Source: Spirochaetia bacterium (GTDB lineage Bacteria > Spirochaetota > Spirochaetia > WTKD01 > G963693115). Taken from it: DNA of 64,000 bases. The stretch is taken from assembly GCA_965226055.1 (NCBI GenBank), contig CBDDCA010000006.1, forward strand, positions 32,001-96,000, read 5' to 3'. Numbering within the stretch: position 1 is the stretch's first letter; each line of letters starts with the position of its first letter. The notes under the pieces were generated by a model. It was given only the letters and a program-made list of their open reading frames with translations, was not told the origin of the DNA and searched no databases. The translations under genes and the position numbers were made by a program. Below, one piece after another: positions 1 through 64,000 of this stretch.

Positions 1-966
1 GATTTAGCACGAGGGTTCTGGAATGTAAAGCCAACATATTCCTCTCATTTTGATGCATATATCACTATACAGAACGGCTGTGATAAATTTTGTACATTCT
101 GTGCAGTTCCTTATACTCGAGGAAGAGAAGTTTCACGTTCATCAAGTGAAATATTAAAAGAAGTATACGATCTTATGCAACAAGGCTATAAATCTATTAC
201 TTTGCTTGGACAAAATGTCAATAGCTACGGTATTGACATGAATGGAAAAGAGCTTACTTTTGCTCAATTATTAGAACGAATAGGGAATCTTGCAAATGAA
301 CTTGAACATACATGCTGGATATACTTTACCTCTCCTCATCCACGAGATATGGGAAAAGATGTATTAGAAGTAATGGCACAATATCCTTGTTTAGCAAAAC
401 AAATTCATCTTCCTTTACAAAGCGGGGATGAAAAATTACTATTTAAGATGAATAGAAATCATAGTATGTCAAAATATCGACAAACCGTAACAGATATACA
501 TACTATTCTGCCAACAGCTACGTTGTTTACTGATATTATTGTTGGGTTTTGTGGAGAAACAGAAGAACAATTTAACAATACCAAAGATGCCATGAAAGAG
601 TTTGCATATAATATGGCATATATTGCAATGTATTCACCTCGTCCAGGAGCAGCAAGCTATAGATGGCACGACACTATTTCTCTTGACGTAAAAAAGCAAC
701 GTTTACGCGAACTGTCAGAGATATTACAAAACACAGCAGAAAAAAAACATGAACAATACATTGGAACAAACATACAAGTACTCGTAGAAAGTGTAGGAAG
801 AAGCGCCAACACATTACAGGCAAAGACAGAGGGAAAAATTCCTGTCATGCTTACAAATACTACTCCCTATGATTTTAAGACATTAGAAGGAAAATTTATA
901 TACGCTACTATCACAGGACAGAAATCACTTTCTCTTTTAGCAGAGACCTATGGAGAGCCATTTTGA
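1..966 (+). CDS. miaB: tRNA-2-methylthio-N6-isopentenyladenosine synthase MiaB (5' end outside window)
   Basis: Frame is open from base 1: AYITIQNGCDKFCTFCAVPYTRGREVSR (radical-SAM CxxxCxxC), LLGQNVNSYG, FTSPHP, HLPLQSG, TDIIVGF, YSPRPG, and a TRAM-like C-terminus. Confidence 0.93.
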   Translation, partial: DLARGFWNVKPTYSSHFDAYITIQNGCDKFCTFCAVPYTRGREVSRSSSEILKEVYDLMQQGYKSITLLGQNVNSYGIDMNGKELTFAQLLERIGNLANELEHTCWIYFTSPHPRDMGKDVLEVMAQYPCLAKQIHLPLQSGDEKLLFKMNRNHSMSKYRQTVTDIHTILPTATLFTDIIVGFCGETEEQFNNTKDAMKEFAYNMAYIAMYSPRPGAASYRWHDTISLDVKKQRLRELSEILQNTAEKKHEQYIGTNIQVLVESVGRSANTLQAKTEGKIPVMLTNTTPYDFKTLEGKFIYATITGQKSLSLLAETYGEPF

Positions 967-2522
967 AAAAGAATACACAGTTAGACATACCAGTAAGCTC
1001 ATCTTCGTTTAAGAATGCTCATACTACTGCTATGCAGCATAAAGAACATGCTCCCGTAGTTGCAATTCAAACGCTAGGATGTAAACTTAACCATGCAGAA
1101 AGCGATTCCATTGCTACCCGATTAAAACAAATGGGATTTGAGGTGATAAACAGAGATAGCCTTGATAAAAGAAACTCCTTTACTCACGCTAAATATATTG
1201 TCATAAATACATGTACGGTAACTGCAAAAGCAGATAGAAAAAGTCGACATAGCATATACCAAGCAATAAAAGGAAATGGATATTTTCGTAATACAGAACA
1301 TACAGAAGACTCCACTGCCCATAGAGATACTTCACATGGCTCATCATCTCATACAGAAACAACAAGCCCTCCCATAGTTATTGTTACTGGATGTTTTGTA
1401 GGAAGTGCAAAAAAAAATATAGAAGATATGGATATTGATTATATTGTCGACAACAGCAAAAAAAGCTATATTCCCGAAATTATAGATGCCCATGAAAAAG
1501 AGCAAATATTTGACTACAACGCACAGGAAGCAAATTATTTTAGTGCTACCCCAGCTGATCAAAGTTTCCATACCAGAAACAATCTCAAAATTCAGGATGG
1601 ATGTGATAATTTTTGTACTTTCTGTATCATTCCTCTTGTTCGTGGTACAGCACAAAGTTTACCTCTAAAAAAAGTAGTAGAAAATGCACGTACTATGATA
1701 GAAAACGGGAGTAAAGAAATAGTGCTTACTGGAGTAAACATGAGTCGCTACAGCGACCTATGTGAAGGAAAAGAGCATTCTTTTTCAGACTTACTTGAAG
1801 CTCTCTTAAAGATGGGCAACAATCATAACTGTAGGTTTCATATTTCATCATTAGAACCAGATAGATTAGACGATAAATTTTTTGATTTATTACAAGATCC
1901 AAAACTATGTTCACATCTTCATTTATGCTTACAAAGTGGTAGCGAAAAAATTTTGCTAAAAATGAGGCGTATGTATACAGTATCTGATTATATGAACTGT
2001 ATAGAACGTATCAAACAGTATGACAATAACTTTAACTTTACTACTGATATTATAGTAGGGTTTCCTGAAGAAAGTGATCATGATTTTATGCAAAGCATGA
2101 AGATTGTAAAAGAAACTGGATTTAGCCATATACATATTTTCCCCTATTCTGTTCGGCAAGGTACAAGAGCAGAGCGCATGAAAGCAGTAGACACAAGAAT
2201 ACAAAAAGACAGAATACAACAAATGCAAGCGTTATGCGATGAACAGAAACATCAGTATAGAATTTCTATGTTACATAAAAAACAAGAAGTACTCATAGAA
2301 AAAACAATGAACGATGCTAATGAAGGATACGGCTTTACTAACTATTATATTCCTGTACATGTATACAACACAAACACACACACTACTTTTACTGCTGCTC
2401 CAATACAACACAATAGCTTTATAGAAATTACTCCAACACAATGGAAAAAAGAGAGAGAACTTGTATTACTTGCAAACATAAGTAATCACTTTACAGAAAC
2501 TACCGATGCTAGTGGTCATTAG
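963..2522 (+). CDS. mtaB: tRNA t6A methylthiotransferase MtaB
   Basis: TLGCKLNHAES, INTCTVTAKAD, VTGC, LKIQDGCDNFCTFCIIP, HIHIFPYSVRQGT. The start overlaps the miaB stop. Confidence 0.88.
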   Translation: MKKNTQLDIPVSSSSFKNAHTTAMQHKEHAPVVAIQTLGCKLNHAESDSIATRLKQMGFEVINRDSLDKRNSFTHAKYIVINTCTVTAKADRKSRHSIYQAIKGNGYFRNTEHTEDSTAHRDTSHGSSSHTETTSPPIVIVTGCFVGSAKKNIEDMDIDYIVDNSKKSYIPEIIDAHEKEQIFDYNAQEANYFSATPADQSFHTRNNLKIQDGCDNFCTFCIIPLVRGTAQSLPLKKVVENARTMIENGSKEIVLTGVNMSRYSDLCEGKEHSFSDLLEALLKMGNNHNCRFHISSLEPDRLDDKFFDLLQDPKLCSHLHLCLQSGSEKILLKMRRMYTVSDYMNCIERIKQYDNNFNFTTDIIVGFPEESDHDFMQSMKIVKETGFSHIHIFPYSVRQGTRAERMKAVDTRIQKDRIQQMQALCDEQKHQYRISMLHKKQEVLIEKTMNDANEGYGFTNYYIPVHVYNTNTHTTFTAAPIQHNSFIEITPTQWKKERELVLLANISNHFTETTDASGH

Positions 2523-3417
2523 TACTTCCTCTGCTTTATTTACAGCACTGAGTACACAACTGCAGTACACTGTGTATCGAGAACAAGATTATGAGCTTTT
2601 ACAGCATATAGCACTAGCTGCCCCTTTACCATATATTGTTTCTCTACATACACAACATTCCAGTAACTATGACTTTCATCATAATAGTATACTTGTTCAA
2701 ATACCTAACTCATCTTCATTATCATCATCACATATGAAACAAGAGTTAGCTATGCTCTGTGGTATACTGTATGCATTTCCTGTGCAAATACAATGTATAT
2801 TATATCTTGATATCATGCCTACACAGATATTTCACGAACAGAGAAACCTGTTTAAGGAAGAGGTGTCCTCACAGTACCGTACTATAGATTATTTTTTTGC
2901 ACATAGCATATATGCTGATACACATAGTTCCTGTCTTTATACCGATATACTCTTGCCTACTCTGCCACATTTTGCAGTAGCACATGCTCCTCTCCATTTT
3001 TTTAGTACTTTGGTACAAAAATATTGGAGTAGCCATTGTATACAATCTTTGCATATCATAGATAAAAATAGCACAGACACATCTCCTGTGCAAATCAAAA
3101 AAAACATGCCTGCCATTTTGGAATGTATACAGTCCTTACAGTCACTCAATACAGAAATTAGGTTTACAAGCACTATACAAAAACAACTACAAGCATTAAA
3201 ATTTCATTTTGGTTTTTCTAAAACACAGATGGCAAAGCTCTATACCTTGATACGCGGACAGTTACAAATAAACACTGATATACCAGATATTTTTTCTTTG
3301 GCACAAACAATAGCAAGCAATATGTCTTCTAAAAAATCTACCACTCAACACACATTCTCTGTACTCAACAGAAACACACTGTTTGTACAACTCTGTGAGC
3401 AACTACTAGAGACATAG
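2506..3417 (+). CDS. hypothetical protein
   Basis: 303-aa ORF overlapping the mtaB end in the same orientation; no recognisable motif. Confidence 0.55.
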   Translation: MLVVISTSSALFTALSTQLQYTVYREQDYELLQHIALAAPLPYIVSLHTQHSSNYDFHHNSILVQIPNSSSLSSSHMKQELAMLCGILYAFPVQIQCILYLDIMPTQIFHEQRNLFKEEVSSQYRTIDYFFAHSIYADTHSSCLYTDILLPTLPHFAVAHAPLHFFSTLVQKYWSSHCIQSLHIIDKNSTDTSPVQIKKNMPAILECIQSLQSLNTEIRFTSTIQKQLQALKFHFGFSKTQMAKLYTLIRGQLQINTDIPDIFSLAQTIASNMSSKKSTTQHTFSVLNRNTLFVQLCEQLLET

Positions 3418-3559
3418 TGTATCATGCATGCTTCCTTTTCCATAAGGAATATTATACTAATGGAGAGAAGGGAATTACAGACAATTTAATCTTTTGGAGT
3501 GTTATTACTGTCTGATGTTTCGCTACTATTTACTTTTTTTCCATTTGATTATCAACTAC

Positions 3560-4015
3560 TTACATTAAATTTTTATAATGCTGTTTTATTAGTTCTCTAT
3601 TTATCTCAGCTCCTACTTGTTTCTCATTGATGGTAATAGTCCATGGAGTCTCATGTTTATGTGTTATATCGGATAGCTCCCAATCAGTTAAATTACCATA
3701 TACTTCTAATACTTCTAGTATCAAATCATATTCTTTTTTATGTTCTTTTTCATTATAAGTAACATCAGTTTTTATAGGAGATTTTATAGGATTAAACATA
3801 TTTCTATGTTCTTTTTTAATTTTCTCATAAACAGTTTTACAGACAGGACCATAAGGAAAAGCATAAAAATCATCATCAATAAGCCATCTATCATAATTAG
3901 CAATATACCATCCGCATGAAAAGTATAATAATTTCTGTAATTTCATATTACGTATAGGGTCTTTTTTATCTATAAAGTGCTGTAGTATTATATTAGTTGC
4001 TACTAAAGTATCCAT
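3560..4015 (-). CDS. Panacea/SocA-like (DUF4065) antitoxin-domain protein
   Basis: NMKLQKLLYF, F-x-A-x-x-YGPV, YG..LTDWELSDITH..TPW; RBS AAGGAGG upstream. Confidence 0.85.
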   Translation of the reverse strand: MDTLVATNIILQHFIDKKDPIRNMKLQKLLYFSCGWYIANYDRWLIDDDFYAFPYGPVCKTVYEKIKKEHRNMFNPIKSPIKTDVTYNEKEHKKEYDLILEVLEVYGNLTDWELSDITHKHETPWTITINEKQVGAEINRELIKQHYKNLM

Positions 4016-4186
4016 TTTTACCTCCTTATCAACATAGATTCATCTGTTTATATACTATCACAAATTGTAATTTTTATGTCAAACTTTAGAAGACACACGA
4101 GATAGTAAAAGTATAGGCAAAACTCTATAAGTACGGTAATATATTATACTATATAGGAAGGTATATACAACTACCCTAAATACACT

Positions 4187-5197
4187 ATGCATTTTTCCCA
4201 CATATATGTAGAACACAATGTAATGACAGCCTCCATAAGCAAAACAATACTGTCACAATATCCAAATGCACAAGTAATACCTATTGAAAACTATAAACAG
4301 TTTTTTAACAGAAAAAATCAAAATTTTACATTACAAAGAAAAAGCCGAAAATTGATATTAGCAAAACAAAAACATCATTTCACTTTCTTAGGAACTGAAC
4401 GCGTCCGTAGCTTTGGCAACAAACATATTTACTCTTGCTCTATGATTCGAAACTGCAAGTATCACTGCGAATACTGTTTTTTGTCAGGCATGCACGAGTC
4501 TGCTCATATAGTATTATATGTCAATATAGAAGACTACATACAGAGAGTTACACATATTTCACAAAAAATGTATAAAGAGCATCCACAAGATAGTATATAT
4601 CTCATAACATCATATTTAAGTGATCTGCCTGCATTTGAAGAGCTATATCCTCTTTGCAAAACATGGATAGAAATTATAGACAGGCTTCCTAATGTAGAGC
4701 TAGAAATACGAAGTAAAAGCGATGCCTATACTTCTATAAGAAACATTCCTGTATCAAAAAAAGCTATTCTCGTGTGGTCTTTTTCTCCTCCTGAGATCAT
4801 TCGTACCTATGAACATGGCACGGCCTCTTTCCATACACGAATTTTACAAACAAAAGCAGCTATAGAAGATGGGTGGCGTGTACGGTTATGCTTTGATCCT
4901 ATTATATATTCTCCTCAATGGAAACAGCATTATATTGAAAGTTTACAAAAAATTTTACAGTACTGCCACCCTGACACCATTGAAGCAATAAGTTACGGAG
5001 TGTTCCGTATGAGTAACAACCATCTACAAAAAATGAGAAAAGAAAGGCCTGCTTTACGACTATTACATCAAAATATTGAAATAAAAGATTCATTAGGAAC
5101 ATATACTCCCCCTATTCTAAAAGAAATACAAGAAGAGTTTATACACGAGGCTTCTAAATACTTTCCTAAAGAGAAAATACATTTTGTACATGGATAA
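4187..5197 (+). CDS. spore-photoproduct-lyase-family radical SAM protein
   Basis: NCKYHCEYCFLSGM, YVNIED, LEIRSKS, WSFSP, GWRVRLCFDPII. Confidence 0.8.
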   Translation: MHFSHIYVEHNVMTASISKTILSQYPNAQVIPIENYKQFFNRKNQNFTLQRKSRKLILAKQKHHFTFLGTERVRSFGNKHIYSCSMIRNCKYHCEYCFLSGMHESAHIVLYVNIEDYIQRVTHISQKMYKEHPQDSIYLITSYLSDLPAFEELYPLCKTWIEIIDRLPNVELEIRSKSDAYTSIRNIPVSKKAILVWSFSPPEIIRTYEHGTASFHTRILQTKAAIEDGWRVRLCFDPIIYSPQWKQHYIESLQKILQYCHPDTIEAISYGVFRMSNNHLQKMRKERPALRLLHQNIEIKDSLGTYTPPILKEIQEEFIHEASKYFPKEKIHFVHG

Positions 5198-5264
5198 ACG
5201 CATACTATATCTTTCTCTTTTTATTACATACATTTTCATTACACAAATATAGTATACTATTACT

Positions 5265-6395
5265 ATGATTTCAACAGAAAAATTTGTACATAAACTACTT
5301 GAATCAAAGATCCATTTTTTTACTGGAGTCCCTGATTCTCTCTTAAAAGATTTTGGCAATTACATATACAGTCATATTTCTGCTAACAATCATATTATCG
5401 TAGCAAACGAAGGAAACGCAATAGCACTAGCAGCAGGGAGCTACCTTGCTAACAGTACCATCCCACTTGTGTATTTACAAAATGCAGGATTAGGAAATAT
5501 TGTCAACCCTCTGCTTTCTATGGCAGATGCCTCTCTATACGCTATTCCTATGATTATTTTAGTAGGCTGGCGAGGAAAAGACGGAAAAGATGATGCAGAA
5601 CAACACTTACAACAAGGAGCATGTACTCCCTCTTTGATTGAGGCTATGCAGTACCCTTTTTGTGTTCTTTCTCAACAAGAAGAAACAGCATTACAACAAA
5701 TAGACAAAGCAATAAGATCCATTACTGAAACTCCTCAACCATACTTTTTGTTAGTAGAAAAAGAAACATTCAGTAGCGTCCCTCTTACAAAAAAAGTTGC
5801 TTCTGCAAGCAATATGTCTCGCGAAGAAGCGTTACGTATTGTAGCTCGTTCGTTACCAGAAGACTACTTTGTAGTAACAACAACAGGAAAAACAAGTAGA
5901 GAATGGTACGAAGTACGCGAACAACTACAGCAAAGCCATGATAACGATTTTTTGACTGTAGGAAGCATGGGACACACTTCTAGTATTGCACTTGGCATGG
6001 CAACGCAAAGCAACGCTCATATACTTTGTGTAGATGGAGATGGATCTATGCTCATGCACATGGGTGCTCTTGCGGTTGCTGGCTCAGTACATTTGGAAAA
6101 TTTTCATTATGTACTTATCAATAATCTTTCGCATGAATCAGTGGGAGGATTGCCAACAAATATACATCATATACATTTCGAACAATTTTTTCTCTCCATT
6201 GGGTTTGATGCATATTTTCGTGCCGATACTCCTGAAAGTCTTGAAAATGTAATACACAATTTTATCAACACAAAACATGCAGTACTAGAGATACGAGTAA
6301 AACAAGGGTCTCGAAAAGACTTAAGTCGCCCTGACAAAACATCGGGACAAATATCACAAATATTACGTGAACAATTTATAAAAGCAAAGGAATAA
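5265..6395 (+). CDS. aepY: phosphonopyruvate decarboxylase
   Basis: FFTGVPDSLLK, ANEGNAIALAAG, YLQNAGLGN, TTGKTSRE, FLTVGSMGH, ThDP motif DGDG...NN, HESVGG. Adjacent to PEP mutase. Confidence 0.95.
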   Translation: MISTEKFVHKLLESKIHFFTGVPDSLLKDFGNYIYSHISANNHIIVANEGNAIALAAGSYLANSTIPLVYLQNAGLGNIVNPLLSMADASLYAIPMIILVGWRGKDGKDDAEQHLQQGACTPSLIEAMQYPFCVLSQQEETALQQIDKAIRSITETPQPYFLLVEKETFSSVPLTKKVASASNMSREEALRIVARSLPEDYFVVTTTGKTSREWYEVREQLQQSHDNDFLTVGSMGHTSSIALGMATQSNAHILCVDGDGSMLMHMGALAVAGSVHLENFHYVLINNLSHESVGGLPTNIHHIHFEQFFLSIGFDAYFRADTPESLENVIHNFINTKHAVLEIRVKQGSRKDLSRPDKTSGQISQILREQFIKAKE

Positions 6396-6398
6396 ACT

Positions 6399-7703
6399 AT
6401 GAAAAAAATATATCTTTCAATGGCTGGAGACATTATCCATCAAGGACATATCAATATTATTAAAGCTGCTACTAAACATGGAGAACTTATTGTAGGTTTG
6501 CTTTCTGATACTGTTATTGGCAACAATAAACGCATCCCTATTATGAATTTTGGACAACGAAAAGAAATAATTGAAAACATAAAAGGAGTAAGCCAAGTAA
6601 TAGAACAAAACAGTATTGAATACACCGATAACTTAGAGAAACTAAAACCAGAGTTTGTAATTCATGGGGATGATTGGAAAGTTGGAAAACAAGCATATAT
6701 TCGACAACAGGTAATTGAACAATTAAAGCAATGGAATGGGGAGCTTATAGAAATTCCATACACAGATGGTATCTCTAGTTCTTCAATAGAAGAGCTATTA
6801 CAAGAAAGAGGTGTAAGTGCAGGCGAAAGAAGAAAGCGTTTGCAGCTGCTTCTTTCCACTAAAAATATAGTAAGAGTACTTGAAGCACATAATGGGCTTA
6901 CGGGTCTTATAGTTGAAAAAACAGTGTTACAGGAACATGATGAACGAAAAGAGTTTGATGCTATGTGGATATCCAGCCTCTGTGATTCTACTGCAAAAGG
7001 AAAGCCTGATATAGAGCTTGTAGACTATACTTCGCGCATCAATACTATCAATGAAATTATTGAAGTGACAACAAAGCCAATCATCTTAGATGGTGATACG
7101 GGGGGACTTGTTGAGCATTTTGTATACAATGTCCGCACCTTAGAACGATTAGGCGTAAGTGCTATTATTATAGAAGATAAGGTAGGATTAAAAAAGAACA
7201 GCCTTTTTGGTACCGAAGCTGCCCAACAACAAGCTACTCCTGAAGAATTTGCTCATAAAATTCGTGCAGGAAAACAAGCACAGCTGGGAAACTCCTTTAT
7301 GATCATTGCAAGAATAGAATCGCTTATCCTTAAGCAAGGGATAGACGATGCATTACATCGTGCAAAAGTATATATTGAAGCAGGCACTGATGGAATTATG
7401 ATACATTCAAAAGAAAAAGATGGCAGTGAGATAAAAGAATTTTTACAACGATATAAACAAGAAGTTCCTCGTACAGTACCAGTAGTAGTAGTGCCTACCA
7501 CCTACAATCATATCACAGAACAAGAATTTTATGCTATGGGAGCAAACATAGTCATCTATGCAAATCACCTTATACGAAGTGCATATCTTGCCATGAAAGA
7601 AACTGCAGAAACTATTTTACGTAATGAACGCAGTGCAGAGGTAGACAAGCAATGTCTTCCAATTAAGGAAATACTTACCCTCATTCCACAAATAGTAGAT
7701 TAG
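6399..7703 (+). CDS. aepX: phosphoenolpyruvate mutase (PepM) with N-terminal cytidylyltransferase domain
   Basis: N-terminal HQGH and HGDDW cytidylyltransferase motifs. PepM motifs LEAHNG, DGDTGG, the diagnostic EDKxxxxxNS (EDKVGLKKNS), ARIES and IYANH. Confidence 0.96.
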   Translation: MKKIYLSMAGDIIHQGHINIIKAATKHGELIVGLLSDTVIGNNKRIPIMNFGQRKEIIENIKGVSQVIEQNSIEYTDNLEKLKPEFVIHGDDWKVGKQAYIRQQVIEQLKQWNGELIEIPYTDGISSSSIEELLQERGVSAGERRKRLQLLLSTKNIVRVLEAHNGLTGLIVEKTVLQEHDERKEFDAMWISSLCDSTAKGKPDIELVDYTSRINTINEIIEVTTKPIILDGDTGGLVEHFVYNVRTLERLGVSAIIIEDKVGLKKNSLFGTEAAQQQATPEEFAHKIRAGKQAQLGNSFMIIARIESLILKQGIDDALHRAKVYIEAGTDGIMIHSKEKDGSEIKEFLQRYKQEVPRTVPVVVVPTTYNHITEQEFYAMGANIVIYANHLIRSAYLAMKETAETILRNERSAEVDKQCLPIKEILTLIPQIVD

Positions 7704-7745
7704 AGAAAATACACTGCCTTACCTTTGCCGCAGACTATTTATACA

Positions 7746-7780
7746 AGGAAAAAGAGAGTGCTATGCACTCTCTTTTTCCT
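7746..7780. terminator. bidirectional intrinsic terminator
   Basis: Perfect 16-bp stem aggaaaaagagagtgc-tat-gcactctctttttcct between the convergent pepM and lipoprotein genes. Confidence 0.85.
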
Positions 7781-7788
7781 ACACTACC

Positions 7789-10700
7789 CTACGATGAGGG
7801 ACATGCTACTTTATCAGTTTTATCCTTTGGGTACTGTGCTGTTTTGCCAGCCATAGCTGAACCCTCAAACTCACTTTTACCTGATGATAATTGCGTTTTA
7901 CACAATTTCCATGATGATAAATCTTGATCAAATGCACTAGCTTGGAAAAATACCAAAGTTACATCAGTAACATTCCTTACCTTCCAATTTCCTATATCTT
8001 GATTAAAGGCGTTTGTTTGAGCAAACATTTGATTTATATTCATTACATTTTCCACATCCCAATCTCCTATATCTTGATTAAAAACACTTGCAACAAGAAA
8101 CATGGTAGTCATATCCGTTACTTTTGCCACATCCCAATCTCCTATATCTTGATTAAAAACACTTGCACCCGCAAACATACCCCTCATACTAGTTACACTG
8201 CTGGTATTCCACCGTATTATGTCCCCATTAAAAGCACTATCTCTAAAAAACAAACCACCCATATCAGTAATAGCACTGGTGTCTATCATGTTGAGATTGG
8301 GACTAGGGTTACTACTCTTCCCTCCTGTAGCTTGTCTTGTCTTTTCTTCACTGATAATAGTTTGTAGTTCTGACGTTTTCGTTGGTCTATAATAGGACTC
8401 TGCTTTTCCTGATGGTGCTGTTCTTAACTCTGTCTGTATAACAATAGTCGCTGGTACTTTTTTCTTTGAAGCGGTTATTGTACACTGTGCTACATCATAG
8501 AAATAGCTAGTAATAGCAGGGTCACGTATATTGGATTTGTTTGCTATGCCTGTTATGGTAACTGTTTTGCTACTCTGATCAAACGATACTGTAAGGCCTG
8601 TCTCTTTTTTGATTTTCTCTGCATCTGCCTCTAGTATGTTTGCATCACAGGTAAAGGCAGAGTTACTAGTAAGTACTCTTGTAGTATTTGATGCTAGTGC
8701 TGTGCCTACTTCTGCTGATACTATGCTAGTGTTTCCTATAGATATTGCACTTACTTCAAATTCGTGGCGTTGTCCTGTTGATACTTTTGTGTCATCAGTG
8801 CTGTTTACTGCTTGCACTACTATTTCGTAGGTCGTTCCGTTTGTCAATCCTGTCAGGGTAGTGTTGGTTGTTCCTGCTGCTACTGTTGTGGGGCTTGAGT
8901 CTGCTTGTTTTATTGCTGCTACACTTCTTGCACTGCCACCTTTGGCTACTTTGTATACTTTGTACGATACTTGTGCTACTGTTAGGGTAGCTCCTGTGTT
9001 TGTTTTGTGACTTGCACTGAGGCTAGGGGCTGTCCACGATACTCTCATACCTGTCTGGGCTACTCTTGTTTGTATACTGCTTACTTCTGCGGGGGCAGTC
9101 GCCTGCGATGCTGTCGTTACACTTGCCACTGTCGATACTGCTTTTTTACTTGTGTCTGTTTTTATTGCTACTTCTACCACAAAGTAGTACTTTGTCGCTC
9201 CTTTTATTGCTACTACTGGTGCTGTGTCTGAAGACAAGCCTAAACTGGCAAGGGACTGTACTGTGTACACTCCGCTTGTTACACTGCCTAGGTTTATCTT
9301 TCTGCCTGCAAGTACTTCTGCTACAGTAGCTGTGCCGTCTTTCTGTAAGCCATACACTGTGTATACTAGCTGATTGCTTGCTGTTATGTTTGTGCCATCG
9401 TAGTCTTTTGCTCCTGTAAATGTGCTTAACTCGGTAAGTACCAGCTTTATTGTGCCTGCTGTGTTTGTTGACGGTGATACTACCAGCTTTCCTGTCAGTA
9501 ATGACTGGCTGGGTGCTACTGCTTTGGAAGTATAGATTTCCTTTATTTCTGTTACATCGGTGTAAAAGCCTGCAGGAAAGAGCTTGTCGCTATTTGTTGC
9601 ATCGTAATTGGGGGATGTTGTGTTTACTATCCTCACTCCTATGTAGTAGTCCTTTGCTGTTTCTATGGGCGTTGCTCCTGCATTGCTTCCACTGGTACTG
9701 TCTACTATTGCTATGGATATTGTGTCTTGAGTTGTTCCTGTTGCTTTTGTGTATTTTGCTACTTTTACACTACTTTTTTCCACTGCCCATAAAGCCGATA
9801 CGCTGGCAGGCTTTCCTGTGCTATCTTCTTTCTTGAGGTATAGCACATAGTACGCAAGGTCTGTCGCTTCAAGGGCATTGCCATTTGCCTTGCTCACTCC
9901 TGCTATTGCTGAGGCATTTACTTGTACTGTTATGACTTTTTTCCCTCTATTGCTTCCTGTGCTAGGCACTGCAAATACCACTGCATTATTTGTAGTATAG
10001 GTTGTTACTTTTGGTGTGCTTGGGGGAGCAGTAAGGGTTGCTTTCTTTATTGTTGCTGATGTTCCTGTACTATACGAAGGATTGAGGCTGTTTATCGCTT
10101 CTACTCCTGCGGTATAGTCTGCTCCTTTTGTTCCTATAAATGTTACTTTTAATTCTGCACTGTTTCCTGCTAGCTCCCGTGTTTGTACTCCTGCAAGGGC
10201 TTTTATTTCGTCTAGTGTCTTTGTGCTGTGGTCTCCTGCTACTATGTATACTTTGTATTGTATTTGTGCTTGCGTGAGTTTTGCTCCACTGGGTGCTTTG
10301 TTATCATTGGTAATAGTACCTGCACTAAATGTATAGACTGCTGTTGCGGTTGTTTGTGTTACTGACTCTACGGAGAGCTTTGCATCTTTTGCAGCGGGCG
10401 GTGCTGTCGAGGTGCTATCGTATACTGCTACTGCATCACTCAGTGCGGTTACGGGGCTTACTCTGTTATTTGCTATTTGCAGAAAATCAAAGCGATAGTC
10501 TTTTTTATTTGATTGGCTCTTAGGTACTTCTAAGCCATCTGCTATGCCAAAGCTAATGGTGGTTGCTGTTCTTGTTATGCTTTTTTCTGCTATTAAGGTA
10601 GCTCCATCTTTCATACGCAGGGTGTAGTATCGCCCTATGCCAGGAGCATTCTTAAAAGTTGCTTTTATTTGTATTGCTCCTGTTGTATCAAGAGTAGGCT

Positions 10701-12504
10701 TGCTTTGAAAGAGATCTTCTGAGGGAGCTGTGAGTGAGTTGGGGGTTGTTATGTCTTTTGTTGCTTGGCTACTTTTGTTTTCTGAGTAATCAAGCGTGAG
10801 TATTGTTATTGTGTATGTTTTTCCTTGCGTGAGTTCTTCGACAGAGAGCGATGTTGTGGGATAGGGTATTTTCTTCTCGCTCAGTACTGTGGTGCTTGTG
10901 CCTTTTTCTGCTATGCTTATGCTGTATTCTTTTATGTCTTTGTTATTGGCTTTTGTTACATCGGGTGCTGTCCATGTTATCTGTGTGCCTATCTTTGTGG
11001 GTGATACAAAGGGATAGCTTGCTTGTATGCTTGTTACTGCATCGGGGGCGGTGCTATCTGCTGCAGTAGTGACTGTAGCATTTTCTGCTGTTCCTTTGTT
11101 GCCTGCACTGTCCATCGATACGACTGCCACTGTATACTCGGTGGTTGCTTTGAGGCCTGTTATCTGTGTATTGCGTACTGTTCTCTCTGTTATTGTTACT
11201 GTCTTTGCTGCTGTTGTGCTGTCCTTTTCTGTTGCTGTTATAGTCACTCCTGCATAGTCTCGTACATCAGGGGCTTGCCAGCCTACTACTAGGCTTGTTG
11301 CTCCTCCTGTGGCACTTACATTACTTACAGGTTCTGTGCTTTTGTCTGTTGTTGCTTGTTCTTTTGACACTGCAGTGGAATACTTTCCGTTTTGAGAAAC
11401 ATACACTTCTACTTTGTAAGTAAGCGTGCCATAGAGTTTTGTGAGTGCTATGCCATCTTTTGCTACATACACAGTGGCGTACTCTTGGTTGTCTGCACTT
11501 GCTCCGCTGACATTTGTTGCACTTGTATCTTTGTCTATTGTCTCTTCTGCTACTACTGTATTTGTTGCAGTTGCTATCACTCGTACTTGGAGGCTTTTTT
11601 CTGTACTTCCTGTTCCAAAGTCAAAACTCCCCCACTTGATAAGCAGGCTTTCATCGGCTGGGCTATTGCTTTTATCGTTTGCTGTTACTGTAAGGTCTGA
11701 TGCGGAAAGTGGCGTTACTGTTTGTGAGAGTGCTGATGGCACTATGCCTCTGAGTGCTTGCTTTGCCGTGCTTTCGTTACCGTTGCTATCTTTGTACACT
11801 ACCACTATATCATAGGCTATGCCATCTATAGTGGGGACAGCAATGCTCACCTCTCCTTGTGTTACATCTTGTACTGTTACTTCTGTCTTTACCCCAGTAG
11901 TTCTTTCTATCACTTGTATTGTGGCTTCTGCTATGTCTGTCTTGCCTGATGAGAGCAGTGCTTTGTCCCATGTTATCTTTATGCCATTTGTTGCTGATTC
12001 TACTGCTACCTGTGTAAAGGTGTCCTGCGGTGCAGTTTCATCGGTTAGTGTTGTCACAGAGCGGGTTGTTTTTGGTGATACTTCTGAGTCTTTTTGTGCT
12101 TCTATCTCTACAGTATAATCAGTGGTAGCATGCAAGCCTCTGAGTACATAGGGTCTGTTTTGTTGAAACAATGCACGATATTCTATTGCAGGAACACGCA
12201 CTTGTATGGACTGTGCTGGTGCAGTAGATGTAGCTTTTACAACTACATGCGTGGCATCGCTGGGAGCTTGCCAGCGTAACGAGAGTGTCCCATCGTTGCC
12301 TGCTGCGTGTATCTGCACATTGGACACTGATGCGAGTGTCGGTGTTACCTGTTTTCCCCCTCCGCCTGATGAACTGCTACTTCCCTCCGAACATCCTACG
12401 AGTACGAGGGTAATCATTGCTAGCACTAAAAATAGTGCAACAACTATAAATATATTCAGCTTACCATTTAGCTGATAGTTTAGTTTTTCATTACTTTTTT
12501 TCAT
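7789..12504 (-). CDS. giant surface lipoprotein with fibronectin type III-like repeats and C-terminal DUF285/BspA-type repeats
   Basis: Lipobox LVLVG-C followed by a Ser/Gly tether. Repeated Fn3 signatures (LRWQAP...GLHATTDYTV; VGWQAP...GLKATTEYTV; SWTAP...GLTNGTTYEI). C-terminal 25-aa FNQDIGDWDV..V..M..MF repeats. Confidence 0.85.
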   Translation of the reverse strand: MKKSNEKLNYQLNGKLNIFIVVALFLVLAMITLVLVGCSEGSSSSSGGGGKQVTPTLASVSNVQIHAAGNDGTLSLRWQAPSDATHVVVKATSTAPAQSIQVRVPAIEYRALFQQNRPYVLRGLHATTDYTVEIEAQKDSEVSPKTTRSVTTLTDETAPQDTFTQVAVESATNGIKITWDKALLSSGKTDIAEATIQVIERTTGVKTEVTVQDVTQGEVSIAVPTIDGIAYDIVVVYKDSNGNESTAKQALRGIVPSALSQTVTPLSASDLTVTANDKSNSPADESLLIKWGSFDFGTGSTEKSLQVRVIATATNTVVAEETIDKDTSATNVSGASADNQEYATVYVAKDGIALTKLYGTLTYKVEVYVSQNGKYSTAVSKEQATTDKSTEPVSNVSATGGATSLVVGWQAPDVRDYAGVTITATEKDSTTAAKTVTITERTVRNTQITGLKATTEYTVAVVSMDSAGNKGTAENATVTTAADSTAPDAVTSIQASYPFVSPTKIGTQITWTAPDVTKANNKDIKEYSISIAEKGTSTTVLSEKKIPYPTTSLSVEELTQGKTYTITILTLDYSENKSSQATKDITTPNSLTAPSEDLFQSKPTLDTTGAIQIKATFKNAPGIGRYYTLRMKDGATLIAEKSITRTATTISFGIADGLEVPKSQSNKKDYRFDFLQIANNRVSPVTALSDAVAVYDSTSTAPPAAKDAKLSVESVTQTTATAVYTFSAGTITNDNKAPSGAKLTQAQIQYKVYIVAGDHSTKTLDEIKALAGVQTRELAGNSAELKVTFIGTKGADYTAGVEAINSLNPSYSTGTSATIKKATLTAPPSTPKVTTYTTNNAVVFAVPSTGSNRGKKVITVQVNASAIAGVSKANGNALEATDLAYYVLYLKKEDSTGKPASVSALWAVEKSSVKVAKYTKATGTTQDTISIAIVDSTSGSNAGATPIETAKDYYIGVRIVNTTSPNYDATNSDKLFPAGFYTDVTEIKEIYTSKAVAPSQSLLTGKLVVSPSTNTAGTIKLVLTELSTFTGAKDYDGTNITASNQLVYTVYGLQKDGTATVAEVLAGRKINLGSVTSGVYTVQSLASLGLSSDTAPVVAIKGATKYYFVVEVAIKTDTSKKAVSTVASVTTASQATAPAEVSSIQTRVAQTGMRVSWTAPSLSASHKTNTGATLTVAQVSYKVYKVAKGGSARSVAAIKQADSSPTTVAAGTTNTTLTGLTNGTTYEIVVQAVNSTDDTKVSTGQRHEFEVSAISIGNTSIVSAEVGTALASNTTRVLTSNSAFTCDANILEADAEKIKKETGLTVSFDQSSKTVTITGIANKSNIRDPAITSYFYDVAQCTITASKKKVPATIVIQTELRTAPSGKAESYYRPTKTSELQTIISEEKTRQATGGKSSNPSPNLNMIDTSAITDMGGLFFRDSAFNGDIIRWNTSSVTSMRGMFAGASVFNQDIGDWDVAKVTDMTTMFLVASVFNQDIGDWDVENVMNINQMFAQTNAFNQDIGNWKVRNVTDVTLVFFQASAFDQDLSSWKLCKTQLSSGKSEFEGSAMAGKTAQYPKDKTDKVACPSS
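7900..8290 (-). repeat. 75-bp-period DUF285 coding repeats
   Basis: About five 25-aa units. A 41-bp block is identical at 8052-8092 and 8127-8167. Confidence 0.85.
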
Positions 12505-12558
12505 AATGATCTCCTTGTTGGTATCTCTATTGTGTAATTATCATTACACCTAAGCATC

Positions 12559-12674
12559 ATTATAGCACAAATACTATTTTTGTGTATATTTCATAACATA
12601 TAAAATTAAAAAAAAAAAAAAATGGGATGAAATACACAAAAATATACAGCAAAAAGTGATAATAATGCTACTAT
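12559..12674. promoter_or_regulatory. divergent promoter region with A15 tract and flanking inverted repeat
   Basis: Extended -10 TGCTATAAT on the minus strand (12559-12567) and TGCTACTAT on the plus strand (12666-12674). A15 at 12608-12622. Imperfect inverted repeat 12575-12594/12627-12644. Confidence 0.55.
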
Positions 12675-12729
12675 AGAGATGCTATGAACAACAAAATATA
12701 TACTAAATACATTATAATATAAATAGTAT

Positions 12730-13890
12730 ATGAAAAAGTCTCATTCACATGTTAGTAATAACATACAAAGAAATATATTGCTTAATCCAGGTCCTGCCAC
12801 TACCAGTGATACGGTAAAGTATGCTCAAGTAGTACCAGACATTTGTCCTCGTGAAGAAGAATTTGGAGCATTAGTACTCTGGATACAAGAACAGCTATGT
12901 ACATTTGTAGGAACAAAAGAAAATACACAATGTGTTCTTGTTGGCGGGAGTGGTACTGCTGCAGTGGAAATGGTCATTAGCAGTGTTATCCCTCAAAATT
13001 CTGCACTCATAGTCATAAACAATGGTGCTTATGCAGAACGTATTATAAAAATAGCGAGCATTTATCATATAGAGGTAATAGACTTTCCTTCTCCTACTGA
13101 TAAAGAAGTAGATTATACTGCACTTGAAGAATGCATCGTACATAACAAAAAATTGTTAGCACAAAAAAATAAAACCTTAAGTCACATGGCTGCAATACAC
13201 CATGAAACAACAAGTGGCTTACTTAACAACATGAAAAAACTTGGAAGCATATGTAACACTCATGCAATATCTCTCATATCAGATGCAATGAGTAGCTTTG
13301 CTGCTATTCCTATAGATATGGAATCAGATAACATAGAGTATGTTATTGCTTCTTCAAACAAGAATTTACAAGGAATGGCAGGTATTGGCATAGCACTTTG
13401 TAATACTGACGCTTTAGAAAATACAAAAACGATAGAAAAAAGAAATCTGTATCTCAATCTCTATGATCAATATTCTTACTTCTTAAAAACACGACAATTT
13501 AGATTTACTCCTCCTGTACAAACACTCTACGCAATGAAGCAAGCCATACAAGAATGCATCACAGAAGGGGTAGAAAACAGATACACCCGCTACCTTAACT
13601 CATATCAAATACTAAGACAAGGCATGCAATCTCTTGGGTTTCGTGTTCTTGTACCAGAAGAAATTTCATCTGGATTGATCACAACATTCTTTGAGCCAGA
13701 AGATACAAAATATAATTTTGATACGATGCATGATTATCTTTATGAAAAAGGATTTACCATTTATCCCGGAAAAATAAGTCAAGCTCATACATTTCGTTTA
13801 GCAAATATTGGAGACATATACAAAGAGGACATACACAATTTTCTGCATTGTCTAAAACAGTATTTACAGACATACAATATAAAAGTGTAA
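12730..13890 (+). CDS. aepZ: 2-aminoethylphosphonate aminotransferase (AepZ/PhnW family)
   Basis: LLNPGPATTS, GSGTAAVE, NNGAY, HHETTSG, DAMSSF, PLP lysine SSNKNLQG, RFTPP, GFTIYPGK. Confidence 0.92.
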   Translation: MKKSHSHVSNNIQRNILLNPGPATTSDTVKYAQVVPDICPREEEFGALVLWIQEQLCTFVGTKENTQCVLVGGSGTAAVEMVISSVIPQNSALIVINNGAYAERIIKIASIYHIEVIDFPSPTDKEVDYTALEECIVHNKKLLAQKNKTLSHMAAIHHETTSGLLNNMKKLGSICNTHAISLISDAMSSFAAIPIDMESDNIEYVIASSNKNLQGMAGIGIALCNTDALENTKTIEKRNLYLNLYDQYSYFLKTRQFRFTPPVQTLYAMKQAIQECITEGVENRYTRYLNSYQILRQGMQSLGFRVLVPEEISSGLITTFFEPEDTKYNFDTMHDYLYEKGFTIYPGKISQAHTFRLANIGDIYKEDIHNFLHCLKQYLQTYNIKV

Positions 13891-13899
13891 GCTGGTAAT

Positions 13900-14643
13900 T
13901 TATTTATATGCCATTTTTTTCACATAATCACAAATTCGCTGATAATCTTCTATAAAGTCAATTTCACTCCAAAATGTACCAGCAATATCAATAACAGAAA
14001 TAGGATGATCTTTATGTTCTACCAACGCAGATTCCCACCAAGTAGCATGCTGTCTTTGTTCTAACATAGCAGTCAACTGTACATACAATGTATGCACAAA
14101 ACTCTTAGGAATAAGCGCAACATCTACACTTTCTGCCATAGATACATGAGGAATATCTTTTCCATAGGCGTCTAAAACATTTTCTTGATTATAGGTAACC
14201 TTTACATCGGCAACATTCTTTCTGCTAGAATCTACAAGCAGTATTGGGTTTTCTGTTTTTTGTATAGCATCAAATGCCATACAAAAAATGCTTGTGTCCA
14301 AAAAAGTGTCTGCGTTCATAATTATGGTAGCCTCTGTCTCTTGTAAAAGAATATCCTTTGCAAACCACAGGGACCCTATTGAATTGACTATATAGTAAAA
14401 CGGATTATATATACACTGTACAGTTTCGTACTGAGAAAGACTGTCTTCTACTTTCTTATGCTTATATCCAGTAACTACTGTAATATGCGATATTCCCTGC
14501 TGTAACAAAGAATCAACTGTATATGCAATAAGAGGAATAGCATCTCTTTCCGATGTATGTATCGGCAACAAACATTTATGTTCTTGAGAAATATGCTGTG
14601 CTATTCGGCTACCAATTCCAGCAGCAAGCAAAATTGCTTTCAT
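13900..14643 (-). CDS. LicC/PntC-like nucleotidyltransferase (phosphocholine/phosphonate cytidylyltransferase family)
   Basis: MKAILLAAGIGSR, KCLL, VVTGY, YNPFY...NSIGSLW, MNAD, WSEIDFIEDY. Confidence 0.85.
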   Translation of the reverse strand: MKAILLAAGIGSRIAQHISQEHKCLLPIHTSERDAIPLIAYTVDSLLQQGISHITVVTGYKHKKVEDSLSQYETVQCIYNPFYYIVNSIGSLWFAKDILLQETEATIIMNADTFLDTSIFCMAFDAIQKTENPILLVDSSRKNVADVKVTYNQENVLDAYGKDIPHVSMAESVDVALIPKSFVHTLYVQLTAMLEQRQHATWWESALVEHKDHPISVIDIAGTFWSEIDFIEDYQRICDYVKKMAYK

Positions 14644-14704
14644 AGTTATAGTATAGTGCTATTATCACAAAATTGTAATATATTATTTTTACTGTTGTTA
14701 TATC

Positions 14705-16036
14705 CTACGCTACCTGCTTTGCAATATCTACCAGTACCTCTGCACTCTTTTCCCCTGCTCTCCCTATATTGCATACAGCGTTGTCTCTCAATGCCTGTAT
14801 TGATGCTATGTACTGTTGCCGAGACGCTATCGTAGAATCAATAAGAGAAGGCAATTTCTGTATTTCGTCTGAGTGTATTACTGCCCCAAGCTGTTCAAGA
14901 ACATCTAGCTCCCAAGCGTTCCATGGAATATCATTTCCTTCCATACCTAACAATACAGGATGCGTGTTATGAGTAATGACAGGTTTTTCAAAAATAAAAG
15001 CAAAATCAAAAATGATACCGCTCCTATCAGAGATCAATACATCAGCATTCTGTAAAGAAGCAAAGTTATCGGCATTCATGTCCCATGTGATATTCGTATA
15101 CTCCTTAAATGTATGTTGCAAGTGTTCTATGAAATCACGTTCAACAAGCACACTCTGCGGATGAGGACGAATAATAATAGCATAATTACTCTCTATAAGC
15201 GACCGAAGCATCGTTTCTCCGCATATATTGAGCAGGCTTGATTGTCCCCATGTAGGAGCTACTAGTACAGTAGCTTGATGTTCCGTATCTTCTTTTCTTT
15301 GAGTATCATCTGTAATACTATTATTTTTACGATTCCATAGCTCATCCATGTATGTACATCCAACAAGATAACTTTGCTTTTTATGAGTATTGCGTAGCTC
15401 TTCAAGATGACGCAAAGATTTTTCCTGATGAGTACCACTCAATAGTAATGAATCATAAAAATCAAACGCAAACAATTTATACAAATGGAGATCAGTAGGA
15501 GCATGAATAATATGAGCATAATGCTTTACTTGTTTTGATCTACGAATTTGCAATACATCAAGATTAGGAGTAGTTAAGGCACATACATCTGCTTTCAATA
15601 AATTCAAATGAAAAAATGCCTTGTTCCCTTTTCCTATATACTTTGTATGTACCATTTCAGATTCAAATGTAAGCCCAGGATCTTCTTTATCAGAGCTAAG
15701 GTAGGTACATGAAATTCCTTGTGAATGAAACGCACGGAGTATGGGAGCAAAAGTATTCCAGTACTGTCCTCCTTCACTATAGAACACAATAGATTGAGTT
15801 GATGTCACACTTACATCAATATCCTCTTTTTTACGAAATATCCCTCGTATCATCATGAAAGATGTATACCATACACTGCGTATAACAAATATCAAAGTAG
15901 ATACTATGCCAACTACAACAGCAAGCAACATACTTCCTGTTCCAGGATCAAGGTATGCATACAAGGGCTGTGTATACACAAGCAAAAACATAAAAATAGC
16001 TATTACTCTATACTGTGTAAAAATTTTCTTCTTCAT
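14705..16036 (-). CDS. CDP-glycerol:glycerophosphate transferase (TagB/TagF) family protein with N-terminal YLDPGTGS membrane segment
   Basis: VLVAPTWG, IIRPHPQS, ADVLISDRSGIIFDFAF..KPVI. Start placed at ATG 16036 after AGGAG; the ORF track begins at 16078. Confidence 0.82.
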   Translation of the reverse strand: MKKKIFTQYRVIAIFMFLLVYTQPLYAYLDPGTGSMLLAVVVGIVSTLIFVIRSVWYTSFMMIRGIFRKKEDIDVSVTSTQSIVFYSEGGQYWNTFAPILRAFHSQGISCTYLSSDKEDPGLTFESEMVHTKYIGKGNKAFFHLNLLKADVCALTTPNLDVLQIRRSKQVKHYAHIIHAPTDLHLYKLFAFDFYDSLLLSGTHQEKSLRHLEELRNTHKKQSYLVGCTYMDELWNRKNNSITDDTQRKEDTEHQATVLVAPTWGQSSLLNICGETMLRSLIESNYAIIIRPHPQSVLVERDFIEHLQHTFKEYTNITWDMNADNFASLQNADVLISDRSGIIFDFAFIFEKPVITHNTHPVLLGMEGNDIPWNAWELDVLEQLGAVIHSDEIQKLPSLIDSTIASRQQYIASIQALRDNAVCNIGRAGEKSAEVLVDIAKQVA

Positions 16037-16059
16037 ATACAATAGTATACTCCTTTTTA

Positions 16060-19000
16060 TTATTTTACTTTTTTCCAATTCTTTTGTTCAAACATAGTAT
16101 CTGTTACTATATATTTATCTTTTATTGGAAAAGAATTTTTTGTCCGTAGCATTTCTTCCCAACCCAACAAGGGGGTTATGTAGCTCACAAGCTCTCTTCC
16201 TTCCTGTTGTCCTTGTGTAGGATCTGGTATTATTGTATCGGGACGACTAAAATCTTCAATACCATGAAAAGCAATGCTTGCTGTATCGGCATTACTCATA
16301 AAACGATTATCAACGCTAAGAGGATCAGTACTACCAATATCTTTTACCATAAGTAGTGCATGTAATAAAAAAAACACATCATCTCCTTGACGTCCAAATG
16401 AAATAGGAGCAACATTGTTGATATTCATAGGATCACTTTGTCCTGTTGTTGAATGATCAGACACAAGTATTATTTTCGTATTATCGTATATATTATTTTC
16501 TTTCAGCCAATGAAACCATGTACCAAGTGACATGAGTGTACACTTTAAAGTATCATAGATGCCATCATCTTTAGCATCTGGAGTTTCATAGTATAAAACC
16601 TTACAATCAGGGCCTAAGCTATACGGAGAATGCGTAATATGAGTATGTAAAAATGTAAATGTCCCATGTTGCTCTTGCTTTTTAACTTGCTGTTCGTCTC
16701 TTACATTTGATAGATATGAAAGTGAATCTACAAAAGACCAATCTCTTAATGTTGAGAAATACACATCACGATAGCTTTTTTGTAAAAGGCCATGCCATTT
16801 TTCATCATCATATATCATTCTTCTAAAAGTAATAGGAACAGAACGGAGTAAACTTGCTAATAGAAACAAGGAAGTTTTTTCTTTTGTTGTTTTTGCAACT
16901 AATGCAGTACTACGCGATATAACACTATCATAGAGTTGTTTTTGTTCAGGATGCCTTTCTAACCAAGGGCTTTGATAACTTTCAATTATTTCATTTTTTT
17001 CTATACATATTACCTTTTTTTTACGAACACCAGCACAACCTTCATTTTGCTCCTTTCCATAAAAAGAAAGACCAAAATGTCCCACCTGATACTTATAAGA
17101 TTGAAATGTATCTATCATAGTATCATGAGCAGCAGTAAACTTTTGTGCTACATTCTTCCCTTCTATATCTACTATATTCTCAGGAGTAAACTGCCATCCT
17201 CCCATCATTGAAGGCTTGCTTGCAGTGGTATTATTGCCAATACTAAGGGTATTAGGATACCATGTAAATCCACGATATATTTCCGCTAACTGTGGAACTT
17301 CTTCTAACACACGTTGTACTAATCCTCCATTTGCCATATCCAATAAAATGACCACTATGTTCCGTTTCTCTTTTGAAAAAGAGAGTAGCTGAGAAGGAAA
17401 TGTTTCCGCTACTGTTATACCATTATTCTCATCCTTTCCTTGCAACACTATAGATGTATTTTCTCTTCCCATGTAATATCTACTGTACCATCCACTAAAA
17501 TCTACAATTCTTACTAATACTAATCCCAAACACAGCGTTGCTACAATACTTATTATCCCTATCTTTTCCATCACTACACGATACAGCACCAGTATAAATA
17601 CAGTAAGAGCAATCCCTTCTGCCATATACATAAAAACAGTCAAAGTCAACCTCTCTGGAAAAAACAATATGAAGTGATCCATTTTTCCCATATCAAAAGG
17701 AACAAATACACTGTACAGTAACAACAAACCTAATACAAGTATACAGATAAATGCTACCTGTCGTTTTATTCTCTTTGGAACAAGCATATACAATAGTACA
17801 GGAGCTACTATCATCCCTAGCATAATCCATATTGTATTCTTTACTATATCTGTAAACAATATCCTCACATCATCAGGAGAGCTCCTATACAATTCTGCTG
17901 GAAGCTGTATGCATATAAGCAATGCTACTGTTATGCTTAGCACTAACAAGGTATACACTCCCCATTTTTGTTTTCCTTGATGTATTCTTTTTACTGAGAT
18001 ACTTTGCTGCTTCTTAGTAGTAAAAGCTACCAAAGATATAAAATACGGAAATAGTACCCCATTCATACTTACGAGTAATGCAAATGATACTAATTTTATA
18101 ATATATACACTTCTCGTTATATCTTCATCTGGTATATAAAAATAATAGAGTAGCAACAGCATACCAATACTCATGCTTATACAGAAAAGCATTCCTATTA
18201 TATTTTTCTTTCTCTTACTTTTAGTATTCTTACAGTATGACAATAGTAATATACAAGCACTCACTACCAATATTGTTATAGCTATTCCCAAGATTGTATT
18301 AGGTACTGCTAATCTTAAATGTCCTTCTGGTATCAATAAAAATGACAAACATATGTACCCTGCAAATATCCATGCAATGACAACAGTGTTTACTACTTTC
18401 TTATCATTTTCTATAAAAGATGTTATTTTCTGTTTTATAATGCGATAAGTACTCTCCTGCTTTCCACTATAATTTTGTTGTGCATTTTTTTGTAATCGAT
18501 GTGCTAACACAATATTCTTTAGCAGTGTAAATACATTGTTACAAGTCCAGTACAGCACTAATCCCGATGGCATAGCATATAACAACACAAAAAATATCAA
18601 TGCCATATTCCATGCTGACATTAAGGAGTTTGGATCTACTCTTCGCGTGTACACATTTGCTGCCATAATATTTATTGCAGTCATAATAAAAGGAAGCACA
18701 TTGATACGATAGCGACCAAACGGAAACAACGCATCTGCTTTTGACAGATCTTCAATGAATAAAAACGAAACTCCTTCCAGTGCAGTAAAATCCCTTAACA
18801 TATGATATGCCGCAAAGAAAAATGGTATTTGTATAAGCAAAGAGCCTATAGACCGTAAGCCCAGCACAGGATGATACTTATGCAGCCGATATAAACTTTG
18901 TATCATCATAAACCGCTCTTGTCCTTGAAAGCTCTGCTTAATTTCATCTAACTTTGCTTGCATGGACTGTCGCTGTAATAATTCCTTTTTTTGTAAGCGT

Positions 19001-19146
19001 TCTGCCAGCATATACACAGGCAACAATAGAAGTGAAATAAAGAAACTTAACAGAACAATGGCATATCCATAATTATGCGAAAATTGATACAAGAATAGAA
19101 AGATATATTCTAAAAAAGACTCCAGAATAGAAAAAAACGAAAGCAT
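16060..19146 (-). CDS. YidC/Oxa1-like domain + multi-TM + sulfatase/LtaS-like domain fusion (copy D, divergent body)
   Basis: N-terminal NYGYAIVLL..LLLP, LLIQIPFFFAAY, DLSKAD, MPSGLVLYWT. C-terminal NIVVILLD, PNTLS...T, THSPY, YDNTKIILVSDH. Confidence 0.85.
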   Translation of the reverse strand: MLSFFSILESFLEYIFLFLYQFSHNYGYAIVLLSFFISLLLLPVYMLAERLQKKELLQRQSMQAKLDEIKQSFQGQERFMMIQSLYRLHKYHPVLGLRSIGSLLIQIPFFFAAYHMLRDFTALEGVSFLFIEDLSKADALFPFGRYRINVLPFIMTAINIMAANVYTRRVDPNSLMSAWNMALIFFVLLYAMPSGLVLYWTCNNVFTLLKNIVLAHRLQKNAQQNYSGKQESTYRIIKQKITSFIENDKKVVNTVVIAWIFAGYICLSFLLIPEGHLRLAVPNTILGIAITILVVSACILLLSYCKNTKSKRKKNIIGMLFCISMSIGMLLLLYYFYIPDEDITRSVYIIKLVSFALLVSMNGVLFPYFISLVAFTTKKQQSISVKRIHQGKQKWGVYTLLVLSITVALLICIQLPAELYRSSPDDVRILFTDIVKNTIWIMLGMIVAPVLLYMLVPKRIKRQVAFICILVLGLLLLYSVFVPFDMGKMDHFILFFPERLTLTVFMYMAEGIALTVFILVLYRVVMEKIGIISIVATLCLGLVLVRIVDFSGWYSRYYMGRENTSIVLQGKDENNGITVAETFPSQLLSFSKEKRNIVVILLDMANGGLVQRVLEEVPQLAEIYRGFTWYPNTLSIGNNTTASKPSMMGGWQFTPENIVDIEGKNVAQKFTAAHDTMIDTFQSYKYQVGHFGLSFYGKEQNEGCAGVRKKKVICIEKNEIIESYQSPWLERHPEQKQLYDSVISRSTALVAKTTKEKTSLFLLASLLRSVPITFRRMIYDDEKWHGLLQKSYRDVYFSTLRDWSFVDSLSYLSNVRDEQQVKKQEQHGTFTFLHTHITHSPYSLGPDCKVLYYETPDAKDDGIYDTLKCTLMSLGTWFHWLKENNIYDNTKIILVSDHSTTGQSDPMNINNVAPISFGRQGDDVFFLLHALLMVKDIGSTDPLSVDNRFMSNADTASIAFHGIEDFSRPDTIIPDPTQGQQEGRELVSYITPLLGWEEMLRTKNSFPIKDKYIVTDTMFEQKNWKKVK

Positions 19147-19150
19147 AGTA

Positions 19151-22100
19151 TTATTGTACCTTGTTCCAGTTCTTTAGTTCAAATATAGTATCGCTAACAG
19201 TATATTTATTTTTTATCTTAAATTGTTTCTTCTCTTTTATTAAATCTACCCAATTATAAAATTCAGTATGATATATTGGCACTGTTCTATCAGGTACTAA
19301 TTGCTTTGCATAATCAATTTTGTCAAAGGCATGTGCATCACTGGGAGGAACATACCTCTCTATGCTATGGTACATCATTGCTGCCGTATCAACATTACTC
19401 ATCAACCTTGTATCTATACTAAACGCATTGTTTTGATTAAAATCTTTTACTAATAACAGAGCATGTACACGGGTAAACACATGTGGATAATCTATCCCTA
19501 ATAACTCAGAGCTTATGTTGTTACTATTCATATAATCACTATAAAAATTACCTCCATGATCAGATACTATAATGATTTTTGTATTATCATATACATTATG
19601 CTCCTGCAACCATGTAAACCACTGTGTGAGTGATTCTATGCTACATCGAAAGGAAAAATAGGCAGAGTTTCCAGTATAGTTATTCTTTACATCTTCATCA
19701 GGAAATTCCTTATTTTGTAACCTACAGTGTTTATCAAGAGCATACGGTTGATGAGTAACAGAATTGTGTATAAATGTAAATGTTCCTGAAATATCCTCCA
19801 TTGAATATGTTTCCCTATCATCTTCTAAACGAGAAGAAGTACTTTGTAAAGAATCAAGCACTGCCCATTCTTTTATTGCATGCCTATATCCAATTTGATT
19901 CTTAAATTCAGAGTCACTCAAATTCCAATTTCCAAGATCATATACCGCATATTTCATCATCACTGGCACTGAGCGTAGTACCCCTGTCAATATCAGCAAT
20001 ACAATATTTCTCTCTGAAAGAGAAATGTCTATTTCTTTCTGCTGTTCTCTATTATTCTGTTTCCAATAACTCACAAAAGAATCATCCCAATAATCAAGAC
20101 AGGCAATATCCTGCTTTTCCAGATCCTTACACTGAGCATACTGTCCCTTATAGTACAAGCTACCAGTCATTCGTATCAGATAATTATATCGCTTAAAGCG
20201 AGAAAACATAGTATCATAGGCTCCCACTACTTTTTCCGCAAGATTGTCCCCTTTAATATCAACAATATTTTCAGGAGTATAGTTCCAGCCTGCCATCATA
20301 GCTGGCACACTTGTACTTGTATAGGCAGAAACACTGAGCGTATTAGGATACCATGTAAATCCTTTTAAGCGTTCTTTTATATTAGGCCTCTCATCTAAGA
20401 CCCGTTGCATATCACCACCATTTGCCATATCAAGCAACACCACCACTATATTTTGCTTTGTAGAAGAAAAAGAAAATAAACGATCAGCAATACGAGGAAC
20501 AGAAACATCTTGTGCATCTCCACTCTCCACTCCTGATGAGGCATCTTGCTTGTATGCCTCCGATATTCGTGCTACCACAGCATCATTTTGCAACCACAGC
20601 CCAAAATCAACCAACATATATGTAAACACTCCATTGACTGCCACTAACACAGTAATTATTATTTTTCTATTGTTACTATTCTTTAAAAAAGAAAATATCC
20701 AAAAACAAAAACATATCAAAGCTATCCCCTCTAATACATATATACTAACACGAGGCGAGAGAGATTGCGGTGACATTAAAATAAAATGATCAAGCCCTCC
20801 TATATCAAAAGGAATAACTAATGCGTATAACAATACTACAGACGATAGCACAAATACAATACAACTCACGTAGTTCTTTACTCTATACGGACAGCATATC
20901 CATATAAGCATAGGAATAACTATACTTGCTATAATATACGGCAACACATATATCAGTACAGCAGTAAACGACACAGATACAGACACAGGATCACTTTTAT
21001 ATATCTCTGCAGGAAGCACTAAAAAAATAAGCAAAGCAACAGCACCACTGCTTGCTAGCAGGATATACCACCACTGTCTTAGCTCTGCTTTCCTTTTAAG
21101 AAAGACAGCAGAGGACTCTGTATATGTATGCGATAAACGATATAACACAGACACCACATAAGGAAACAACACGGCGTTAGGAAAAATAAGAATAGCAAAG
21201 GCACTTAGCTTAAACAGTATAGCATCCCTATCTATCATAAACACTGGAAGCTGAATATAATAATATATCATAGCAGATCCAATGATCATACATGCAACAC
21301 TCCCAAAAAAAATGCTATACTTTACAATAGAAATACTATACACACGAGGAGCATTCTTACTGTTATAGTGTTTAGTATCATGCTGAAACTTTTTCTGTAA
21401 CTTTTCTTTATGTATCTGCTTTCGATAAAAATACAATAAAAGAATACTTTCACTTATCACCATTGCAACGATAGCAATTCCTAACAAAGTATTTGGTACT
21501 TCCCCTCTCAATCTATTTACTAAACGGAGCATATACGCAAGCACTAAATATCCACCAAACAACCACAGAAAGAATACAACCTTTATCACCTTTCTATCGT
21601 TCTCTATAAACATAAGTAATTTCTTTTGTATAATCTGCCAAGCACTCTCTTCTTTGTTTTTATTCTTTTGTAAACGAAGCGATAATATAATATTCTTTAG
21701 CAGTGTAAACACATTATTACAAGTCCAATACAGCACTAATCCCGATGGCATAGCGTACAACAACACAAAAAATACCAATGCCATATTCCATGTTGACATT
21801 AAGGAGTTCGGATCTACTCTTCGCGTGTACACATTTGCTGCCATAATATTTATTGCAGTCATAACAAAAGGAAGCATATTGATACGATAGCGACCAAACG
21901 GAAACAACGCATCTGCTTTTGACAGATCTTCAATAAATAAAAACGAAACTCCTTCCAGTGCAGTAAAATTCCTTAGCATATGATATGCCGCAAAGAAAAA
22001 TGGTATTTGTATAAGCAACGACCCTATAGACCGTAAGCCCAGCACAGGATGATACTTATGTAGCCGATACAAACTTTGTATCATCATAAACCGCTCTTGT

Positions 22101-22324
22101 CCTTGAAAGCTCTGCTTAATTTCATCTAACTTTGCTTGCATGGACTGTCGCTGTAATAATTCCTTTTTTTGTAAGCGTTCTGCCAGCATATACACAGGCA
22201 ACAATAGGAGAGAAATAAAGACACTTAACAGAACAATAGCATATCCATAATTATGCGAAAATTGATACAAGAATAGAAAGATATATTCTAAAAAAGACTC
22301 CAAAGGAGAAAGAAATGATGCCAT
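19151..22324 (-). CDS. YidC-like/sulfatase-like fusion (copy C)
   Basis: Same architecture; NIVVVLLD, YTSTSVP, THQPY, IVSDHG. Confidence 0.85.
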   Translation of the reverse strand: MASFLSPLESFLEYIFLFLYQFSHNYGYAIVLLSVFISLLLLPVYMLAERLQKKELLQRQSMQAKLDEIKQSFQGQERFMMIQSLYRLHKYHPVLGLRSIGSLLIQIPFFFAAYHMLRNFTALEGVSFLFIEDLSKADALFPFGRYRINMLPFVMTAINIMAANVYTRRVDPNSLMSTWNMALVFFVLLYAMPSGLVLYWTCNNVFTLLKNIILSLRLQKNKNKEESAWQIIQKKLLMFIENDRKVIKVVFFLWLFGGYLVLAYMLRLVNRLRGEVPNTLLGIAIVAMVISESILLLYFYRKQIHKEKLQKKFQHDTKHYNSKNAPRVYSISIVKYSIFFGSVACMIIGSAMIYYYIQLPVFMIDRDAILFKLSAFAILIFPNAVLFPYVVSVLYRLSHTYTESSAVFLKRKAELRQWWYILLASSGAVALLIFLVLPAEIYKSDPVSVSVSFTAVLIYVLPYIIASIVIPMLIWICCPYRVKNYVSCIVFVLSSVVLLYALVIPFDIGGLDHFILMSPQSLSPRVSIYVLEGIALICFCFWIFSFLKNSNNRKIIITVLVAVNGVFTYMLVDFGLWLQNDAVVARISEAYKQDASSGVESGDAQDVSVPRIADRLFSFSSTKQNIVVVLLDMANGGDMQRVLDERPNIKERLKGFTWYPNTLSVSAYTSTSVPAMMAGWNYTPENIVDIKGDNLAEKVVGAYDTMFSRFKRYNYLIRMTGSLYYKGQYAQCKDLEKQDIACLDYWDDSFVSYWKQNNREQQKEIDISLSERNIVLLILTGVLRSVPVMMKYAVYDLGNWNLSDSEFKNQIGYRHAIKEWAVLDSLQSTSSRLEDDRETYSMEDISGTFTFIHNSVTHQPYALDKHCRLQNKEFPDEDVKNNYTGNSAYFSFRCSIESLTQWFTWLQEHNVYDNTKIIIVSDHGGNFYSDYMNSNNISSELLGIDYPHVFTRVHALLLVKDFNQNNAFSIDTRLMSNVDTAAMMYHSIERYVPPSDAHAFDKIDYAKQLVPDRTVPIYHTEFYNWVDLIKEKKQFKIKNKYTVSDTIFELKNWNKVQ

Positions 22325-22328
22325 AGTA

Positions 22329-25300
22329 TTATTTTATCCTTTTCCAGTTCTTTAGTTCAAATATAGTATCGCTAACAGTATATTTATTTTTTATCTTAAA
22401 TTGTTTCTTCTCTTTTACAAACCCCACCCAATTATAAAATTCAGTATGATATATTGGCACTGTTCTATCAGGTACTAACTGCTTTGCATAATCAATTTTG
22501 TCAAAGGCATGTGCATCACTGGGAGGAACATATCCCTCTATACTATGGTACATCATTGCTGCCGTATCAACATTACTCATCAATCTTGTATCTATACTAA
22601 ACGCATTGTTTTGATTAAAATCTTTTACTAATAACAGAGCATGTGCACGAGGAAACATATATGAAAAATCTGTCCCTAACAACTCAGAGCTTATGTTGTT
22701 ACTATTCATATAATCTCTATAACCATTACCTCCATGATCAGATACTATAATGATTTTTGTATTATCATACATAGCATGCTCCTGCAACCATGCGAACCAT
22801 TGTGTGAGTGATTCTATGCTACATCGAAAGGAAAAATACGCAGAGTTTCCAGCATAGTTATTTTCTATATTTTCATCAGGAAATTCCTTATTTTGTAACA
22901 CACAGTGTTTATCAAGAGCATAGGGACGATGCGTAATATTATTGTGTATAAATGTAAATGTTCCTGCACTGTCCTCCATTGAGTATGTTTCTCTATCATC
23001 TTCTAAACGAGAAGAAGTACTTCGTAAAGAATCAAGTACTGCCCATGATTTTAATGCATACCTATATCCTTCTTGATTCTTAAATTCAGAGGTATTTATA
23101 TTCCAATTTCCATGATCATATACCGCATATTTCATCATCACGGGCACTGAGCGTAGTACCCCTGTCAATATCAGCAATACAATATTTCTCTCCGAAAAAG
23201 ATACATCTGTCTCTGCCTGTTGTTCTCTATTATTCTGTTTCCAATAACTCACAAAAGAATCATCCCAATAATCAAGACAGGCAATATCCTGCTTTTCCAG
23301 ATCCTTACACTGAGCATTATCTCCTCCGAGGTATGATACACCAGACATTCGCATCAAATAATTATATTGCTTAAAGCGAGAAAACATAGTATCGTATGCT
23401 CCCACTACTTTTTCCGCAAGATTTTCCCCTTTTAATATTACCATATTTTCAGGAGTATAGTTCCACCCTGCTATCATAGCTGATATACTTGCACCCGTAT
23501 AGGTAGAAACACTGAGCGTATTAGGATACCAAGTAAATCCTTTTAAGCGTTCTTTTATATTAGGCCTCTCATCTAAGACCCGTTGCATATCACCACCACT
23601 TGCCATATCAAGCAACACCACCACTATATTTTGCTTTGTAGAAGAAAAAGAAAATAAACGATCGGCAATACGAGGAACAGAAACATCTTGTGTATCTCCA
23701 TTCTCCATTCCCGATGTAGCATCTTGCTTTTGTGCATCTGATACTTGTGCTACCACAGCATCATTTTGCAACCACAGCCCAAAATCAACCAACATATATG
23801 TAAACACTCCATTGACTGCCACTAACACAGTAATTATTATTTTTCTATTGTTACTATTCTTTAAAAAAGAAAATACAAAAAAACAAAAGCATATCAGAGC
23901 TATCCCCTCTAATACATATATACTAGCACGAGGCGAAAGAGATTGCGGTGACATTAAAATAAAATGATCAAGCCCTCCTATATCAAACGGAACAACTAAT
24001 GCGTATAACAATACTACAGACGATAGCACAAACACAATACAACTCACGTAGCTCTTTACTCTATACGGACAGCATATCCATATAAGCATAGGAATAACTA
24101 TACTTGCTATAATATACGGCAACACATATATCAGCACAGCAGTAAACGATACAGATACTGATATAGGATCACTTTTATATATCTCTGCAGGAAGCACTAA
24201 AAAAATAAGCAAAGCAACAGCACCACTGCTTGCTAGCATGATATACCACCACTGTCTTAGCTCTGCTTTCCTTTTAATAAGCATAGTAGGAGTCTTTGCA
24301 TGTATCCCTGTATACTGTAAACGATATAACACATAAGGAAACAGCACTGCGTTAGGAAAAATCGTAATAGCAAAGGCACTTAGCTTCAACAATACAGTGT
24401 CAACATTTATCATGAACACTGGAAGCTGAATATAATAATACATCATAGCAGATCCAATGATCATACATGCAACACTCCCAAAAAAGAGGCTATACTTTAC
24501 AATAGAAGTACTATACACACGAGGAGCATTCTTACTGTTATAATGTTTAGTATCATGCTGAAACTTTTTCTGTAACTTTTCTTTATGTATCTGCTTCCGA
24601 TAAAAATACAATAGAAGAATACTTTCACTTATCACCATCGCAACGATAGCAATTCCTAACAAAGTATTTGGTACTTCCCCTCTCAATCTATTTACTAAAC
24701 GGAACACATACGCAAGTACTAAATATCCACCAAACAACCACAGAAAGAATACAACCTTTATCACCTTTCTATCGTTCTCTATAAATATAAGTAATTTCTT
24801 TTGTATAATCTGCCAAGCACTCTCTTCTTTGTCTTTATTCTTTTGTAAACGAAGCGATAATACAATATTTTTTACGAAGGCAAATATATTATTACAAGTC
24901 CAATACAGCACTAATCCCGATGGCATAGCATATAACAACACAAAAAATATCAATGCCATATTCCATGCTGATACTAAGGATTTTGGATCTACTCTTCGTG
25001 TGTACACATTTGCTGCCATGATATTTATTGCAGTCATAATAAAAGGAAGCATATTGATACGATAGCGACCAAACGGAAACAACGCATCTGCTTTTGAGAG
25101 ATCTTCAATGAATAAAAACGAAACTCCTTCCAGTGCAGTAAAATTCCTTAACATATGATATGCCGCAAAGAAAAATGGTATTTGTATAAGCAACGACCCT
25201 ATAGACCGTAAGCCCAGCACTGGATGATACTTATGTAGCCGATACAAACTTTGTATCATCATAAACCGCTCTTGTCCTTGAAAGCTCCCTTTAATTTCAT

Positions 25301-25499
25301 CTAACTTTGCTTGCATGGACTGTCGCTGTAATAATTCCTTTTTTTGTAAGCGTTCTGCCAGCATATACACAGGCAACAATAGGAGTGAAATAAAGAAACT
25401 TAACAGAACAATAGCATATCCATAATTATGTGAAAGCTGATACAAAAATATAAAGATATATTCTAAAAAAGACTCCAAAGGAGAAAAAAATGATGCCAT
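22329..25499 (-). CDS. YidC-like/sulfatase-like fusion (copy B)
   Basis: Same architecture; YTGASIS, THRPY, IVSDHG. Confidence 0.85.
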   Translation of the reverse strand: MASFFSPLESFLEYIFIFLYQLSHNYGYAIVLLSFFISLLLLPVYMLAERLQKKELLQRQSMQAKLDEIKGSFQGQERFMMIQSLYRLHKYHPVLGLRSIGSLLIQIPFFFAAYHMLRNFTALEGVSFLFIEDLSKADALFPFGRYRINMLPFIMTAINIMAANVYTRRVDPKSLVSAWNMALIFFVLLYAMPSGLVLYWTCNNIFAFVKNIVLSLRLQKNKDKEESAWQIIQKKLLIFIENDRKVIKVVFFLWLFGGYLVLAYVFRLVNRLRGEVPNTLLGIAIVAMVISESILLLYFYRKQIHKEKLQKKFQHDTKHYNSKNAPRVYSTSIVKYSLFFGSVACMIIGSAMMYYYIQLPVFMINVDTVLLKLSAFAITIFPNAVLFPYVLYRLQYTGIHAKTPTMLIKRKAELRQWWYIMLASSGAVALLIFLVLPAEIYKSDPISVSVSFTAVLIYVLPYIIASIVIPMLIWICCPYRVKSYVSCIVFVLSSVVLLYALVVPFDIGGLDHFILMSPQSLSPRASIYVLEGIALICFCFFVFSFLKNSNNRKIIITVLVAVNGVFTYMLVDFGLWLQNDAVVAQVSDAQKQDATSGMENGDTQDVSVPRIADRLFSFSSTKQNIVVVLLDMASGGDMQRVLDERPNIKERLKGFTWYPNTLSVSTYTGASISAMIAGWNYTPENMVILKGENLAEKVVGAYDTMFSRFKQYNYLMRMSGVSYLGGDNAQCKDLEKQDIACLDYWDDSFVSYWKQNNREQQAETDVSFSERNIVLLILTGVLRSVPVMMKYAVYDHGNWNINTSEFKNQEGYRYALKSWAVLDSLRSTSSRLEDDRETYSMEDSAGTFTFIHNNITHRPYALDKHCVLQNKEFPDENIENNYAGNSAYFSFRCSIESLTQWFAWLQEHAMYDNTKIIIVSDHGGNGYRDYMNSNNISSELLGTDFSYMFPRAHALLLVKDFNQNNAFSIDTRLMSNVDTAAMMYHSIEGYVPPSDAHAFDKIDYAKQLVPDRTVPIYHTEFYNWVGFVKEKKQFKIKNKYTVSDTIFELKNWKRIK

Positions 25500-25503
25500 A
25501 GCA

Positions 25504-28500
25504 TTATTGTACCTTATTCCAGTTCTTTAGTTCAAATATAGTATCGCTAACAGTATATTTATTTTTTATCTTAAATTGTTTCTTCTCTTTTACAAAATCT
25601 ACCCAATTATAAAATTCAGTATGATATATTGGCACTGTTCTATCAGGTACTAATTGCTTTGCATAATCAACTTTGTCAAAGGCATGTGCATCACTGGGAG
25701 GAACATATCCCTCTATGCTATAGTACATCATTGCTGCTGTATCAACATTACTCATCAACCTTGTATCTATACTAAACGCATTGTTTTGATTAAAATCTTT
25801 TACTAATAACAGAGCATGTGCACGGGTAAACATATATGGATAATCTATCCCTAATAACTCAGAGCTTATGTTGTTACTATTCATATAATCTCTATAACCA
25901 TTACCTCCATGATCAGATACTATAATGATTTTTGTATTATCATACATAGCATGCTCCTGCAACCATGCAAACCATTGTGTGAGTGATTCTATGCTACATC
26001 GAAAGGAAAAATACGCAGAGTTTCCAGCATAGTTATTTTCTATATTTTCATCAGGAAATTCCTTATTTTGTAACCTACAGTGTTTATCAAGAGCATAGGG
26101 ACGATGCGTAATATTATTGTGTATAAATGTAAATGTTCCTGCAATATCCTCTGTTGAATATGTTTCCCTACCATCTTCTAAATGAGAAGAAGTACTTCGT
26201 AAAGAATCAAGTACTGCCCATTCTTTTAATGCCCACCTATATCCATCTTGATTCTTAAATTCAGAGGTATTCATATTCCAATTTCCACGATCATATATCA
26301 CATTTTTCATCATCACTGGCACTGAGCGTAGTACCCCCGCCATTATCAACAACGAAATAGTTCTCTCTGAAAAAGATATATCTGTCTCTCTCTGCTGTTC
26401 TCTATTATTTTGTTTCCAATAACTCATAAAAGAATCATCCCAATAATCAAGACAGACAATATCCTGCTTTTCCAGATCTTTACATTGAGCATTATCTCCT
26501 CCATAGTATAATACACCAGTCATTCGTATCAGATAATTATATCGCTTAAAGAGAGAAAACATAGTATCGTATGCTCCCACTACTTTTTCCGCAAGATTTT
26601 CCCCTTTAACATCAATAATATTTTCAGGAGCATAGTTCCAGCCTGCCATCATAGCTAGTTTACTTGCACTCGTATAGGTAGAAACACTGAGCGTATTAGG
26701 ATACCAAGTAAATCCTTTTAAGTGTTCTTTTATACTAGGTCTCTCATCTAATATCCGTTGCATATCACCACCATTTGCCATATCAAGCAACACCACCACT
26801 ATATTTTGCTTTGTAGAAGAGAAAGAAAATAAACGATCAGCAATACGAGGAACAGAAACATCTTGTGTATCTCCATTCTCCATTCCCGATGTAGCATCTT
26901 GCTTTTGTGCATCTGATACTTGTGCTACCACAGCATCATTTTGCAACCACAGCCCAAAATCAACCAACATATATATAAACACTCCATTGACTGCCACTAA
27001 CACAGTAATTATTATTTTTCTATTGTTACTATGTTTCAAAAAAGAAAATATCCAAAAACAAAAACATATCAGAGCTATCCCTTCTAATACATATATACTA
27101 GCACGAGGCGAAAGAGATCTCGGTGACATTAAAATAAAATGATCAAGCCCCCCTATATCAAACGGAACAACTAATGCGTATAACAATACTACAGACGATA
27201 GCACAAACACAATACAACTCACGTAGCTCTTTACTCTATACGGACAGCATATCCATATAAGCATAGGAATAACTATACTTGCTATAATATACGGCAACAC
27301 ATATATCAGCACAGCAGTAAACGATACAGATACTGAGGTAGGATCACTTTTATATATCTCTGCAGGAAGCACTAAAAAAATAAGCAAAGCAACAGCACTA
27401 CTGCTTGCTAGCAGGATATACCACCACTGTCTTACTGCAACTTTCTCTTTAAGAAAAACACCAGACGCCTTTGCCTTTCTATACTGTAAACGATATAACA
27501 CATACACCACATAAGGAAACAGTACTGCGTTAGGAAAAATAAGAATAGCAAAAGATCGTAGCTTAAACCATACAGCATCAATATCTATCATGGACACTGG
27601 AAGTTGAATATAATAATATATCATAACAGATCCAATGATCATACATGCAACACTCCCAAAAAAAATGCTATACTTTACAATAGAAGTACTGTACACATGA
27701 GGAACATTCTTACTGTTATAGTGTTTAGTATCATGCTGAAACTTTTTCTGTAACTTTTCCTTATATATCTGCTTTCGATAAAAATACAATAGAAGAATAC
27801 CTTCACTTATCACCATTGCAACGATAGCAATTCCTAACAAAGTATTTGGCACTTCCCCTCTCAATCTATTTACTAAACGGAGCACATACGCAAGCACTAA
27901 ATATCCACCGAACAACCACAGAAAGAATACAACCTTTATCACCTTTCTATCGTTCTCTATAAACATAAGTAATTTCTTTTGTATAATCTGCCAAGCACTC
28001 TCTTCTTCTTTGTCTTTATTCTTTTGTAAACGAAGCGATAACACAATATTTTTTACGAAGGCAAATATATTATTACAAGTCCAATACAGCACTAATCCTG
28101 ATGGCATAGCGTACAACAACACAAAAAATATCAATGCTATATTCCATGTTGACATTAAGGAGTTTGGATCTACTCTTCGCGTATACACATTTGCTGCCAT
28201 AATATTTATTGCAGTCATAACAAAAGGAAGCACATTGATACGATAGCGACCAAATGGCAGCAACGCATCTGCTTTTGACAGATCTTCAATAAATAAAAAC
28301 GAAACTCCCTCCAGTGCAGTAAAATCCCTCAACATATGATATGCCGCAAAGAAAAATGGTATTTGTATAAGCAACGACCCTATAGAACGCAACCCCATCA
28401 CCGGATGATACTTATGCAGCCGATACAAACTTTGTATCATCATAAACCGCTCTTGTCCTTGAAAGCTCCCTTTAATTTCATCAAGCTTCTTTTTCATAGC

Positions 28501-28689
28501 CTGTTGCTTAAAAAGCTCCTGTTTCTGCAACTTTTCTGCTATCATATACACAGGCAAAAGTATACTATTTACAATGATACTTAACAAAATGATAGAAACT
28601 CCATAGTTATTTGAAATACTATACGAAAAAGTAAAAAGATACTGCAAGAATATTTCAAAAGGAGAAAAAATAGCTGCCATACTACCCAT
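25504..28689 (-). CDS. YidC-like/sulfatase-like fusion (copy A)
   Basis: Same architecture; distinct first ~70 aa; YTSASKL, THRPY, IVSDHG. Confidence 0.85.
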   Translation of the reverse strand: MGSMAAIFSPFEIFLQYLFTFSYSISNNYGVSIILLSIIVNSILLPVYMIAEKLQKQELFKQQAMKKKLDEIKGSFQGQERFMMIQSLYRLHKYHPVMGLRSIGSLLIQIPFFFAAYHMLRDFTALEGVSFLFIEDLSKADALLPFGRYRINVLPFVMTAINIMAANVYTRRVDPNSLMSTWNIALIFFVLLYAMPSGLVLYWTCNNIFAFVKNIVLSLRLQKNKDKEEESAWQIIQKKLLMFIENDRKVIKVVFFLWLFGGYLVLAYVLRLVNRLRGEVPNTLLGIAIVAMVISEGILLLYFYRKQIYKEKLQKKFQHDTKHYNSKNVPHVYSTSIVKYSIFFGSVACMIIGSVMIYYYIQLPVSMIDIDAVWFKLRSFAILIFPNAVLFPYVVYVLYRLQYRKAKASGVFLKEKVAVRQWWYILLASSSAVALLIFLVLPAEIYKSDPTSVSVSFTAVLIYVLPYIIASIVIPMLIWICCPYRVKSYVSCIVFVLSSVVLLYALVVPFDIGGLDHFILMSPRSLSPRASIYVLEGIALICFCFWIFSFLKHSNNRKIIITVLVAVNGVFIYMLVDFGLWLQNDAVVAQVSDAQKQDATSGMENGDTQDVSVPRIADRLFSFSSTKQNIVVVLLDMANGGDMQRILDERPSIKEHLKGFTWYPNTLSVSTYTSASKLAMMAGWNYAPENIIDVKGENLAEKVVGAYDTMFSLFKRYNYLIRMTGVLYYGGDNAQCKDLEKQDIVCLDYWDDSFMSYWKQNNREQQRETDISFSERTISLLIMAGVLRSVPVMMKNVIYDRGNWNMNTSEFKNQDGYRWALKEWAVLDSLRSTSSHLEDGRETYSTEDIAGTFTFIHNNITHRPYALDKHCRLQNKEFPDENIENNYAGNSAYFSFRCSIESLTQWFAWLQEHAMYDNTKIIIVSDHGGNGYRDYMNSNNISSELLGIDYPYMFTRAHALLLVKDFNQNNAFSIDTRLMSNVDTAAMMYYSIEGYVPPSDAHAFDKVDYAKQLVPDRTVPIYHTEFYNWVDFVKEKKQFKIKNKYTVSDTIFELKNWNKVQ

Positions 28690-28756
28690 TATATACCATG
28701 CATTGTATTCTATGCATATTCACTAGAAACAGACAAACAAGAACATGAAATAAATA

Positions 28757-30130
28757 CTACGAATATGAAGCCCGCATTATACGATCGTACAAAGCACTAT
28801 GACAACTATACTGAGGAATACATACAAATAATGCATCAAGCTGCAACCTATCACTAGTAGCAAAATATTCATACAGCCTCTGGGCTAACTCTTGCCAAGA
28901 AGAAAATAAACGTACCATACTGAGAGACGGTATTATACGCGTATCTACAATAGCATTATACAACACTTGATACATATCCTGAGAAATAGGACCTAACACA
29001 AGGCCAATAGTATGATACTGATGTACAAGATCCTTTTGTAAAAACGGAATAATACTATCGTATACTATTTTTTCTACACCTTGTTTCCTGTCTTTTTTTA
29101 TAGAGAATGTATTTGAACATGCACTATTATCATCATTATCAAACACAATAGTATCAAGAGGAATTACTTTTGCATGGGGAGCATAATGACGATACTTTGT
29201 CCCTGGAACCGATGCTATAATAGGAGCAGTATGAATACGAGAAACAGAACTGTCTTCATACATGGTATTTCTTTCTGATAGAGTACTTGTATCTATAGTG
29301 CGTACTTCTTTTGTTTTTTGCTGATGATGTTGCACCATATCTATTACTTGCAACCCTGTCTTTTCATGGATAGTATGTGCGTTAATACTTCCTGCACGAA
29401 CAATACACACACTATTACGGTATATATCTCCATCACTCTGATAGGCATCACTATGATTACCCCTTTCTTTATGCTGAGCATTATGACGCAAGGATATTCC
29501 AATAGAGTCAACAGTACAATCAACAATGGTAGACTCCAATCCAACATCACACTGACCACCGTCCACTATAGCAGAAACTCGACCAGACATCGCTTCCCAT
29601 GCCATAAGAGCATTCGTAGGACTAGGAAACCCTGAGACATTAGCACTCGGAGCAGCTAAAGGCTTTCCAAATGCAGCAATAATATCCTTAAATACAGAAT
29701 GCGCAGGAATACGTAAGGCAACCGTCTGCCCTCCTGCTCTTGCTATCGTACTTACTGCTTGACTAGCAAATGTAATAACACTTATAGGACCAGGAGCAAA
29801 CGCTCTTAAAATTGTCAGTGCCTTATTATAAGTACATGTATACCAATCAATCATCTTTTGCTTATCTTGTACAGATTCCAAATCTTCACTTCCTTGTGTA
29901 TAGTTCCAGCACATATACTGCTGTGCCATCTCTACATCAGAACAATGTACAATCAAAGGATTATCAACAGGACGATTTTTCAATACAAAAATATTTCTAC
30001 ACGCTATATCAGACTCAGCATTCCCTGCAAGCCCATACACAGTCTCAGTAGGAACAACAACAGGTTGATTTTGTTGCAAATAGCGTATTACCCTGCTATA
30101 CTCCTTTGTTTCAATAAGATGTGTTCTCAT
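28757..30130 (-). CDS. sua5: L-threonylcarbamoyladenylate synthase (Sua5/TsaC)
   Basis: PTETVYGL, KNRPVDNPLIVH, PGP, ALRIPAH, APSANVSG, GLESTIVD, PGTKYRHYAP. Confidence 0.92.
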   Translation of the reverse strand: MRTHLIETKEYSRVIRYLQQNQPVVVPTETVYGLAGNAESDIACRNIFVLKNRPVDNPLIVHCSDVEMAQQYMCWNYTQGSEDLESVQDKQKMIDWYTCTYNKALTILRAFAPGPISVITFASQAVSTIARAGGQTVALRIPAHSVFKDIIAAFGKPLAAPSANVSGFPSPTNALMAWEAMSGRVSAIVDGGQCDVGLESTIVDCTVDSIGISLRHNAQHKERGNHSDAYQSDGDIYRNSVCIVRAGSINAHTIHEKTGLQVIDMVQHHQQKTKEVRTIDTSTLSERNTMYEDSSVSRIHTAPIIASVPGTKYRHYAPHAKVIPLDTIVFDNDDNSACSNTFSIKKDRKQGVEKIVYDSIIPFLQKDLVHQYHTIGLVLGPISQDMYQVLYNAIVDTRIIPSLSMVRLFSSWQELAQRLYEYFATSDRLQLDALFVCIPQYSCHSALYDRIMRASYS

Positions 30131-30282
30131 ATATGTATAATAGCACTAACATATACCTTACACCAACCTAATAGTACATATTATGGTATAGGATATTGTT
30201 GCTATAATGTACATTCTTTCTTTCTTGCATCCATCCCGTACAATTATGGTTTTTTTGCTATACTTATTATGGAGGACAGTAT

Positions 30283-31086
30283 ATGCTTATCTATTATAAT
30301 CAGAACGATACAAAAAATTCACTTAATTATATTACAGAGTTACATGGCAAACATAGCACCATGCTCATGGACTTTGCTTTATTACAGCTCAATAATGAAA
30401 GCTACCGCTTTCATACACAGAACAAAGAGCTTGCATTGCTTTTGATGACTGGGGAAGCTACGCTCAAATGGGGAAATAGCTCAGAGAAAATCAAAAGAAC
30501 ATCCCTTTTAGACGAAGCTCCCATTACTTTGCATTGTCCTTGTGATACAGAAATACACATAGAAGCTCATGGCAAAGTAGAGTTTGCATTACAACTCACA
30601 GAAAACAGTACTCAGTTTACTCCTCTCTTATACAATGCGTCCAATATACGCAATGAATACTTTGGAAAAGGAAGCATGCAAAATACATCCACAAGAAATG
30701 TACGAACTATATTTGATGCAGCAACAGCACCACAGTCAAACATGGTTATTGGTGAAGTGGTTAATTATCCCGGAAAATGGTCTAGCTATCCCCCACACAA
30801 TCATCCGCAACCAGAAGTATACCATTATCGTTTTTTCCCTGAACATGGCTTTGGATATGGCGAAGTAGGTGATGCTATTTATAAACTCAAACATAAATCT
30901 ACTCTTTTGATTGAACCATGGGTAACACATCCACAATGTTCTGCACCTGGCTATGCCATGTACTATATATGGATGATACCTCATCTTAAAGACGCAAAGT
31001 TTGGTCCAGACAGTCGTATGTTCGTAGACGAACATAAATGGCTTCTAGATCCTCATGCTGATATTTGGCAAGCTCCAATAGAATAA
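30283..31086 (+). CDS. iolB: 5-deoxy-glucuronate isomerase IolB family
   Basis: GEVVNYPGKWSSYPPHNH, PEVYHYRF, HPQCSAPGYAMYYIW; RBS GGAGG. Confidence 0.85.
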   Translation: MLIYYNQNDTKNSLNYITELHGKHSTMLMDFALLQLNNESYRFHTQNKELALLLMTGEATLKWGNSSEKIKRTSLLDEAPITLHCPCDTEIHIEAHGKVEFALQLTENSTQFTPLLYNASNIRNEYFGKGSMQNTSTRNVRTIFDAATAPQSNMVIGEVVNYPGKWSSYPPHNHPQPEVYHYRFFPEHGFGYGEVGDAIYKLKHKSTLLIEPWVTHPQCSAPGYAMYYIWMIPHLKDAKFGPDSRMFVDEHKWLLDPHADIWQAPIE

Positions 31087-31118
31087 ACCAGATAAATTAC
31101 AAAGAGCATATACAACTA

Positions 31119-31904
31119 CTAGATTGCATGTATTTGTTCTAAAAAAAGCTTTGTTCTTTCACTTTTTGGATTAACAAAAAAAGTTTCTACTGGTTGTTCC
31201 TCAACTATATTCCCTTCATCCATAAAAATAACCCTATGAGCCACTTTTTTTGCAAACCCCATCTCATGAGTAACACAAATCATAGTCATCCCATCCTTTG
31301 CTAACTCTATCATTACATCAAGTACCTCATTAATCATTTCTGGATCAAGTGCCGAAGTAGGTTCATCAAACAGCATAATATCAGGTTTCATACAAAGACT
31401 CCGTGCAATCGCAGCACGTTGTTGCTGTCCTCCTGAAAGCTGTGAAGGATATTTATACGCATGATCTACAATACGTACACGATCTAAATACTCTAACGCT
31501 TGTTCTTCAGCTTCTTTTTTTGATATTTTTCGTACTAGTATAGGAGATAAAGTTAAATTCTGTAACACAGTGAGGTGAGGAAAAAGATTATAGCTTTGAA
31601 ATACCATCCCAACCTCTGATCGAATAAGTGTTATTTGTTTACTATTATTTGTAAGTTTCTGTCCATGTACAAAAATATCACCTTTTTGACATACCTCAAG
31701 TCGATTTATACAACGAATAAGAGTAGATTTTCCTGATCCTGAGGGACCACAAATAACTACAATTTCTCTTTTTGACACAGTAAGATTAATATCTTTTAAT
31801 ACTTGAAAATCACCATACCATTTATTGACATTTCTCATTTCAATAATATGCTCTGATGTATCTGTAGGCAAATCAAGATGCGTAACTTTTTTTATATCTT
31901 CCAT
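31119..31904 (-). CDS. amino-acid ABC transporter ATP-binding protein (AapP-like)
   Basis: [39 protein letters not shown]. Confidence 0.93.
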
Positions 31905-32998
31905 TATAATGAAACTCCTCTTCTATCTTTATTGATTCTTTTATCGGCTATACGCACAAATGTAGCGATAATATAACATAGCACCCAATACAGTATGCCA
32001 CTAAAAATTAAGGCTTCTGGCTCCATACCTAACCAAAGAGAATCGCTTGTAACAGGAACATATATTCCTAGCATATCAAAAAGACCTATAATATATACTA
32101 AAGTAGAATCTTTTATAAAAGCAACACTAATATCCCCAATATTGATAATGACAGTACGAAGTGCCTGAGGCAAAATAACATAATACATTTTATAAAAATA
32201 ATTAAGCCCTAGAGAATCTGCTGATTCGTACTGTGCTTTATTGATATCCTGTAAACCACCTCTAATAATCTCAGCTAAATAGGCAGATTGAAAAAACACC
32301 AAACCAATAATAATACGTAGCACTTTAGGAACTTCATAGCCCTGTGGCAAGAAAAACAAAGCAACAGTAGATGCCATAAATAAAATAGTAATAAGAGGAA
32401 TACCCCTAAAAAACTCTATATATCCTACTGAAAAATACCTCACTATTGGTAATTTTGAACGCCTTCCAAGAGATAGTAACAAACCAAGAGGAAATGAAAA
32501 CATAAGTCCAAACAGAGATAACAGAGCAGTAAGCATAAAGCCTCCCCATTTATCAAATGGTATCTCTTTAAGTCCCCAAAACCCACCATATGCTAAAATA
32601 TATGTACAAAGAGGAAATACCCCTAAATATACAAGAAATAACAATGATTTATTTTTTATCTTCTTCACAAAAAATAACATCATCAAAAGTATAATCAATA
32701 CAAACAAGATATTTATACGCCAATATTCACTACGTGGAACAAACCCATAGATAAAAAATAAAAATTTTTCACGAATAAATATCCAACAAGCTCCCCCATT
32801 ATCAAAACAAATCTGCTTTGAATCACCAGTAAATGTAGCTGTAGTAATACCCCAATGAACCGCCTTACTCACTAACTGCACAAGTACATATAATACAACC
32901 ACACTGATGATAGTATTAGTAACAGAGCCAAAAAGGTTTCTTATAATAAACCGAGTACGCGAAACTAAAACATTATTTTTTAACTGAGTCTTTTTCAT
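31904..32998 (-). CDS. amino-acid ABC transporter permease (AapM-like)
   Basis: [36 protein letters not shown]. Confidence 0.9.
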
Positions 32999-33021
32999 GT
33001 TCTATCCTTTCCTTTTCTCCC

Positions 33022-34215
33022 TTATGTAAGAACCTTTTTATTATACATATTCATCAAAAACGAAGTAAAAGCACTAATAAGAAAATATGTCAACATTACC
33101 ATAGTCATAATCTCTAAAGCTCGCCCTGATTGATTAAGTGCTGTCCCTGCAAATACCGCTACAATATCAGAATACCCAACAGCAGATGCCAACGATGAAT
33201 TTTTTATAATATTAAGGTACTGATTGGTAAGAGGCGGTATCATAGAACGCAATGCAAGAGGCATTATTATATATCGTACCCGTTGAAAATAATTTAAGCC
33301 TAAACTATGAGATGCTTCAATTTGATTCTTCGGTATTGCTAAAATAGAAGAACGCAGTATAATTGCAATATATCCAGATGTATAAAATGCAAGCGCTGCT
33401 ACAAGCGCAAACAACTCGGGATATAAGGTAAACCCTGATGTAAAACTAAATTTCCCTTTCACTGGTAATGTTATATCAAATGGGGGAACAAACAATAATA
33501 TCAACACTATAGCAGATAGTAATAATACATTCCACCATACCACTCGTACTGGCTTTCCTTGTAATGCTTTTTTCTTTGAGTATATAAGCATTCCTATTAT
33601 AGCTACTACACAACATACAAGCAATACCATCGATAACAAGCTGTTTTGATGCCATACAAACCCTGGCATCGTCATTCCTTTAATACTTAAGAAAACAATA
33701 TCAAAAAATGAAATAGCTTTATCAAAATCTGGCAAAATTCGCTGTACTACTACTATATACCAAAATAAAACATGCAACAACGGAGGAAGATTACGTATAA
33801 TCTCAATGAGATACTCAGAAATACTTTTTAACAACACATTATTTGATAACAAAAACAACCCAATGATAACCCCAAGCACTGTTGCAATGACAATAGCTAT
33901 AAATGACGCAAACAAAGTATTAAGTAAGCCAACAAGATACACCCTAAAATAGCTATCAGAAGGATCATAGTCAATGAGTGTTTGCCCAATTGAAAAACTT
34001 GCGGTATCATCTAAGAACCCAAAACCAATAGTAATATTTCTCTGAGCAATATTAGTTATATAGTTATTAAATAAGAAAACAATCATTAAAGCAAACAGTC
34101 CTACCATCACTGTTTGTATAGCTATACTATATAATGATGCTTTATGATCACTTAATGACTGTGATTTCCAAAAAAATATTTTTGAAATATTTGACTTAAA
34201 TTCATTCTGTTTCAT
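33022..34215 (-). CDS. amino-acid ABC transporter permease (AapQ-like)
   Basis: GFGFL, VGLLNTL, RNLPPLL, PELFAL, IPPLTNQYLNIIKNSSLA. Confidence 0.9.
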   Translation of the reverse strand: MKQNEFKSNISKIFFWKSQSLSDHKASLYSIAIQTVMVGLFALMIVFLFNNYITNIAQRNITIGFGFLDDTASFSIGQTLIDYDPSDSYFRVYLVGLLNTLFASFIAIVIATVLGVIIGLFLLSNNVLLKSISEYLIEIIRNLPPLLHVLFWYIVVVQRILPDFDKAISFFDIVFLSIKGMTMPGFVWHQNSLLSMVLLVCCVVAIIGMLIYSKKKALQGKPVRVVWWNVLLLSAIVLILLFVPPFDITLPVKGKFSFTSGFTLYPELFALVAALAFYTSGYIAIILRSSILAIPKNQIEASHSLGLNYFQRVRYIIMPLALRSMIPPLTNQYLNIIKNSSLASAVGYSDIVAVFAGTALNQSGRALEIMTMVMLTYFLISAFTSFLMNMYNKKVLT

Positions 34216-34295
34216 ATGGTCTAACTTGTATTGTTTATTTTGCTATACAATAGATTACTACACAATAGAGAAAATATACAATCGCACAACATACA

Positions 34296-34331
34296 CCTTT
34301 AATGGTAATACATATGCATTACCATTAAAGG
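34296..34331. terminator. intra-operon stem-loop after the substrate-binding protein gene
   Basis: 14-bp stem cctttaatggtaat/attaccattaaagg. Confidence 0.65.
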
Positions 34332-34343
34332 CTCTATCATGAC

Positions 34344-35408
34344 TTATCGAATTGGATATCCGTATTGTAATCCTCCATTAAACCAAAGAGCATTATACCC
34401 ACGTGATAACTGTAAAGGAGAACCTTTTCCTAAATGTCTTTCAAACACTTCTCCATAATTACCTACTTGAACTATGATATTGTATGCCCAATTATTATCA
34501 AGACCAAGCTTTTGCCCCATGTTTCCTTCGGTGCCTAAAAGCCGTCTTACACCAGGATTAACCGAACTAGAGACCATCAATTCCACATTGCTTGAAGAAA
34601 TATTTAATTCTTCAGCATTGACCATTGCAAGCATTGACCATCGTACTATATCAAGCCATTGATCATCGCCATGACGTACTACTGGACCTAATGGTTCTTT
34701 AGAAATAAGATCAGGGAGTACCATATAATCATCTGGATTGGCAAACTTAGTACGCAATGCAGCTAGCTGAGATTGATCTGAAGTAAACGATTCACAACGC
34801 CCTGATTCAAAGGCTGCTGCAGCTTGTTCATTTTTATCAAATGAAAGAATTTCAAAATCAAAATTTCGTTCTCTAAAATGATCAGTAAGATTGAGTTCTG
34901 TAGTAGTACCTGCTTGAACACATATAGAAGCTCCATCTAAATCTGCTATTGCAACAATCCCTTCTGATTTCTTTACAATAAATCCTTGCCCATCATAGTA
35001 GTTTATACCTGCGAAATTCAAACCAAGCTCTGTATCTCTTGAAAATGTCCAAGTAGTGACACGAGAGAGAATATCAATTTCCCCTGACTGTAGTGCAGTA
35101 AAACGATCTTTGCCAGTAAGAGGGCGATATTCAACTTTATTAGAATCGCCAAATATTGCAGCAGAGACTGCTCGACACACATCTACATCAAAGCCTATCC
35201 ATTCATTACTACTATTGGGGGCAGAATATCCCGGTACTCCTGTAGTAACCCCACAAAGCACCTCACCTCTGTCCCTTACAATATCAAGAGTGGACTTAAC
35301 AACTTCTTTCTCTTCAGTGCGAGAAGATTGCTGTGATCCTCCACACGCAACTAAAAATAACAATGCTATAACGATAGTTATATACACTATATTATGAAAT
35401 TTCTTCAT
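34344..35408 (-). CDS. amino-acid ABC transporter substrate-binding lipoprotein (AapJ/BztA-like)
   Basis: Lipobox LVAC; GFDVDVCRAV, RFTALQSGEID, YYDGQGF, GTTTELN, ISKEPLGP, GNYGE. Confidence 0.92.
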   Translation of the reverse strand: MKKFHNIVYITIVIALLFLVACGGSQQSSRTEEKEVVKSTLDIVRDRGEVLCGVTTGVPGYSAPNSSNEWIGFDVDVCRAVSAAIFGDSNKVEYRPLTGKDRFTALQSGEIDILSRVTTWTFSRDTELGLNFAGINYYDGQGFIVKKSEGIVAIADLDGASICVQAGTTTELNLTDHFRERNFDFEILSFDKNEQAAAAFESGRCESFTSDQSQLAALRTKFANPDDYMVLPDLISKEPLGPVVRHGDDQWLDIVRWSMLAMVNAEELNISSSNVELMVSSSVNPGVRRLLGTEGNMGQKLGLDNNWAYNIIVQVGNYGEVFERHLGKGSPLQLSRGYNALWFNGGLQYGYPIR

Positions 35409-35696
35409 AATACCTCCTAAATTTTTTAATAATTTTATTCATATACTATACCAGAAAAAACAACAAAAAATTATTTCATATATTCTTTCCTTCTTTTAAT
35501 TACATATATGTAATATATTATGCAATTATTACCTTTTTGTCAATACCCTTTAATAAAAAATATAGCAAAAAAGCTGAAAATATAGAGTTTTTCTATCTCG
35601 TACACCTACTGTATAAAAAAATTTCCGTAGATATACTGTATTACAATATATATCCTAGCATAACTATAATCAGAGTCTTTTTATCATAAGCACCTG

Positions 35697-36725
35697 CTAC
35701 TGTGAGCGTAATCTCTGCTTTAATACATCAAGAATAACTGCCAAAATAATAATCACCCCACGAATAACCTGTTGCCAATATGCATTTACAAAGAGCAAGT
35801 CAAGGCTATTTTTTAACACCCCTATAATAAGAGCTCCTACTACTGTTCCGGGAATACTTCCTACTCCTCCTAACAGGCTTGTTCCTCCAATAACAGATGA
35901 GGCTATAGCATCTAGCTCATACAGTACTCCTAGTATTGGCTGAGCACTATCGAGAATACCTGTTATCATAATTCCTGCTAAACCAGCAAGAAACCCTGCA
36001 TAAGTATAAAATCGAACTAAATACTTTGAAGTATCAATTCCTGATACTTGAGCTGCTTTAACATTTCCTCCAATAGCGTAGGCATAGCGTCCAAAACGCG
36101 TCGAAGATAAGAGTATATGCGTAAATATTACCATCACAATAAGTATATATATAGGAATTGGCACTCCTAAAAATTTCCCTTGTCCTAACACCTTAAACAT
36201 AGGGTTAAGACCGCTAATAGAAGTACCTTTTGCATATATTAGTGCAAAGCCTCGTGCAGAGGTCATCATACCCAATGTAGCAATAAAAGGGGGTATTCCT
36301 GTTTTACTTACCAACCATCCATTTATAAACCCTGCTAAGGCACCAACAAGCAATCCTGCTACAATAGGAATAATAAACGGTAACGTTGGCATATTGGGAA
36401 AAATGAGATTACTTGCCTTCCCAGAAACTTGTGCTAAACTTGCTGACACGACTGCCGAACAAGCAAGTACCGATCCAGAAGATAAATCAATTCCGTTCGT
36501 TATAATAATAATTGTTACCCCTAACGCAATAAGAGTGATAGGGGTCATGTTAACAAGAATATTAGAAATATTTCTCAGATTCAATGTTTTTCCATTGGTA
36601 AGAAAGGAAAACACCACTAACATTCCTAATAAAATAATTCCAATACCATATTTTTGAATAAATTCAACTCGTACAAGTCGTTTTTTTGCATCTTGCTGCA
36701 ATGTCTCTCTTGATCCTATCGGCAT
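35697..36725 (-). CDS. sugar ABC transporter permease (CUT2/RbsC family)
   Basis: GIDLSSG, PPFIATLG, GRYAYAIGGN, YELDAIA..VIGG. Confidence 0.9.
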   Translation of the reverse strand: MPIGSRETLQQDAKKRLVRVEFIQKYGIGIILLGMLVVFSFLTNGKTLNLRNISNILVNMTPITLIALGVTIIIITNGIDLSSGSVLACSAVVSASLAQVSGKASNLIFPNMPTLPFIIPIVAGLLVGALAGFINGWLVSKTGIPPFIATLGMMTSARGFALIYAKGTSISGLNPMFKVLGQGKFLGVPIPIYILIVMVIFTHILLSSTRFGRYAYAIGGNVKAAQVSGIDTSKYLVRFYTYAGFLAGLAGIMITGILDSAQPILGVLYELDAIASSVIGGTSLLGGVGSIPGTVVGALIIGVLKNSLDLLFVNAYWQQVIRGVIIILAVILDVLKQRLRSQ

Positions 36726-36737
36726 AATTATCCTCCT

Positions 36738-38267
36738 TTACTTATATAGACTTTCATCAAATGTACTTAAACTTTCACCCGTTGCTAAATGCAATATTTT
36801 CTCTTGTGTTGCTTCAGCACGTGATAACTCTCCTGACTTCTTCCCTTCATGCATAACAATTATCCTATCAGACATACCAAGTACTTCAGGTAATTCAGAC
36901 GATACCATAATAATACTTTTCCCTTGTTGTGCAAGTCCTGACATCAATCTATGTATTTCCGATTTAGCCCCTACATCAATACCGCGTGTAGGTTCATCCA
37001 AAATCAGAATATCAGGATTGATAAGAAGCCACCGGGCGACAAGTACCTTTTGCTGATTTCCGCCACTAAGATTAACAATAAGCTGTTCAAGGGTTGGGGT
37101 TTTAATTTTCAAAAGTTCTTTAGAATGAAAACCATCTTTTCTAATGGCAGATTTATCCAATAACCCTACTTTTTCGTACTCTTTCATATTTGCCATAGCA
37201 ATGTTATCCAACACAGACAAAATAAGATATAGGCCTGACAACTTTCTATCCTCTGTGAGTAACGATATACCATTATCTATAGCATCGCGTGGACTACGAA
37301 TAGTGATAGGTTCTCCATTCAATGTAACCGAACCACTTGTTTTCTGTGTAACACCAAAAAGACATTCTAATACCTCTGTTCTCCCTGAACCTATTAGTCC
37401 TGCAAAACCAAGTATCTCGCCTTTTCGTAACTCAAAACTTACATCATGAAATACTCCTCTCTGAGTAAGATTATCTACAGAAAGCACTACTTCCCCAATA
37501 TCTGCAGGTTGTTTAGGAAATAATTGATTGATTTCCCGCCCTACCATCATTTGAATCAATGTTTCTTTATTTATATCCTTAGTAAAACATTCTCCAATAA
37601 ATTCACCATCACGAAACACTGATATATCATCAGTAATCTTAAACACTTCGTCCATCTTATGAGTAATAAAAATAATAGCGACTCCATTATCCCTTAGCTT
37701 ATTTACTATCCGAAAAAGATGCGCTACTTCGCTTTCAGTAATGGCACTGGTTGGTTCATCCATAATAATAAGATCAGAGTTATACGATATTGCCTTTGCT
37801 ATTTCTATCATTTGTGTTTGTCCAACACTCAAATCAACCATGTTACTTTTTGGGTCAATTTTAATCTCTAACTCACTCAGTAAGTTTTTAGCGTTGTCAT
37901 TCATTTTCGGAAAATCTATCAGAAGATTAGAAAATCTACGCGGCTCTCTTCCAAGAAAAATATTTTCCGCTACCGTCATATACGGTACAGGATTTAATTC
38001 CTGATGAATCATAGAAATTCCCATGTCAAGAGCATCTTGTGTAGAACGAAAATGCACTTGTTTCCCCTTAAAGAACACTTCCCCTTCATCTGGAGTATGA
38101 ATTCCAATTAAGATCTTCATGAGAGTAGATTTTCCTGCACCGTTCTCTCCCATAAGTGCATGTACTTTGCCTTTTCGTACTCTCAAGTCCACCGACTTTA
38201 GTGCTTTGACTCCAGGAAAAGACTTCGATACTTTTTTAATTTCAAGTAAATAATCGTTTTGTTCCAT
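36738..38267 (-). CDS. sugar ABC transporter ATP-binding protein (MglA/RbsA family)
   Basis: [40 protein letters not shown]. Confidence 0.93.
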
Positions 38268-38277
38268 ATATTTTCTC

Positions 38278-39309
38278 CTAAGACTTTACCTGATGTTTTC
38301 TTTGATCAATAATAACAGCCAAAATAATAATTATCCCTAGTGCTATCTGCTGTGCATAGGCTGATACATTGAGTATATCCATACCATTTTTAATAATACT
38401 AATGATCAAGGCTCCTACAAAGGTACCGGGAATAGTACCAATTCCCCCGTTTAGACTAGTTCCTCCAATAACCGCAGAGGCAATGGCAAATAGCTCATAA
38501 CTTAAACCAAGCCCTGCTTGTCCTGACCCAATACGTGCAGTAAGAACAACAGATGCTACGGCAACAAGCACCCCAGCAAAAATATACACAAACAAAGTGC
38601 ATAACTTTGTATTTATTCCAGAAACATATGCAGCTTTAGGGTTTGCTCCAATGGCATAAATATATCTTCCTAACCTTGTATTATTTAATATCATATGAGT
38701 GATAATACCAAAAATAATAAAAATCCATACAGGGTTGGGAATGCCAAATAAAAACCCTTGTCCTAAAACATTAAAAGAAGGGCTAAGTGCACTCAACGGA
38801 CGCCCTCCCGCATATATGAACGCAAGCCCACGAGCTGCAGTCATCATGCCTAATGTTGAAATAAATGGCGGTAAATTTCCCCATACAACTAATCCTCCGT
38901 TACTACATCCTATAATCGCACCTAATACCAGTCCTATCAGTATAGGAACAATGATAGGCAATACTGGTAAATTTGGATAGCGAATAAAAATACCTGTGCC
39001 TTTTTGTGTCTGTAATAGACTTGCTATAACAACAGAGATAAGTGCTAACACCGAACCAGAAGAGAGATCAATACCATGTGTGATAATAATCAATGTGACA
39101 CCAAAAGCAATTAAGCCAATCACACTTGTCTGGCGTATAATATTAAGAATATTATTCAGTGCAAGAAAACGCCCTTGTGTAGCAATAGCAAGAAACAAAA
39201 CAATACCAATAAAAATAAAATAAATACTATGTTTTATGATAAAGCGCTTAAACTGTACAGAAGATTTCTCTGTCGATACTGTAGCAGTACTATTAGATAA
39301 TTTTTCCAT
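38278..39309 (-). CDS. sugar ABC transporter permease (CUT2)
   Basis: [30 protein letters not shown]. Confidence 0.9.
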
Positions 39310-39375
39310 TACTCCTCCTTTTATATACCATTATACAACAAATAAATAAGCATATTATTTAATATATCAGAATAC

Positions 39376-39415
39376 AAAAAACTCCTATGGATATTTTATG
39401 CCATAGGAGTTTTTT
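39376..39415. terminator. stem-loop after the binding-protein gene
   Basis: 15-bp stem aaaaaactcctatgg/ccataggagtttttt. Confidence 0.75.
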
Positions 39416-39468
39416 ATCTATTGTATAACTATATGATGATTCATAGGGACATACCCCTTACCTTTATA

Positions 39469-40413
39469 TTACTTATATTGGATTGCGTTATCCTTTGTAA
39501 CTGGTTCAAAAGGAATAGATATACTCTGATTAAAGCTATCACCATTTATCATCTTTAATGCCACTTCCAATGATCCTTTTCCTTGAGCACGCCCATTTTG
39601 GAACATTGTCATATCCATATCACCAGCTTCCAGTGCGGCAATGCCATCTGGAGAAGCATCAACACCTACTACTATTACTGAGTCTTTCAGACCTCTTTCC
39701 TTTAATGCAAGTGCTGCTCCAATAGCCATTTCATCATTATTAGCAAACACTGCGTCAATTTTATCACCAGACGCAAGCCAGTTTTCCATTACTTGAATTG
39801 CTTCAGGCCTCTTCCAGTTTGCAGTTTGCTCTCTAATAATATTAAAACCAGGTGCATTTTGCGACAAATATTCTTCAACTCCTTGTGTTCTTCCTACTTG
39901 AGGAGCAGAACCTAATCCTCCTAAAAGAATAACAGCATTGCCACTTGTCCCTAGTTTCTCTACCACATATTTTGCTTGCCCTCTTCCTGCTTCTATTTCT
40001 GGAGAAGCTACCACTGCCACCATCTGTCCCTCAGGAACAGCTCCGTCAGCATTTGGTCTTCTATTCAGGTATACCAAAGGAATACCTGCTTCTATCGCCT
40101 TATTGGTAATAGTAGGGGCAATATCGTTATTGATAACATGAATAATAATGCCATCTACTTGGGCAGTAATAAAGTTATCAATCTGCTTCACTTGTTCTGC
40201 AGGGTCACTTTTTGCATCAGTAGCAATTATTTTAACCCCCATAGTTTGCGCAGTTGCTTCTATTTCATCTTTTACAGCAGTCATAAAGACATCGTCAAAA
40301 GTTTCAATAGTCACCCCTATCGTCACAGAGCCTCCTGATTCTCCTTCTCCATTAGCAAATATAGTAAAAGATACTATTACTGACAAAAACAAAACTAATA
40401 CTAGTTTTTTCAT
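39469..40413 (-). CDS. sugar (possibly inositol) ABC substrate-binding protein
   Basis: Signal peptide; DDVF, AGIPLVYLNR, QTANW, ANNDEMAIGA, GVD. Confidence 0.88.
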   Translation of the reverse strand: MKKLVLVLFLSVIVSFTIFANGEGESGGSVTIGVTIETFDDVFMTAVKDEIEATAQTMGVKIIATDAKSDPAEQVKQIDNFITAQVDGIIIHVINNDIAPTITNKAIEAGIPLVYLNRRPNADGAVPEGQMVAVVASPEIEAGRGQAKYVVEKLGTSGNAVILLGGLGSAPQVGRTQGVEEYLSQNAPGFNIIREQTANWKRPEAIQVMENWLASGDKIDAVFANNDEMAIGAALALKERGLKDSVIVVGVDASPDGIAALEAGDMDMTMFQNGRAQGKGSLEVALKMINGDSFNQSISIPFEPVTKDNAIQYK

Positions 40414-40607
40414 AAAAAAAATCCTCCTTTTATTATATCATTTAGTTATTTTGATAGTATACTATATTTAATTATTTTAGTCAAACAGAGAAAATAGAAA
40501 AATTTACAGTTTCCTTTACTCTCTACTAACAACAGTATGTCATCCCTTCATGAGCATACATACATCAATACAGTACCATACTTGCCTTTATATAGGCACA
40601 TCTATTC

Positions 40608-41615
40608 TTACTTATTTGTTAGTGCTTGCCTTGTCGTAAGTAAGGTATCCACATTTTGAAGAGTGATCGGAACCCAAGGAACATTATACAGTTTTTGCGT
40701 ACCATTTTCCCAATCTAAATCGTTCCATACATCTGCCTTAGGAGCATAATCATCACCCAACACTGCACGAAGTGCCAAATCCAACGCCCCTTGTGCTTGT
40801 CCAACAGCATCTTGTAATATGCTGTTCATTTCATTATCTTTCACTGCGTACATTGCATCTGTTACCCCGTCTATCCCTGCAATAGCAAAATCTTTTATAT
40901 TCAATCCTGCTTGCTTAATAGCTTGAATAGCACCAAGTGCCATCTCATCATTTTGTCCGATAACACCATTTATCTGTCCTGGATGAGAATTAAGCCAATC
41001 TTCCATTAACGATAATGATTCAGCACGAGACCAGTTTGCTGTTTTCATTTCCAGAACTTGTATATCAGGATACTTTTGTAATACCTTAAGATTGCCTTCT
41101 CTTCTTTGAATTTGTGCAGATTGCCCTATAGGGCCTTCTATAATTACTAGATTGCCTTTGCCTCCCATGCCATCAACAACAGATTGAGCTTCCATAGCAC
41201 CTGATATTACATCATCAGATCCGATATACGAGTACAGCTTATCTGTATTTACCCGAGTATTGGATCCTACAACAGGTATATCAGCTTCTACTGCTAGCTC
41301 TACTGCGGCTACCCCTGCTTCAATATCAATAGGAACAAAAAGTATTGCATCATATCCTTGTGATACCATTGTTTCAAACTGACTGTACTGTACCGATGCA
41401 TCATAGTTACCATCAAAAACAGTAATATCCACTTCGCCTGCAACTACTGCTGGATGTCGTTCCAGTGCAGTTGTCCATAAACGCATAAACTCTCCTTTGA
41501 GTCCATACACAGCCGCTCCCACCTGTACTTTCTTGTTACCTCTGTTACAAGACATAACAAACACAGATATAACTATTGTTAGTATAGTTATCAATACAAA
41601 ATAAAACTTTTTCAT
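40608..41615 (-). CDS. sugar/polyol ABC substrate-binding lipoprotein
   Basis: Lipobox VMSC; KTANWSR, GQNDEMALGA, AGIDG. Confidence 0.88.
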   Translation of the reverse strand: MKKFYFVLITILTIVISVFVMSCNRGNKKVQVGAAVYGLKGEFMRLWTTALERHPAVVAGEVDITVFDGNYDASVQYSQFETMVSQGYDAILFVPIDIEAGVAAVELAVEADIPVVGSNTRVNTDKLYSYIGSDDVISGAMEAQSVVDGMGGKGNLVIIEGPIGQSAQIQRREGNLKVLQKYPDIQVLEMKTANWSRAESLSLMEDWLNSHPGQINGVIGQNDEMALGAIQAIKQAGLNIKDFAIAGIDGVTDAMYAVKDNEMNSILQDAVGQAQGALDLALRAVLGDDYAPKADVWNDLDWENGTQKLYNVPWVPITLQNVDTLLTTRQALTNK

Positions 41616-41633
41616 AAAGCCTCCTTATTATTT

Positions 41634-42608
41634 TTATTCATTAGTATATCGTAAAGAATCTAACATCACTGCAAGAATGATAATAGAGCCTTTTATCACT
41701 TGTTGAAAATAGGAAGAAACTCCCAGTAAATTCAAGCCATTATTTATGACTCCTATAATCAATACGCCAAATATCGTTCCAATGAGAGTACCTTTTCCTC
41801 CCTTTAAGTTTGTTCCACCAATGACCACAGCTGCAATTGCATCTAACTCGTACGCTTGCCCTGCTTGTGGTAGTCCCGCAGTGGTACGTGCAGTAATAAT
41901 GATACCTCCCAAAGCTGCCATAATGCCAGAAATAACATACACTGAAAAATATATTATTTTTATGTTTATTCCCGATACCCAAGCACTTTTTTCATTTCCT
42001 CCCACTGCATATACATATCTTCCATAGCTTGTGAAATAAAGCAGAATATATAACAAAACAAATGCCACAAATACAATCACCACAGGGAAAGGAATACCTC
42101 CCAACAATGTGCCTTGCCCTAATTGTAAAAACGAAGGACTCAACTGAGGAATAGGTTTGCCATCAGAATAAATATAGGTAATTCCTCTGGCAATACTAAG
42201 CATACCAAGTGTTACCACAAAAGCAGGTACTCGTAGAAAGGCAATAAAAAACCCATTCACTGCCCCCAAAATGATACCTGATAGTATGGCAAGCATCACT
42301 ATTACAGAAACTGGGTACACGGTTCCTCCGCTGGTACTACTTGCAAGGCTTGCCGCTACTACCCCAGAAAAAGCAAGAATAGAACCAACAGATAGATCTA
42401 TGCCTCCTGTAAGAATTACAAAAGTCATTCCTAAAGACAAGAGCCCGTTTATTGATATTTGTCGTAAAACATTTATGAGATTTCTTGATACTAGAAAATT
42501 TGGTGTTGCTATGTATAATGCTAAGCACAGTACAAAAAATACAAGCACAATGCCATACTGAGAACTTATATTTTTAGATATATGCTTAATACTGTGTATC
42601 TTACCCAT
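41634..42608 (-). CDS. sugar/polyol ABC permease
   Basis: GGIDLSVGS, PAFVVTLG, GRYVYAVGGN, YELDAIAAVVIGG. Confidence 0.9.
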   Translation of the reverse strand: MGKIHSIKHISKNISSQYGIVLVFFVLCLALYIATPNFLVSRNLINVLRQISINGLLSLGMTFVILTGGIDLSVGSILAFSGVVAASLASSTSGGTVYPVSVIVMLAILSGIILGAVNGFFIAFLRVPAFVVTLGMLSIARGITYIYSDGKPIPQLSPSFLQLGQGTLLGGIPFPVVIVFVAFVLLYILLYFTSYGRYVYAVGGNEKSAWVSGINIKIIYFSVYVISGIMAALGGIIITARTTAGLPQAGQAYELDAIAAVVIGGTNLKGGKGTLIGTIFGVLIIGVINNGLNLLGVSSYFQQVIKGSIIILAVMLDSLRYTNE

Positions 42609-42616
42609 AATGTCTC

Positions 42617-44101
42617 CTATGATATTAAACGCATAAATTCTTCTTGATCAAAATCAGCTCTTTCTCGCTCTGCAACAATACATCCTTTCTTACACAACAG
42701 CACTCTATGGGACATTGCCAATATCTCTGGAAGTTCAGAAGAGACCATAATAATACCTCTTTCATCCTCAATATATTTATTCATAAATTGATATATTTCA
42801 TGCTTTGCTCCTATATCAATACCACGTGTAGGTTCGTCTAATAAGAGCACAGAAGGGCTTGTTAGTACCCATTTTCCTATTACTACTTTCTGCTGATTAC
42901 CTCCACTCAGACTGTTTGTTGCCTGTGCTTGAGACCTTGCTTTTATATTAAAGGCATTCATTGTTGCAGTAACTTTTTGTCTTTCTTCAAAACGCTTTAT
43001 AAATCCTCCAAAAGAAAGAGAAGGAAGAGAAGAAAGAGTGAGATTGCTACGAATGGGATGATCTATGATAAGCCCCATTTCTTTTCTATCTTCAACGACA
43101 AAACCAAGTCCAGATGATAATGCCCTTGCTGGAGTACTACAATCTATTTCTTTTCCTTTAAGCAATACAGAGCCTTCATCAAACTTCTCTATCCCAAATA
43201 GCATTTTGAGAAGCGTGCTTCGACCAGACCCCATCAGTCCAAATATACCAAGTATTTCTTTTTTATGGAGCGTAAAACTAGTGTGAGTAAAGCGTTGCTT
43301 TTTTGAAATAGTTACAACATCCAATAGAGGACTTTTTTTTTGCAAAGGCTTTGGAGGAACAAAATATGAGCTACTTATCTTTTGTCCTATCATATTGTAC
43401 ACAAGCTCATCAGAGGAAAGATCAGCAAGATGAGTGCTTATAATATGATGTCCATCCCTTAAAACAGTAACATCATCAGCTATGGTGTATATCTCATTCA
43501 TTCTATGAGATATATATATTATAGTTCTATCCTCTTGTTTTAATTTACGTATGATAGCAAATAATCTCTGTGTTTCTTGTTCTCCAATGGCCGATGTTGG
43601 CTCATCCATTATTATGACTTCAGAATTATACGAAATTGCTTTGACAATTTCTATCAGCTGTATTTGCGCAATACTCAACTCGCGTAGCTTTTTTGAGACA
43701 TCAAAATCTAAATCAAAATAGGAAAGTGCTTTTTTTGCTTTTGCATACATTAGCTTTCTGTTAAGAAAACCCATTGTAGCAGGTTCTCTTCCTAAGAAGA
43801 TATTTTCTGCTATAGTCATGTCAAGCAGAGGATTAAGCTCTTGTGCTATTGTTGCTATACCCCCATACAAAGCATCATGGGGCGAGTTCCATTGTATTAC
43901 TGTATCATCAAGAAGAATCTTTCCATCATATTTTTTTATCTCTCCACTTAAAATTTTCATAAGGGTAGATTTTCCTGCCCCATTCTCTCCACACAGTGCA
44001 TGAACAGATCCTTTCGCAACAGTAAAGGAAACATCACTTAATGCTTGTATGCCTCCAAAACTTTTAGAAACATGCTGTATTTGAAGAGCATTTTTATTCA
44101 T
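42617..44101 (-). CDS. sugar/polyol ABC ATP-binding protein
   Basis: [29 protein letters not shown]. Confidence 0.92.
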   Translation of the reverse strand: MNKNALQIQHVSKSFGGIQALSDVSFTVAKGSVHALCGENGAGKSTLMKILSGEIKKYDGKILLDDTVIQWNSPHDALYGGIATIAQELNPLLDMTIAENIFLGREPATMGFLNRKLMYAKAKKALSYFDLDFDVSKKLRELSIAQIQLIEIVKAISYNSEVIIMDEPTSAIGEQETQRLFAIIRKLKQEDRTIIYISHRMNEIYTIADDVTVLRDGHHIISTHLADLSSDELVYNMIGQKISSSYFVPPKPLQKKSPLLDVVTISKKQRFTHTSFTLHKKEILGIFGLMGSGRSTLLKMLFGIEKFDEGSVLLKGKEIDCSTPARALSSGLGFVVEDRKEMGLIIDHPIRSNLTLSSLPSLSFGGFIKRFEERQKVTATMNAFNIKARSQAQATNSLSGGNQQKVVIGKWVLTSPSVLLLDEPTRGIDIGAKHEIYQFMNKYIEDERGIIMVSSELPEILAMSHRVLLCKKGCIVAERERADFDQEEFMRLIS

Positions 44102-44874
44102 TATTGAATTGAATATCCACCATCAATAAGTATATTTTCACCGTGTACCATATCAGATGCAGCACTGGATAAAAACATAACTGTTGCAGCAATTTCTTCT
44201 GGAAAAGCAAAACGTTTGGTAGGTATTTTTTTCTTCATATCTTCTCCTACTTTTCCTGCCCATGCTTTTTTGCCTAGTTCAGTTAACACCACAGTAGGAG
44301 ATACTGCATTGATATTAATATTATATTTTCCCCATTCAAGAGCCATCACCTTTGTCATAGAAATAATACCAGCCTTGCTTACACAATATGCTACATGTTT
44401 ATCTAATGCTATAACCCCTGCCTGCGATGCAATATTTACTATTTTTCCTTTTTTTCTTTGTATCATTTCTGGAACAAAGGCCTGAGTTACAAAAAAAGCT
44501 GCACTGAGATTTACTGCAAGTGTCGCATCCCAATGCTCCTTAGCAAGCGTTTCTGCTTTTTCTAACACGGCAATACCTGCATTGTTGACAACAATATCCA
44601 CTTGAGGAAAAGCATGCAATGCTGCTTCTTTCATCTGCAAAAGAGAATGAGTATCGGTAATGTCACATTCAATACCAGTAGTTTTTATTTTATATTTTTT
44701 TGCAAGAGTATTTGCTTTCTCTCCTATATCTGTACTTTTATCAACAAGTATAATGTTGGCTTTGCTTTGTGCAAACATTTCTGCTATTGCATACCCTATA
44801 CCTGTAGCTGCCCCAGTAATAAGAACAGTCTGCTTTGAAAAATTATATGTTATGTTATATTGCTTATCTGCCAT
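44101..44874 (-). CDS. SDR oxidoreductase, GolD/D-threitol dehydrogenase-like
   Basis: TGAATGIG, NNAG, YCVSK catalytic motif, VSPTVVLTELGKKAW. Confidence 0.82.
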   Translation of the reverse strand: MADKQYNITYNFSKQTVLITGAATGIGYAIAEMFAQSKANIILVDKSTDIGEKANTLAKKYKIKTTGIECDITDTHSLLQMKEAALHAFPQVDIVVNNAGIAVLEKAETLAKEHWDATLAVNLSAAFFVTQAFVPEMIQRKKGKIVNIASQAGVIALDKHVAYCVSKAGIISMTKVMALEWGKYNININAVSPTVVLTELGKKAWAGKVGEDMKKKIPTKRFAFPEEIAATVMFLSSAASDMVHGENILIDGGYSIQ

Positions 44875-45007
44875 GGTTGACTCCTATAACTACAATTTTA
44901 TAAATGAGATTGTATTTTCCATTACATACAACAGCAATACTTTCATTCATTTACTTAAATAGTAGCATACTCATATAAGAATATCAAGTATAGTGGAAAT
45001 TCGAGCA

Positions 45008-45109
45008 CGAGTTCAAATATTAAATGCGACAGAGGAGCAAAAAAAGAGCAAGCAAAAATAAAAAAGGAGAAAAATTAGCTTTTGATGTGGCTTTTAGTTC
45101 TTAAATCTG
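45008..45109 (+). mobile_element. MITE / internally deleted derivative of the IS30 at 55937
   Basis: About 63 bp match the IS30 left end (cgagttcaa..ttaaatgcgaca..ggagcaaaaaaag..aaaaataaaaaaggaga). They join a degenerate right end (tgtggcttttagttcttaaatctg versus tgtcgcatttagtccttgaatccg). CA flanks both sides. Confidence 0.8.
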
Positions 45110-45128
45110 CAAATAAGGAGTATATTGC

Positions 45129-45854
45129 TTACTTTAATGTAAAAAGTACTTGTACAGATACCTTTATATTTGCAGAATCCTGTATAGTAGAGTTTGTCAT
45201 CCTTGCAGAAGATTCAAAGCTATCGGAAAACATCATGCCTTTTCTCTCGTAAGGAATTTGATTTTCGGGGTATAGCTCTTCAATATAAGACACTGCTTGT
45301 ATGCTACGATCAGATGCCATAGCAAGTACTTCTGCTTTTTCCTGTGCCTGCTGTAGAGCAAGCTTTAATGCAGTATTATAGTACTTTTTATCAGTAGAAG
45401 GAAGGTACTCTATCGAATTTATCTCCTCAATAGAACTCTTAGTAAGAGCAGCAAGTACCTCTGAGTAATCATCAATATCTTCTAGCTTAAGAACAACACT
45501 ATCTCTTGCTCTAAAACCAGAAAATTTTCTTTCATCTTTTTCATATATATATTCTGGATAGAGCGTAGAGTTTTCAGTAATAAGTTGTGTTTTTTTGATA
45601 TTGAAATTGAATTTTAATAATGACGCAATGGTATTGATAACCTTGTTGTTTCTTTTTTGGGCATTACTGCCACTTTTTTCTAAACTTGTCACTGCAAAAC
45701 GTATTGCAATATATTCTACAGGCACACTTACCTTTCCTTCGCCATACACAAGGATACTATCCTGATTATCCATAGAATAACTTTGTGTAAAAACAACAGG
45801 GCTTACCAAAAACAACACTACACATACAACATTAAAGATATAGACTTTATTCAT
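45129..45854 (-). CDS. SIMPL/DUF541 (BP26-like) periplasmic protein
   Basis: Signal peptide; ILVYGEGKVSV, LYPEY, ALKLALQQAQEKAEVLA, VSVQVLF. Confidence 0.82.
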   Translation of the reverse strand: MNKVYIFNVVCVVLFLVSPVVFTQSYSMDNQDSILVYGEGKVSVPVEYIAIRFAVTSLEKSGSNAQKRNNKVINTIASLLKFNFNIKKTQLITENSTLYPEYIYEKDERKFSGFRARDSVVLKLEDIDDYSEVLAALTKSSIEEINSIEYLPSTDKKYYNTALKLALQQAQEKAEVLAMASDRSIQAVSYIEELYPENQIPYERKGMMFSDSFESSARMTNSTIQDSANIKVSVQVLFTLK

Positions 45855-46168
45855 ATAACTAGTATATCATAAAAACTACTTGAAATACAAATAGCAACAA
45901 AAAAGTGTATCTATGAGCTCATTTTCTTGAAATGACTAAGAAATATTCCCCTATTACAACATTATATGCTCAAAAAATAGCATAATTATGTTTCATTTTG
46001 CTTCATCCTGTTCGGACTCTCTTTATAAGAGTTTCATAATTACTCATATACAATCTTTTCTATTTTTTTGTGAGTAATAAATAGCCATCTTTCTTGTACC
46101 TCTCTATAACAAGAAAAATAAATTATTATATAACAAAGATTTAGCATATAATTCTCATAGTCAAAAAA

Positions 46169-46185
46169 TTGGCACGCAAATTGCA
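46169..46185 (+). promoter_or_regulatory. sigma54 (-24/-12) promoter
   Basis: TTGGCACGCAAATTGCA matches TGGCAC-N5-TTGCW and lies ~55 bp upstream of the hsp20 start. Confidence 0.75.
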
Positions 46186-46240
46186 TATATAAAGTGTATG
46201 GTAAACATACAAAAATAAATAATAATAAAAGGAGGCTTAT

Positions 46241-46651
46241 ATGAGCTACCACACTAATTTCTTACATACCCTATATGGAACAGGAGAACCATGTTGTGAA
46301 ATAGGACAACATCCTATTCACAGATTTCTCCGTTGTTGCAATATGGAAAATGACAGTAATACCATTGTCAATACAGACAATGAGTATGTTGTATCACTTG
46401 ATGTTCCAGGAGTTTCGAAAGAAAACCTAGAAATAAAGGTAGACGATAGAGTGCTTACTGTAAAAACTCAGTATGAAAATAAAGAGGAACATAGCAGTGA
46501 GCAAAGGAAGTACATGTACTCTATCAAAATTCCTGAAGACAGCGATACAGAAAACATTGACATTGTGCTTAATCAAGGCGTGTTAAAAATAACAATGCCT
46601 AAAAATGAAAAAGCAAAACCTAAACTTCTTGAAATAAAAGAAGTCGCATAA
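46241..46651 (+). CDS. small heat-shock protein Hsp20
   Basis: LDVPGVSKENLEI, LNQGVLKITMPK; RBS AGGAGG. Confidence 0.9.
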   Translation: MSYHTNFLHTLYGTGEPCCEIGQHPIHRFLRCCNMENDSNTIVNTDNEYVVSLDVPGVSKENLEIKVDDRVLTVKTQYENKEEHSSEQRKYMYSIKIPEDSDTENIDIVLNQGVLKITMPKNEKAKPKLLEIKEVA

Positions 46652-46686
46652 TACCTCCTAGTACGATACATTTTGTACTACTCTCT

Positions 46687-46710
46687 GGGACAGCTTTTGC
46701 TGTCCCTTTT
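46687..46710 (+). terminator. intrinsic terminator of hsp20
   Basis: gggacagc-tttt-gctgtccc followed by a T run. Confidence 0.75.
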
Positions 46711-46730
46711 ATTTCATAGTTCACTATATA

Positions 46731-47609
46731 CTAACAGACTAATTTATATGTTGGGGATGTTTTCCAAATGCCTACTAGCCCTTCTGTGTCATGTAAAGAA
46801 ACAAAATCAGCTTGTGTGTGCCTAATCTCTGTAAATACAATATCAGGCATCACTCCCATACTCACTTTTTTTCGCACAATAGCTTCATCTGTATAGCAAC
46901 GTTTCAGTATATGTATTCTTTCTAGTGCTACATCGGGACTCATTACACAGGGACATTCCACTTGCAGAGACTGTATTGAATATAAGGCACATGACTCTTG
47001 TAATGAAATATCAGCAATGCTCCCTCTCTCAAGTCCAGATAGGTATGCTACCGAATTACAGCACTGTGCTATATCACGTGCAAGAGAACGGACATAGGTA
47101 CCACTTGAAACATGCAGAAACAATGTAAGCACAGGAGCTTCATACTTGATAATTGAATAAGAAAAAATATTCACCTCACGTGGAGCTACTTCAAACTGCT
47201 CTCCTCTTCTTGCTCTTTTAGATGCCCGTTCCCCATGTATATGCACAGCAGAATACTGTGGAGGACTTTGTAAAATAGTGCCAGTAAAATGGAGGGAAAG
47301 AGCTTTTTCAATATCTTTTAACTGAGGAACAGAGGCTTCTGCTATGACAGTTCCTTCGGGATCTAAGGTATCTGTAGTTTTTCCAAAACAAATTTCTGCA
47401 ACATATGTTTTAGGCAATCTAAGAAAAAATTGGCTTAATCGTGTAGCTTTATTAAGCAGAACAATGAGTAACCCTGATGCAAATTTATCTAAAGTACCAC
47501 AATGCCCAATTTTCTTACATTGCACACTTTTTTGTACTTGTTTAATTGCTGTATGAGAGGTAATGCCTTTTGGTTTATTGAGTAACAAAACAAGAGGATG
47601 AGAAAGCAT
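46731..47609 (-). CDS. truB: tRNA pseudouridine(55) synthase
   Basis: KIGHCGTLDKFASG, TDTLDPEG, PPQYSA, SSGTYVRSLARD. Confidence 0.93.
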   Translation of the reverse strand: MLSHPLVLLLNKPKGITSHTAIKQVQKSVQCKKIGHCGTLDKFASGLLIVLLNKATRLSQFFLRLPKTYVAEICFGKTTDTLDPEGTVIAEASVPQLKDIEKALSLHFTGTILQSPPQYSAVHIHGERASKRARRGEQFEVAPREVNIFSYSIIKYEAPVLTLFLHVSSGTYVRSLARDIAQCCNSVAYLSGLERGSIADISLQESCALYSIQSLQVECPCVMSPDVALERIHILKRCYTDEAIVRKKVSMGVMPDIVFTEIRHTQADFVSLHDTEGLVGIWKTSPTYKLVC

Positions 47610-48052
47610 TATTCTGTCTTTTGTGTATCTATTTCTTGTGTATTTATCTCTTGTGTATCTGTCTCATTTGTGCTTTCTTTTTCTGTTTCTGGTACTTTTT
47701 CTGTTACTGTTTCAAGGGTTTGAATTGTATCTAATACAGTATTTGCTTTTATAAGTACATCAGTTGCCTTAAAAAACAGCTTGGGAGTGTATTTCCATGT
47801 ATGCTTTTTTGCTATAGTGTGTTGTATAAAACCGCGTGCATGATTTAATATATCAGCATTCTGTTGTATTTTTTCTAGTTCAAAATACGCTGATACATAT
47901 ACAGCACAAGAGGTTAAATCTTTACTGAGTGTGGCTTGTACCACAGATATTCTATGCGACAAACGAGGATCTTTTATTTTACCAGTAATGATAAGAAAAT
48001 TAATTTCCTCAAGTAAAATCTGTTGCATCCGTTCAACTTTATGGGTAAACAT
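47609..48052 (-). CDS. rbfA: ribosome-binding factor A
   Basis: KDPRL, LSKDL, LNHARGFI, YTPKLFF; position between infB and truB. Start placed at ATG 48052 after AGGAG. Confidence 0.88.
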   Translation of the reverse strand: MFTHKVERMQQILLEEINFLIITGKIKDPRLSHRISVVQATLSKDLTSCAVYVSAYFELEKIQQNADILNHARGFIQHTIAKKHTWKYTPKLFFKATDVLIKANTVLDTIQTLETVTEKVPETEKESTNETDTQEINTQEIDTQKTE

Positions 48053-48124
48053 AAAAACTCCTGTGTTCCCTTGTATAGTTTTTTGTATATACAATAATAA
48101 TCAATAATAAAACATTAGCTTCGC

Positions 48125-50506
48125 CTAAAGAGTACGAGCTATAGTGATTTCCTTAAACACCTTTATCGTATCTCCAACCTTAAAATCATTAAAGCTATCA
48201 ATACCTATACCACACTCAAAGCCCTTATCAACACTACTGACATCATCTTTGAGACGTTTTAATGATGATATATTTCCAGAAAATATGTTTGCATTATCTC
48301 TAAATACCTTTGCTATAGCATTACGTTCTACCACTCCACTTAGTACCTTAGAACCAGCAATAGTACCAATTTTAGAAATCTTAAATATATCTAATACTTC
48401 AATTTCAGCAATTTCTTCTTCTTTTATTTCTGGGCGTAATAATGAGTTTAATTTTTCGGTAGCTTTTTCTATAATAGTAAAAATAATACTGTGACGATCA
48501 ATAGTCACTTTTTCTTGTAATGCAAGATGAGAGATTTTACTATTTGGTCTAATATTAAAAGCAATAATATCAGCATGACTTGTAGAGGCAAGCATAATAT
48601 CACTTTCATTGATCTGACCAGTCGATGATTGAATAACCTTTACTTTTACTTCATCATTTCCTAAAAGGGATAAAGCACTCTGAATTGCTTCAACCGAGCT
48701 ATATACATCCCCTTTAATAAGTACATTATAGTATTCTACCTTATCTGCTTCAATCGTAGAATATAAATTATCGGTGGTAACTTTGGTAACATTTTCACTT
48801 GCGGTATGCCTATCTAACTCCTGCCTATTTATTGATACTTGCTTTGCTACTTTTTCACTCTCAGTAACTTGAAAAGGATCTCCTGCAGAAGGAGCTTCTT
48901 CTACTCCAATAAGCTCAACAGAAACACCAGCAAAACATTCTTTAACACTATTTCCTAGATCATCATAAATAGCTCTCACTTTTCCATTATAAATACCAGC
49001 AACAAAAGGATCGCCTACCCGTAATATTCCATTTTGAACAAGCACTGTTAATACAATACCTCTCCCTTTTTCGATTCTAGATTCTAAAATAGTACCTTTT
49101 GCTTTTGCTTTGTTGCTTGCTTTTAAGTCTAACATTTCAGACTGCAATAGTACCTGTTCAAACAAATCATCAATACCAGTATTCTTTAATGCAGAAATTC
49201 GGCACACAGGAATATCTCCTCCCCATTCTTCGGGAAGCAAATTATGCTCACTTAGCTCTTGTAAAATCTTCTCTTCATTGATATCAGGCAAGTCCATTTT
49301 ATTTAAGGCAACAACAATGGGAATCTTTGCTTCTAACGCTAAACGAATAGATTCTTCGGTCTGAGGCTTAATTCCATCGTTAGCCGCTATCACCAGTACA
49401 ATAATATCGGTAATAGAAGCTCCTCTGGAGCGAATCTTAGAAAAAGCAAAGTGGCCTGGAGTGTCAAGTACGGTAACAACCGAATCTTTCACTTTCACTT
49501 GATATGCACCAATATGCTGAGTGATACTTCCATGTTCATTTTCAACTACATTGCTCCCACGTAACAAATCAAGCAAAGTTGTCTTTCCATGATCAACATG
49601 TCCCATAATAGTAATTACAGGAGAACGAGATATTATAACATCATCTTTTATTTCAGTCTCTTCAATAATTGTCTGTTCATATAAAGAAATAAGCTCAACT
49701 TCACATTCATATTCTGCAGCAAGCAACTGTGCTGTCTCATAATCTATGGCAGAGTTAATAGTAGACATAGTACCTAAAGACATAAGTTTTGTAAGAAGAT
49801 CCGATGATTTTAGATTCATTTTCTTTGCAAGCTCTGCAATAGTTATCGTTTCCATTATCTTTATTTTTTTAGGAACAGGGTTTAGCTGATGCACTGTTTT
49901 TTTGCTTACAAACTTAATCTGCTTTTCTTTGTCTTGCTTCTTTTTACTAATAAAAACTCTCTTTCTGGTAGTTTTATAGCTCTTTTTACTAGCATTTGAT
50001 GAAGCAAAACTTTTTTGTTGCGACTCTTGAGAGGCAAACTGTGTACCAGAAGGACTTGTGCTTGATCCTTTATTCTGATTTACAGAAACAGTTTCTCTTG
50101 AAGCATTCTGACGACTCGTTCTTGGTGTCCTAGTTTTTTGCTTCTCTTCTTCAATTTTTTTCTGTTCCTCTTTTGCTTTCTTTTTAGTACTTGTACGTAG
50201 ATCAGTAACTCCAACAGTATCAGGTAATATTTTCTCTCCATATAAAGATTTAACTACATTACTATTTCTAGGATTAGGACTTACTGAGGTACTGTCTGAT
50301 GACTTATGTGTCTCAGGGACACTCTGAGATTTAGAAGATTTTTTCAGTGTTATCTTCAGCTTTTTTTTAGTATCTTTTTCTTCAGAATTATTTGTAGGTA
50401 TAGCAGTAGCAGGTTTATGTATGAGCTTTGACTTTACATTCCTTTTCTCTATAGTATTTTCCGAAGTATTTTCTGATGTAGTGCCAGTATCTTTGTTATT
50501 TGACAT
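48125..50506 (-). CDS. infB: translation initiation factor IF-2
   Basis: MGHVDHGKTTLLD, ITQHIGAY, DTPGH, NKMD, GFECGI. Confidence 0.97.
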   Translation of the reverse strand: MSNNKDTGTTSENTSENTIEKRNVKSKLIHKPATAIPTNNSEEKDTKKKLKITLKKSSKSQSVPETHKSSDSTSVSPNPRNSNVVKSLYGEKILPDTVGVTDLRTSTKKKAKEEQKKIEEEKQKTRTPRTSRQNASRETVSVNQNKGSSTSPSGTQFASQESQQKSFASSNASKKSYKTTRKRVFISKKKQDKEKQIKFVSKKTVHQLNPVPKKIKIMETITIAELAKKMNLKSSDLLTKLMSLGTMSTINSAIDYETAQLLAAEYECEVELISLYEQTIIEETEIKDDVIISRSPVITIMGHVDHGKTTLLDLLRGSNVVENEHGSITQHIGAYQVKVKDSVVTVLDTPGHFAFSKIRSRGASITDIIVLVIAANDGIKPQTEESIRLALEAKIPIVVALNKMDLPDINEEKILQELSEHNLLPEEWGGDIPVCRISALKNTGIDDLFEQVLLQSEMLDLKASNKAKAKGTILESRIEKGRGIVLTVLVQNGILRVGDPFVAGIYNGKVRAIYDDLGNSVKECFAGVSVELIGVEEAPSAGDPFQVTESEKVAKQVSINRQELDRHTASENVTKVTTDNLYSTIEADKVEYYNVLIKGDVYSSVEAIQSALSLLGNDEVKVKVIQSSTGQINESDIMLASTSHADIIAFNIRPNSKISHLALQEKVTIDRHSIIFTIIEKATEKLNSLLRPEIKEEEIAEIEVLDIFKISKIGTIAGSKVLSGVVERNAIAKVFRDNANIFSGNISSLKRLKDDVSSVDKGFECGIGIDSFNDFKVGDTIKVFKEITIARTL

Positions 50507-50670
50507 ATAGTAATGATTATACTATGTATTGATAAAAGTGTACACTAGCCTACAGCAAGTGCAGAATCTGAGAATACCCCATAGCTTGATGTACAGCTTG
50601 ATATACAGCCTAATATATATCTTGTATACACAAGACTATGAATAGTCCGTGTCAATCCAATAGTGCCGTG

Positions 50671-52278
50671 CTACTCTTCTTCAACTTGTATTTTTTCTTT
50701 TATTGTGCTTTCTATAAGAGCAATTTCATCTTCTGTCAATGCATCGATTGTATGCAATAAATTATCAGAATATTTTTCTACTAAATCATATAGATTTGAA
50801 AAACCAGCTTGCTTTAGCTTTTCTTCTATCGTTGCATCTAATTCCAATACTTCTATTGATAATTCATCAGCATTATAGTCATCATCACTCTGTGTAGCCT
50901 CTGACTCAGGAGCATAATTCGCTTGATTCTGGGTAGCATCATCTGTAGTATCCGTTGTAGCTTCTTTTGTAGTATTGCTAGCCAATGCTCCTGATTCATC
51001 TTCAACAAAATCTTCTAAACTCACTTTTACCATCTGTATATCTTCATTACTAAGCCCATATCTTTTGAGATCATCATCACTTTGTTTTAATAAATCTTCA
51101 ATAAATATAATATTATGGTCTTGGAGTTTACTTACAACAGTAGTATTAAGAGTAGTAAGTTCTGCTACCTTATCAATATCAACTTCTTCAGAATCAACTG
51201 TAGTGTCAGGAAGAATTTTTACAAAATCATCAGAGCTTTGCATTTCCTTAAACTGCTCTACAGTTTTTACATTAATTTGCCAATTAGTCAATCTATTAGC
51301 AAGGCGAATATTAAGCCCTAACTTTCCTATTGCAATAGAAAAATCTTCTTCATCCACCACTGCAATAGCAGTTCTTTTTGCATAATCTGTTATAATCACT
51401 TGTTTTACTTCTGCAGGAGAAAGAGAATGATAAATGTATTTCAAAGGTTCTGGATCATACTTTAATATGTCAACTCTTTCTCCATCTAACTCTAGGGTAA
51501 CATTGTTAATTCTCACCCCTTTTGCACCAATACAGGTCCCTACAGGATCAATTTCAGAATGGGTAGAGTGAACCGCAATTTTAGTACGATACCCTGGTTC
51601 ACGAACAATATTGATAATCTCAATACTTCTATCATATAGTTCAGGAACTTCAAGCTCAAATATCTTTTTTACAAAATCTTTATGACTTCGTGTTAAAACA
51701 ATATCAACCCGAGAACCACGATGTTTTACTTCATGAATCAACGCTTTAATACGTACCCCTGGTCCAAAAGAATCACGTGGAGATTGAAATTTTTTAGGCA
51801 ATATTCCTTCTGCTTTGCCTAAATCTACAATAACATTATTTTTTTGTTCACGAACATAATACCCTATCACTATTTCACCTTGCTTATTATTGTACTCAGA
51901 AAAAAGCGTATCTCCTTCAAAATTCTGTAATAGTACATGAGCTTTTTGGCTGGCAGCAAGAATTTCTGTTCTTGAAAACTCATCAGGCTTCACTTCTTCT
52001 AGTAACTGATCTCCGACAACACAATCAGGTTGCAATAATCTAGCGTCCTCTAATGATATCTCTCTTATCGTATCTTGAGGTTGCTCTACAATCAATTTCT
52101 TTGCATACAAAGTTACTTCTGACATTTCATCGTTAATATCTACCACAGCATGATCATCAGTACCAAACTTTTTTTTGAAAGCAGCTTTGAGAAAACTATC
52201 AATAACAACACGAATAAGATCATCCGTGAGACCACTATTTGTTTTTAATTCTTGTATGATACTTGCTAATTGTGACAT
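50671..52278 (-). CDS. nusA: transcription termination factor NusA
   Basis: S1 domain, REPGYRTKIAV, DPVGTCIG, AIGKLGLNIRLA; acidic C-terminal repeats. Confidence 0.95.
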   Translation of the reverse strand: MSQLASIIQELKTNSGLTDDLIRVVIDSFLKAAFKKKFGTDDHAVVDINDEMSEVTLYAKKLIVEQPQDTIREISLEDARLLQPDCVVGDQLLEEVKPDEFSRTEILAASQKAHVLLQNFEGDTLFSEYNNKQGEIVIGYYVREQKNNVIVDLGKAEGILPKKFQSPRDSFGPGVRIKALIHEVKHRGSRVDIVLTRSHKDFVKKIFELEVPELYDRSIEIINIVREPGYRTKIAVHSTHSEIDPVGTCIGAKGVRINNVTLELDGERVDILKYDPEPLKYIYHSLSPAEVKQVIITDYAKRTAIAVVDEEDFSIAIGKLGLNIRLANRLTNWQINVKTVEQFKEMQSSDDFVKILPDTTVDSEEVDIDKVAELTTLNTTVVSKLQDHNIIFIEDLLKQSDDDLKRYGLSNEDIQMVKVSLEDFVEDESGALASNTTKEATTDTTDDATQNQANYAPESEATQSDDDYNADELSIEVLELDATIEEKLKQAGFSNLYDLVEKYSDNLLHTIDALTEDEIALIESTIKEKIQVEEE

Positions 52279-52351
52279 AATTGTAACCTTTTCTTTAGAA
52301 ACACATTGTGTTTACTCCATTATATACAACATAGTAAAAGACTGTTAGTAC

Positions 52352-52425
52352 TGGGTAGTACTGGACTTGAACCAGCGACCTCTTGCATGTCAAGCAAGCA
52401 CTCTAACCAACTGAGCTAACCACCC
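52352..52425 (-). tRNA. tRNA-Val (GAC)
   Basis: Minus strand GGGTGGTTAGCTCAGTTGGTTAGAGTG-CTTGC-TTGACAT-GCAAG-AGGTCGCTGGTTCAAGTCCAGTACTACCCA; cloverleaf with anticodon GAC; CCA not encoded. Confidence 0.96.
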
Positions 52426-52433
52426 TTCTCCTT

Positions 52434-52910
52434 CTACATACTATGATATCCTATATAAAGTATTGTATCTGCATCTTTTTTTCCTAAAAATAACATGTTA
52501 ATAGTATTATATGGTATTATTTTCATTTTTTTTTCATTTAAGGAATATGTAAGCTCTTTCTCATTATCACGCAAATCATTATGCAACTTACATAGTATCA
52601 TTCCTGCAATATTAGTATACAGAAGATCGTAATCTATTTCATTTTTAATCTGCTTTAGTCCATAATACGCTGTATCCATAAATACTGAAAAAGATGTAGA
52701 AGCAAACCCAATATATACCTGTAACTCAACAGCCCCATGCTTTATAGTATAGAGATACCAATATACCCCCTTACTATTACATAGTATATCAGAACATTTA
52801 CCGCCTGTTACATTACTATAGGAAAGACCAAATACTTTTTTTATAAGCAATTCACTCGCAGAACATATGCTTGATTCAATGTTTAGCATTAGAACATTAT
52901 ACAACAACAT
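52434..52910 (-). CDS. hypothetical protein (weak CheX/CheC-like resemblance)
   Basis: 158-aa ORF downstream of flaA. Confidence 0.5.
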   Translation of the reverse strand: MLLYNVLMLNIESSICSASELLIKKVFGLSYSNVTGGKCSDILCNSKGVYWYLYTIKHGAVELQVYIGFASTSFSVFMDTAYYGLKQIKNEIDYDLLYTNIAGMILCKLHNDLRDNEKELTYSLNEKKMKIIPYNTINMLFLGKKDADTILYIGYHSM

Positions 52911-52911
52911 A

Positions 52912-52942
52912 AATAAAGCTGATACATGGTATCAGCTTTATT
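52912..52942 (-). terminator. stem-loop downstream of flaA
   Basis: 14-bp stem aataaagctgatac/gtatcagctttatt. Confidence 0.7.
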
Positions 52943-52969
52943 CTTATCTAATATAAATGTAAATGGTCC

Positions 52970-53974
52970 TTAATTTCCATTATCGACACTACTTGTATCA
53001 CTATTAGTCAAGTTATTAAGCGAGTAGTCCCATGCTTTTCTTTTTTCAAGAAAATCAAAATAGAGTTGCATATCTAATGCTTTAATCTGTGTAGATCTTT
53101 TTTCGTAGGTATTCTCGTTAATGATATTCCATATTTCTTCATTTTCTATATCATTGTCTATAGACGTCTCTGCTTGATCTACGATAACATTAATATCTCT
53201 AACATAGGTTACAAAATCAGGATTTTTATGATACGATGAATGTACTACTTTTACAGACTTTAAGACCAAGTCTGAAGAGTATTGTGGATATATTGGTAAA
53301 TTAATCCTTGTTGATGTATCTTTTATAAGATAGTCGGGATTTTCCCATACTAACTCTCTCCATCCAATAAAATTAAGTGCTCCAAAAGGATATTCATAGG
53401 TATTTCCATCAGAATCCTCTGTTACCACAAATATGTGCTCTTCTTGGCGTAAGCCATACACAGTTATAGTTGCTTTATATATATCTCCGACATTATCTAA
53501 ATACCCTATCCCTTTATATGGACCAAATGGATCAAATTCACGCTGACTTATTGTATTAAAAGGGGAATACGGAGGCTGAATTTCTATAGCCATCTCATAA
53601 TTGTAATCAGGAAAATAGGTACGCACCCCTAATACTTGCTCTCCTTGATATACCCCACCAGTTACATTTGCTGCTTTCACTTGACTTTTTTCAAGTACTT
53701 GTGGATACTGTAATGAGCTTTGTACCGATACTTTCCAATTTGAAATATTGTAACTTTGCTTGAGCTGGTCCGCTTCAGCACCTTCTAGCTGTATTCCAAG
53801 ACTGGCTCCATAATCATAAAATAAATCACGAGACGCAATTTCAGTAAAATCTATTAAGACTCGTTTTAAGCCTTCTTCATCTCCAGAAAGGCGAGGAAAC
53901 GAAGTTTCTACTTGAGCAAACGCTATTAATGGGTACAATATCAACAATAATACCAAAAAAGTTTTTCTAAACAT
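52970..53974 (-). CDS. flaA: flagellar filament outer-layer (sheath) protein FlaA
   Basis: Signal peptide; VLIDF, NWKV, VLGVRTYFP, GIGYLDNVGDI, VYGL, LNFIGWRELVWENPDY, characteristic of spirochete FlaA. Confidence 0.88.
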   Translation of the reverse strand: MFRKTFLVLLLILYPLIAFAQVETSFPRLSGDEEGLKRVLIDFTEIASRDLFYDYGASLGIQLEGAEADQLKQSYNISNWKVSVQSSLQYPQVLEKSQVKAANVTGGVYQGEQVLGVRTYFPDYNYEMAIEIQPPYSPFNTISQREFDPFGPYKGIGYLDNVGDIYKATITVYGLRQEEHIFVVTEDSDGNTYEYPFGALNFIGWRELVWENPDYLIKDTSTRINLPIYPQYSSDLVLKSVKVVHSSYHKNPDFVTYVRDINVIVDQAETSIDNDIENEEIWNIINENTYEKRSTQIKALDMQLYFDFLEKRKAWDYSLNNLTNSDTSSVDNGN

Positions 53975-54045
53975 AATTACATCCTCCTAACATGGAACAA
54001 TCCATATCTTACTATTTTTAGTTATTAGTTTACCTTATAGTATAA

Positions 54046-54074
54046 ATAATAATATTAAGTACCTTTTTTGTCAA
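54046..54074 (-). promoter_or_regulatory. sigma70-type promoter for flaA
   Basis: TTGACA-17 bp-TATTAT on the minus strand, overlapping the rarA 3' end. Confidence 0.65.
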
Positions 54075-55371
54075 GTGTAGACTTTTCTTTTTTTTCTTTT
54101 CGCAATTTTTCAAAATAATGCACTCTCTTACGAAGTTCACGTTCAAACCCTCTCTCAGCTGGATAAAAAAACTTTTTATCATCAATGGAGTCTGGAAAAT
54201 AATTTTGTCCTGAAAACATATCCTCTGTATCGTGATCATATACATAGCCTTTTGAGTATCCCCATTCCTTCATTTTAGCAGTAGGAGCATTTAAGATATG
54301 AAGAGGAGGCATTTGATGGCTATGCGTTTTAGCGTACTGTTGTGCCTGATTGTGAGCTACATAGCTCTTATTTGACTTAGGAGCAAGCGCAAGGTAGAGT
54401 ACCGCTTCAGAAAGACAGAGCTCTCCTTCTGGAGAGCCTAAACGCTCATAACTTTCCCATGCCTGCAACGCTACCGTAGTAGCTTGAGGATCACTTAGCC
54501 CTATATCTTCGTATGCTATCCGTAATAATCTACGAGCAATATATCGTGGATCTTCTCCTCCTGCAAGCATACGTGATAACCAATACAAAGCTGCATCACA
54601 ATGAGAACCTCGAATTGACTTATGTAAAGCACTTATGAGATTATAATGCTCATCACCTGTTTTACTATGATTTATTTGTTTACTGCTTACTATACGCTGT
54701 AACAGAGCAACAGAGATAGGGCTAGAATCTGCAAAGGAAATACATTGTTCAATACAATTTAATAAACGACGTGCATCGCCCTGTGCATACAACAGTATGT
54801 ATTCTTTCGCATCTTCATGAAAATGCAACGAAACATGGTAGTCATGAGAAATAAATGCTATGGCTTTTTCCAGAATGAGTGTAAGTGCTGTAGTATCTAA
54901 TGGCTGTAGTATAAACACTTGTAGTCGCGATAATAATGCATTATTTATCTCAAAGCTAGGGTTTTCAGTAGTTGCTGCAATAAGACATATATGCCCTAAC
55001 TCAACCTCCTGTAACAGAGCATCTTGTTGTGACTTAGAAAATCTATGTATTTCATCTATAAACAGACAAAACTGCTTGCCTTGTTCTCGTTGCTTTTTTG
55101 CATCAGAAAATATATTACGCAGATCAGCAACTCCCGTAAACACTGCAGAACGCGAAACAAACATTGCATTCACTGACTGAGCTAGTAGCTGTGCTATTGT
55201 AGTTTTTCCTGAACCAGGAGCTCCCCACAACAACAATGACGGAAGATATTGCTTTTGTAAATAGCTGCGTATTATTCCATCATCTCCTAAAAGGTGCGAT
55301 TGCCCTACTACATCATCTAATGTGGTAGGACGCATCTTCTCTGCTAAAGGCATATATGTATTGTTACTCAT
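54055..55371 (-). CDS. rarA: replication-associated recombination protein A (RarA/MgsA)
   Basis: PLAEKMRP, GAPGSGKTT, IDEIHRF, ATTENPSF, ISALHKSIRGS, EDIGL. Confidence 0.95.
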   Translation of the reverse strand: MSNNTYMPLAEKMRPTTLDDVVGQSHLLGDDGIIRSYLQKQYLPSLLLWGAPGSGKTTIAQLLAQSVNAMFVSRSAVFTGVADLRNIFSDAKKQREQGKQFCLFIDEIHRFSKSQQDALLQEVELGHICLIAATTENPSFEINNALLSRLQVFILQPLDTTALTLILEKAIAFISHDYHVSLHFHEDAKEYILLYAQGDARRLLNCIEQCISFADSSPISVALLQRIVSSKQINHSKTGDEHYNLISALHKSIRGSHCDAALYWLSRMLAGGEDPRYIARRLLRIAYEDIGLSDPQATTVALQAWESYERLGSPEGELCLSEAVLYLALAPKSNKSYVAHNQAQQYAKTHSHQMPPLHILNAPTAKMKEWGYSKGYVYDHDTEDMFSGQNYFPDSIDDKKFFYPAERGFERELRKRVHYFEKLRKEKKEKSTLDKKGT

Positions 55372-55447
55372 ACCATTACCCGTTATTATTGTTCATTGTA
55401 ACAAAACAAAAGTATATGCTCTATACTACGATGTACCCATAGCACTA

Positions 55448-55873
55448 CTAATTTACTTCTTGTTGAATAAATCTATCTAAAAGATTTTTTATCTCTTCTT
55501 TATTATTTGGCATATATTGTCTCTCAAAGGTAGAAAATACTTCAGATTCAATCATAGAGATATGGGGGATAATATATCTTCCTTTTACAGTTAATTTTAC
55601 ATAATTACAGCGATGATCTATTTCGTTCTTTTCAAAATGAATATATCCTATCTGCTCTAGCTTTTTTAGTAGTTGATGAATACTCACTTTATCAGTGATA
55701 AGTTTTTTTGCTAACTCATTTTGTGTAGGAAAAATTCCTTGTTTTTCAAATTCATCAAGAAGCTGAAGAATACTTGCCTGTGTACAGTTTACTCCTAAAG
55801 CATGAAGAGAATACAAATACAGTCGCTCAAGTATCTTAGAAGATTTACTCATGAGCCAAAAAATAGATTTCAT
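55448..55873 (-). CDS. MarR family transcriptional regulator
   Basis: TQNELA, LKKLEQIGYI, DHRCNYVKLTVKG. Confidence 0.85.
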   Translation of the reverse strand: MKSIFWLMSKSSKILERLYLYSLHALGVNCTQASILQLLDEFEKQGIFPTQNELAKKLITDKVSIHQLLKKLEQIGYIHFEKNEIDHRCNYVKLTVKGRYIIPHISMIESEVFSTFERQYMPNNKEEIKNLLDRFIQQEVN

Positions 55874-55936
55874 ATGTCTTATTGTATAGTATACACAAAA
55901 AACAAATAAATTACATGTGTATTTTATTGGAAATCA

Positions 55937-57013
55937 CGAGTTCAAGGATTAAATGCGACAAAGGAGCAAAAAAAGTAAGAAAAAATAAAAAAAGGAGACA
56001 CTCTATAATTGTATAAACGAAACAAATTAGGAGGTCTCCTTTATGAGTATACCAAAAAACTCATTTCGTCATCTGACAGACAAAGATCGTACTATTATCG
56101 CTACGCTCCGTCATGCAAAGTACAGTATCAATGCTATAGCCAAACGCCTCAGTGTCCATCGCAGCACTGTCTATCGTGAAATACAACGCAATGGAGGCAA
56201 ACATGTCTATAATGAAGTCATTGCTCACAGACAGGCAAGAAAACGATGGGATAAGAGCCATAAAAAACTCTCTATTCCTTCTCATACTATTCGTACCTAT
56301 ATCGTTTTTCACCTTATATTCGATGGCTGGTCGCCTGAACAAATAGCAGGAAGGCTCAGTATTGATATGCCTCAGTATACTATCAGTCATGAGACAATAT
56401 ATCACTTTATTTATCGTTTTGCTCCTCATTTGACACAGTATCTGCGAAAACAGCACCAAACACGCAAAAAAAGAAGAGTATCTCGTTCTTTTTCTGTTTC
56501 TCGTATCCCTCATCGTGTCTCAGTACACGAACGAGGCGATGTTTCTAATGAATATGGCCACTGGGAAGTAGATCTTGTTGGCTCTTCTTCAAAAGCTACT
56601 GTGCTTGCTTTAGTGGAAAAACATACCCGTTATGTTCTTTTTCATAAGATACCTGACAAAACTGCTCATACCGTACAGTATGGCATGCTCTTTGCTCTAA
56701 GGAACATACCACGCCATTTATGTAACAGTTTCACTTATGATAATGGGAGTGAATTTATGCTCCATACTGAAATAAATACACGCCTGAATGCTCGTTCTTA
56801 TTTTTGTACTCCTTACTGTGCTTGGGAAAAAGGATTAGTCGAACATTCTATTGGATTATTACGTCAGTACTTTCCTAAGAAGACTTTGTTTCATAGAGTC
56901 AAGCAAAGTGATATACTACAAGTACAAACGCTTATCAATCATAGACCACGAAAATGTCTTCATTTTTTGACCCCTGCTGAAGCCTTTTCTGTCGCATTTA
57001 GTCCTTGAATCCG
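55937..57013 (+). mobile_element. IS30 family insertion sequence
   Basis: 24-bp terminal inverted repeats (55937-55960; 56990-57013; 21/24 match), a 2-bp CA target duplication and an intact transposase. Confidence 0.92.
56043..57008 (+). CDS. IS30 family DDE transposase
   Basis: HRSTVYREIQRN, WSPEQIAGRL, ISHETIY, GHWEVD, TYDNGSEF, WEKGLVE, INHRPRKCL. Confidence 0.95.
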   Translation: MSIPKNSFRHLTDKDRTIIATLRHAKYSINAIAKRLSVHRSTVYREIQRNGGKHVYNEVIAHRQARKRWDKSHKKLSIPSHTIRTYIVFHLIFDGWSPEQIAGRLSIDMPQYTISHETIYHFIYRFAPHLTQYLRKQHQTRKKRRVSRSFSVSRIPHRVSVHERGDVSNEYGHWEVDLVGSSSKATVLALVEKHTRYVLFHKIPDKTAHTVQYGMLFALRNIPRHLCNSFTYDNGSEFMLHTEINTRLNARSYFCTPYCAWEKGLVEHSIGLLRQYFPKKTLFHRVKQSDILQVQTLINHRPRKCLHFLTPAEAFSVAFSP

Positions 57014-57039
57014 CAAATTATATATAATTTGATATTAAA

Positions 57040-57681
57040 TCAAATATCACTTGATCTTATCTTGTTCAATTTATCAAAATTATTAAAAAAATCATCATTA
57101 AAACATTGATATTTATCTTTCTCTGTGCCTTTCCCTTGATTTAGCACTACTCCATCATTGTTTATTCTAAGAGTCAATTTTTGATTATCTGTAATTTGAT
57201 ATGATGGTAATTCTATATTATCAAATTTATTCAATTCTGATATATGAAATATATAATAGTATGGTATTTTTACCCCCTTTTCATTTTCTGATACTGCAAT
57301 CCATACATAAAAAGTTCTATCATCCACATGATATTTTAAATTAGCATGAAAACTATAATTTCTAAAATTTTTGACTTTCTTAGCCATACCTTCAGATGTT
57401 TTTACTTGAAGAAATCTTTCAATAATTTTTAAATTTTTTCCCCTGCACTTATCACATAAATCTGTAATTGCTTTTCTTGTTTTACCCTCATACGGTTTTC
57501 TTCTTATGTATAAATTACTAAAATCTTCACATTTAGTACAATAGTATCTAGCTACTACAAAATCAATTTGTTCATCAATATAAGCACTATAGACCTGCCA
57601 TCCTCTTTGGTGCAATTCTATAGCAAAACTCATTTCTCCATATAAGCCAATAATTCTTTTTTTGTCTTTTTGTTCTGGCAT
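57040..57681 (-). CDS. putative type II restriction endonuclease (PD-(D/E)xK-like)
   Basis: G..GE helix, IDFVV...LQVKTS, with an inserted CxxC..CxxC. Overlaps the end of a DNA methyltransferase gene. Confidence 0.6.
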   Translation of the reverse strand: MPEQKDKKRIIGLYGEMSFAIELHQRGWQVYSAYIDEQIDFVVARYYCTKCEDFSNLYIRRKPYEGKTRKAITDLCDKCRGKNLKIIERFLQVKTSEGMAKKVKNFRNYSFHANLKYHVDDRTFYVWIAVSENEKGVKIPYYYIFHISELNKFDNIELPSYQITDNQKLTLRINNDGVVLNQGKGTEKDKYQCFNDDFFNNFDKLNKIRSSDI

Positions 57682-58892
57682 AAATATTCCTCTAGGTTAG
57701 ATATACCAATATGCTTATCTATATTGTTCTTTATAGAAGATTCAAACATACCTCTATTTAGTTCTATTCCTATACCTATTCTAGCCATTTTTTGTGCTTG
57801 TATCAAGCTAGTACAACTTCCAGCAAAAGGATCTAACACTTTATCTCCTATTCCAGTAAACATTTTTATAGCAAATTCTGGTATTTCAAAAGGAAATGGT
57901 GCTGTGTGTCCCAATACATTATCTCCTTTATTATTTATTTTAATTACTGGGTTAATTCTTACTATATCTCTTCTCCATTTTTTAACAAATTCTTTATCTA
58001 TATAATTCTCTTTCATTTTTAAGTCATTCATCATTACACTTCTTGCAGAAAACCTTTTTCCTCTATTTGCCTTACTCCTCTCAAAACAATCCAGATTTTT
58101 ACACTCCCAAGACTTTATTCCTACGCCTGCATACGCATTTCCATTTACTTTTAAGCACCCACACACAGGACATGGGTATCTTGTTTCATCTTGCTCATGC
58201 TTATAAAAAATCATTATATGTTCATAACAATTTAGAGGATATTGGTAAAAAGGATAGGGAGTATCTCCATTTTTATGTCTTTGAGACTCTACTTCTCCTT
58301 TGTCCCATATAAAATCATCTATAAACCTAAATCCACATTCTTCAAATATAGCTATAAAATATGCTCCTAGTGGTATTCTTCTTGCTCCCCATACTGATTT
58401 TGTATGCATATTATCATTGCCAGTTATATCTCCTACGTTAAATACCCACGCTTTATGATTATCTAACACTCTGTAGCTTTCTTTGATAATCTTTTTCATA
58501 TCTTGCAAATATTCTTCTAAGTTTTTCCATTGTGAGTAGTCTCTAGCATTATAATATGGCGGAGATGTTACCATTAAATCTATACTTTCTGAATCCATTT
58601 GTTTTAATACGCTCAAACAATCTCCCCATATCAGCTTTGCTTTTCGTCTATTTTTTGAAATAAGTTTATTTAATTCTTTATTTGAATTTTTATATTTTGC
58701 TTGTCTTATTTCTTTTTGAAATTGATAATATATATCACAAAACCCTTCTACTATTTCTTGTATTCCTTTATTCTTTAATTTCTCAATCTTTTTTAATAAT
58801 AATGTATATTCTTTTCTATTGAGAGATTTCATTAAATAGTCATTACTTTTTTCTAATATTGTATCTAAATAACTCATTTCTTTACTTCTCAT
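57630..58892 (-). CDS. beta-class N4-cytosine/N6-adenine DNA methyltransferase
   Basis: GDCL, VTSPPYY (motif IV) before HTAPFP and VLDPFAGS (motif I), GIELN. Confidence 0.92.
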   Translation of the reverse strand: MRSKEMSYLDTILEKSNDYLMKSLNRKEYTLLLKKIEKLKNKGIQEIVEGFCDIYYQFQKEIRQAKYKNSNKELNKLISKNRRKAKLIWGDCLSVLKQMDSESIDLMVTSPPYYNARDYSQWKNLEEYLQDMKKIIKESYRVLDNHKAWVFNVGDITGNDNMHTKSVWGARRIPLGAYFIAIFEECGFRFIDDFIWDKGEVESQRHKNGDTPYPFYQYPLNCYEHIMIFYKHEQDETRYPCPVCGCLKVNGNAYAGVGIKSWECKNLDCFERSKANRGKRFSARSVMMNDLKMKENYIDKEFVKKWRRDIVRINPVIKINNKGDNVLGHTAPFPFEIPEFAIKMFTGIGDKVLDPFAGSCTSLIQAQKMARIGIGIELNRGMFESSIKNNIDKHIGISNLEEYLCQNKKTKKELLAYMEK

Positions 58893-59160
58893 TCTCTAAA
58901 GCATCTATTATTTCTCGGTAAGCTATTATTTTTTTATTTGATGCTTCTATAAGCTCTCTAATTTTCTTCAATGGCTCTGATACCTCATTGAGTTTTTCGT
59001 ACAATTCAGTTAATCTTTTTTGTTCATACGCCATATCTTTATATGTTTGCTGTAATCTATCAAATTTTGCTTCTTTTTGTATAAGAACAGATTCTACAAG
59101 TTTATCAAAATTTATATTTTCAGGTACATTTTTTAAAGGTTCTACTATCTTATCAGCCAT
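58882..59160 (-). CDS. hypothetical coiled-coil protein
   Basis: 92-aa heptad-rich ORF overlapping the MTase start; RBS GAGG. Confidence 0.6.
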   Translation of the reverse strand: MADKIVEPLKNVPENINFDKLVESVLIQKEAKFDRLQQTYKDMAYEQKRLTELYEKLNEVSEPLKKIRELIEASNKKIIAYREIIDALENEK

Positions 59161-59309
59161 TATATTGCCTCTTTAATATAAAATATATTCTTATCTCCCA
59201 ATTCTATTATTTATTATACTATTCATAAAAACTATATTTCTATTACTACAGTATTACCTTCTGTTCCTCTATATCCTTTCTTTTTACAACTATAACTTAA
59301 AGATCCCGT

Positions 59310-59723
59310 CTATTCTACACTGCCATTTATAGCATTTTTTTCTTCAAAGCATTCTCTTACTTTCTTTGCTATACACCACGCTGTTTTTTGTGTTGTCCCT
59401 ACCTCTTGGGATAATCTCAATAATGATATACCTTTTTTATTATGCAACATAACATACATTACATAGAGCCATTGTTGTACAGAAACATTACTTTTTTGCA
59501 TAAATGTACCTGTTTTTACCGAAAATCTAACTTTACAATTATGGCATTTATAAGGTCTTTTTATATCTTTTCCGATATATACATTATTTGATTTACAATG
59601 TGGACAATAAGGCTTACTATTTCCCCATCGTATCTTTGCTATATAATTACATGCTTCTTTTTCATTAGATGCGAATTCAGTATAAAATACCTTTATACTT
59701 TTTATCTCCTCTAACTCTCTCAT
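59310..59723 (-). pseudogene. IS1595 family transposase, N-terminal fragment
   Basis: RW...CPHC..YKCHNC..FSVKTGT, KKGIS, TQKTAW. It stops at GSVE exactly where VEIDE should begin (gtagaatagac, one base short of GTA GAA ATA GAC). Confidence 0.85.
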
Positions 59724-59842
59724 GCTTATATAATAACATTATACGACACTTAATGTCAATAACAAACATACTCCTTAGTGTCAAATAATATATATCTGCA
59801 GTTAGGAAAAATTCATTAACAATGGAATAATAGCTATATTCT

Positions 59843-60430
59843 TCATGATTGATATGGAAACTGATGAGTGCTTAAAGACAATAATGTTTCTTTCCATACT
59901 TTTTGTGCAACTGAGACATCATCTAGCACAGTGGTAATAAGTGCAACTGCAAACTGAAATGCAGTACCTATCCCCCGACTTGTTATGATATTCCCATCTT
60001 TTACTACTGCTTGTTCTAAAAACACTGCGGTAGTATCCTGAACATCTTTTTCTCCTCCAGGATAACAAGTATAGCTTTTATTTTTTAGTAGGCCATATTT
60101 TCCCAGCACCCATGCTGGTGCAATACAAATAGCTGCAATAATACCATTATTTTGATTGTGTTTCTCTAATAGCAGAGATAATTGCTTGCTTTCACTAAGA
60201 TGCTTCGCTCCTTTGGCTCCTCCAGGCAGAAACAATATATCTTCATTATCAGGGTGTATAGATTCTATGTGAGAATCGCATAGAAATGTTCCTCCACTGT
60301 TTCCTTGCACTTTTTCTGCATATACAGCAACTCTTTTTACTTGTATCCCTGCTCTCATACAGAGATCCATAGGAATAGTTGCCTCTATTTCTTCAAAGCC
60401 ATCGGCTAAAAATGTATATACTGTTTTCAT
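59843..60430 (-). CDS. DJ-1/PfpI (YajL/ThiJ) family protein
   Basis: LADGFEEIEA, LPGG, AAICIAP, TCYPG, ITSRG.GTA. Confidence 0.92.
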   Translation of the reverse strand: MKTVYTFLADGFEEIEATIPMDLCMRAGIQVKRVAVYAEKVQGNSGGTFLCDSHIESIHPDNEDILFLPGGAKGAKHLSESKQLSLLLEKHNQNNGIIAAICIAPAWVLGKYGLLKNKSYTCYPGGEKDVQDTTAVFLEQAVVKDGNIITSRGIGTAFQFAVALITTVLDDVSVAQKVWKETLLSLSTHQFPYQS

Positions 60431-60438
60431 ATATCCTC

Positions 60439-60966
60439 CTATATAGCAATAGTATCTACAAATATAGTAATAGTATCTATATCATAATAATTGTTAATAT
60501 TAAAAAGTAACCATTCTTTAATCATGTTTATTCTCTCATTATTTGCAATATTTTTACTTTCCTGTGCTACTGTATCTTCAAAAGCAAGAAAAATAAACGC
60601 TAGATTACGAGTGTCATGAGAAGAGTATATTACTCGCTGTAAGCGTACATAATTGTGTACAAGGCTGTCATTGTAAATTGATTGTGGACCTAAAAATAAT
60701 TCTTTTATAAATACCTCTAGGCTTGAGTTATTCACACTCTTTTTTGCATTAAGAGGGCTTACAAGAGGAATTCTATGTAATTCAGGAGAAAAGCCACTGT
60801 CCACTGTAGCTGGTGGAAAATACAATACTTTTTTTTCTAATCTATTGTCACTATTAAAATAAAGCTGTACATCTACAATGTACACAAAAATAATTGCAAT
60901 AAACACTAAAGAGGTATATACTTTTTTATTCTTACTTAATATCTGAAACATCGAATAACTCCACAT
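60439..60966 (-). CDS. hypothetical membrane-anchored protein (possibly GerMN-like)
   Basis: N-terminal TM, LYFP, ELFLGP; follows the amidase. Confidence 0.55.
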   Translation of the reverse strand: MWSYSMFQILSKNKKVYTSLVFIAIIFVYIVDVQLYFNSDNRLEKKVLYFPPATVDSGFSPELHRIPLVSPLNAKKSVNNSSLEVFIKELFLGPQSIYNDSLVHNYVRLQRVIYSSHDTRNLAFIFLAFEDTVAQESKNIANNERINMIKEWLLFNINNYYDIDTITIFVDTIAI

Positions 60967-62095
60967 ACTTTTTTATGCCCTTTGCAATTCCTTTTGCTAA
61001 GACATCTTGATATTCTTTTAAGGTGAGTGTATATCCCTCCTGAGGATTAGTAACAAACCCTAATTCAATAAGTATAGCAGGCATCTTAGTATTTCTCACT
61101 ACATACCATTCATTTTCTTTTAAGCCCCTATTCTTAAAATTATACCCTATACTCTCTTCTAATGATTGTAGTACTACTTTAGCAAGTTCAAAACTTTCTA
61201 AAGAAATTTCACTGTTTCGTAATGTATTGATTATTGAATACAATGCTACATTGTCAACATCATCATCTTGTAATAAATCATCTCTATAAAACTCAGACGG
61301 CAGATACCATATTTCGTACCCATTTGCACTTGAACTAGGAGCTGCATTTGCATGCACAGAAATAAACAAGATTAACTCACCATTGTCAAGCTCATTTAAG
61401 TATCTATTTGCAAGTAAAGTTCTCTGTTCAAGTGACAGATATGTATCATCATCTCTTGTGAGAATAATAGGGAGGTTAGGAAAAAAATTTTGTACATATT
61501 TTTTAATTAAGAACGATACATTCAAGACTACATCTTTTTCGTATATAGTGTGTTTTTTATTCTTATAGGTAATGTTTCCTACTCCTCCAGGATCCTTCCC
61601 TCCGTGCCCTGCGTCTATTATAATTCTGCTCACTTTACTTTGAGCAAAACTTTGCCTCTGCAAATCTGTTACTGTAGCATTCTCTCTATCGGTAGTGCTT
61701 GTTACTGTATCTTTGTTATTTGTATTGGAGTTATTGCTACTGTTATCTCCAATGTTTGTTTCTGTGCGTTCTATTTGAAACAATGTTTCCAAAAGAGTGA
61801 GGGTATTATTTGATATTGTAACGATAGAGTTTTGTAACAGTGGAGGATCAATCTTAAACTGTTTTTGAAAATTAAGTACAAGCACAGGAGTATCAACACT
61901 AAATATAACAATGCTGTCCCCTTTTGATAGCATTCCTGTTTTGCTTAGTAGATCCCAATAAAAATTGATTTTGTTTTTATTTGCAAAGGCTGATATTGAT
62001 GCCTGATTTTGTGCAAATATGTTTGTATTAGTATTGAACAATGAGAAAAAAACAATACATAGTACTATAAATAGCTGATGATTTCTTGAGGACAT
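60932..62095 (-). CDS. N-acetylmuramoyl-L-alanine amidase (Amidase_3)
   Basis: IIIDAGHGGKDPG, EKD, LTRDDD, FISVHAN, MPAILIELGFVTN. Confidence 0.93.
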   Translation of the reverse strand: MSSRNHQLFIVLCIVFFSLFNTNTNIFAQNQASISAFANKNKINFYWDLLSKTGMLSKGDSIVIFSVDTPVLVLNFQKQFKIDPPLLQNSIVTISNNTLTLLETLFQIERTETNIGDNSSNNSNTNNKDTVTSTTDRENATVTDLQRQSFAQSKVSRIIIDAGHGGKDPGGVGNITYKNKKHTIYEKDVVLNVSFLIKKYVQNFFPNLPIILTRDDDTYLSLEQRTLLANRYLNELDNGELILFISVHANAAPSSSANGYEIWYLPSEFYRDDLLQDDDVDNVALYSIINTLRNSEISLESFELAKVVLQSLEESIGYNFKNRGLKENEWYVVRNTKMPAILIELGFVTNPQEGYTLTLKEYQDVLAKGIAKGIKKYVELFDVSDIK

Positions 62096-63891
62096 TGCTG
62101 TATTAATTTTCTAGTATAGTATAATCCTTGCCAACCTGCACGCAAGAAAGATCGCCAAATACATTGCTGAAATATCTGTGCTTCTTTTGAAATAGTAGTA
62201 GAGGGGGCATATTGGACAGAAAGTAGATTTTTTTCAAGGGCTATCTGTAAAGCATCGTATAAAGAACAAAAGGTCCATGTTCCAAACTGCTGTTTTGCAT
62301 AAGAAACAAACGATGTTTTATGTGCAATAGTAAGCAGCAGTGGTGTTTCTTGCAATGCTGTCTCTTGCTGTGCTGTATGTAAAAAGTGTAACATATGCTT
62401 ATTATCATATACACTCTCTCTTGTAGCTATCGTATTGTCTTGTTCTAACTGCTGAGAAATGGTATCAAGTGGAAAACAACGCCATGCTGATTTCTGACAT
62501 TCATGCTGTAATGAATACAAAAACATATTTGCCTCTTTATTTATCTTTACCTCTACAAATATATCCGAGATAGTATGTGCTGCAATATGATGTATACTTG
62601 CGGTATCTTTTGCTTTGATAAGAATAGACGCTATTCTATGTGTATTATTTTTAGGCAGACAAGACATAGCTCCTGATCTGTTATGTACATATATAGCAAA
62701 GACTTTACCTTTATGATAATTACATTGATCAGGACAGTAATAGTACTTTTTATGATGGTACGTATAAAAATAATGCTGAGAAAATATGTTTGATTTTCTC
62801 ATACATGCACTAATATCTGGAGTTGTCCGAATGGCAATGATCTTGCCTGGCAGCCCCATAAATGCTCGTTCCCCAGTACTCCCGACAACAGCCGAATCTA
62901 TGGTGTTTGAAGCAAAAGATTGTGTATGAATTTTTTCTATAGCTTTTATCGGTATTGGTTTTTTTAAGGCTAATGAAACTGCTAGATGAGTTATGTTAGT
63001 TCTAAAATAATGGGGAGAAGTCCAGCCTGACATATATCCCCCTGATAATCGTGCTGCTAACTCTCCAATATAAGGCTTTCCTTTATGAAAAATAACATCA
63101 GCTTTACATACTCCTTCTTTCATTCCTAATGCGAGTACTGCTTTTTTTACTTCTTGACAGGACGCCTCTACCATCTCTTTCGGTAAAGCAGAGGGGATGC
63201 TATGGCCAAGCTCTATACAATAGGGAGAAAAATATACATGTCTGTCAGCAATGCCTAGCATATATAAAGTACCATTATACAGCAAAGCGTCAATACTAAG
63301 TTCAGGTCCCTCTAATTTTTTTTCTATAATCAAGCTATTTTTTTCTTTTGAAAACATAAGAGCATGTTCAATAGCCTCGTGTATTTGTTTATCACTGTAT
63401 ACTTTTTGTACTCCACGTGCTCCCATATTATGAATTGGTTTAAGAACTACAGGATACCCAAGTGCGTTTGCACTCTCGACATAGCTCTTACTTTTTATTG
63501 CATCTTCATTGAGTATCGTAAACTGAGGAACTGAGACTCCTGCATCCCATAACACAGTGCGCATAATATCCTTAAATACAAAGTTTCGTGCTACCTGAGG
63601 GGACAAACTAAAAAGATTACAATGCTTTGCAATTTTTGCAACAACATAACTAAAATCAGTAGCGGTAGTGACAACAGCATGTATGGTATATGAAGCATAC
63701 GAAATTTTTTGTATAATTGCTTCTGCATCACTAATATCAATATTCCAAAACACATCACAGTATGCTTTTCCTACTGCTTGAGCATTCATATCGCAGGCTA
63801 TGACAGTATACCCATGCTTTTTTATTGCAAACATAAGTGGCACTTGCATAATACCAGCACCGAGTATTAAGATTGCTTTAGAATATACCAT
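62065..63891 (-). CDS. ATP-grasp domain protein
   Basis: ILGAGIMQ, KDIMR, YPVVLKP...GARGV, EKKLEGPELSID, GELAARLSGG. Confidence 0.85.
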   Translation of the reverse strand: MVYSKAILILGAGIMQVPLMFAIKKHGYTVIACDMNAQAVGKAYCDVFWNIDISDAEAIIQKISYASYTIHAVVTTATDFSYVVAKIAKHCNLFSLSPQVARNFVFKDIMRTVLWDAGVSVPQFTILNEDAIKSKSYVESANALGYPVVLKPIHNMGARGVQKVYSDKQIHEAIEHALMFSKEKNSLIIEKKLEGPELSIDALLYNGTLYMLGIADRHVYFSPYCIELGHSIPSALPKEMVEASCQEVKKAVLALGMKEGVCKADVIFHKGKPYIGELAARLSGGYMSGWTSPHYFRTNITHLAVSLALKKPIPIKAIEKIHTQSFASNTIDSAVVGSTGERAFMGLPGKIIAIRTTPDISACMRKSNIFSQHYFYTYHHKKYYYCPDQCNYHKGKVFAIYVHNRSGAMSCLPKNNTHRIASILIKAKDTASIHHIAAHTISDIFVEVKINKEANMFLYSLQHECQKSAWRCFPLDTISQQLEQDNTIATRESVYDNKHMLHFLHTAQQETALQETPLLLTIAHKTSFVSYAKQQFGTWTFCSLYDALQIALEKNLLSVQYAPSTTISKEAQIFQQCIWRSFLRAGWQGLYYTRKLIQQCPQEIISYL

Positions 63892-63905
63892 ATTGTTATT
63901 ATAGC

Positions 63906-64000
63906 TTATCGTTTTATTGCATAGATTTCAAAAGTGTCCCCAAGCGTAAAAAGAGATGCCATAGGTATCCATACAGGAGAAAGTAAAAAAGAGCATGGAA
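63906..64000 (-). CDS. 3' end of an upstream gene (partial)
   Basis: Open frame ...VWIPMASLFTLGDTFEIYAIKR* ends just before the ATP-grasp start. Confidence 0.4.
   Translation of the reverse strand, partial: PCSFLLSPVWIPMASLFTLGDTFEIYAIKR

Follow-up and report, generated by a model that had tools for sequence, protein, structure and literature searches.

Why do genes for a carbon–phosphorus compound lie next to a packed run of proteins that start with a YidC-like module? The question is raised by a window of 64,000 nucleotides (the whole stretch of DNA analysed) from a Spirochaetia bacterium. The locus is interpreted here as an envelope head-group decoration system made of three co-evolving modules, loaded in this genome with 2-aminoethylphosphonate (AEP); the probability of this explanation as a whole is set at about 0.45. 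As to the general function, the attachment of small phospho or phosphono head groups activated with CDP or CMP is likely. The fusions, their TagF-like partner and the AEP genes probably constitute an undescribed machine which puts a carbon–phosphorus group on the envelope. The features of the locus are the following.

5265–6395, plus strand: Ppd, phosphonopyruvate decarboxylase (TIGR03297 equivalog, 383 bits, cut-off 312.5)
6399–7703, plus strand: cytidylyltransferase–PEP mutase fusion, Fom1-like architecture (TIGR02320, 404 bits; PF01467 at aa 11–131)
7789–12504, minus strand: DUF285/fn3 protein, 1571 aa, between pepM and aepZ (DUF285 E 1e-53, four fn3 stretches)
12730–13890, plus strand: AepZ/PhnW-type AEP aminotransferase (TIGR03301, 392 bits, cut-off 360.8)
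13900–14643, minus strand: LicC/PntC-family nucleotidyltransferase, end of the minus-strand run (NTP_transf_3, 41 bits)
14705–16078, minus strand: TagF-like phosphotransferase with N-terminal membrane anchor (PF04464, Glyphos_transf, 43 bits, cut-off 22.1)
16060–19146, minus strand: paralog 4, 1028 aa, diverged copy with YidC-like module, membrane block and AP-fold domain (Pfam scan)
19151–22324, minus strand: paralog 3, 1057 aa, YidC-like fusion (Pfam scan)
22329–25499, minus strand: paralog 2, 1056 aa, YidC-like fusion (Pfam scan)
25504–28689, minus strand: paralog 1, 1061 aa, the copy modelled (pLDDT 87.4, pTM 0.71)

All genes and motifs named in a preliminary description of this DNA were found in place by open reading frames, family scans and translations. 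The Ppd gene carries TPP_enzyme_N and TPP_enzyme_C domains. In the adjacent fusion, the N-terminal domain resembles the Fom1 cytidylyltransferase domain (structure 5x3d, E 2e-42) and the C-terminal domain the PEP mutase structures 5unc and 1m1b, with the PepM motif EDKVGLKKNS at aa 259. Genes of the minus-strand run are separated by gaps of 4, 4, 4, 23 and 61 bases, the likely start of the TagF-like gene being the ATG at 16036. The solved structures nearest to the stand-alone nucleotidyltransferase are LicC of S. pneumoniae (1jyk, E 7e-10) and PntC-AEPT of T. denticola (6pd1, E 8e-6). Of the two, LicC, which is specific for phosphocholine, is the closer in sequence, and what the minus-strand operon handles is therefore deduced from the AEP genes on its flank.

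Each of the four paralogs features a 60KD_IMP domain at aa ~26–215 (E 2e-25 to 3e-24) and a Sulfatase domain (PF00884) at aa ~595–930 (E 4e-12 to 1e-6); the source genome has no PF00884 matches other than these four. The model of paralog 1 has 14 membrane helices and can be divided into three parts.

28015–28689, minus strand: aa 1–225, YidC-like module of five helices, groove arginine replaced (N41; alignment to 3wvf and 3wo7)
27460–28014, minus strand: aa 226–410, four-helix linker block (helices in the model)
25507–27459, minus strand: aa 411–1061, five membrane helices and an outward AP-fold domain, EptA/LtaS/PbgA-like (Foldseek, invariant residues)

The linker is poorly conserved across the family, and is skipped by most distant relatives, which match paralog 1 in two stretches (~8–220 and ~415–1060). 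Lysines and arginines number 29 inside and 10 outside in paralog 1 (family means 20 and 8.7), and this topology would place the C-terminal AP-fold domain on the outer side of the membrane. Residues D636, T673, H862, D926 and H927 (numbered as in paralog 1) are invariant in the 40 members of the family alignment, and the motifs LLD, PNTLSxxxxT, TH.PY and SDH are present in the translations of all four paralogs. The preliminary description had placed this domain outside the cytoplasm and credited it with a complete Thr/Asp/His site, and had named a cytoplasmic domain, a missing metal site or a lack of linkage in other genomes as observations that would speak against it; the model favours the outward location, the site is complete, and the linkage recurs elsewhere, as detailed below.

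Foldseek matches of the model include PbgA, EptA, MCR-1, LtaS and YidC. Membrane and soluble parts align jointly to PbgA (6xlp, 736 columns), EptA (5fgn, 666) and MCR-1 (9nww, 653), LtaS to the soluble part; the phosphonate monoester hydrolase 2w8s is also found among the AP-fold matches. The fusions share with EptA/MCR-1, LtaS/LtaP and PbgA (YejM) an outward AP-fold domain behind five membrane helices, the Thr nucleophile and the Asp/His metal ligands, and sequence-profile matches to LtaS and MCR-1 span the TH.P and SDH region, yet identity to EptA/MCR-1, LtaS and PbgA is only 10–14%. In contrast to these enzymes, the fusions carry a YidC-like module and a four-helix linker ahead of the unit, and are tied genetically to a cytoplasmic TagF-like enzyme and to activation genes of the CDP/CMP type. 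Such ties suggest that a dedicated donor is used, rather than bulk PE or PG.

The YidC-like module retains the five-helix core with cytoplasmic hairpin of the YidC/Oxa1/Alb3 proteins (3wvf/6al2; YidC2 3wo6/3wo7). The fold is intact (PF02096, E ~1e-25; RMSD 3.9–4.2 Å, about 4 Å to 6al2 and 3wvf over 215–221 columns, at 26–27% identity), and the LLIQxPxF and YW..NN motifs are kept. It differs from YidC in lacking the N-terminal periplasmic domain and the lipoprotein signal, in having an insert of four residues, the last of them acidic and invariant, and in being either fused to an enzyme or a 230-aa stand-alone protein tied to a TagF-like gene. In an alignment with 3wvf (E. coli YidC) and 3wo7 (B. 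halodurans YidC2), paralog 1 has N at the position of the groove arginine; 40/40 family members have N, S or T there, and the family profile shows the same replacement against YidC of E. coli and of T. maritima. A separate canonical YidC in the source genome keeps the arginine. The position of E52 is acidic in all 40 members.

The YidC module of paralog 4 shares 93–94% identity with its counterparts in paralogs 2 and 3, whereas identity falls to 38% in the membrane block and to 41–42% in the AP domain; dS values are 0.17–0.21 in the YidC module and 1.5–2.6 elsewhere. All four paralogs are under purifying selection (omega 0.19–0.59), including paralog 3 when compared to the others (omega 0.24–0.59).

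The occurrence of the module was analyzed in 151 genomes of the same class as the source (class sample) and at 78 foreign loci (locus sample). The YidC-like module and the TagF-like subfamily were each found in 22 of the 151 genomes, which are related and hence not independent. A tally of the two lists gives 21 genomes with both, one with each partner alone, and 128 with neither; the two genomes with a single partner are both fragmented assemblies. The TagF-like gene is present in 54/78 foreign loci, adjacent and co-directional in 53, and in 21 of the 27 loci whose flanks extend to 5 kb or more on either side; no TagF-like gene was found within 10 kb in the other six (L013, L018, L053, L074, L080, L083). 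The conserved unit is thus the YidC-like module plus the TagF-like enzyme, the latter, and not the AEP genes, being the most constant partner. At least two fusion ORFs reside in 38/78 loci. The parts also occur in other combinations. Stand-alone YidC-like proteins of 230 aa adjoin TagF-like genes in L020, L025, L031, L041 and L050; L020 is a three-gene split form, in which the Sulfatase-domain protein (597 aa) is separate. The membrane–AP unit of paralog 1 (aa 411–1061) recurs in protein P0142, a fusion of TagF-like domain, five membrane helices and AP domain (hhalign probability 100, E 1.8e-53). In the source genome PF04464 has exactly two matches, both adjoining YidC-like fusions, and the second locus consists of the fusion and TagF-like pair only, without glycan genes.

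The cargo genes are more variable. PepM was found within 10 kb in 16 of the 78 foreign loci, Ppd in 13, a nucleotidyltransferase in 28. Among 104 operon mates scanned, seven were Fe-ADH, as in the hydroxyethylphosphonate route; 94 further mates included seven extra nucleotidyltransferases and seven EamA transporters, and a nucleotidyltransferase fused to a CobD-like decarboxylase, pointing to amino-alcohol activation, is present at other loci. Ten genomes of the class sample have both PepM and the TagF-like subfamily, against 3.4 expected, and in seven of these the two lie no more than 22 kb apart; 13 of the 23 PepM genomes lack the module, and 12 of the 22 module genomes lack a PEP mutase match. 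The linkage to phosphonate and other head-group activation genes, proposed in the preliminary description, therefore extends to other genomes, while the specificity for phosphonates does not hold: the cargo is interchangeable. The 104 and 94 operon mates include no conserved lipid-related gene.

The TagF-like family profile matches Cps3D (8qoy, E 1e-10), TarL (8va1) and TagF (3l7j). As in TagF/TarF/TarL, Cps3D and Bcs3, PF04464 scores above cut-off and the PSW, RPHP and DxSxxxxD stretches align; a CDP/CMP-linked donor would be expected by family. The enzyme of the locus starts with YLDPGTGS followed by a hydrophobic helix; across the subfamily Y, D and P of the motif are conserved in 37/37 sequences, and the helix is followed by a K/R-rich stretch. 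These enzymes differ from TagF/TarF/TarL as they are short, single-domain proteins (about 410–460 aa) whose N-terminus bears the Y[IL]DPGTGS membrane helix, their neighbours suggest a phosphonate or amino-alcohol donor instead of CDP-glycerol or CDP-ribitol, and no TagGH-type polymer export system is conserved beside them among the operon mates scanned.

A four-step pathway may be drawn from these data. Parts list, topology and gene linkage are those described above; a lipid-linked intermediate and a conduit role of the YidC-like module are what we infer. AEP would be made by PepM, Ppd and AepZ, and converted to CMP-AEP by the PepM-fused cytidylyltransferase domain, the LicC/PntC-like enzyme, or both, an assignment made on family membership and the published enzymology of relatives. 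The Y[IL]DPGTGS helix would tether the TagF-like enzyme to the inner face of the membrane, where the phosphonyl group of AEP would be moved from CMP-AEP to a hydroxyl group on an acceptor embedded in the membrane, for which diacylglycerol or a glycolipid is the simplest candidate. The acceptors of TagF-family enzymes are, to our knowledge, glycans or polymers, not diacylglycerol. A phosphonate monoester lipid would result, built like the donors of LtaS and EptA; such an intermediate has about an even chance of existing. The YidC-like module, with the groove arginine changed to N, S or T, would dock the TagF-like enzyme and give the polar head group a passage to the outer leaflet, a conduit role which is plausible at slightly less than even odds. 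Loss of the arginine could equally mean that a function has been lost. A preprint reports the scrambling of NBD-PE by purified E. coli YidC in liposomes, and in simulations (bioRxiv 10.1101/2023.09.01.555937); with lipid scrambling already within the reach of ordinary YidC, the need for a dedicated module is not obvious. By homology, the five-helix and AP-fold unit would finally take the head group on Thr673, with D636, D926, H927 and H862 as metal ligands, and hand it to an acceptor in the periplasm or at the cell surface. The five paralogs of the genome, these four and one at another place, would differ in the acceptor they serve.

The same parts may be read otherwise. The YidC-like groove could be only a receptor for the Y[IL]DPGTGS helix, joining cytoplasmic and outer enzymes and moving nothing, the intermediate flipping spontaneously or via another protein. 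The invariant N-terminus of the TagF-like enzyme (motif, hydrophobic helix, K/R stretch) has indeed the shape of a classic YidC client, the two partners co-occur almost perfectly at the genome level, and the YidC modules of paralogs 4, 2 and 3 have been kept alike in an operon with a single TagF-like gene. Recent gene conversion alone, however, could explain the latter; four modules for one TagF-like gene, as the 38 loci with at least two fusion ORFs, fit a need by each outer enzyme, and no other flippase is conserved in the module among the operon mates scanned. Docking alone is unlikely. Alternatively, the module could be a true insertase for its own polytopic body or for the TagF-like N-tail, fused only for efficiency, as the intact fold and the client-like N-terminus would allow. 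The hallmark arginine is missing in 40/40 members and kept in the canonical YidC of the same genome, an insertion catalyst need not be encoded once per outer enzyme, and the stand-alone forms, unlike general insertases, stay tied to TagF-like genes; this role is very unlikely.

Other readings concern the outer domains. These could be EptA/LtaS-like, drawing phosphoethanolamine or glycerol phosphate from bulk phospholipids, while the TagF-like enzyme, at the cytoplasmic face, decorates a lipid-linked glycan with AEP, as LicD does with phosphocholine; the genes would travel together only because the same polymer is modified. Bulk lipids are used or bound by EptA, MCR-1 and PbgA, the proteins nearest in structure over the full length; operon mates often include glycosyltransferases and sugar-nucleotide enzymes; and a LicD-type logic for CMP-AEP has been proposed by Rice et al. 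(PMC6697681). Two activities in parallel nevertheless leave unexplained the joining of TagF-like domain and membrane–AP unit in the P0142 polypeptide, the near one-to-one co-occurrence of YidC-like module and TagF-like subfamily, and the second locus of the source genome, and are quite unlikely. Finally, AP superfamily matches include sulfatases and phosphonate monoester hydrolases, and the domains could be outward hydrolases of phosphonate or phosphate esters, scavenging or trimming head groups. In sulfatases and phosphonate monoester hydrolases the nucleophile is a formylglycine derived from Cys or Ser; here it is Thr, the five-helix anchor resembles that of lipid-using transferases, and the linked phosphonate genes are biosynthetic, not catabolic, which makes hydrolysis extremely improbable.

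The proposed decoration pathway has the logic of GtrABC, ArnC/ArnEF/ArnT and CsbB/GtcA/YfhO, in which a small group is loaded on a carrier inside, flipped, and transferred outside. There, the donors are polyprenyl-phosphate sugars, small proteins of the GtrA or EamA type act as flippases, and GT-C enzymes carry out the transfer; the YidC-like/TagF-like module includes none of these families.

The PF01467–PepM fusion, Ppd, AEP transaminase and second LicC-type nucleotidyltransferase have the arrangement of the phosphonyl tailoring (Pnt) clusters for surface modification described by Rice et al. in 2019 (PMC6697681). In that paper, formation of CMP-AEP by PntC enzymes is demonstrated, and later tailoring steps 'remain enigmatic'. 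Selenomonas pepM clusters 'encode multiple sulfatases', earlier assigned to phosphonolipids, according to Li and Horsman 2022 (PMC8942020). For the later steps the available parts of both papers propose LicD-like transferases or glycosyltransferases, and mention neither a YidC domain nor a TagF-like partner. A literature search found no paper describing the YidC-like fusion family, and public records name the fusions only as YidC insertases, both as anticipated in the preliminary description.

The 1571-aa DUF285/fn3 protein, absent from that description, is probably outside the system. Its gene has a GC content of 42–43%, against ~35% in the surroundings. DUF285 matches number 249 in the source genome, and the position of this one in the locus thus carries no weight.

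The window carries genes for the biosynthesis of 2-aminoethylphosphonate (AEP) and a compact minus-strand run, which opens with four fusion genes (paralogs 1 to 4, in transcription order), continues with a TagF-like gene and ends with a LicC-like nucleotidyltransferase gene. Each fusion protein is made of a YidC-like module, a membrane block and a domain of the alkaline phosphatase (AP) fold. The preliminary description had viewed the region as a candidate phosphonate surface-decoration system built on YidC-sulfatase fusions; all the genes it named were confirmed by ORF listing and family scans, and its interpretation, taken as a whole, is partly supported.

Features of the locus (coordinates in the window; strand; product and basis)
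5265–6395; plus; Ppd (TIGR03297, 383 bits, above cut-off)
6399–7703; plus; fusion of a PF01467 cytidylyltransferase and PEP mutase (TIGR02320, 404 bits, above cut-off; motif EDKVGLKKNS)
7789–12504; minus; DUF285/fn3 protein, 1571 aa, between pepM and aepZ
12730–13890; plus; AEP transaminase (TIGR03301, 392 bits, above cut-off)
13900–14643; minus; LicC-like nucleotidyltransferase, end of the run (PF12804, 41 bits)
14705–16078, likely start 16036; minus; TagF-like gene, after paralog 4 (PF04464, 43 bits, cut-off 22.1)
16060–19146; minus; fusion paralog 4 (ORFs and family scans)
19151–22324; minus; fusion paralog 3 (same basis)
22329–25499; minus; fusion paralog 2 (same basis)
25504–28689; minus; fusion paralog 1 (same basis)

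Genes of the run are separated by 4, 4, 4, 23 and 61 bases. The AEP enzymes PepM, Ppd and AepZ are all recognizable, and the PepM motif EDKXXXXXNS reads EDKVGLKKNS in the 6399–7703 product. The N-terminal domain of this cytidylyltransferase-PepM fusion (CT-PepM) matches the structure of the Fom1 cytidylyltransferase domain (E 2e-42). The nearest solved relative of the stand-alone nucleotidyltransferase is LicC (E 7e-10), followed by the PntC protein 6pd1 (E 8e-6); with LicC ranking ahead of the solved PntC, caution is needed on the cargo assumed for the minus-strand enzyme. The genome (2.25 Mb, 6 contigs, 89% complete) has its nearest public relatives in Spirochaetia, namely L008 (89% identity) and L009.

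The structure of paralog 1 (1061 aa; fusion residues are numbered accordingly) was predicted with the 40-member family alignment, A1. The model (mean pLDDT 87.4, pTM 0.71) features a YidC core of five helices (aa 1–225), a four-helix block (226–410), five further helices (~415–584) and an alpha/beta domain (~615–1061). In Foldseek comparisons with the PDB, the model matches E. coli YidC 6al2 and 3wvf with RMSD of 3.9–4.2 Å and 26–27% identity. Membrane and soluble parts align jointly to PbgA (6xlp, 736 columns), EptA (5fgn, 666) and MCR-1 (9nww, 653), and LtaS ectodomains and many sulfatases are also found among the matches. Distant relatives mostly align in two stretches (~8–220 and ~415–1060). 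As the middle is skipped, the four-helix block is viewed as a variable linker, and the topology is preserved because the number of its helices is even. With 1144 clusters at 50% identity (E ≤ 1e-30) out of 1.84 billion representatives, this is a large family, and members reside in gut, rumen and oral spirochaetes, Clostridia, Bacteroidales, Desulfovibrionales, Sutterella and others.

When the YidC core is oriented as in known YidCs, 29 K+R residues fall in inside loops and 10 in outside loops of paralog 1 (family means 20 and 8.7), which predicts an extracytoplasmic location for the AP-fold catalytic domain. The predicted structure features the helical anchor and extracytoplasmic AP-fold domain of the LtaS/EptA-type anchored AP superfamily. 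D636, T673, H862, D926 and H927, corresponding to the threonine and the Asp/His metal ligands of such enzymes, are invariant in 40/40 A1 members, and the sulfatase CxPxR motif is absent from the four paralogs. The fusion nucleophile would thus be a threonine, as in LtaS and EptA, in contrast to the cysteine motif of sulfatases; the equivalence of T673 to the LtaS/EptA nucleophile is suggested by motif spacing and fold rather than by residue-level structural alignment. On nucleophile, metal site and outward position alike, the results agree with the preliminary description.

All modules can be placed in known superfamilies; the one tested departure is that of the YidC-like module, which according to the alignments lacks the groove arginine of the YidC family. 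PF02096 is found in all four copies (E 2e-25 to 3e-24), TIGR03592 scores 91–94 bits on them (cut-off 84.3), and the five-helix core of the YidC/Oxa1/Alb3 fold is recognized by both family models and Foldseek. The conserved arginine of the hydrophilic groove (R366 in E. coli, R72 in B. halodurans) was located by aligning the module with YidC of E. coli and YidC2 of B. halodurans, and by comparison of the family profile with E. coli and T. maritima YidC. At its position the five copies encoded by this genome have N or S, and 40/40 A1 members have N, S or T; four inserted residues follow, the last of them acidic (E or D in 40/40). The canonical YidC of the same genome (585 aa, 171 bits) keeps the arginine.

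Paralogs 1–3 are 86–90% identical across the membrane block and the AP domain, regions in which paralog 4 is only 38–42% identical to the others. At the protein and DNA levels alike, the YidC-like module of paralog 4 shares 93–94% identity with its counterparts in paralogs 2 and 3, and dS measures 0.17–0.21 in the module as against 1.5–2.6 elsewhere. These values show that the module has recently undergone gene conversion or been exchanged between paralogs. The pattern is reversed in paralog 1 (dS 0.37 in the module, 0.07–0.15 in the rest). Omega values of 0.19–0.59 in all paralog comparisons suggest that all four genes are functional. Five tandem fusion genes, as opposed to the four in the window, are found in near relatives of the same genus (L008 and G093:C1:1686747–1700199), hence the size of the array varies between close kin; at least two fusion ORFs are present in 38 of 78 foreign loci.

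The TagF-like gene is the most constant companion of the fusions. The genome holds only two PF04464 matches, each beside YidC-like fusions, and its PF00884 matches are restricted to the four fusions of the window; no further enzyme of AP or TagF type is encoded in the genome. Another contig carries a fifth fusion (984 aa), at the second locus of the genome (L007), directly preceded by the second TagF-like gene, with no phosphonate or other activation genes nearby. Upstream of this second module (L007:4096–4944 and 5381–8580) are genes for a small DUF285 protein, HslV/HslU and an LtrA-family membrane protein, and downstream of it are fliF/fliG. TagF-like genes were found in 54 of the 78 foreign loci, adjacent and co-directional in 53; where at least 5 kb was available on both sides (27 loci), the gene is present in 21 and absent in 6. 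In the class sample of 151 genomes, 22 have the TagF-like subfamily at E ≤ 1e-40 and 22 have the YidC-like module at E ≤ 1e-30, with both in 21, the module alone in one (G144), the TagF-like gene alone in one (G090) and neither in 128, a count which is descriptive and carries no test because the sampled genomes are kin. The two exceptions are assemblies of 150–390 contigs.

The C-terminal half of the TagF-like proteins, searched as the profile of a 37-member alignment (A2), matches Cps3D (E 1e-10), TarL and TagF (E 1e-4), with PSW, RPHP and DxS stretches aligned; H192, R304, H306 and S353 are invariant in 37/37, and family model and conserved stretches both assign the proteins to the TagF/TarL (PF04464) family. 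The N-terminus features an invariant Y[IL]DPGTGS, a hydrophobic helix (median hydropathy 1.99) and a K/R-rich stretch. Neighbouring genes argue for a donor other than CDP-glycerol or CDP-ribitol.

The modules are found in other arrangements as well. Stand-alone YidC-like proteins of 230 aa (family HMM E ~1e-100) adjoin TagF-like genes in loci L020, L025, L031 (twice), L041 and L050. In L020 a separate 597-aa Sulfatase-domain protein comes next, in a three-gene split form with a PepM gene beside it. The 1212-aa protein P0142 carries a TagF-like domain and a five-helix/AP unit (hhalign probability 100, E 1.8e-53, A1 columns 401–989), and is a second way of joining modules. The C-terminal halves of long TagF-like proteins (~1000–1040 aa, as P0133) and the 594-aa gene following the TagF-like gene in L025 have no detectable relation to the family profile (hhalign probability 7 and 2.5, respectively), so that the AP unit may be missing from them or have diverged very far. 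An open frame of 1399 aa in genome G112 was discarded as a fusion, since a TAG stop lies between its TagF-like and fusion genes.

Genes denoting the cargo vary from locus to locus. In the 78 foreign loci, PepM was found in 16, Ppd in 13, and a nucleotidyltransferase of LicC or CT type in 28. Several loci of Bacteroidales, Salinivirgaceae and Neptunomonas combine CT-PepM, Ppd and an iron alcohol dehydrogenase, that is, the hydroxyethylphosphonate route. Operon mates were scanned in 198 of 213 cases, all except 11 from L007 and four short partial ORFs: iron alcohol dehydrogenases are 7 among the first 104, and the other 94 include NTP_transferase (7), EamA transporters (7) and GT1/GT4 (5–6). In still other loci, where phosphonate genes are absent, the module has beside it a 600-aa protein in which a MobA-like nucleotidyltransferase is joined to a CobD-like threonine-phosphate decarboxylase. 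Three of seven such fusions were checked; the best model is TIGR01140, at 178–190 bits, below cut-off.

Nucleotidyltransferase-CobD-like fusions (locus and coordinates)
L030:4468–6324
L044:5433–7235
L049:6911–8710

These fusions suggest a CDP-amino-alcohol cargo. PepM occurs in 23 of the 151 class-sample genomes, and overlaps with the TagF-like subfamily in 10 genomes, as against 3.4 expected by chance, in 7 of the 10 within 22 kb. A genuine link with phosphonate genes thus exists, as had been anticipated. Restriction to phosphonates does not hold, since 12 module genomes are devoid of PepM; conversely, 13 PepM genomes are devoid of the module. The module is a putative carrier of general use, for phosphate or phosphonate head groups that are small and in most cases amino-bearing.

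The greater part of the capacity of bacteria for phosphonate biosynthesis serves the tailoring of the cell surface. According to a phosphonate genomics paper (PMC6697681), AEP is produced by PepM, Ppd and a transaminase, and is converted to CMP-AEP by LicC-type PntC enzymes; PepM-fused PF01467 domains are known from Fom1, which cytidylylates hydroxyethylphosphonate, and the tailoring steps beyond CMP-AEP are termed enigmatic. A recent preprint reports that purified E. coli YidC scrambles NBD-PE (bioRxiv 10.1101/2023.09.01.555937). A C. difficile flagellin paper was set aside as a precedent, as cd0244 has no defined function there (PMC8861647). The most likely scheme, not a proven one, is loading inside, passage through the YidC-like groove and transfer by the fused outer domain. 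The TagF-like enzyme would take CMP-AEP, isosteric with a CDP-alcohol, and modify an acceptor in the membrane to a phosphonate monoester; the polar, arginine-less groove would hand the head group to the outer leaflet; the fused EptA/LtaS-like unit would accept the group on Thr673 and pass it to an envelope acceptor. Such a route would explain why a cytoplasmic CDP-dependent enzyme is genetically welded to an outward phosphotransferase, why no other conserved flippase is found in the module, and why just the activation genes differ between loci. In its broad form, namely that in at least 6 phyla the YidC fold has been recruited as a dedicated conduit through the cytoplasmic membrane for small phosphate- or phosphonate-linked head groups, and not for proteins, with the groups delivered by a docked TagF-like partner and taken over by the fused transferase of LtaS/EptA type, the reading is given a probability of about one in three (0.35).

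There are four main rivals. The YidC-like module may remain a protein insertase, a view which suits the preserved five-helix core and family scores, and has to accommodate both the replaced arginine and the canonical YidC encoded in the same genome. It may merely dock the N-terminus of the TagF-like enzyme; the invariant start of that enzyme fits docking, which the head-group conduit includes as well. The outer enzymes may use ordinary phospholipids, the TagF-like enzyme acting separately on a glycan; the tight pairing in the class sample would then have to find another reason. Finally, the outer AP-fold domain may be a hydrolase, as the sulfatases among the structural matches allow; the threonine and the five-helix anchor are features shared with lipid-using transferases.

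Literature searches on YidC with sulfatase or phosphonate, glycerophosphotransferase, or LtaS, and on aminoethylphosphonate with TagF, LtaS or EptA, retrieved no description of the fusion or of the TagF pairing. In the portions consulted of two phosphonate genomics papers, YidC and insertase do not occur (PMC6697681, PMC8942020), and glycerophosphotransferase and TagF are each absent from whichever of the two was checked for the term. Li and Horsman 2022 mention Selenomonas pepM clusters with 'multiple sulfatases' (PMC8942020), which may be the same genes. Public records label family proteins YidC insertases, as had been expected, or hypothetical proteins. The locus supplies concrete candidates for the steps following CMP-AEP in phosphonate surface tailoring. 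If the conduit reading is true, those missing steps would be filled by a categorically new class of flippase-coupled decoration machine; the lipid-scrambling side activity of insertases would have become a dedicated, selected function, and the module would offer a clean genetic system to study scrambling. If the module only docks its partner, the YidC groove would still have been put to a new use. In both cases the label 'membrane protein insertase YidC' misleads for the fusions.

The DUF285/fn3 protein was considered as a target of decoration; the location of its gene was given no weight because DUF285 matches number 249 in the 2.25-Mb genome, in dozens of open frames of 1000–2800 aa, and is discounted as evidence. 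A single family of surface proteins has thus expanded to an extreme degree in this genome. AT skew is strongly negative in the gene of the DUF285/fn3 protein, whose GC content is 42–43%, as against ~35% in its surroundings. Both flanks are unrelated to the system, with radical-SAM enzymes and a SocA-like protein at left, Sua5, KduI and ABC transporters at right. Directly left of ppd are found a SocA/Panacea antitoxin-domain protein (3560–4015, minus strand) and a radical SAM protein of the spore-photoproduct-lyase family (4187–5197, plus strand); no link to the system was seen for either. The Sua5/TsaC gene that immediately precedes the run (28757–30130, minus strand) encodes a long protein (457 aa), in which ~90 residues separate the two Pfam domains. 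A promoter/terminator scan gave site counts at chance level (84 vs 93 expected). The best promoter-like site, TTGTCA-18-TATAAT (28805–28776, minus strand, ~87 bases before paralog 1), is a candidate only, and falls within the 3′ end of the Sua5/TsaC gene. In locus L086, of the same class, a Type ISP restriction-modification enzyme of 1141 aa (L086:378–3803, plus strand) is encoded just upstream of a TagF-like and fusion gene pair.

Follow-up and report, generated by a model that had tools for sequence, protein, structure and literature searches.

The window, which is the whole 64,000-nucleotide stretch of Spirochaetia bacterium DNA that was analysed, carries four large tandem genes on its minus strand, referred to here as copies A (25504..28689, 1061 aa), B (22329..25499, 1056 aa), C (19151..22324, 1057 aa), and D (16060..19146, 1028 aa). 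All four are intact open reading frames (ORFs) of 1028-1061 aa without internal stops, and they are spaced 4 nt apart. In each polypeptide, a YidC-fold module is followed by nine further transmembrane (TM) helices and then by an extracytoplasmic phosphotransferase domain of the LtaS/EptA type. In copy A, whose architecture is shared by copies B and C, the module covers approximately residues 1-225 (nt 28015-28689) and the ectodomain residues ~615-1061, while copy D likewise starts with the module. The tandem array is located within a 2-aminoethylphosphonate (AEP) biosynthesis cluster and adjoins a gene encoding a TagF-like (PF04464) transferase (14705..16078, minus strand) that carries a TM anchor at its N-terminus as well as an invariant YxDPGxGS motif. 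As listed, this ORF overlaps copy D by 19 nt, and its start is probably the ATG at 16036. The remaining cluster genes encode a phosphonopyruvate decarboxylase (5265..6395, plus strand; TIGR03297, 383 bits vs. a cut-off of 312.5), a PEP mutase with an N-terminal cytidylyltransferase-like domain (6399..7703, plus strand; TIGR02320, 404 bits vs. 319.55), a 2-aminoethylphosphonate aminotransferase (12730..13890, plus strand; TIGR03301, 392 bits vs. 360.8), and a LicC/PntC-like nucleotidyltransferase (NTP_transf_3; 13900..14643, minus strand), which probably makes CMP-AEP, going by the role described for such enzymes in PMC6697681.

Both profile searches and structure prediction place the N-terminal module within the YidC family. 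PF02096 matched copies A-D at 86.1-90.3 bits (cut-off 35), and TIGR03592 matched copies A and D, the two that were scanned against it, at 91.5 and 94.1 bits, respectively (cut-off 84.3), while none of the full-length YidC equivalog models was reached (best score 86.5 bits vs. a cut-off of 891). An AF2 model of residues 1-231 (pLDDT 86.5, pTM 0.79) shows five TM helices, starting from an external N-terminus, and the C1 coiled-coil hairpin on the cytoplasmic side. In a Foldseek search of the PDB with this model, the top 12 matches were all entries containing YidC or Oxa1L. The best was E. coli 6al2 (E 3e-8), B. halodurans 3wo6/3wo7 gave TM-scores of 0.64-0.69 (3wo7: TMq 0.65-0.67, rmsd 3.1-3.3 Å), and TM-scores to solved YidC-type structures ranged from 0.58 to 0.69. 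The motifs quoted in a preliminary description of this DNA are all present (YGVSIILLSIIVNSILLPV, YGYAIVLLSxFISLLLLPV, LLIQIPFF, PSGLVLYW, and IGSL), and it was also correct that a large P1 domain is absent, as only ~27 residues precede the first core helix in copies A-D. A separate canonical yidC, which the same description proposed to look for, was found between rnpA (Ribonuclease_P) and jag (Jag_N/R3H) in this genome; it encodes 585 aa, scores 168 bits, and possesses both the Arg and the P1 domain (PF14849). Copies A-D lie outside of this rnpA-yidC-jag gene order, in the phosphonate/TagF-like operon, and the general insertase job presumably belongs to the canonical gene.

All four modules had been described, by eye, as lacking the conserved groove Arg, its place being taken by Asn in copy A and by Ser in the other three, and alignment to E. 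coli YidC bears this out. R366 of E. coli YidC falls opposite N41 of copy A (codon AAT, 28567-28569), with the first core helix ungapped (phmmer vs. 4utq and 3wvf, E 5e-13), and the equivalent residue is S38 in copies B (TCA, 25386-25388), C (TCT, 22211-22213), and D (TCA, 19033-19035), all read from the minus strand. The four copies are not independent witnesses for the loss because their YidC modules are homogenised: copy D shares 93-94% identity with copies B and C over the module, but just 35-42% over the remainder of the protein, and the 94% DNA identity between the modules of copies D and C drops exactly where the module ends. A comparison across the family, which comprises at least 1000 clusters, is stronger evidence in this regard. 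Among 121 family proteins, a set that includes the window's own four copies, the R366 column held Asn in 45, Ser in 41, Thr in 31, Gly in 2, and Gln in 2, and among 140 further representatives it held Asn in 86, Ser in 34, Thr in 15, Cys in 3, Gly in 1, and Gln in 1. Lys or Arg occurred in 0/121 and 0/140 of these, which is 0/261 family members. As judged from these alignments, Arg loss is a trait of the whole family, not of a single locus. The positive groove residue has been called strictly conserved in the YidC family (PMC8920935), and E. coli YidC is reported to tolerate the loss of R366 (PMC4252904; PMC8920935): R366A is merely cold-sensitive (PMC4252904), and the Arg is dispensable if residue 517 is aromatic or polar (PMC8920935). 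Because of this tolerance, Arg loss alone is no proof of lost insertase activity, which may persist in the Arg-less modules just as E. coli YidC works without R366.

A Lys or Arg elsewhere in the groove would weaken the preliminary description, and here the outcome was mixed: the R366 column holds neither, but E. coli Q527, a groove residue according to Kumazaki 2014, is aligned to Lys in all four copies (K213 of copy A, 28051-28053; K210 of copies B, 24870-24872, C, 21695-21697, and D, 18517-18519; all minus strand). This position is K/R in 139/140 of the further representatives, and Arg/Lys is also nearly invariant where the second core helix meets the cytoplasm (R101 of copy A, 28387-28389, minus strand). 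With conservation of ~90-100%, K213 and R101 leave the groove mouth positively charged, which on present alignments means that the YidC-like groove is not charge-free. By the same measure, the kink prolines and polar groove residues (S37, Q109, T159, N162, T204, N206, and N207) are kept or increased. In the phmmer alignment, the groove and kink residues listed for E. coli in PMC4252904 (T362, Q429, S520, N521, and Q527; P371 and P431) correspond to S37, Q109, N206/N207, K213, P46, and P111, each of which is at least 90% conserved in the family; T474 had no confidently placed counterpart. Conservation on the groove side was similarly high among the 140 representatives (T159 in 140, N162 in 136, W203 in 140, N206 in 139, and N207 in 135).

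The full-length model (pLDDT 85.8, pTM 0.70) has 14 TM helices plus the ectodomain; counted as five plus nine, these helices locate the C-terminal domain on the outer side, a topology with which the positive-inside loops are consistent. PF00884 matches the four copies weakly (28.5, 30.5, 31.1, and 46.4 bits vs. a cut-off of 25), and a single-sequence phmmer search against the PDB gave no match. A profile search found LtaS at E 1e-4, and Foldseek with the full-length model retrieved sulfatases, LtaS, EptA, and PbgA at E ~1e-6, the alignments spanning 653 columns for full-length EptA (5fgn) and 738 columns for PbgA (6xlp). All of 121 sequences have D636, T673, H862, D926, and H927. D636, T673, D926, and H927 occupy the sites expected from the Pfam model and are candidates for the Thr nucleophile and metal ligands, with Asp instead of Glu as the putative first ligand; the reference Thr/metal sites are E255/T300/D475/H476 in LtaS and E488/T530/D711/H712 in GacH. 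LtaS and GacH draw their head group from a lipid via a Thr intermediate (bioRxiv 10.1101/337519), and by analogy with these two enzymes we infer that a membrane lipid is the head-group donor here.

The TagF-like partner matches PF04464 at 43.3 bits (cut-off 22.1) and no NCBIfam model, and R290, P291, H292, P293, and Q294 (an RPHPQS-type motif), together with other positions, are invariant in 45 sequences. Inspection of 70 loci encoding the family revealed a TagF-like gene in the flanks of 40, adjacent and on the same strand in 36, and none in the fetched flanks of the other 30, many of which lie on short contigs. Phosphonate marker genes were present in 25/70 loci and absent in 45/70. The genome that the window comes from has two TagF-like genes, each adjoining fused genes, and its four Sulfatase-family hits are the fused proteins themselves. 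In a set of 81 genomes from the phylum, one of them G000, the module and the TagF-like subfamily occurred in the same 8 and were both absent in 73/73. Module profile scores were at least 194 bits, whereas canonical YidC did not exceed 150 bits, and TagF-like subfamily scores were at least 490 bits vs. a next best of 63. The three parts also exist in other combinations: in L011, L012, and L018 the YidC-like, TagF-like, and ectodomain parts are three separate genes, while L022 and L033 encode the YidC-like part on its own (229-232 aa), with a TagF-TM-ectodomain fusion of ~1000 aa coming after it. The stand-alone modules of these five loci all have Lys at position 213, and those in which the pattern could read the Arg position (all but L033) have Asn there. 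Such a distribution fits poorly with the idea that copies A-D are ordinary extra YidC paralogues, comparable to the SpoIIIJ/YqjG pairs, that were fused by chance and lost the Arg by neutral drift. Many bacteria do have two YidC paralogues, and E. coli R366A is just cold-sensitive (PMC4252904), but the fixation of a specific alternative signature with no Lys/Arg in 261 relatives, the bimodal profile scores, and the perfect co-occurrence with the TagF-like subfamily in the sample make this explanation very improbable.

Structure prediction also connects the module with the TagF-like protein. When residues 1-545 of copy D were modelled together with the TagF-like protein, the complex scored 0.67, against 0.00 for the best of 3 controls; a score of 0.67 was reached by 116/157 solved complexes and 2/215 mismatched pairs, counts that are approximate since our own alignments were used. 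Separate runs shared at least 68% of contacts, with a TagF-like pLDDT of at least 74, and the predicted interface joins C1 hairpin residues 68-88 with TagF-like residues 160-163, 188-192, 215-217, and 363-368. Conservation of the interface is near background (0.62 vs. 0.52 for the TagF-like protein and 0.50 vs. 0.53 for the C1 region), which counts against a reading based upon docking. The proposed repurposing of the fold gains support from the obligate TagF-like and LtaS/EptA-type link and the predicted docking on C1, even though the tolerance of E. coli YidC for R366 loss weighs on the other side. We consider it likely that the YidC-like modules, instead of being general insertases, are dedicated to a machine of three parts, of which they form subunits and which transfers head groups onto the envelope.

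The sole direct (in silico) interaction evidence touches the C1 hairpin, not the groove, which would be in line with the module being a docking scaffold only, i.e. an anchor whose hairpin holds the TagF-like enzyme beside the outward-facing transferase while the groove has no transport role. The varied fusion combinations are likewise the expectation for subunits of one complex. We find this account improbable nonetheless, as conservation in the family peaks at polar residues that are embedded in the membrane and align with groove positions (N162, N206, N207, T159, K213, and Q109), whereas the hairpin is less conserved, and a pure anchor would need neither kink prolines nor a polar cavity. Another candidate role is that of a cis-acting insertase or assembly chaperone, with the module inserting or folding just the 9-TM block and ectodomain of its own protein, or the TM anchor of the partner. 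The YidC fold is complete and its groove polar, the N-terminal tail and 14 TM helices require an insertion route, and the family has an invariant Trp at the 517 position, where an aromatic or polar residue renders the Arg of E. coli dispensable (PMC8920935). However, in the split forms the module is a separate gene that is always accompanied by TagF-like and ectodomain genes, and a canonical YidC is already available in the genome. To our knowledge, no other polytopic enzyme family has its own insertase. The C1 hairpin, which is linked to the ribosome by 5m5h (ribosome-bound YidC) and 9olf (membrane-associated mitoribosome), is also where the TagF-like enzyme is predicted to sit, and overall we doubt that the module acts in this manner.

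For the preferred reading of a dedicated three-part machine, we can envision the following sequence of events. The membrane-anchored cytoplasmic TagF-like enzyme would dock on the C1 hairpin, below the groove, and move a nucleotide-activated head group onto an inner-leaflet lipid; at this locus, the head group would be 2-aminoethylphosphonate from CMP-AEP, for whose synthesis the neighbouring genes encode Ppm, Ppd, a transaminase, and a cytidylyltransferase. The uncharged, strongly polar YidC-like groove would then lower the barrier for passage of the head group to the outer leaflet in a scramblase-like manner, as E. coli YidC does for phospholipids, and the fused LtaS/EptA-type domain would accept the head group on its Thr and hand it to a surface acceptor. 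The only precedent for the scramblase/flippase role that we propose for the module is the in vitro scrambling of lipids by E. coli YidC, Oxa1, and Get1 (PMC11047089). The mechanism as a whole, a three-part machine whose polar Arg-less groove passes a lipid-linked head group outward, has computation as its sole support, and we regard it as plausible while falling a little short of probable. TagF-type enzymes usually act on the glycan or glycerol hydroxyls of lipid-linked polymers, so the TagF-like enzyme could complete the decoration inside the cell, with flipping unneeded. Small EamA-like membrane proteins, which are encoded at 6/70 loci, could also be separate flippases, and this counts against transport through the groove. 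Further points on the opposing side are the loci at which no TagF-like gene or no phosphonate marker was found, the distance of a fifth copy from phosphonate genes, and the positive charge that K213 and R101 leave at the groove mouth. The existence of one TagF-like partner and a near-single YidC module, yet diverged ectodomains, suggests that the paralogues serve four different acceptors.

A fifth copy is found in the same genome on contig C4, remote from any phosphonate gene and directly upstream of flagellar rod genes. This location is what might be expected of a protein-modifying station, in which the module engages nascent membrane or secreted proteins and the ectodomain adds AEP or phospho head groups. 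Some transferases of the sulfatase type do act on proteins, and the parallel would be PptA and EptC, which modify pilin and flagellar proteins. Such a function seems highly unlikely here, as the neighbouring genes included no conserved candidate for a protein substrate, and a nascent chain or ribosome would have to vie for C1 with the TagF-like enzyme, which is predicted to dock there. The proposed three-part machine is widespread and unstudied, the family being undescribed in the literature that we searched, and the addition of surface phosphonates is its probable role.

Each part of the putative machine has counterparts in known systems. LicD-type phosphotransferases of phosphocholine/AEP pathways (PMC6697681) are similar in that CMP/CDP-activated head groups from LicC/PntC-type enzymes tailor surface glycans; no LicD-like gene was present among the window genes scanned, and the TagF-like/YidC-LtaS pair would be another route. 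With LtaS/LtaP/GacH, EptA/MCR-1, and PbgA, the fused proteins share a polytopic N-terminal membrane part followed by an extracytoplasmic sulfatase fold in which a Thr and a putative metal-binding Asp-His pair are invariant, and like GacH (11 TM; bioRxiv 10.1101/337519) they have more helices than the five of LtaS. In contrast, sequence similarity to LtaS/EptA/PbgA is very weak, the putative first metal ligand is Asp and not Glu, and a YidC module and dependence upon a TagF-like partner are known for none of those enzymes. The modules have in common with YidC/Oxa1/Alb3 (3wvf/6al2, 3wo6/3wo7) the five-helix core, the amphipathic EH1-like N-terminal helix, the C1 coiled coil, the kink prolines, the polar groove residues, and scores above curated cut-offs. 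They differ in having Asn, Ser, or Thr for the positive residue, Lys where E. coli YidC has Q527, and Arg/Lys ahead of the second core helix; in lacking a P1 domain, signal peptide, or lipobox; and in being fused to, or encoded beside, envelope transferases, with a hairpin that is predicted to bind an enzyme.

The TagF-like partner resembles the TagF/TarF CDP-glycerol glycerophosphotransferases in its PF04464 match, its invariant RPHPQS-type motif, its cytoplasmic and membrane-associated location, and its presumed CMP-linked donor. Unlike those enzymes, it has its own N-terminal TM anchor and the invariant YxDPGxGS motif, it belongs to a distinct subfamily confined, among the 81 genomes sampled, to those with the Arg-less YidC module, and its donor is probably CMP-AEP, not CDP-glycerol. 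The lipid-carrier decoration systems ArnC / ArnE-ArnF / ArnT and CsbB / GtcA / YfhO each consist of a cytoplasmic loading enzyme, a small membrane flippase, and an outward-facing polytopic transferase, and they handle sugars on undecaprenyl phosphate with GT-A and GT-C enzymes and GtrA- or SMR-like flippases. The proposed machine would follow the same three-component logic, but with a phosphonate/phosphate head group, enzymes of the TagF and LtaS types, and a YidC fold as its putative flipping element.

The window carries four tandem minus-strand genes, copy A (25504-28689, a 1061-aa ORF), copy B (22329-25499, 1056 aa), copy C (19151-22324, 1057 aa), and copy D (16060-19146, 1028 aa), each of which fuses an N-terminal YidC-like domain (the module) to nine transmembrane (TM) helices and an ectodomain. 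None contains an internal stop, and neighboring copies are separated by just 4 nt. The N-terminal domain of all four passes PF02096 with 86-90 bits against a cut-off of 35, while copies A and D, the two scanned against TIGR03592, pass that model as well. When an AF2 model of residues 1-231 (pLDDT 86.5; residue numbers are those of copy A unless copy D is stated) was searched against PDB folds, the top-ranked structures were all of the YidC/Oxa1 type, with TM-scores of 0.64-0.69 to B. halodurans YidC2. A phmmer search of solved structures aligned copy A with E. coli YidC (E ~5e-13), gap-free over the first core helix, and pairs S37 with T362 and N41 with R366. The preliminary description had reported that the groove arginine is missing from all four modules, and the codons of all four confirm that the R366 equivalent is Asn in copy A and Ser in copies B, C, and D; the motifs it quoted are found in the copies and, as it claimed, the P1 domain is absent from them. 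It had also anticipated a separate canonical yidC, and such a gene (585 aa, with both the P1 domain and the Arg) is indeed located between rnpA and jag in the same genome, whose assembly is 2.25 Mb and 89% complete. This genome has six PF02096 matches, namely the four copies in the window, a fifth fused copy, and the canonical yidC. We give very little credence to the explanation that the fused module is simply a neutral extra YidC paralogue. An IS-type transposase gene with HTH_38 and an rve integrase core (L077:4364-5329, on contig C6 of this genome) lies immediately upstream of rnpA-yidC-jag.

The fused genes are accompanied by a TagF-like (PF04464) gene on the minus strand (14705-16078), whose ORF, as listed, shares 19 nt with copy D. 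The module of copy D is 93-94% identical in amino acid sequence to those of copies B and C, and at the DNA level the B, C, and D modules are 93-95% identical (94% for copy D against B and C), with synonymous and non-synonymous differences in roughly equal number, namely 19 and 13 for the copy D comparison. Beyond the module, copy D shares only 35-42% identity with B and C, and the C-D identity falls to background exactly where the module ends, at ~nt 650 of the gene (window 16060-25499). The pattern resembles gene conversion, or a swap of modules, limited to the YidC part, and the contrast between the highly identical modules and the divergent remainder suggests that the module is being homogenized among paralogues sharing one common TagF-like partner. 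Due to this homogenization at the DNA level, copies A-D were rejected as independent witnesses of the Arg loss.

A word-indexed search with copy A yielded 568 matches, the best 120 of which are nearly all 850-1070 aa in length and carry PF02096. We aligned 121 family proteins (the four from the window and 117 of the best matches) together with the canonical YidC of the same genome using MAFFT, and the Arg column of the 121 contains 45 Asn, 41 Ser, 31 Thr, 2 Gly, and 2 Gln. Searching 1.84 billion representatives exhaustively by HMMER, with the 231-aa module as query, returned 9031 matches at E<=1e-3, 1022 of them at E<=1e-30. Among 140 new representatives, the same column has 86 Asn, 34 Ser, 15 Thr, 3 Cys, 1 Gly, and 1 Gln. 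Of 53 shorter matches, 42 align at this column. Four of the weakest are the only ones with Lys/Arg, and PF14849, the YidC periplasmic-domain family, is also present in two of these four (the proteins P0165 and P0175); the remaining matches have Asn (23), Ser (10), Thr (4), or Tyr (1). Judged from these alignments, Arg loss is a trait of the family. The positive groove residue of YidC is described as strictly conserved in all homologues, with a debated role (PMC8920935), and E. coli YidC is reported to tolerate the loss of R366 (PMC4252904; PMC8920935), so Arg loss alone proves nothing about activity. A module that still works as an insertase, acting in cis, seems to us improbable.

Kumazaki et al. 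(PMC4252904) list T362, R366, T373, Q429, T474, S520, N521, and Q527 as groove residues of E. coli YidC and P371 and P431 as its helix kinks. In the phmmer alignment, the groove equivalents of copy A are S37, N41, Y48, Q109, N206, N207, and K213, with that of T474 being ambiguous because the phmmer and MAFFT alignments of the third core helix are offset by one residue; the kink prolines P46 and P111 match P371 and P431. Position 213 is Lys/Arg in 139 of the 140 representatives and position 101 in 130 of them, with R101 placed eight residues ahead of Q109, where the second core helix is extended by three residues. T159, N162, W203, T204, N206, and N207 are near-invariant in the family. The preliminary description had named an Arg or Lys aligned to the groove as evidence against its reading; the R366 position is uncharged, but K213 and R101 are positive and so count partly against it. 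On this alignment, the groove has lost its central charge, gained polarity, and carries positive charge toward its cytoplasmic mouth; the charge has moved rather than vanished.

The full-length AF2 model, built from the 121-sequence alignment (pLDDT 85.8, pTM 0.70), places the five YidC helices first, then nine more TM helices, and finally a C-terminal alpha/beta domain. An external N-terminus, combined with K/R-rich C1 and post-TM5 segments on the cytoplasmic side, makes this C-terminal domain extracytoplasmic. It passes PF00884 with 28-46 bits, and Foldseek matches include sulfatases, LtaS, PbgA (738 columns), and EptA over its full length (653 columns). A single-sequence phmmer search of the PDB with the C-terminal 638 aa gave zero matches, and a family profile was needed instead. 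D636, T673, H862, D926, and H927 of the ectodomain are invariant. By analogy with GacH and LtaS (bioRxiv 10.1101/337519), an invariant Thr in place of Cys/Ser suggests a phosphotransferase of the LtaS/EptA type. That module and ectodomain together form a protein-modifying station is, in our estimation, a very remote alternative.

The three parts are associated in more than one arrangement. At three loci (L011, L012, and L018), the YidC-like, TagF-like, and ectodomain parts are three separate genes, whereas in L022 and L033 the YidC-like part stands alone as a protein of 229-232 aa and is followed by a fusion of the TagF, TM, and ectodomain parts of ~1000 aa. At position 213, the stand-alone modules of these five loci carry Lys; at the Arg position, they carry Asn wherever the pattern is readable, which is in all but L033. 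PF04464 was found in 0 of 21 mid-length module representatives, and the top 120 TagF-like homologues are all stand-alone, so that among these proteins no fusion joins YidC directly to TagF. In the Clostridiales MAG locus L022, two tandem pairs of a stand-alone YidC-like gene and a TagF-ectodomain fusion adjoin a gene (L022:9991-11997) for a 669-aa PEP mutase with both NTP_transf_3 and CTP_transf_like domains. When residues 1-545 of copy D were modeled together with the TagF-like protein, the predicted complex scored 0.67, as compared to 0.00 for the best of three controls; 116 of 157 solved complexes attain this score, as do 2 of 215 mismatched pairs, a calibration that is rough since the alignments were made here. 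At least 68% of contacts agree between runs, partner pLDDT is at least 74, and the confident interface is the C1 hairpin tip (residues 68-88 of copy D). The prediction supports binding of the TagF-like protein to the C1 hairpin. The predicted interface is barely more conserved than background. The alternative that the module is a scaffold only we consider unlikely. The TagF-like partner family also has an invariant N-terminal Y-x-D-P-G-x-G-S motif just ahead of its single TM anchor; we are not aware of any role described for it.

A family scan using one genome per species gave at least 704 confirmed matches, from which we kept 70 loci in Spirochaetia, Leptospirales, many Clostridia, Erysipelothrix, Desulfovibrionaceae, Sutterella, Neptunomonas, Verrucomicrobia, and Bacteroidota and clustered their 822 neighboring ORFs. 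Many of the loci are short contigs. Of the 70, 40 include a TagF-like gene (adjacent and on the same strand in 36 of the 40), 25 include phosphonate marker genes, and 34 have two or more fused copies, with a maximum of seven. Across 81 sampled genomes of the phylum, scores for the module profile are bimodal, with at least 194 bits in 8 genomes, while canonical YidC reaches 150 bits at most. It is in precisely those 8 genomes that scores for the TagF-like subfamily are at least 490 bits, with the next best at 63 bits; the 8 belong to four taxonomic families but, being related to each other, do not count as independent. Small EamA-like membrane proteins of 111-124 aa each occur at 6 of the 70 loci (L056:9216-9590, L023:14003-14338, and four other loci each), adjoin GT2 genes in some Treponema loci, and may be a separate ArnE/F-like flippase pair of another decoration system.

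In the window, a PEP mutase with a cytidylyltransferase-like N-terminal domain, a phosphonopyruvate decarboxylase, and a 2-aminoethylphosphonate (AEP) aminotransferase all score above their NCBIfam equivalog cut-offs, and a LicC-like nucleotidyltransferase is encoded as well. This gene set follows the nucleotide-activation logic of phosphonate tailoring as outlined by Rice et al. (PMC6697681). Directly upstream of the decarboxylase gene is a plus-strand gene (4187-5197) of the spore-photoproduct-lyase-like radical SAM family (PF20903), here in a spirochaete; it scores well under NCBIfam equivalog cut-offs and may serve the cluster as a tailoring enzyme. The phosphonate genes are interrupted by a minus-strand ORF of 1571 aa (7789-12504) with three Fn3 domains and DUF285 repeats, in a region with a GC content of 42-43.5% versus 33-36% around it and a strong AT skew of -0.32 to -0.43. 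Its product is probably a large surface protein and possibly an acceptor of the decoration. The fifth fused copy is 984 aa in length, has Ser at the Arg position, and lacks a PF00884 match; it forms a pair (L078:7629-11893, on contig C4 of the same genome) with its own TagF-like gene, which lies directly upstream and overlaps by 4 nt. This pair is far from any phosphonate gene and is closely flanked by an LtrA-family gene upstream and by flagellar rod genes downstream, the latter followed by FliF and FliG. Both TagF-like genes of this genome adjoin fused genes, and all four of its PF00884 matches are fused proteins.

From the parts, their association, and the predicted docking, we tentatively favor a functional reading that is computational throughout. 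The TagF-like enzyme would dock below the YidC-like groove and load AEP from CMP-AEP onto an inner-leaflet lipid, the groove would let the head group pass outward, and the ectodomain would use its Thr to transfer the group to an acceptor on the surface. Of this scheme, the lipid-linked intermediate, the flip, and the acceptor are inferred. We regard it as a realistic possibility, somewhat less likely than not, that an Oxa1/YidC clade of at least ~1000 clusters at 50% identity is no longer an insertase but a dedicated lipid head-group translocase, whose Arg-less polar groove would provide the flip step of a synthesize-flip-transfer machine (TagF-like, YidC-like, and LtaS-like) installing phosphonate or phosphate head groups on envelopes, as a LicD-independent route for enigmatic phosphonyl tailoring. 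The clade ranges over Spirochaetota, Clostridia, Erysipelotrichia, Desulfovibrionaceae, Bacteroidota, Verrucomicrobia, and Proteobacteria. Spirochaetes and Firmicutes of the gut, rumen, and mouth commonly carry the system, so it probably shapes the surface chemistry met by hosts and phages.

Full-text literature searches for the YidC-like fusion or module architecture returned no description of it, and the main-text portions of two phosphonate surveys considered here do not mention YidC; their supplements might list such genes. One of the two surveys does note clusters in Selenomonas that contain multiple sulfatases. The machine would be a concrete candidate for the step that places AEP on bacterial surfaces, which Rice et al. 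2019 (PMC6697681) call enigmatic. A large natural clade with Asn/Ser/Thr for the groove Arg and charge at the mouth also constitutes a natural experiment on groove function, in which the fold is tied to envelope enzymes instead of ribosomes. E. coli YidC is reported to scramble lipids in vitro (PMC11047089), and LtaS and GacH are described as using lipid donors (bioRxiv 10.1101/337519); the clade may be a physiological use of this recently reported insertase scramblase activity.
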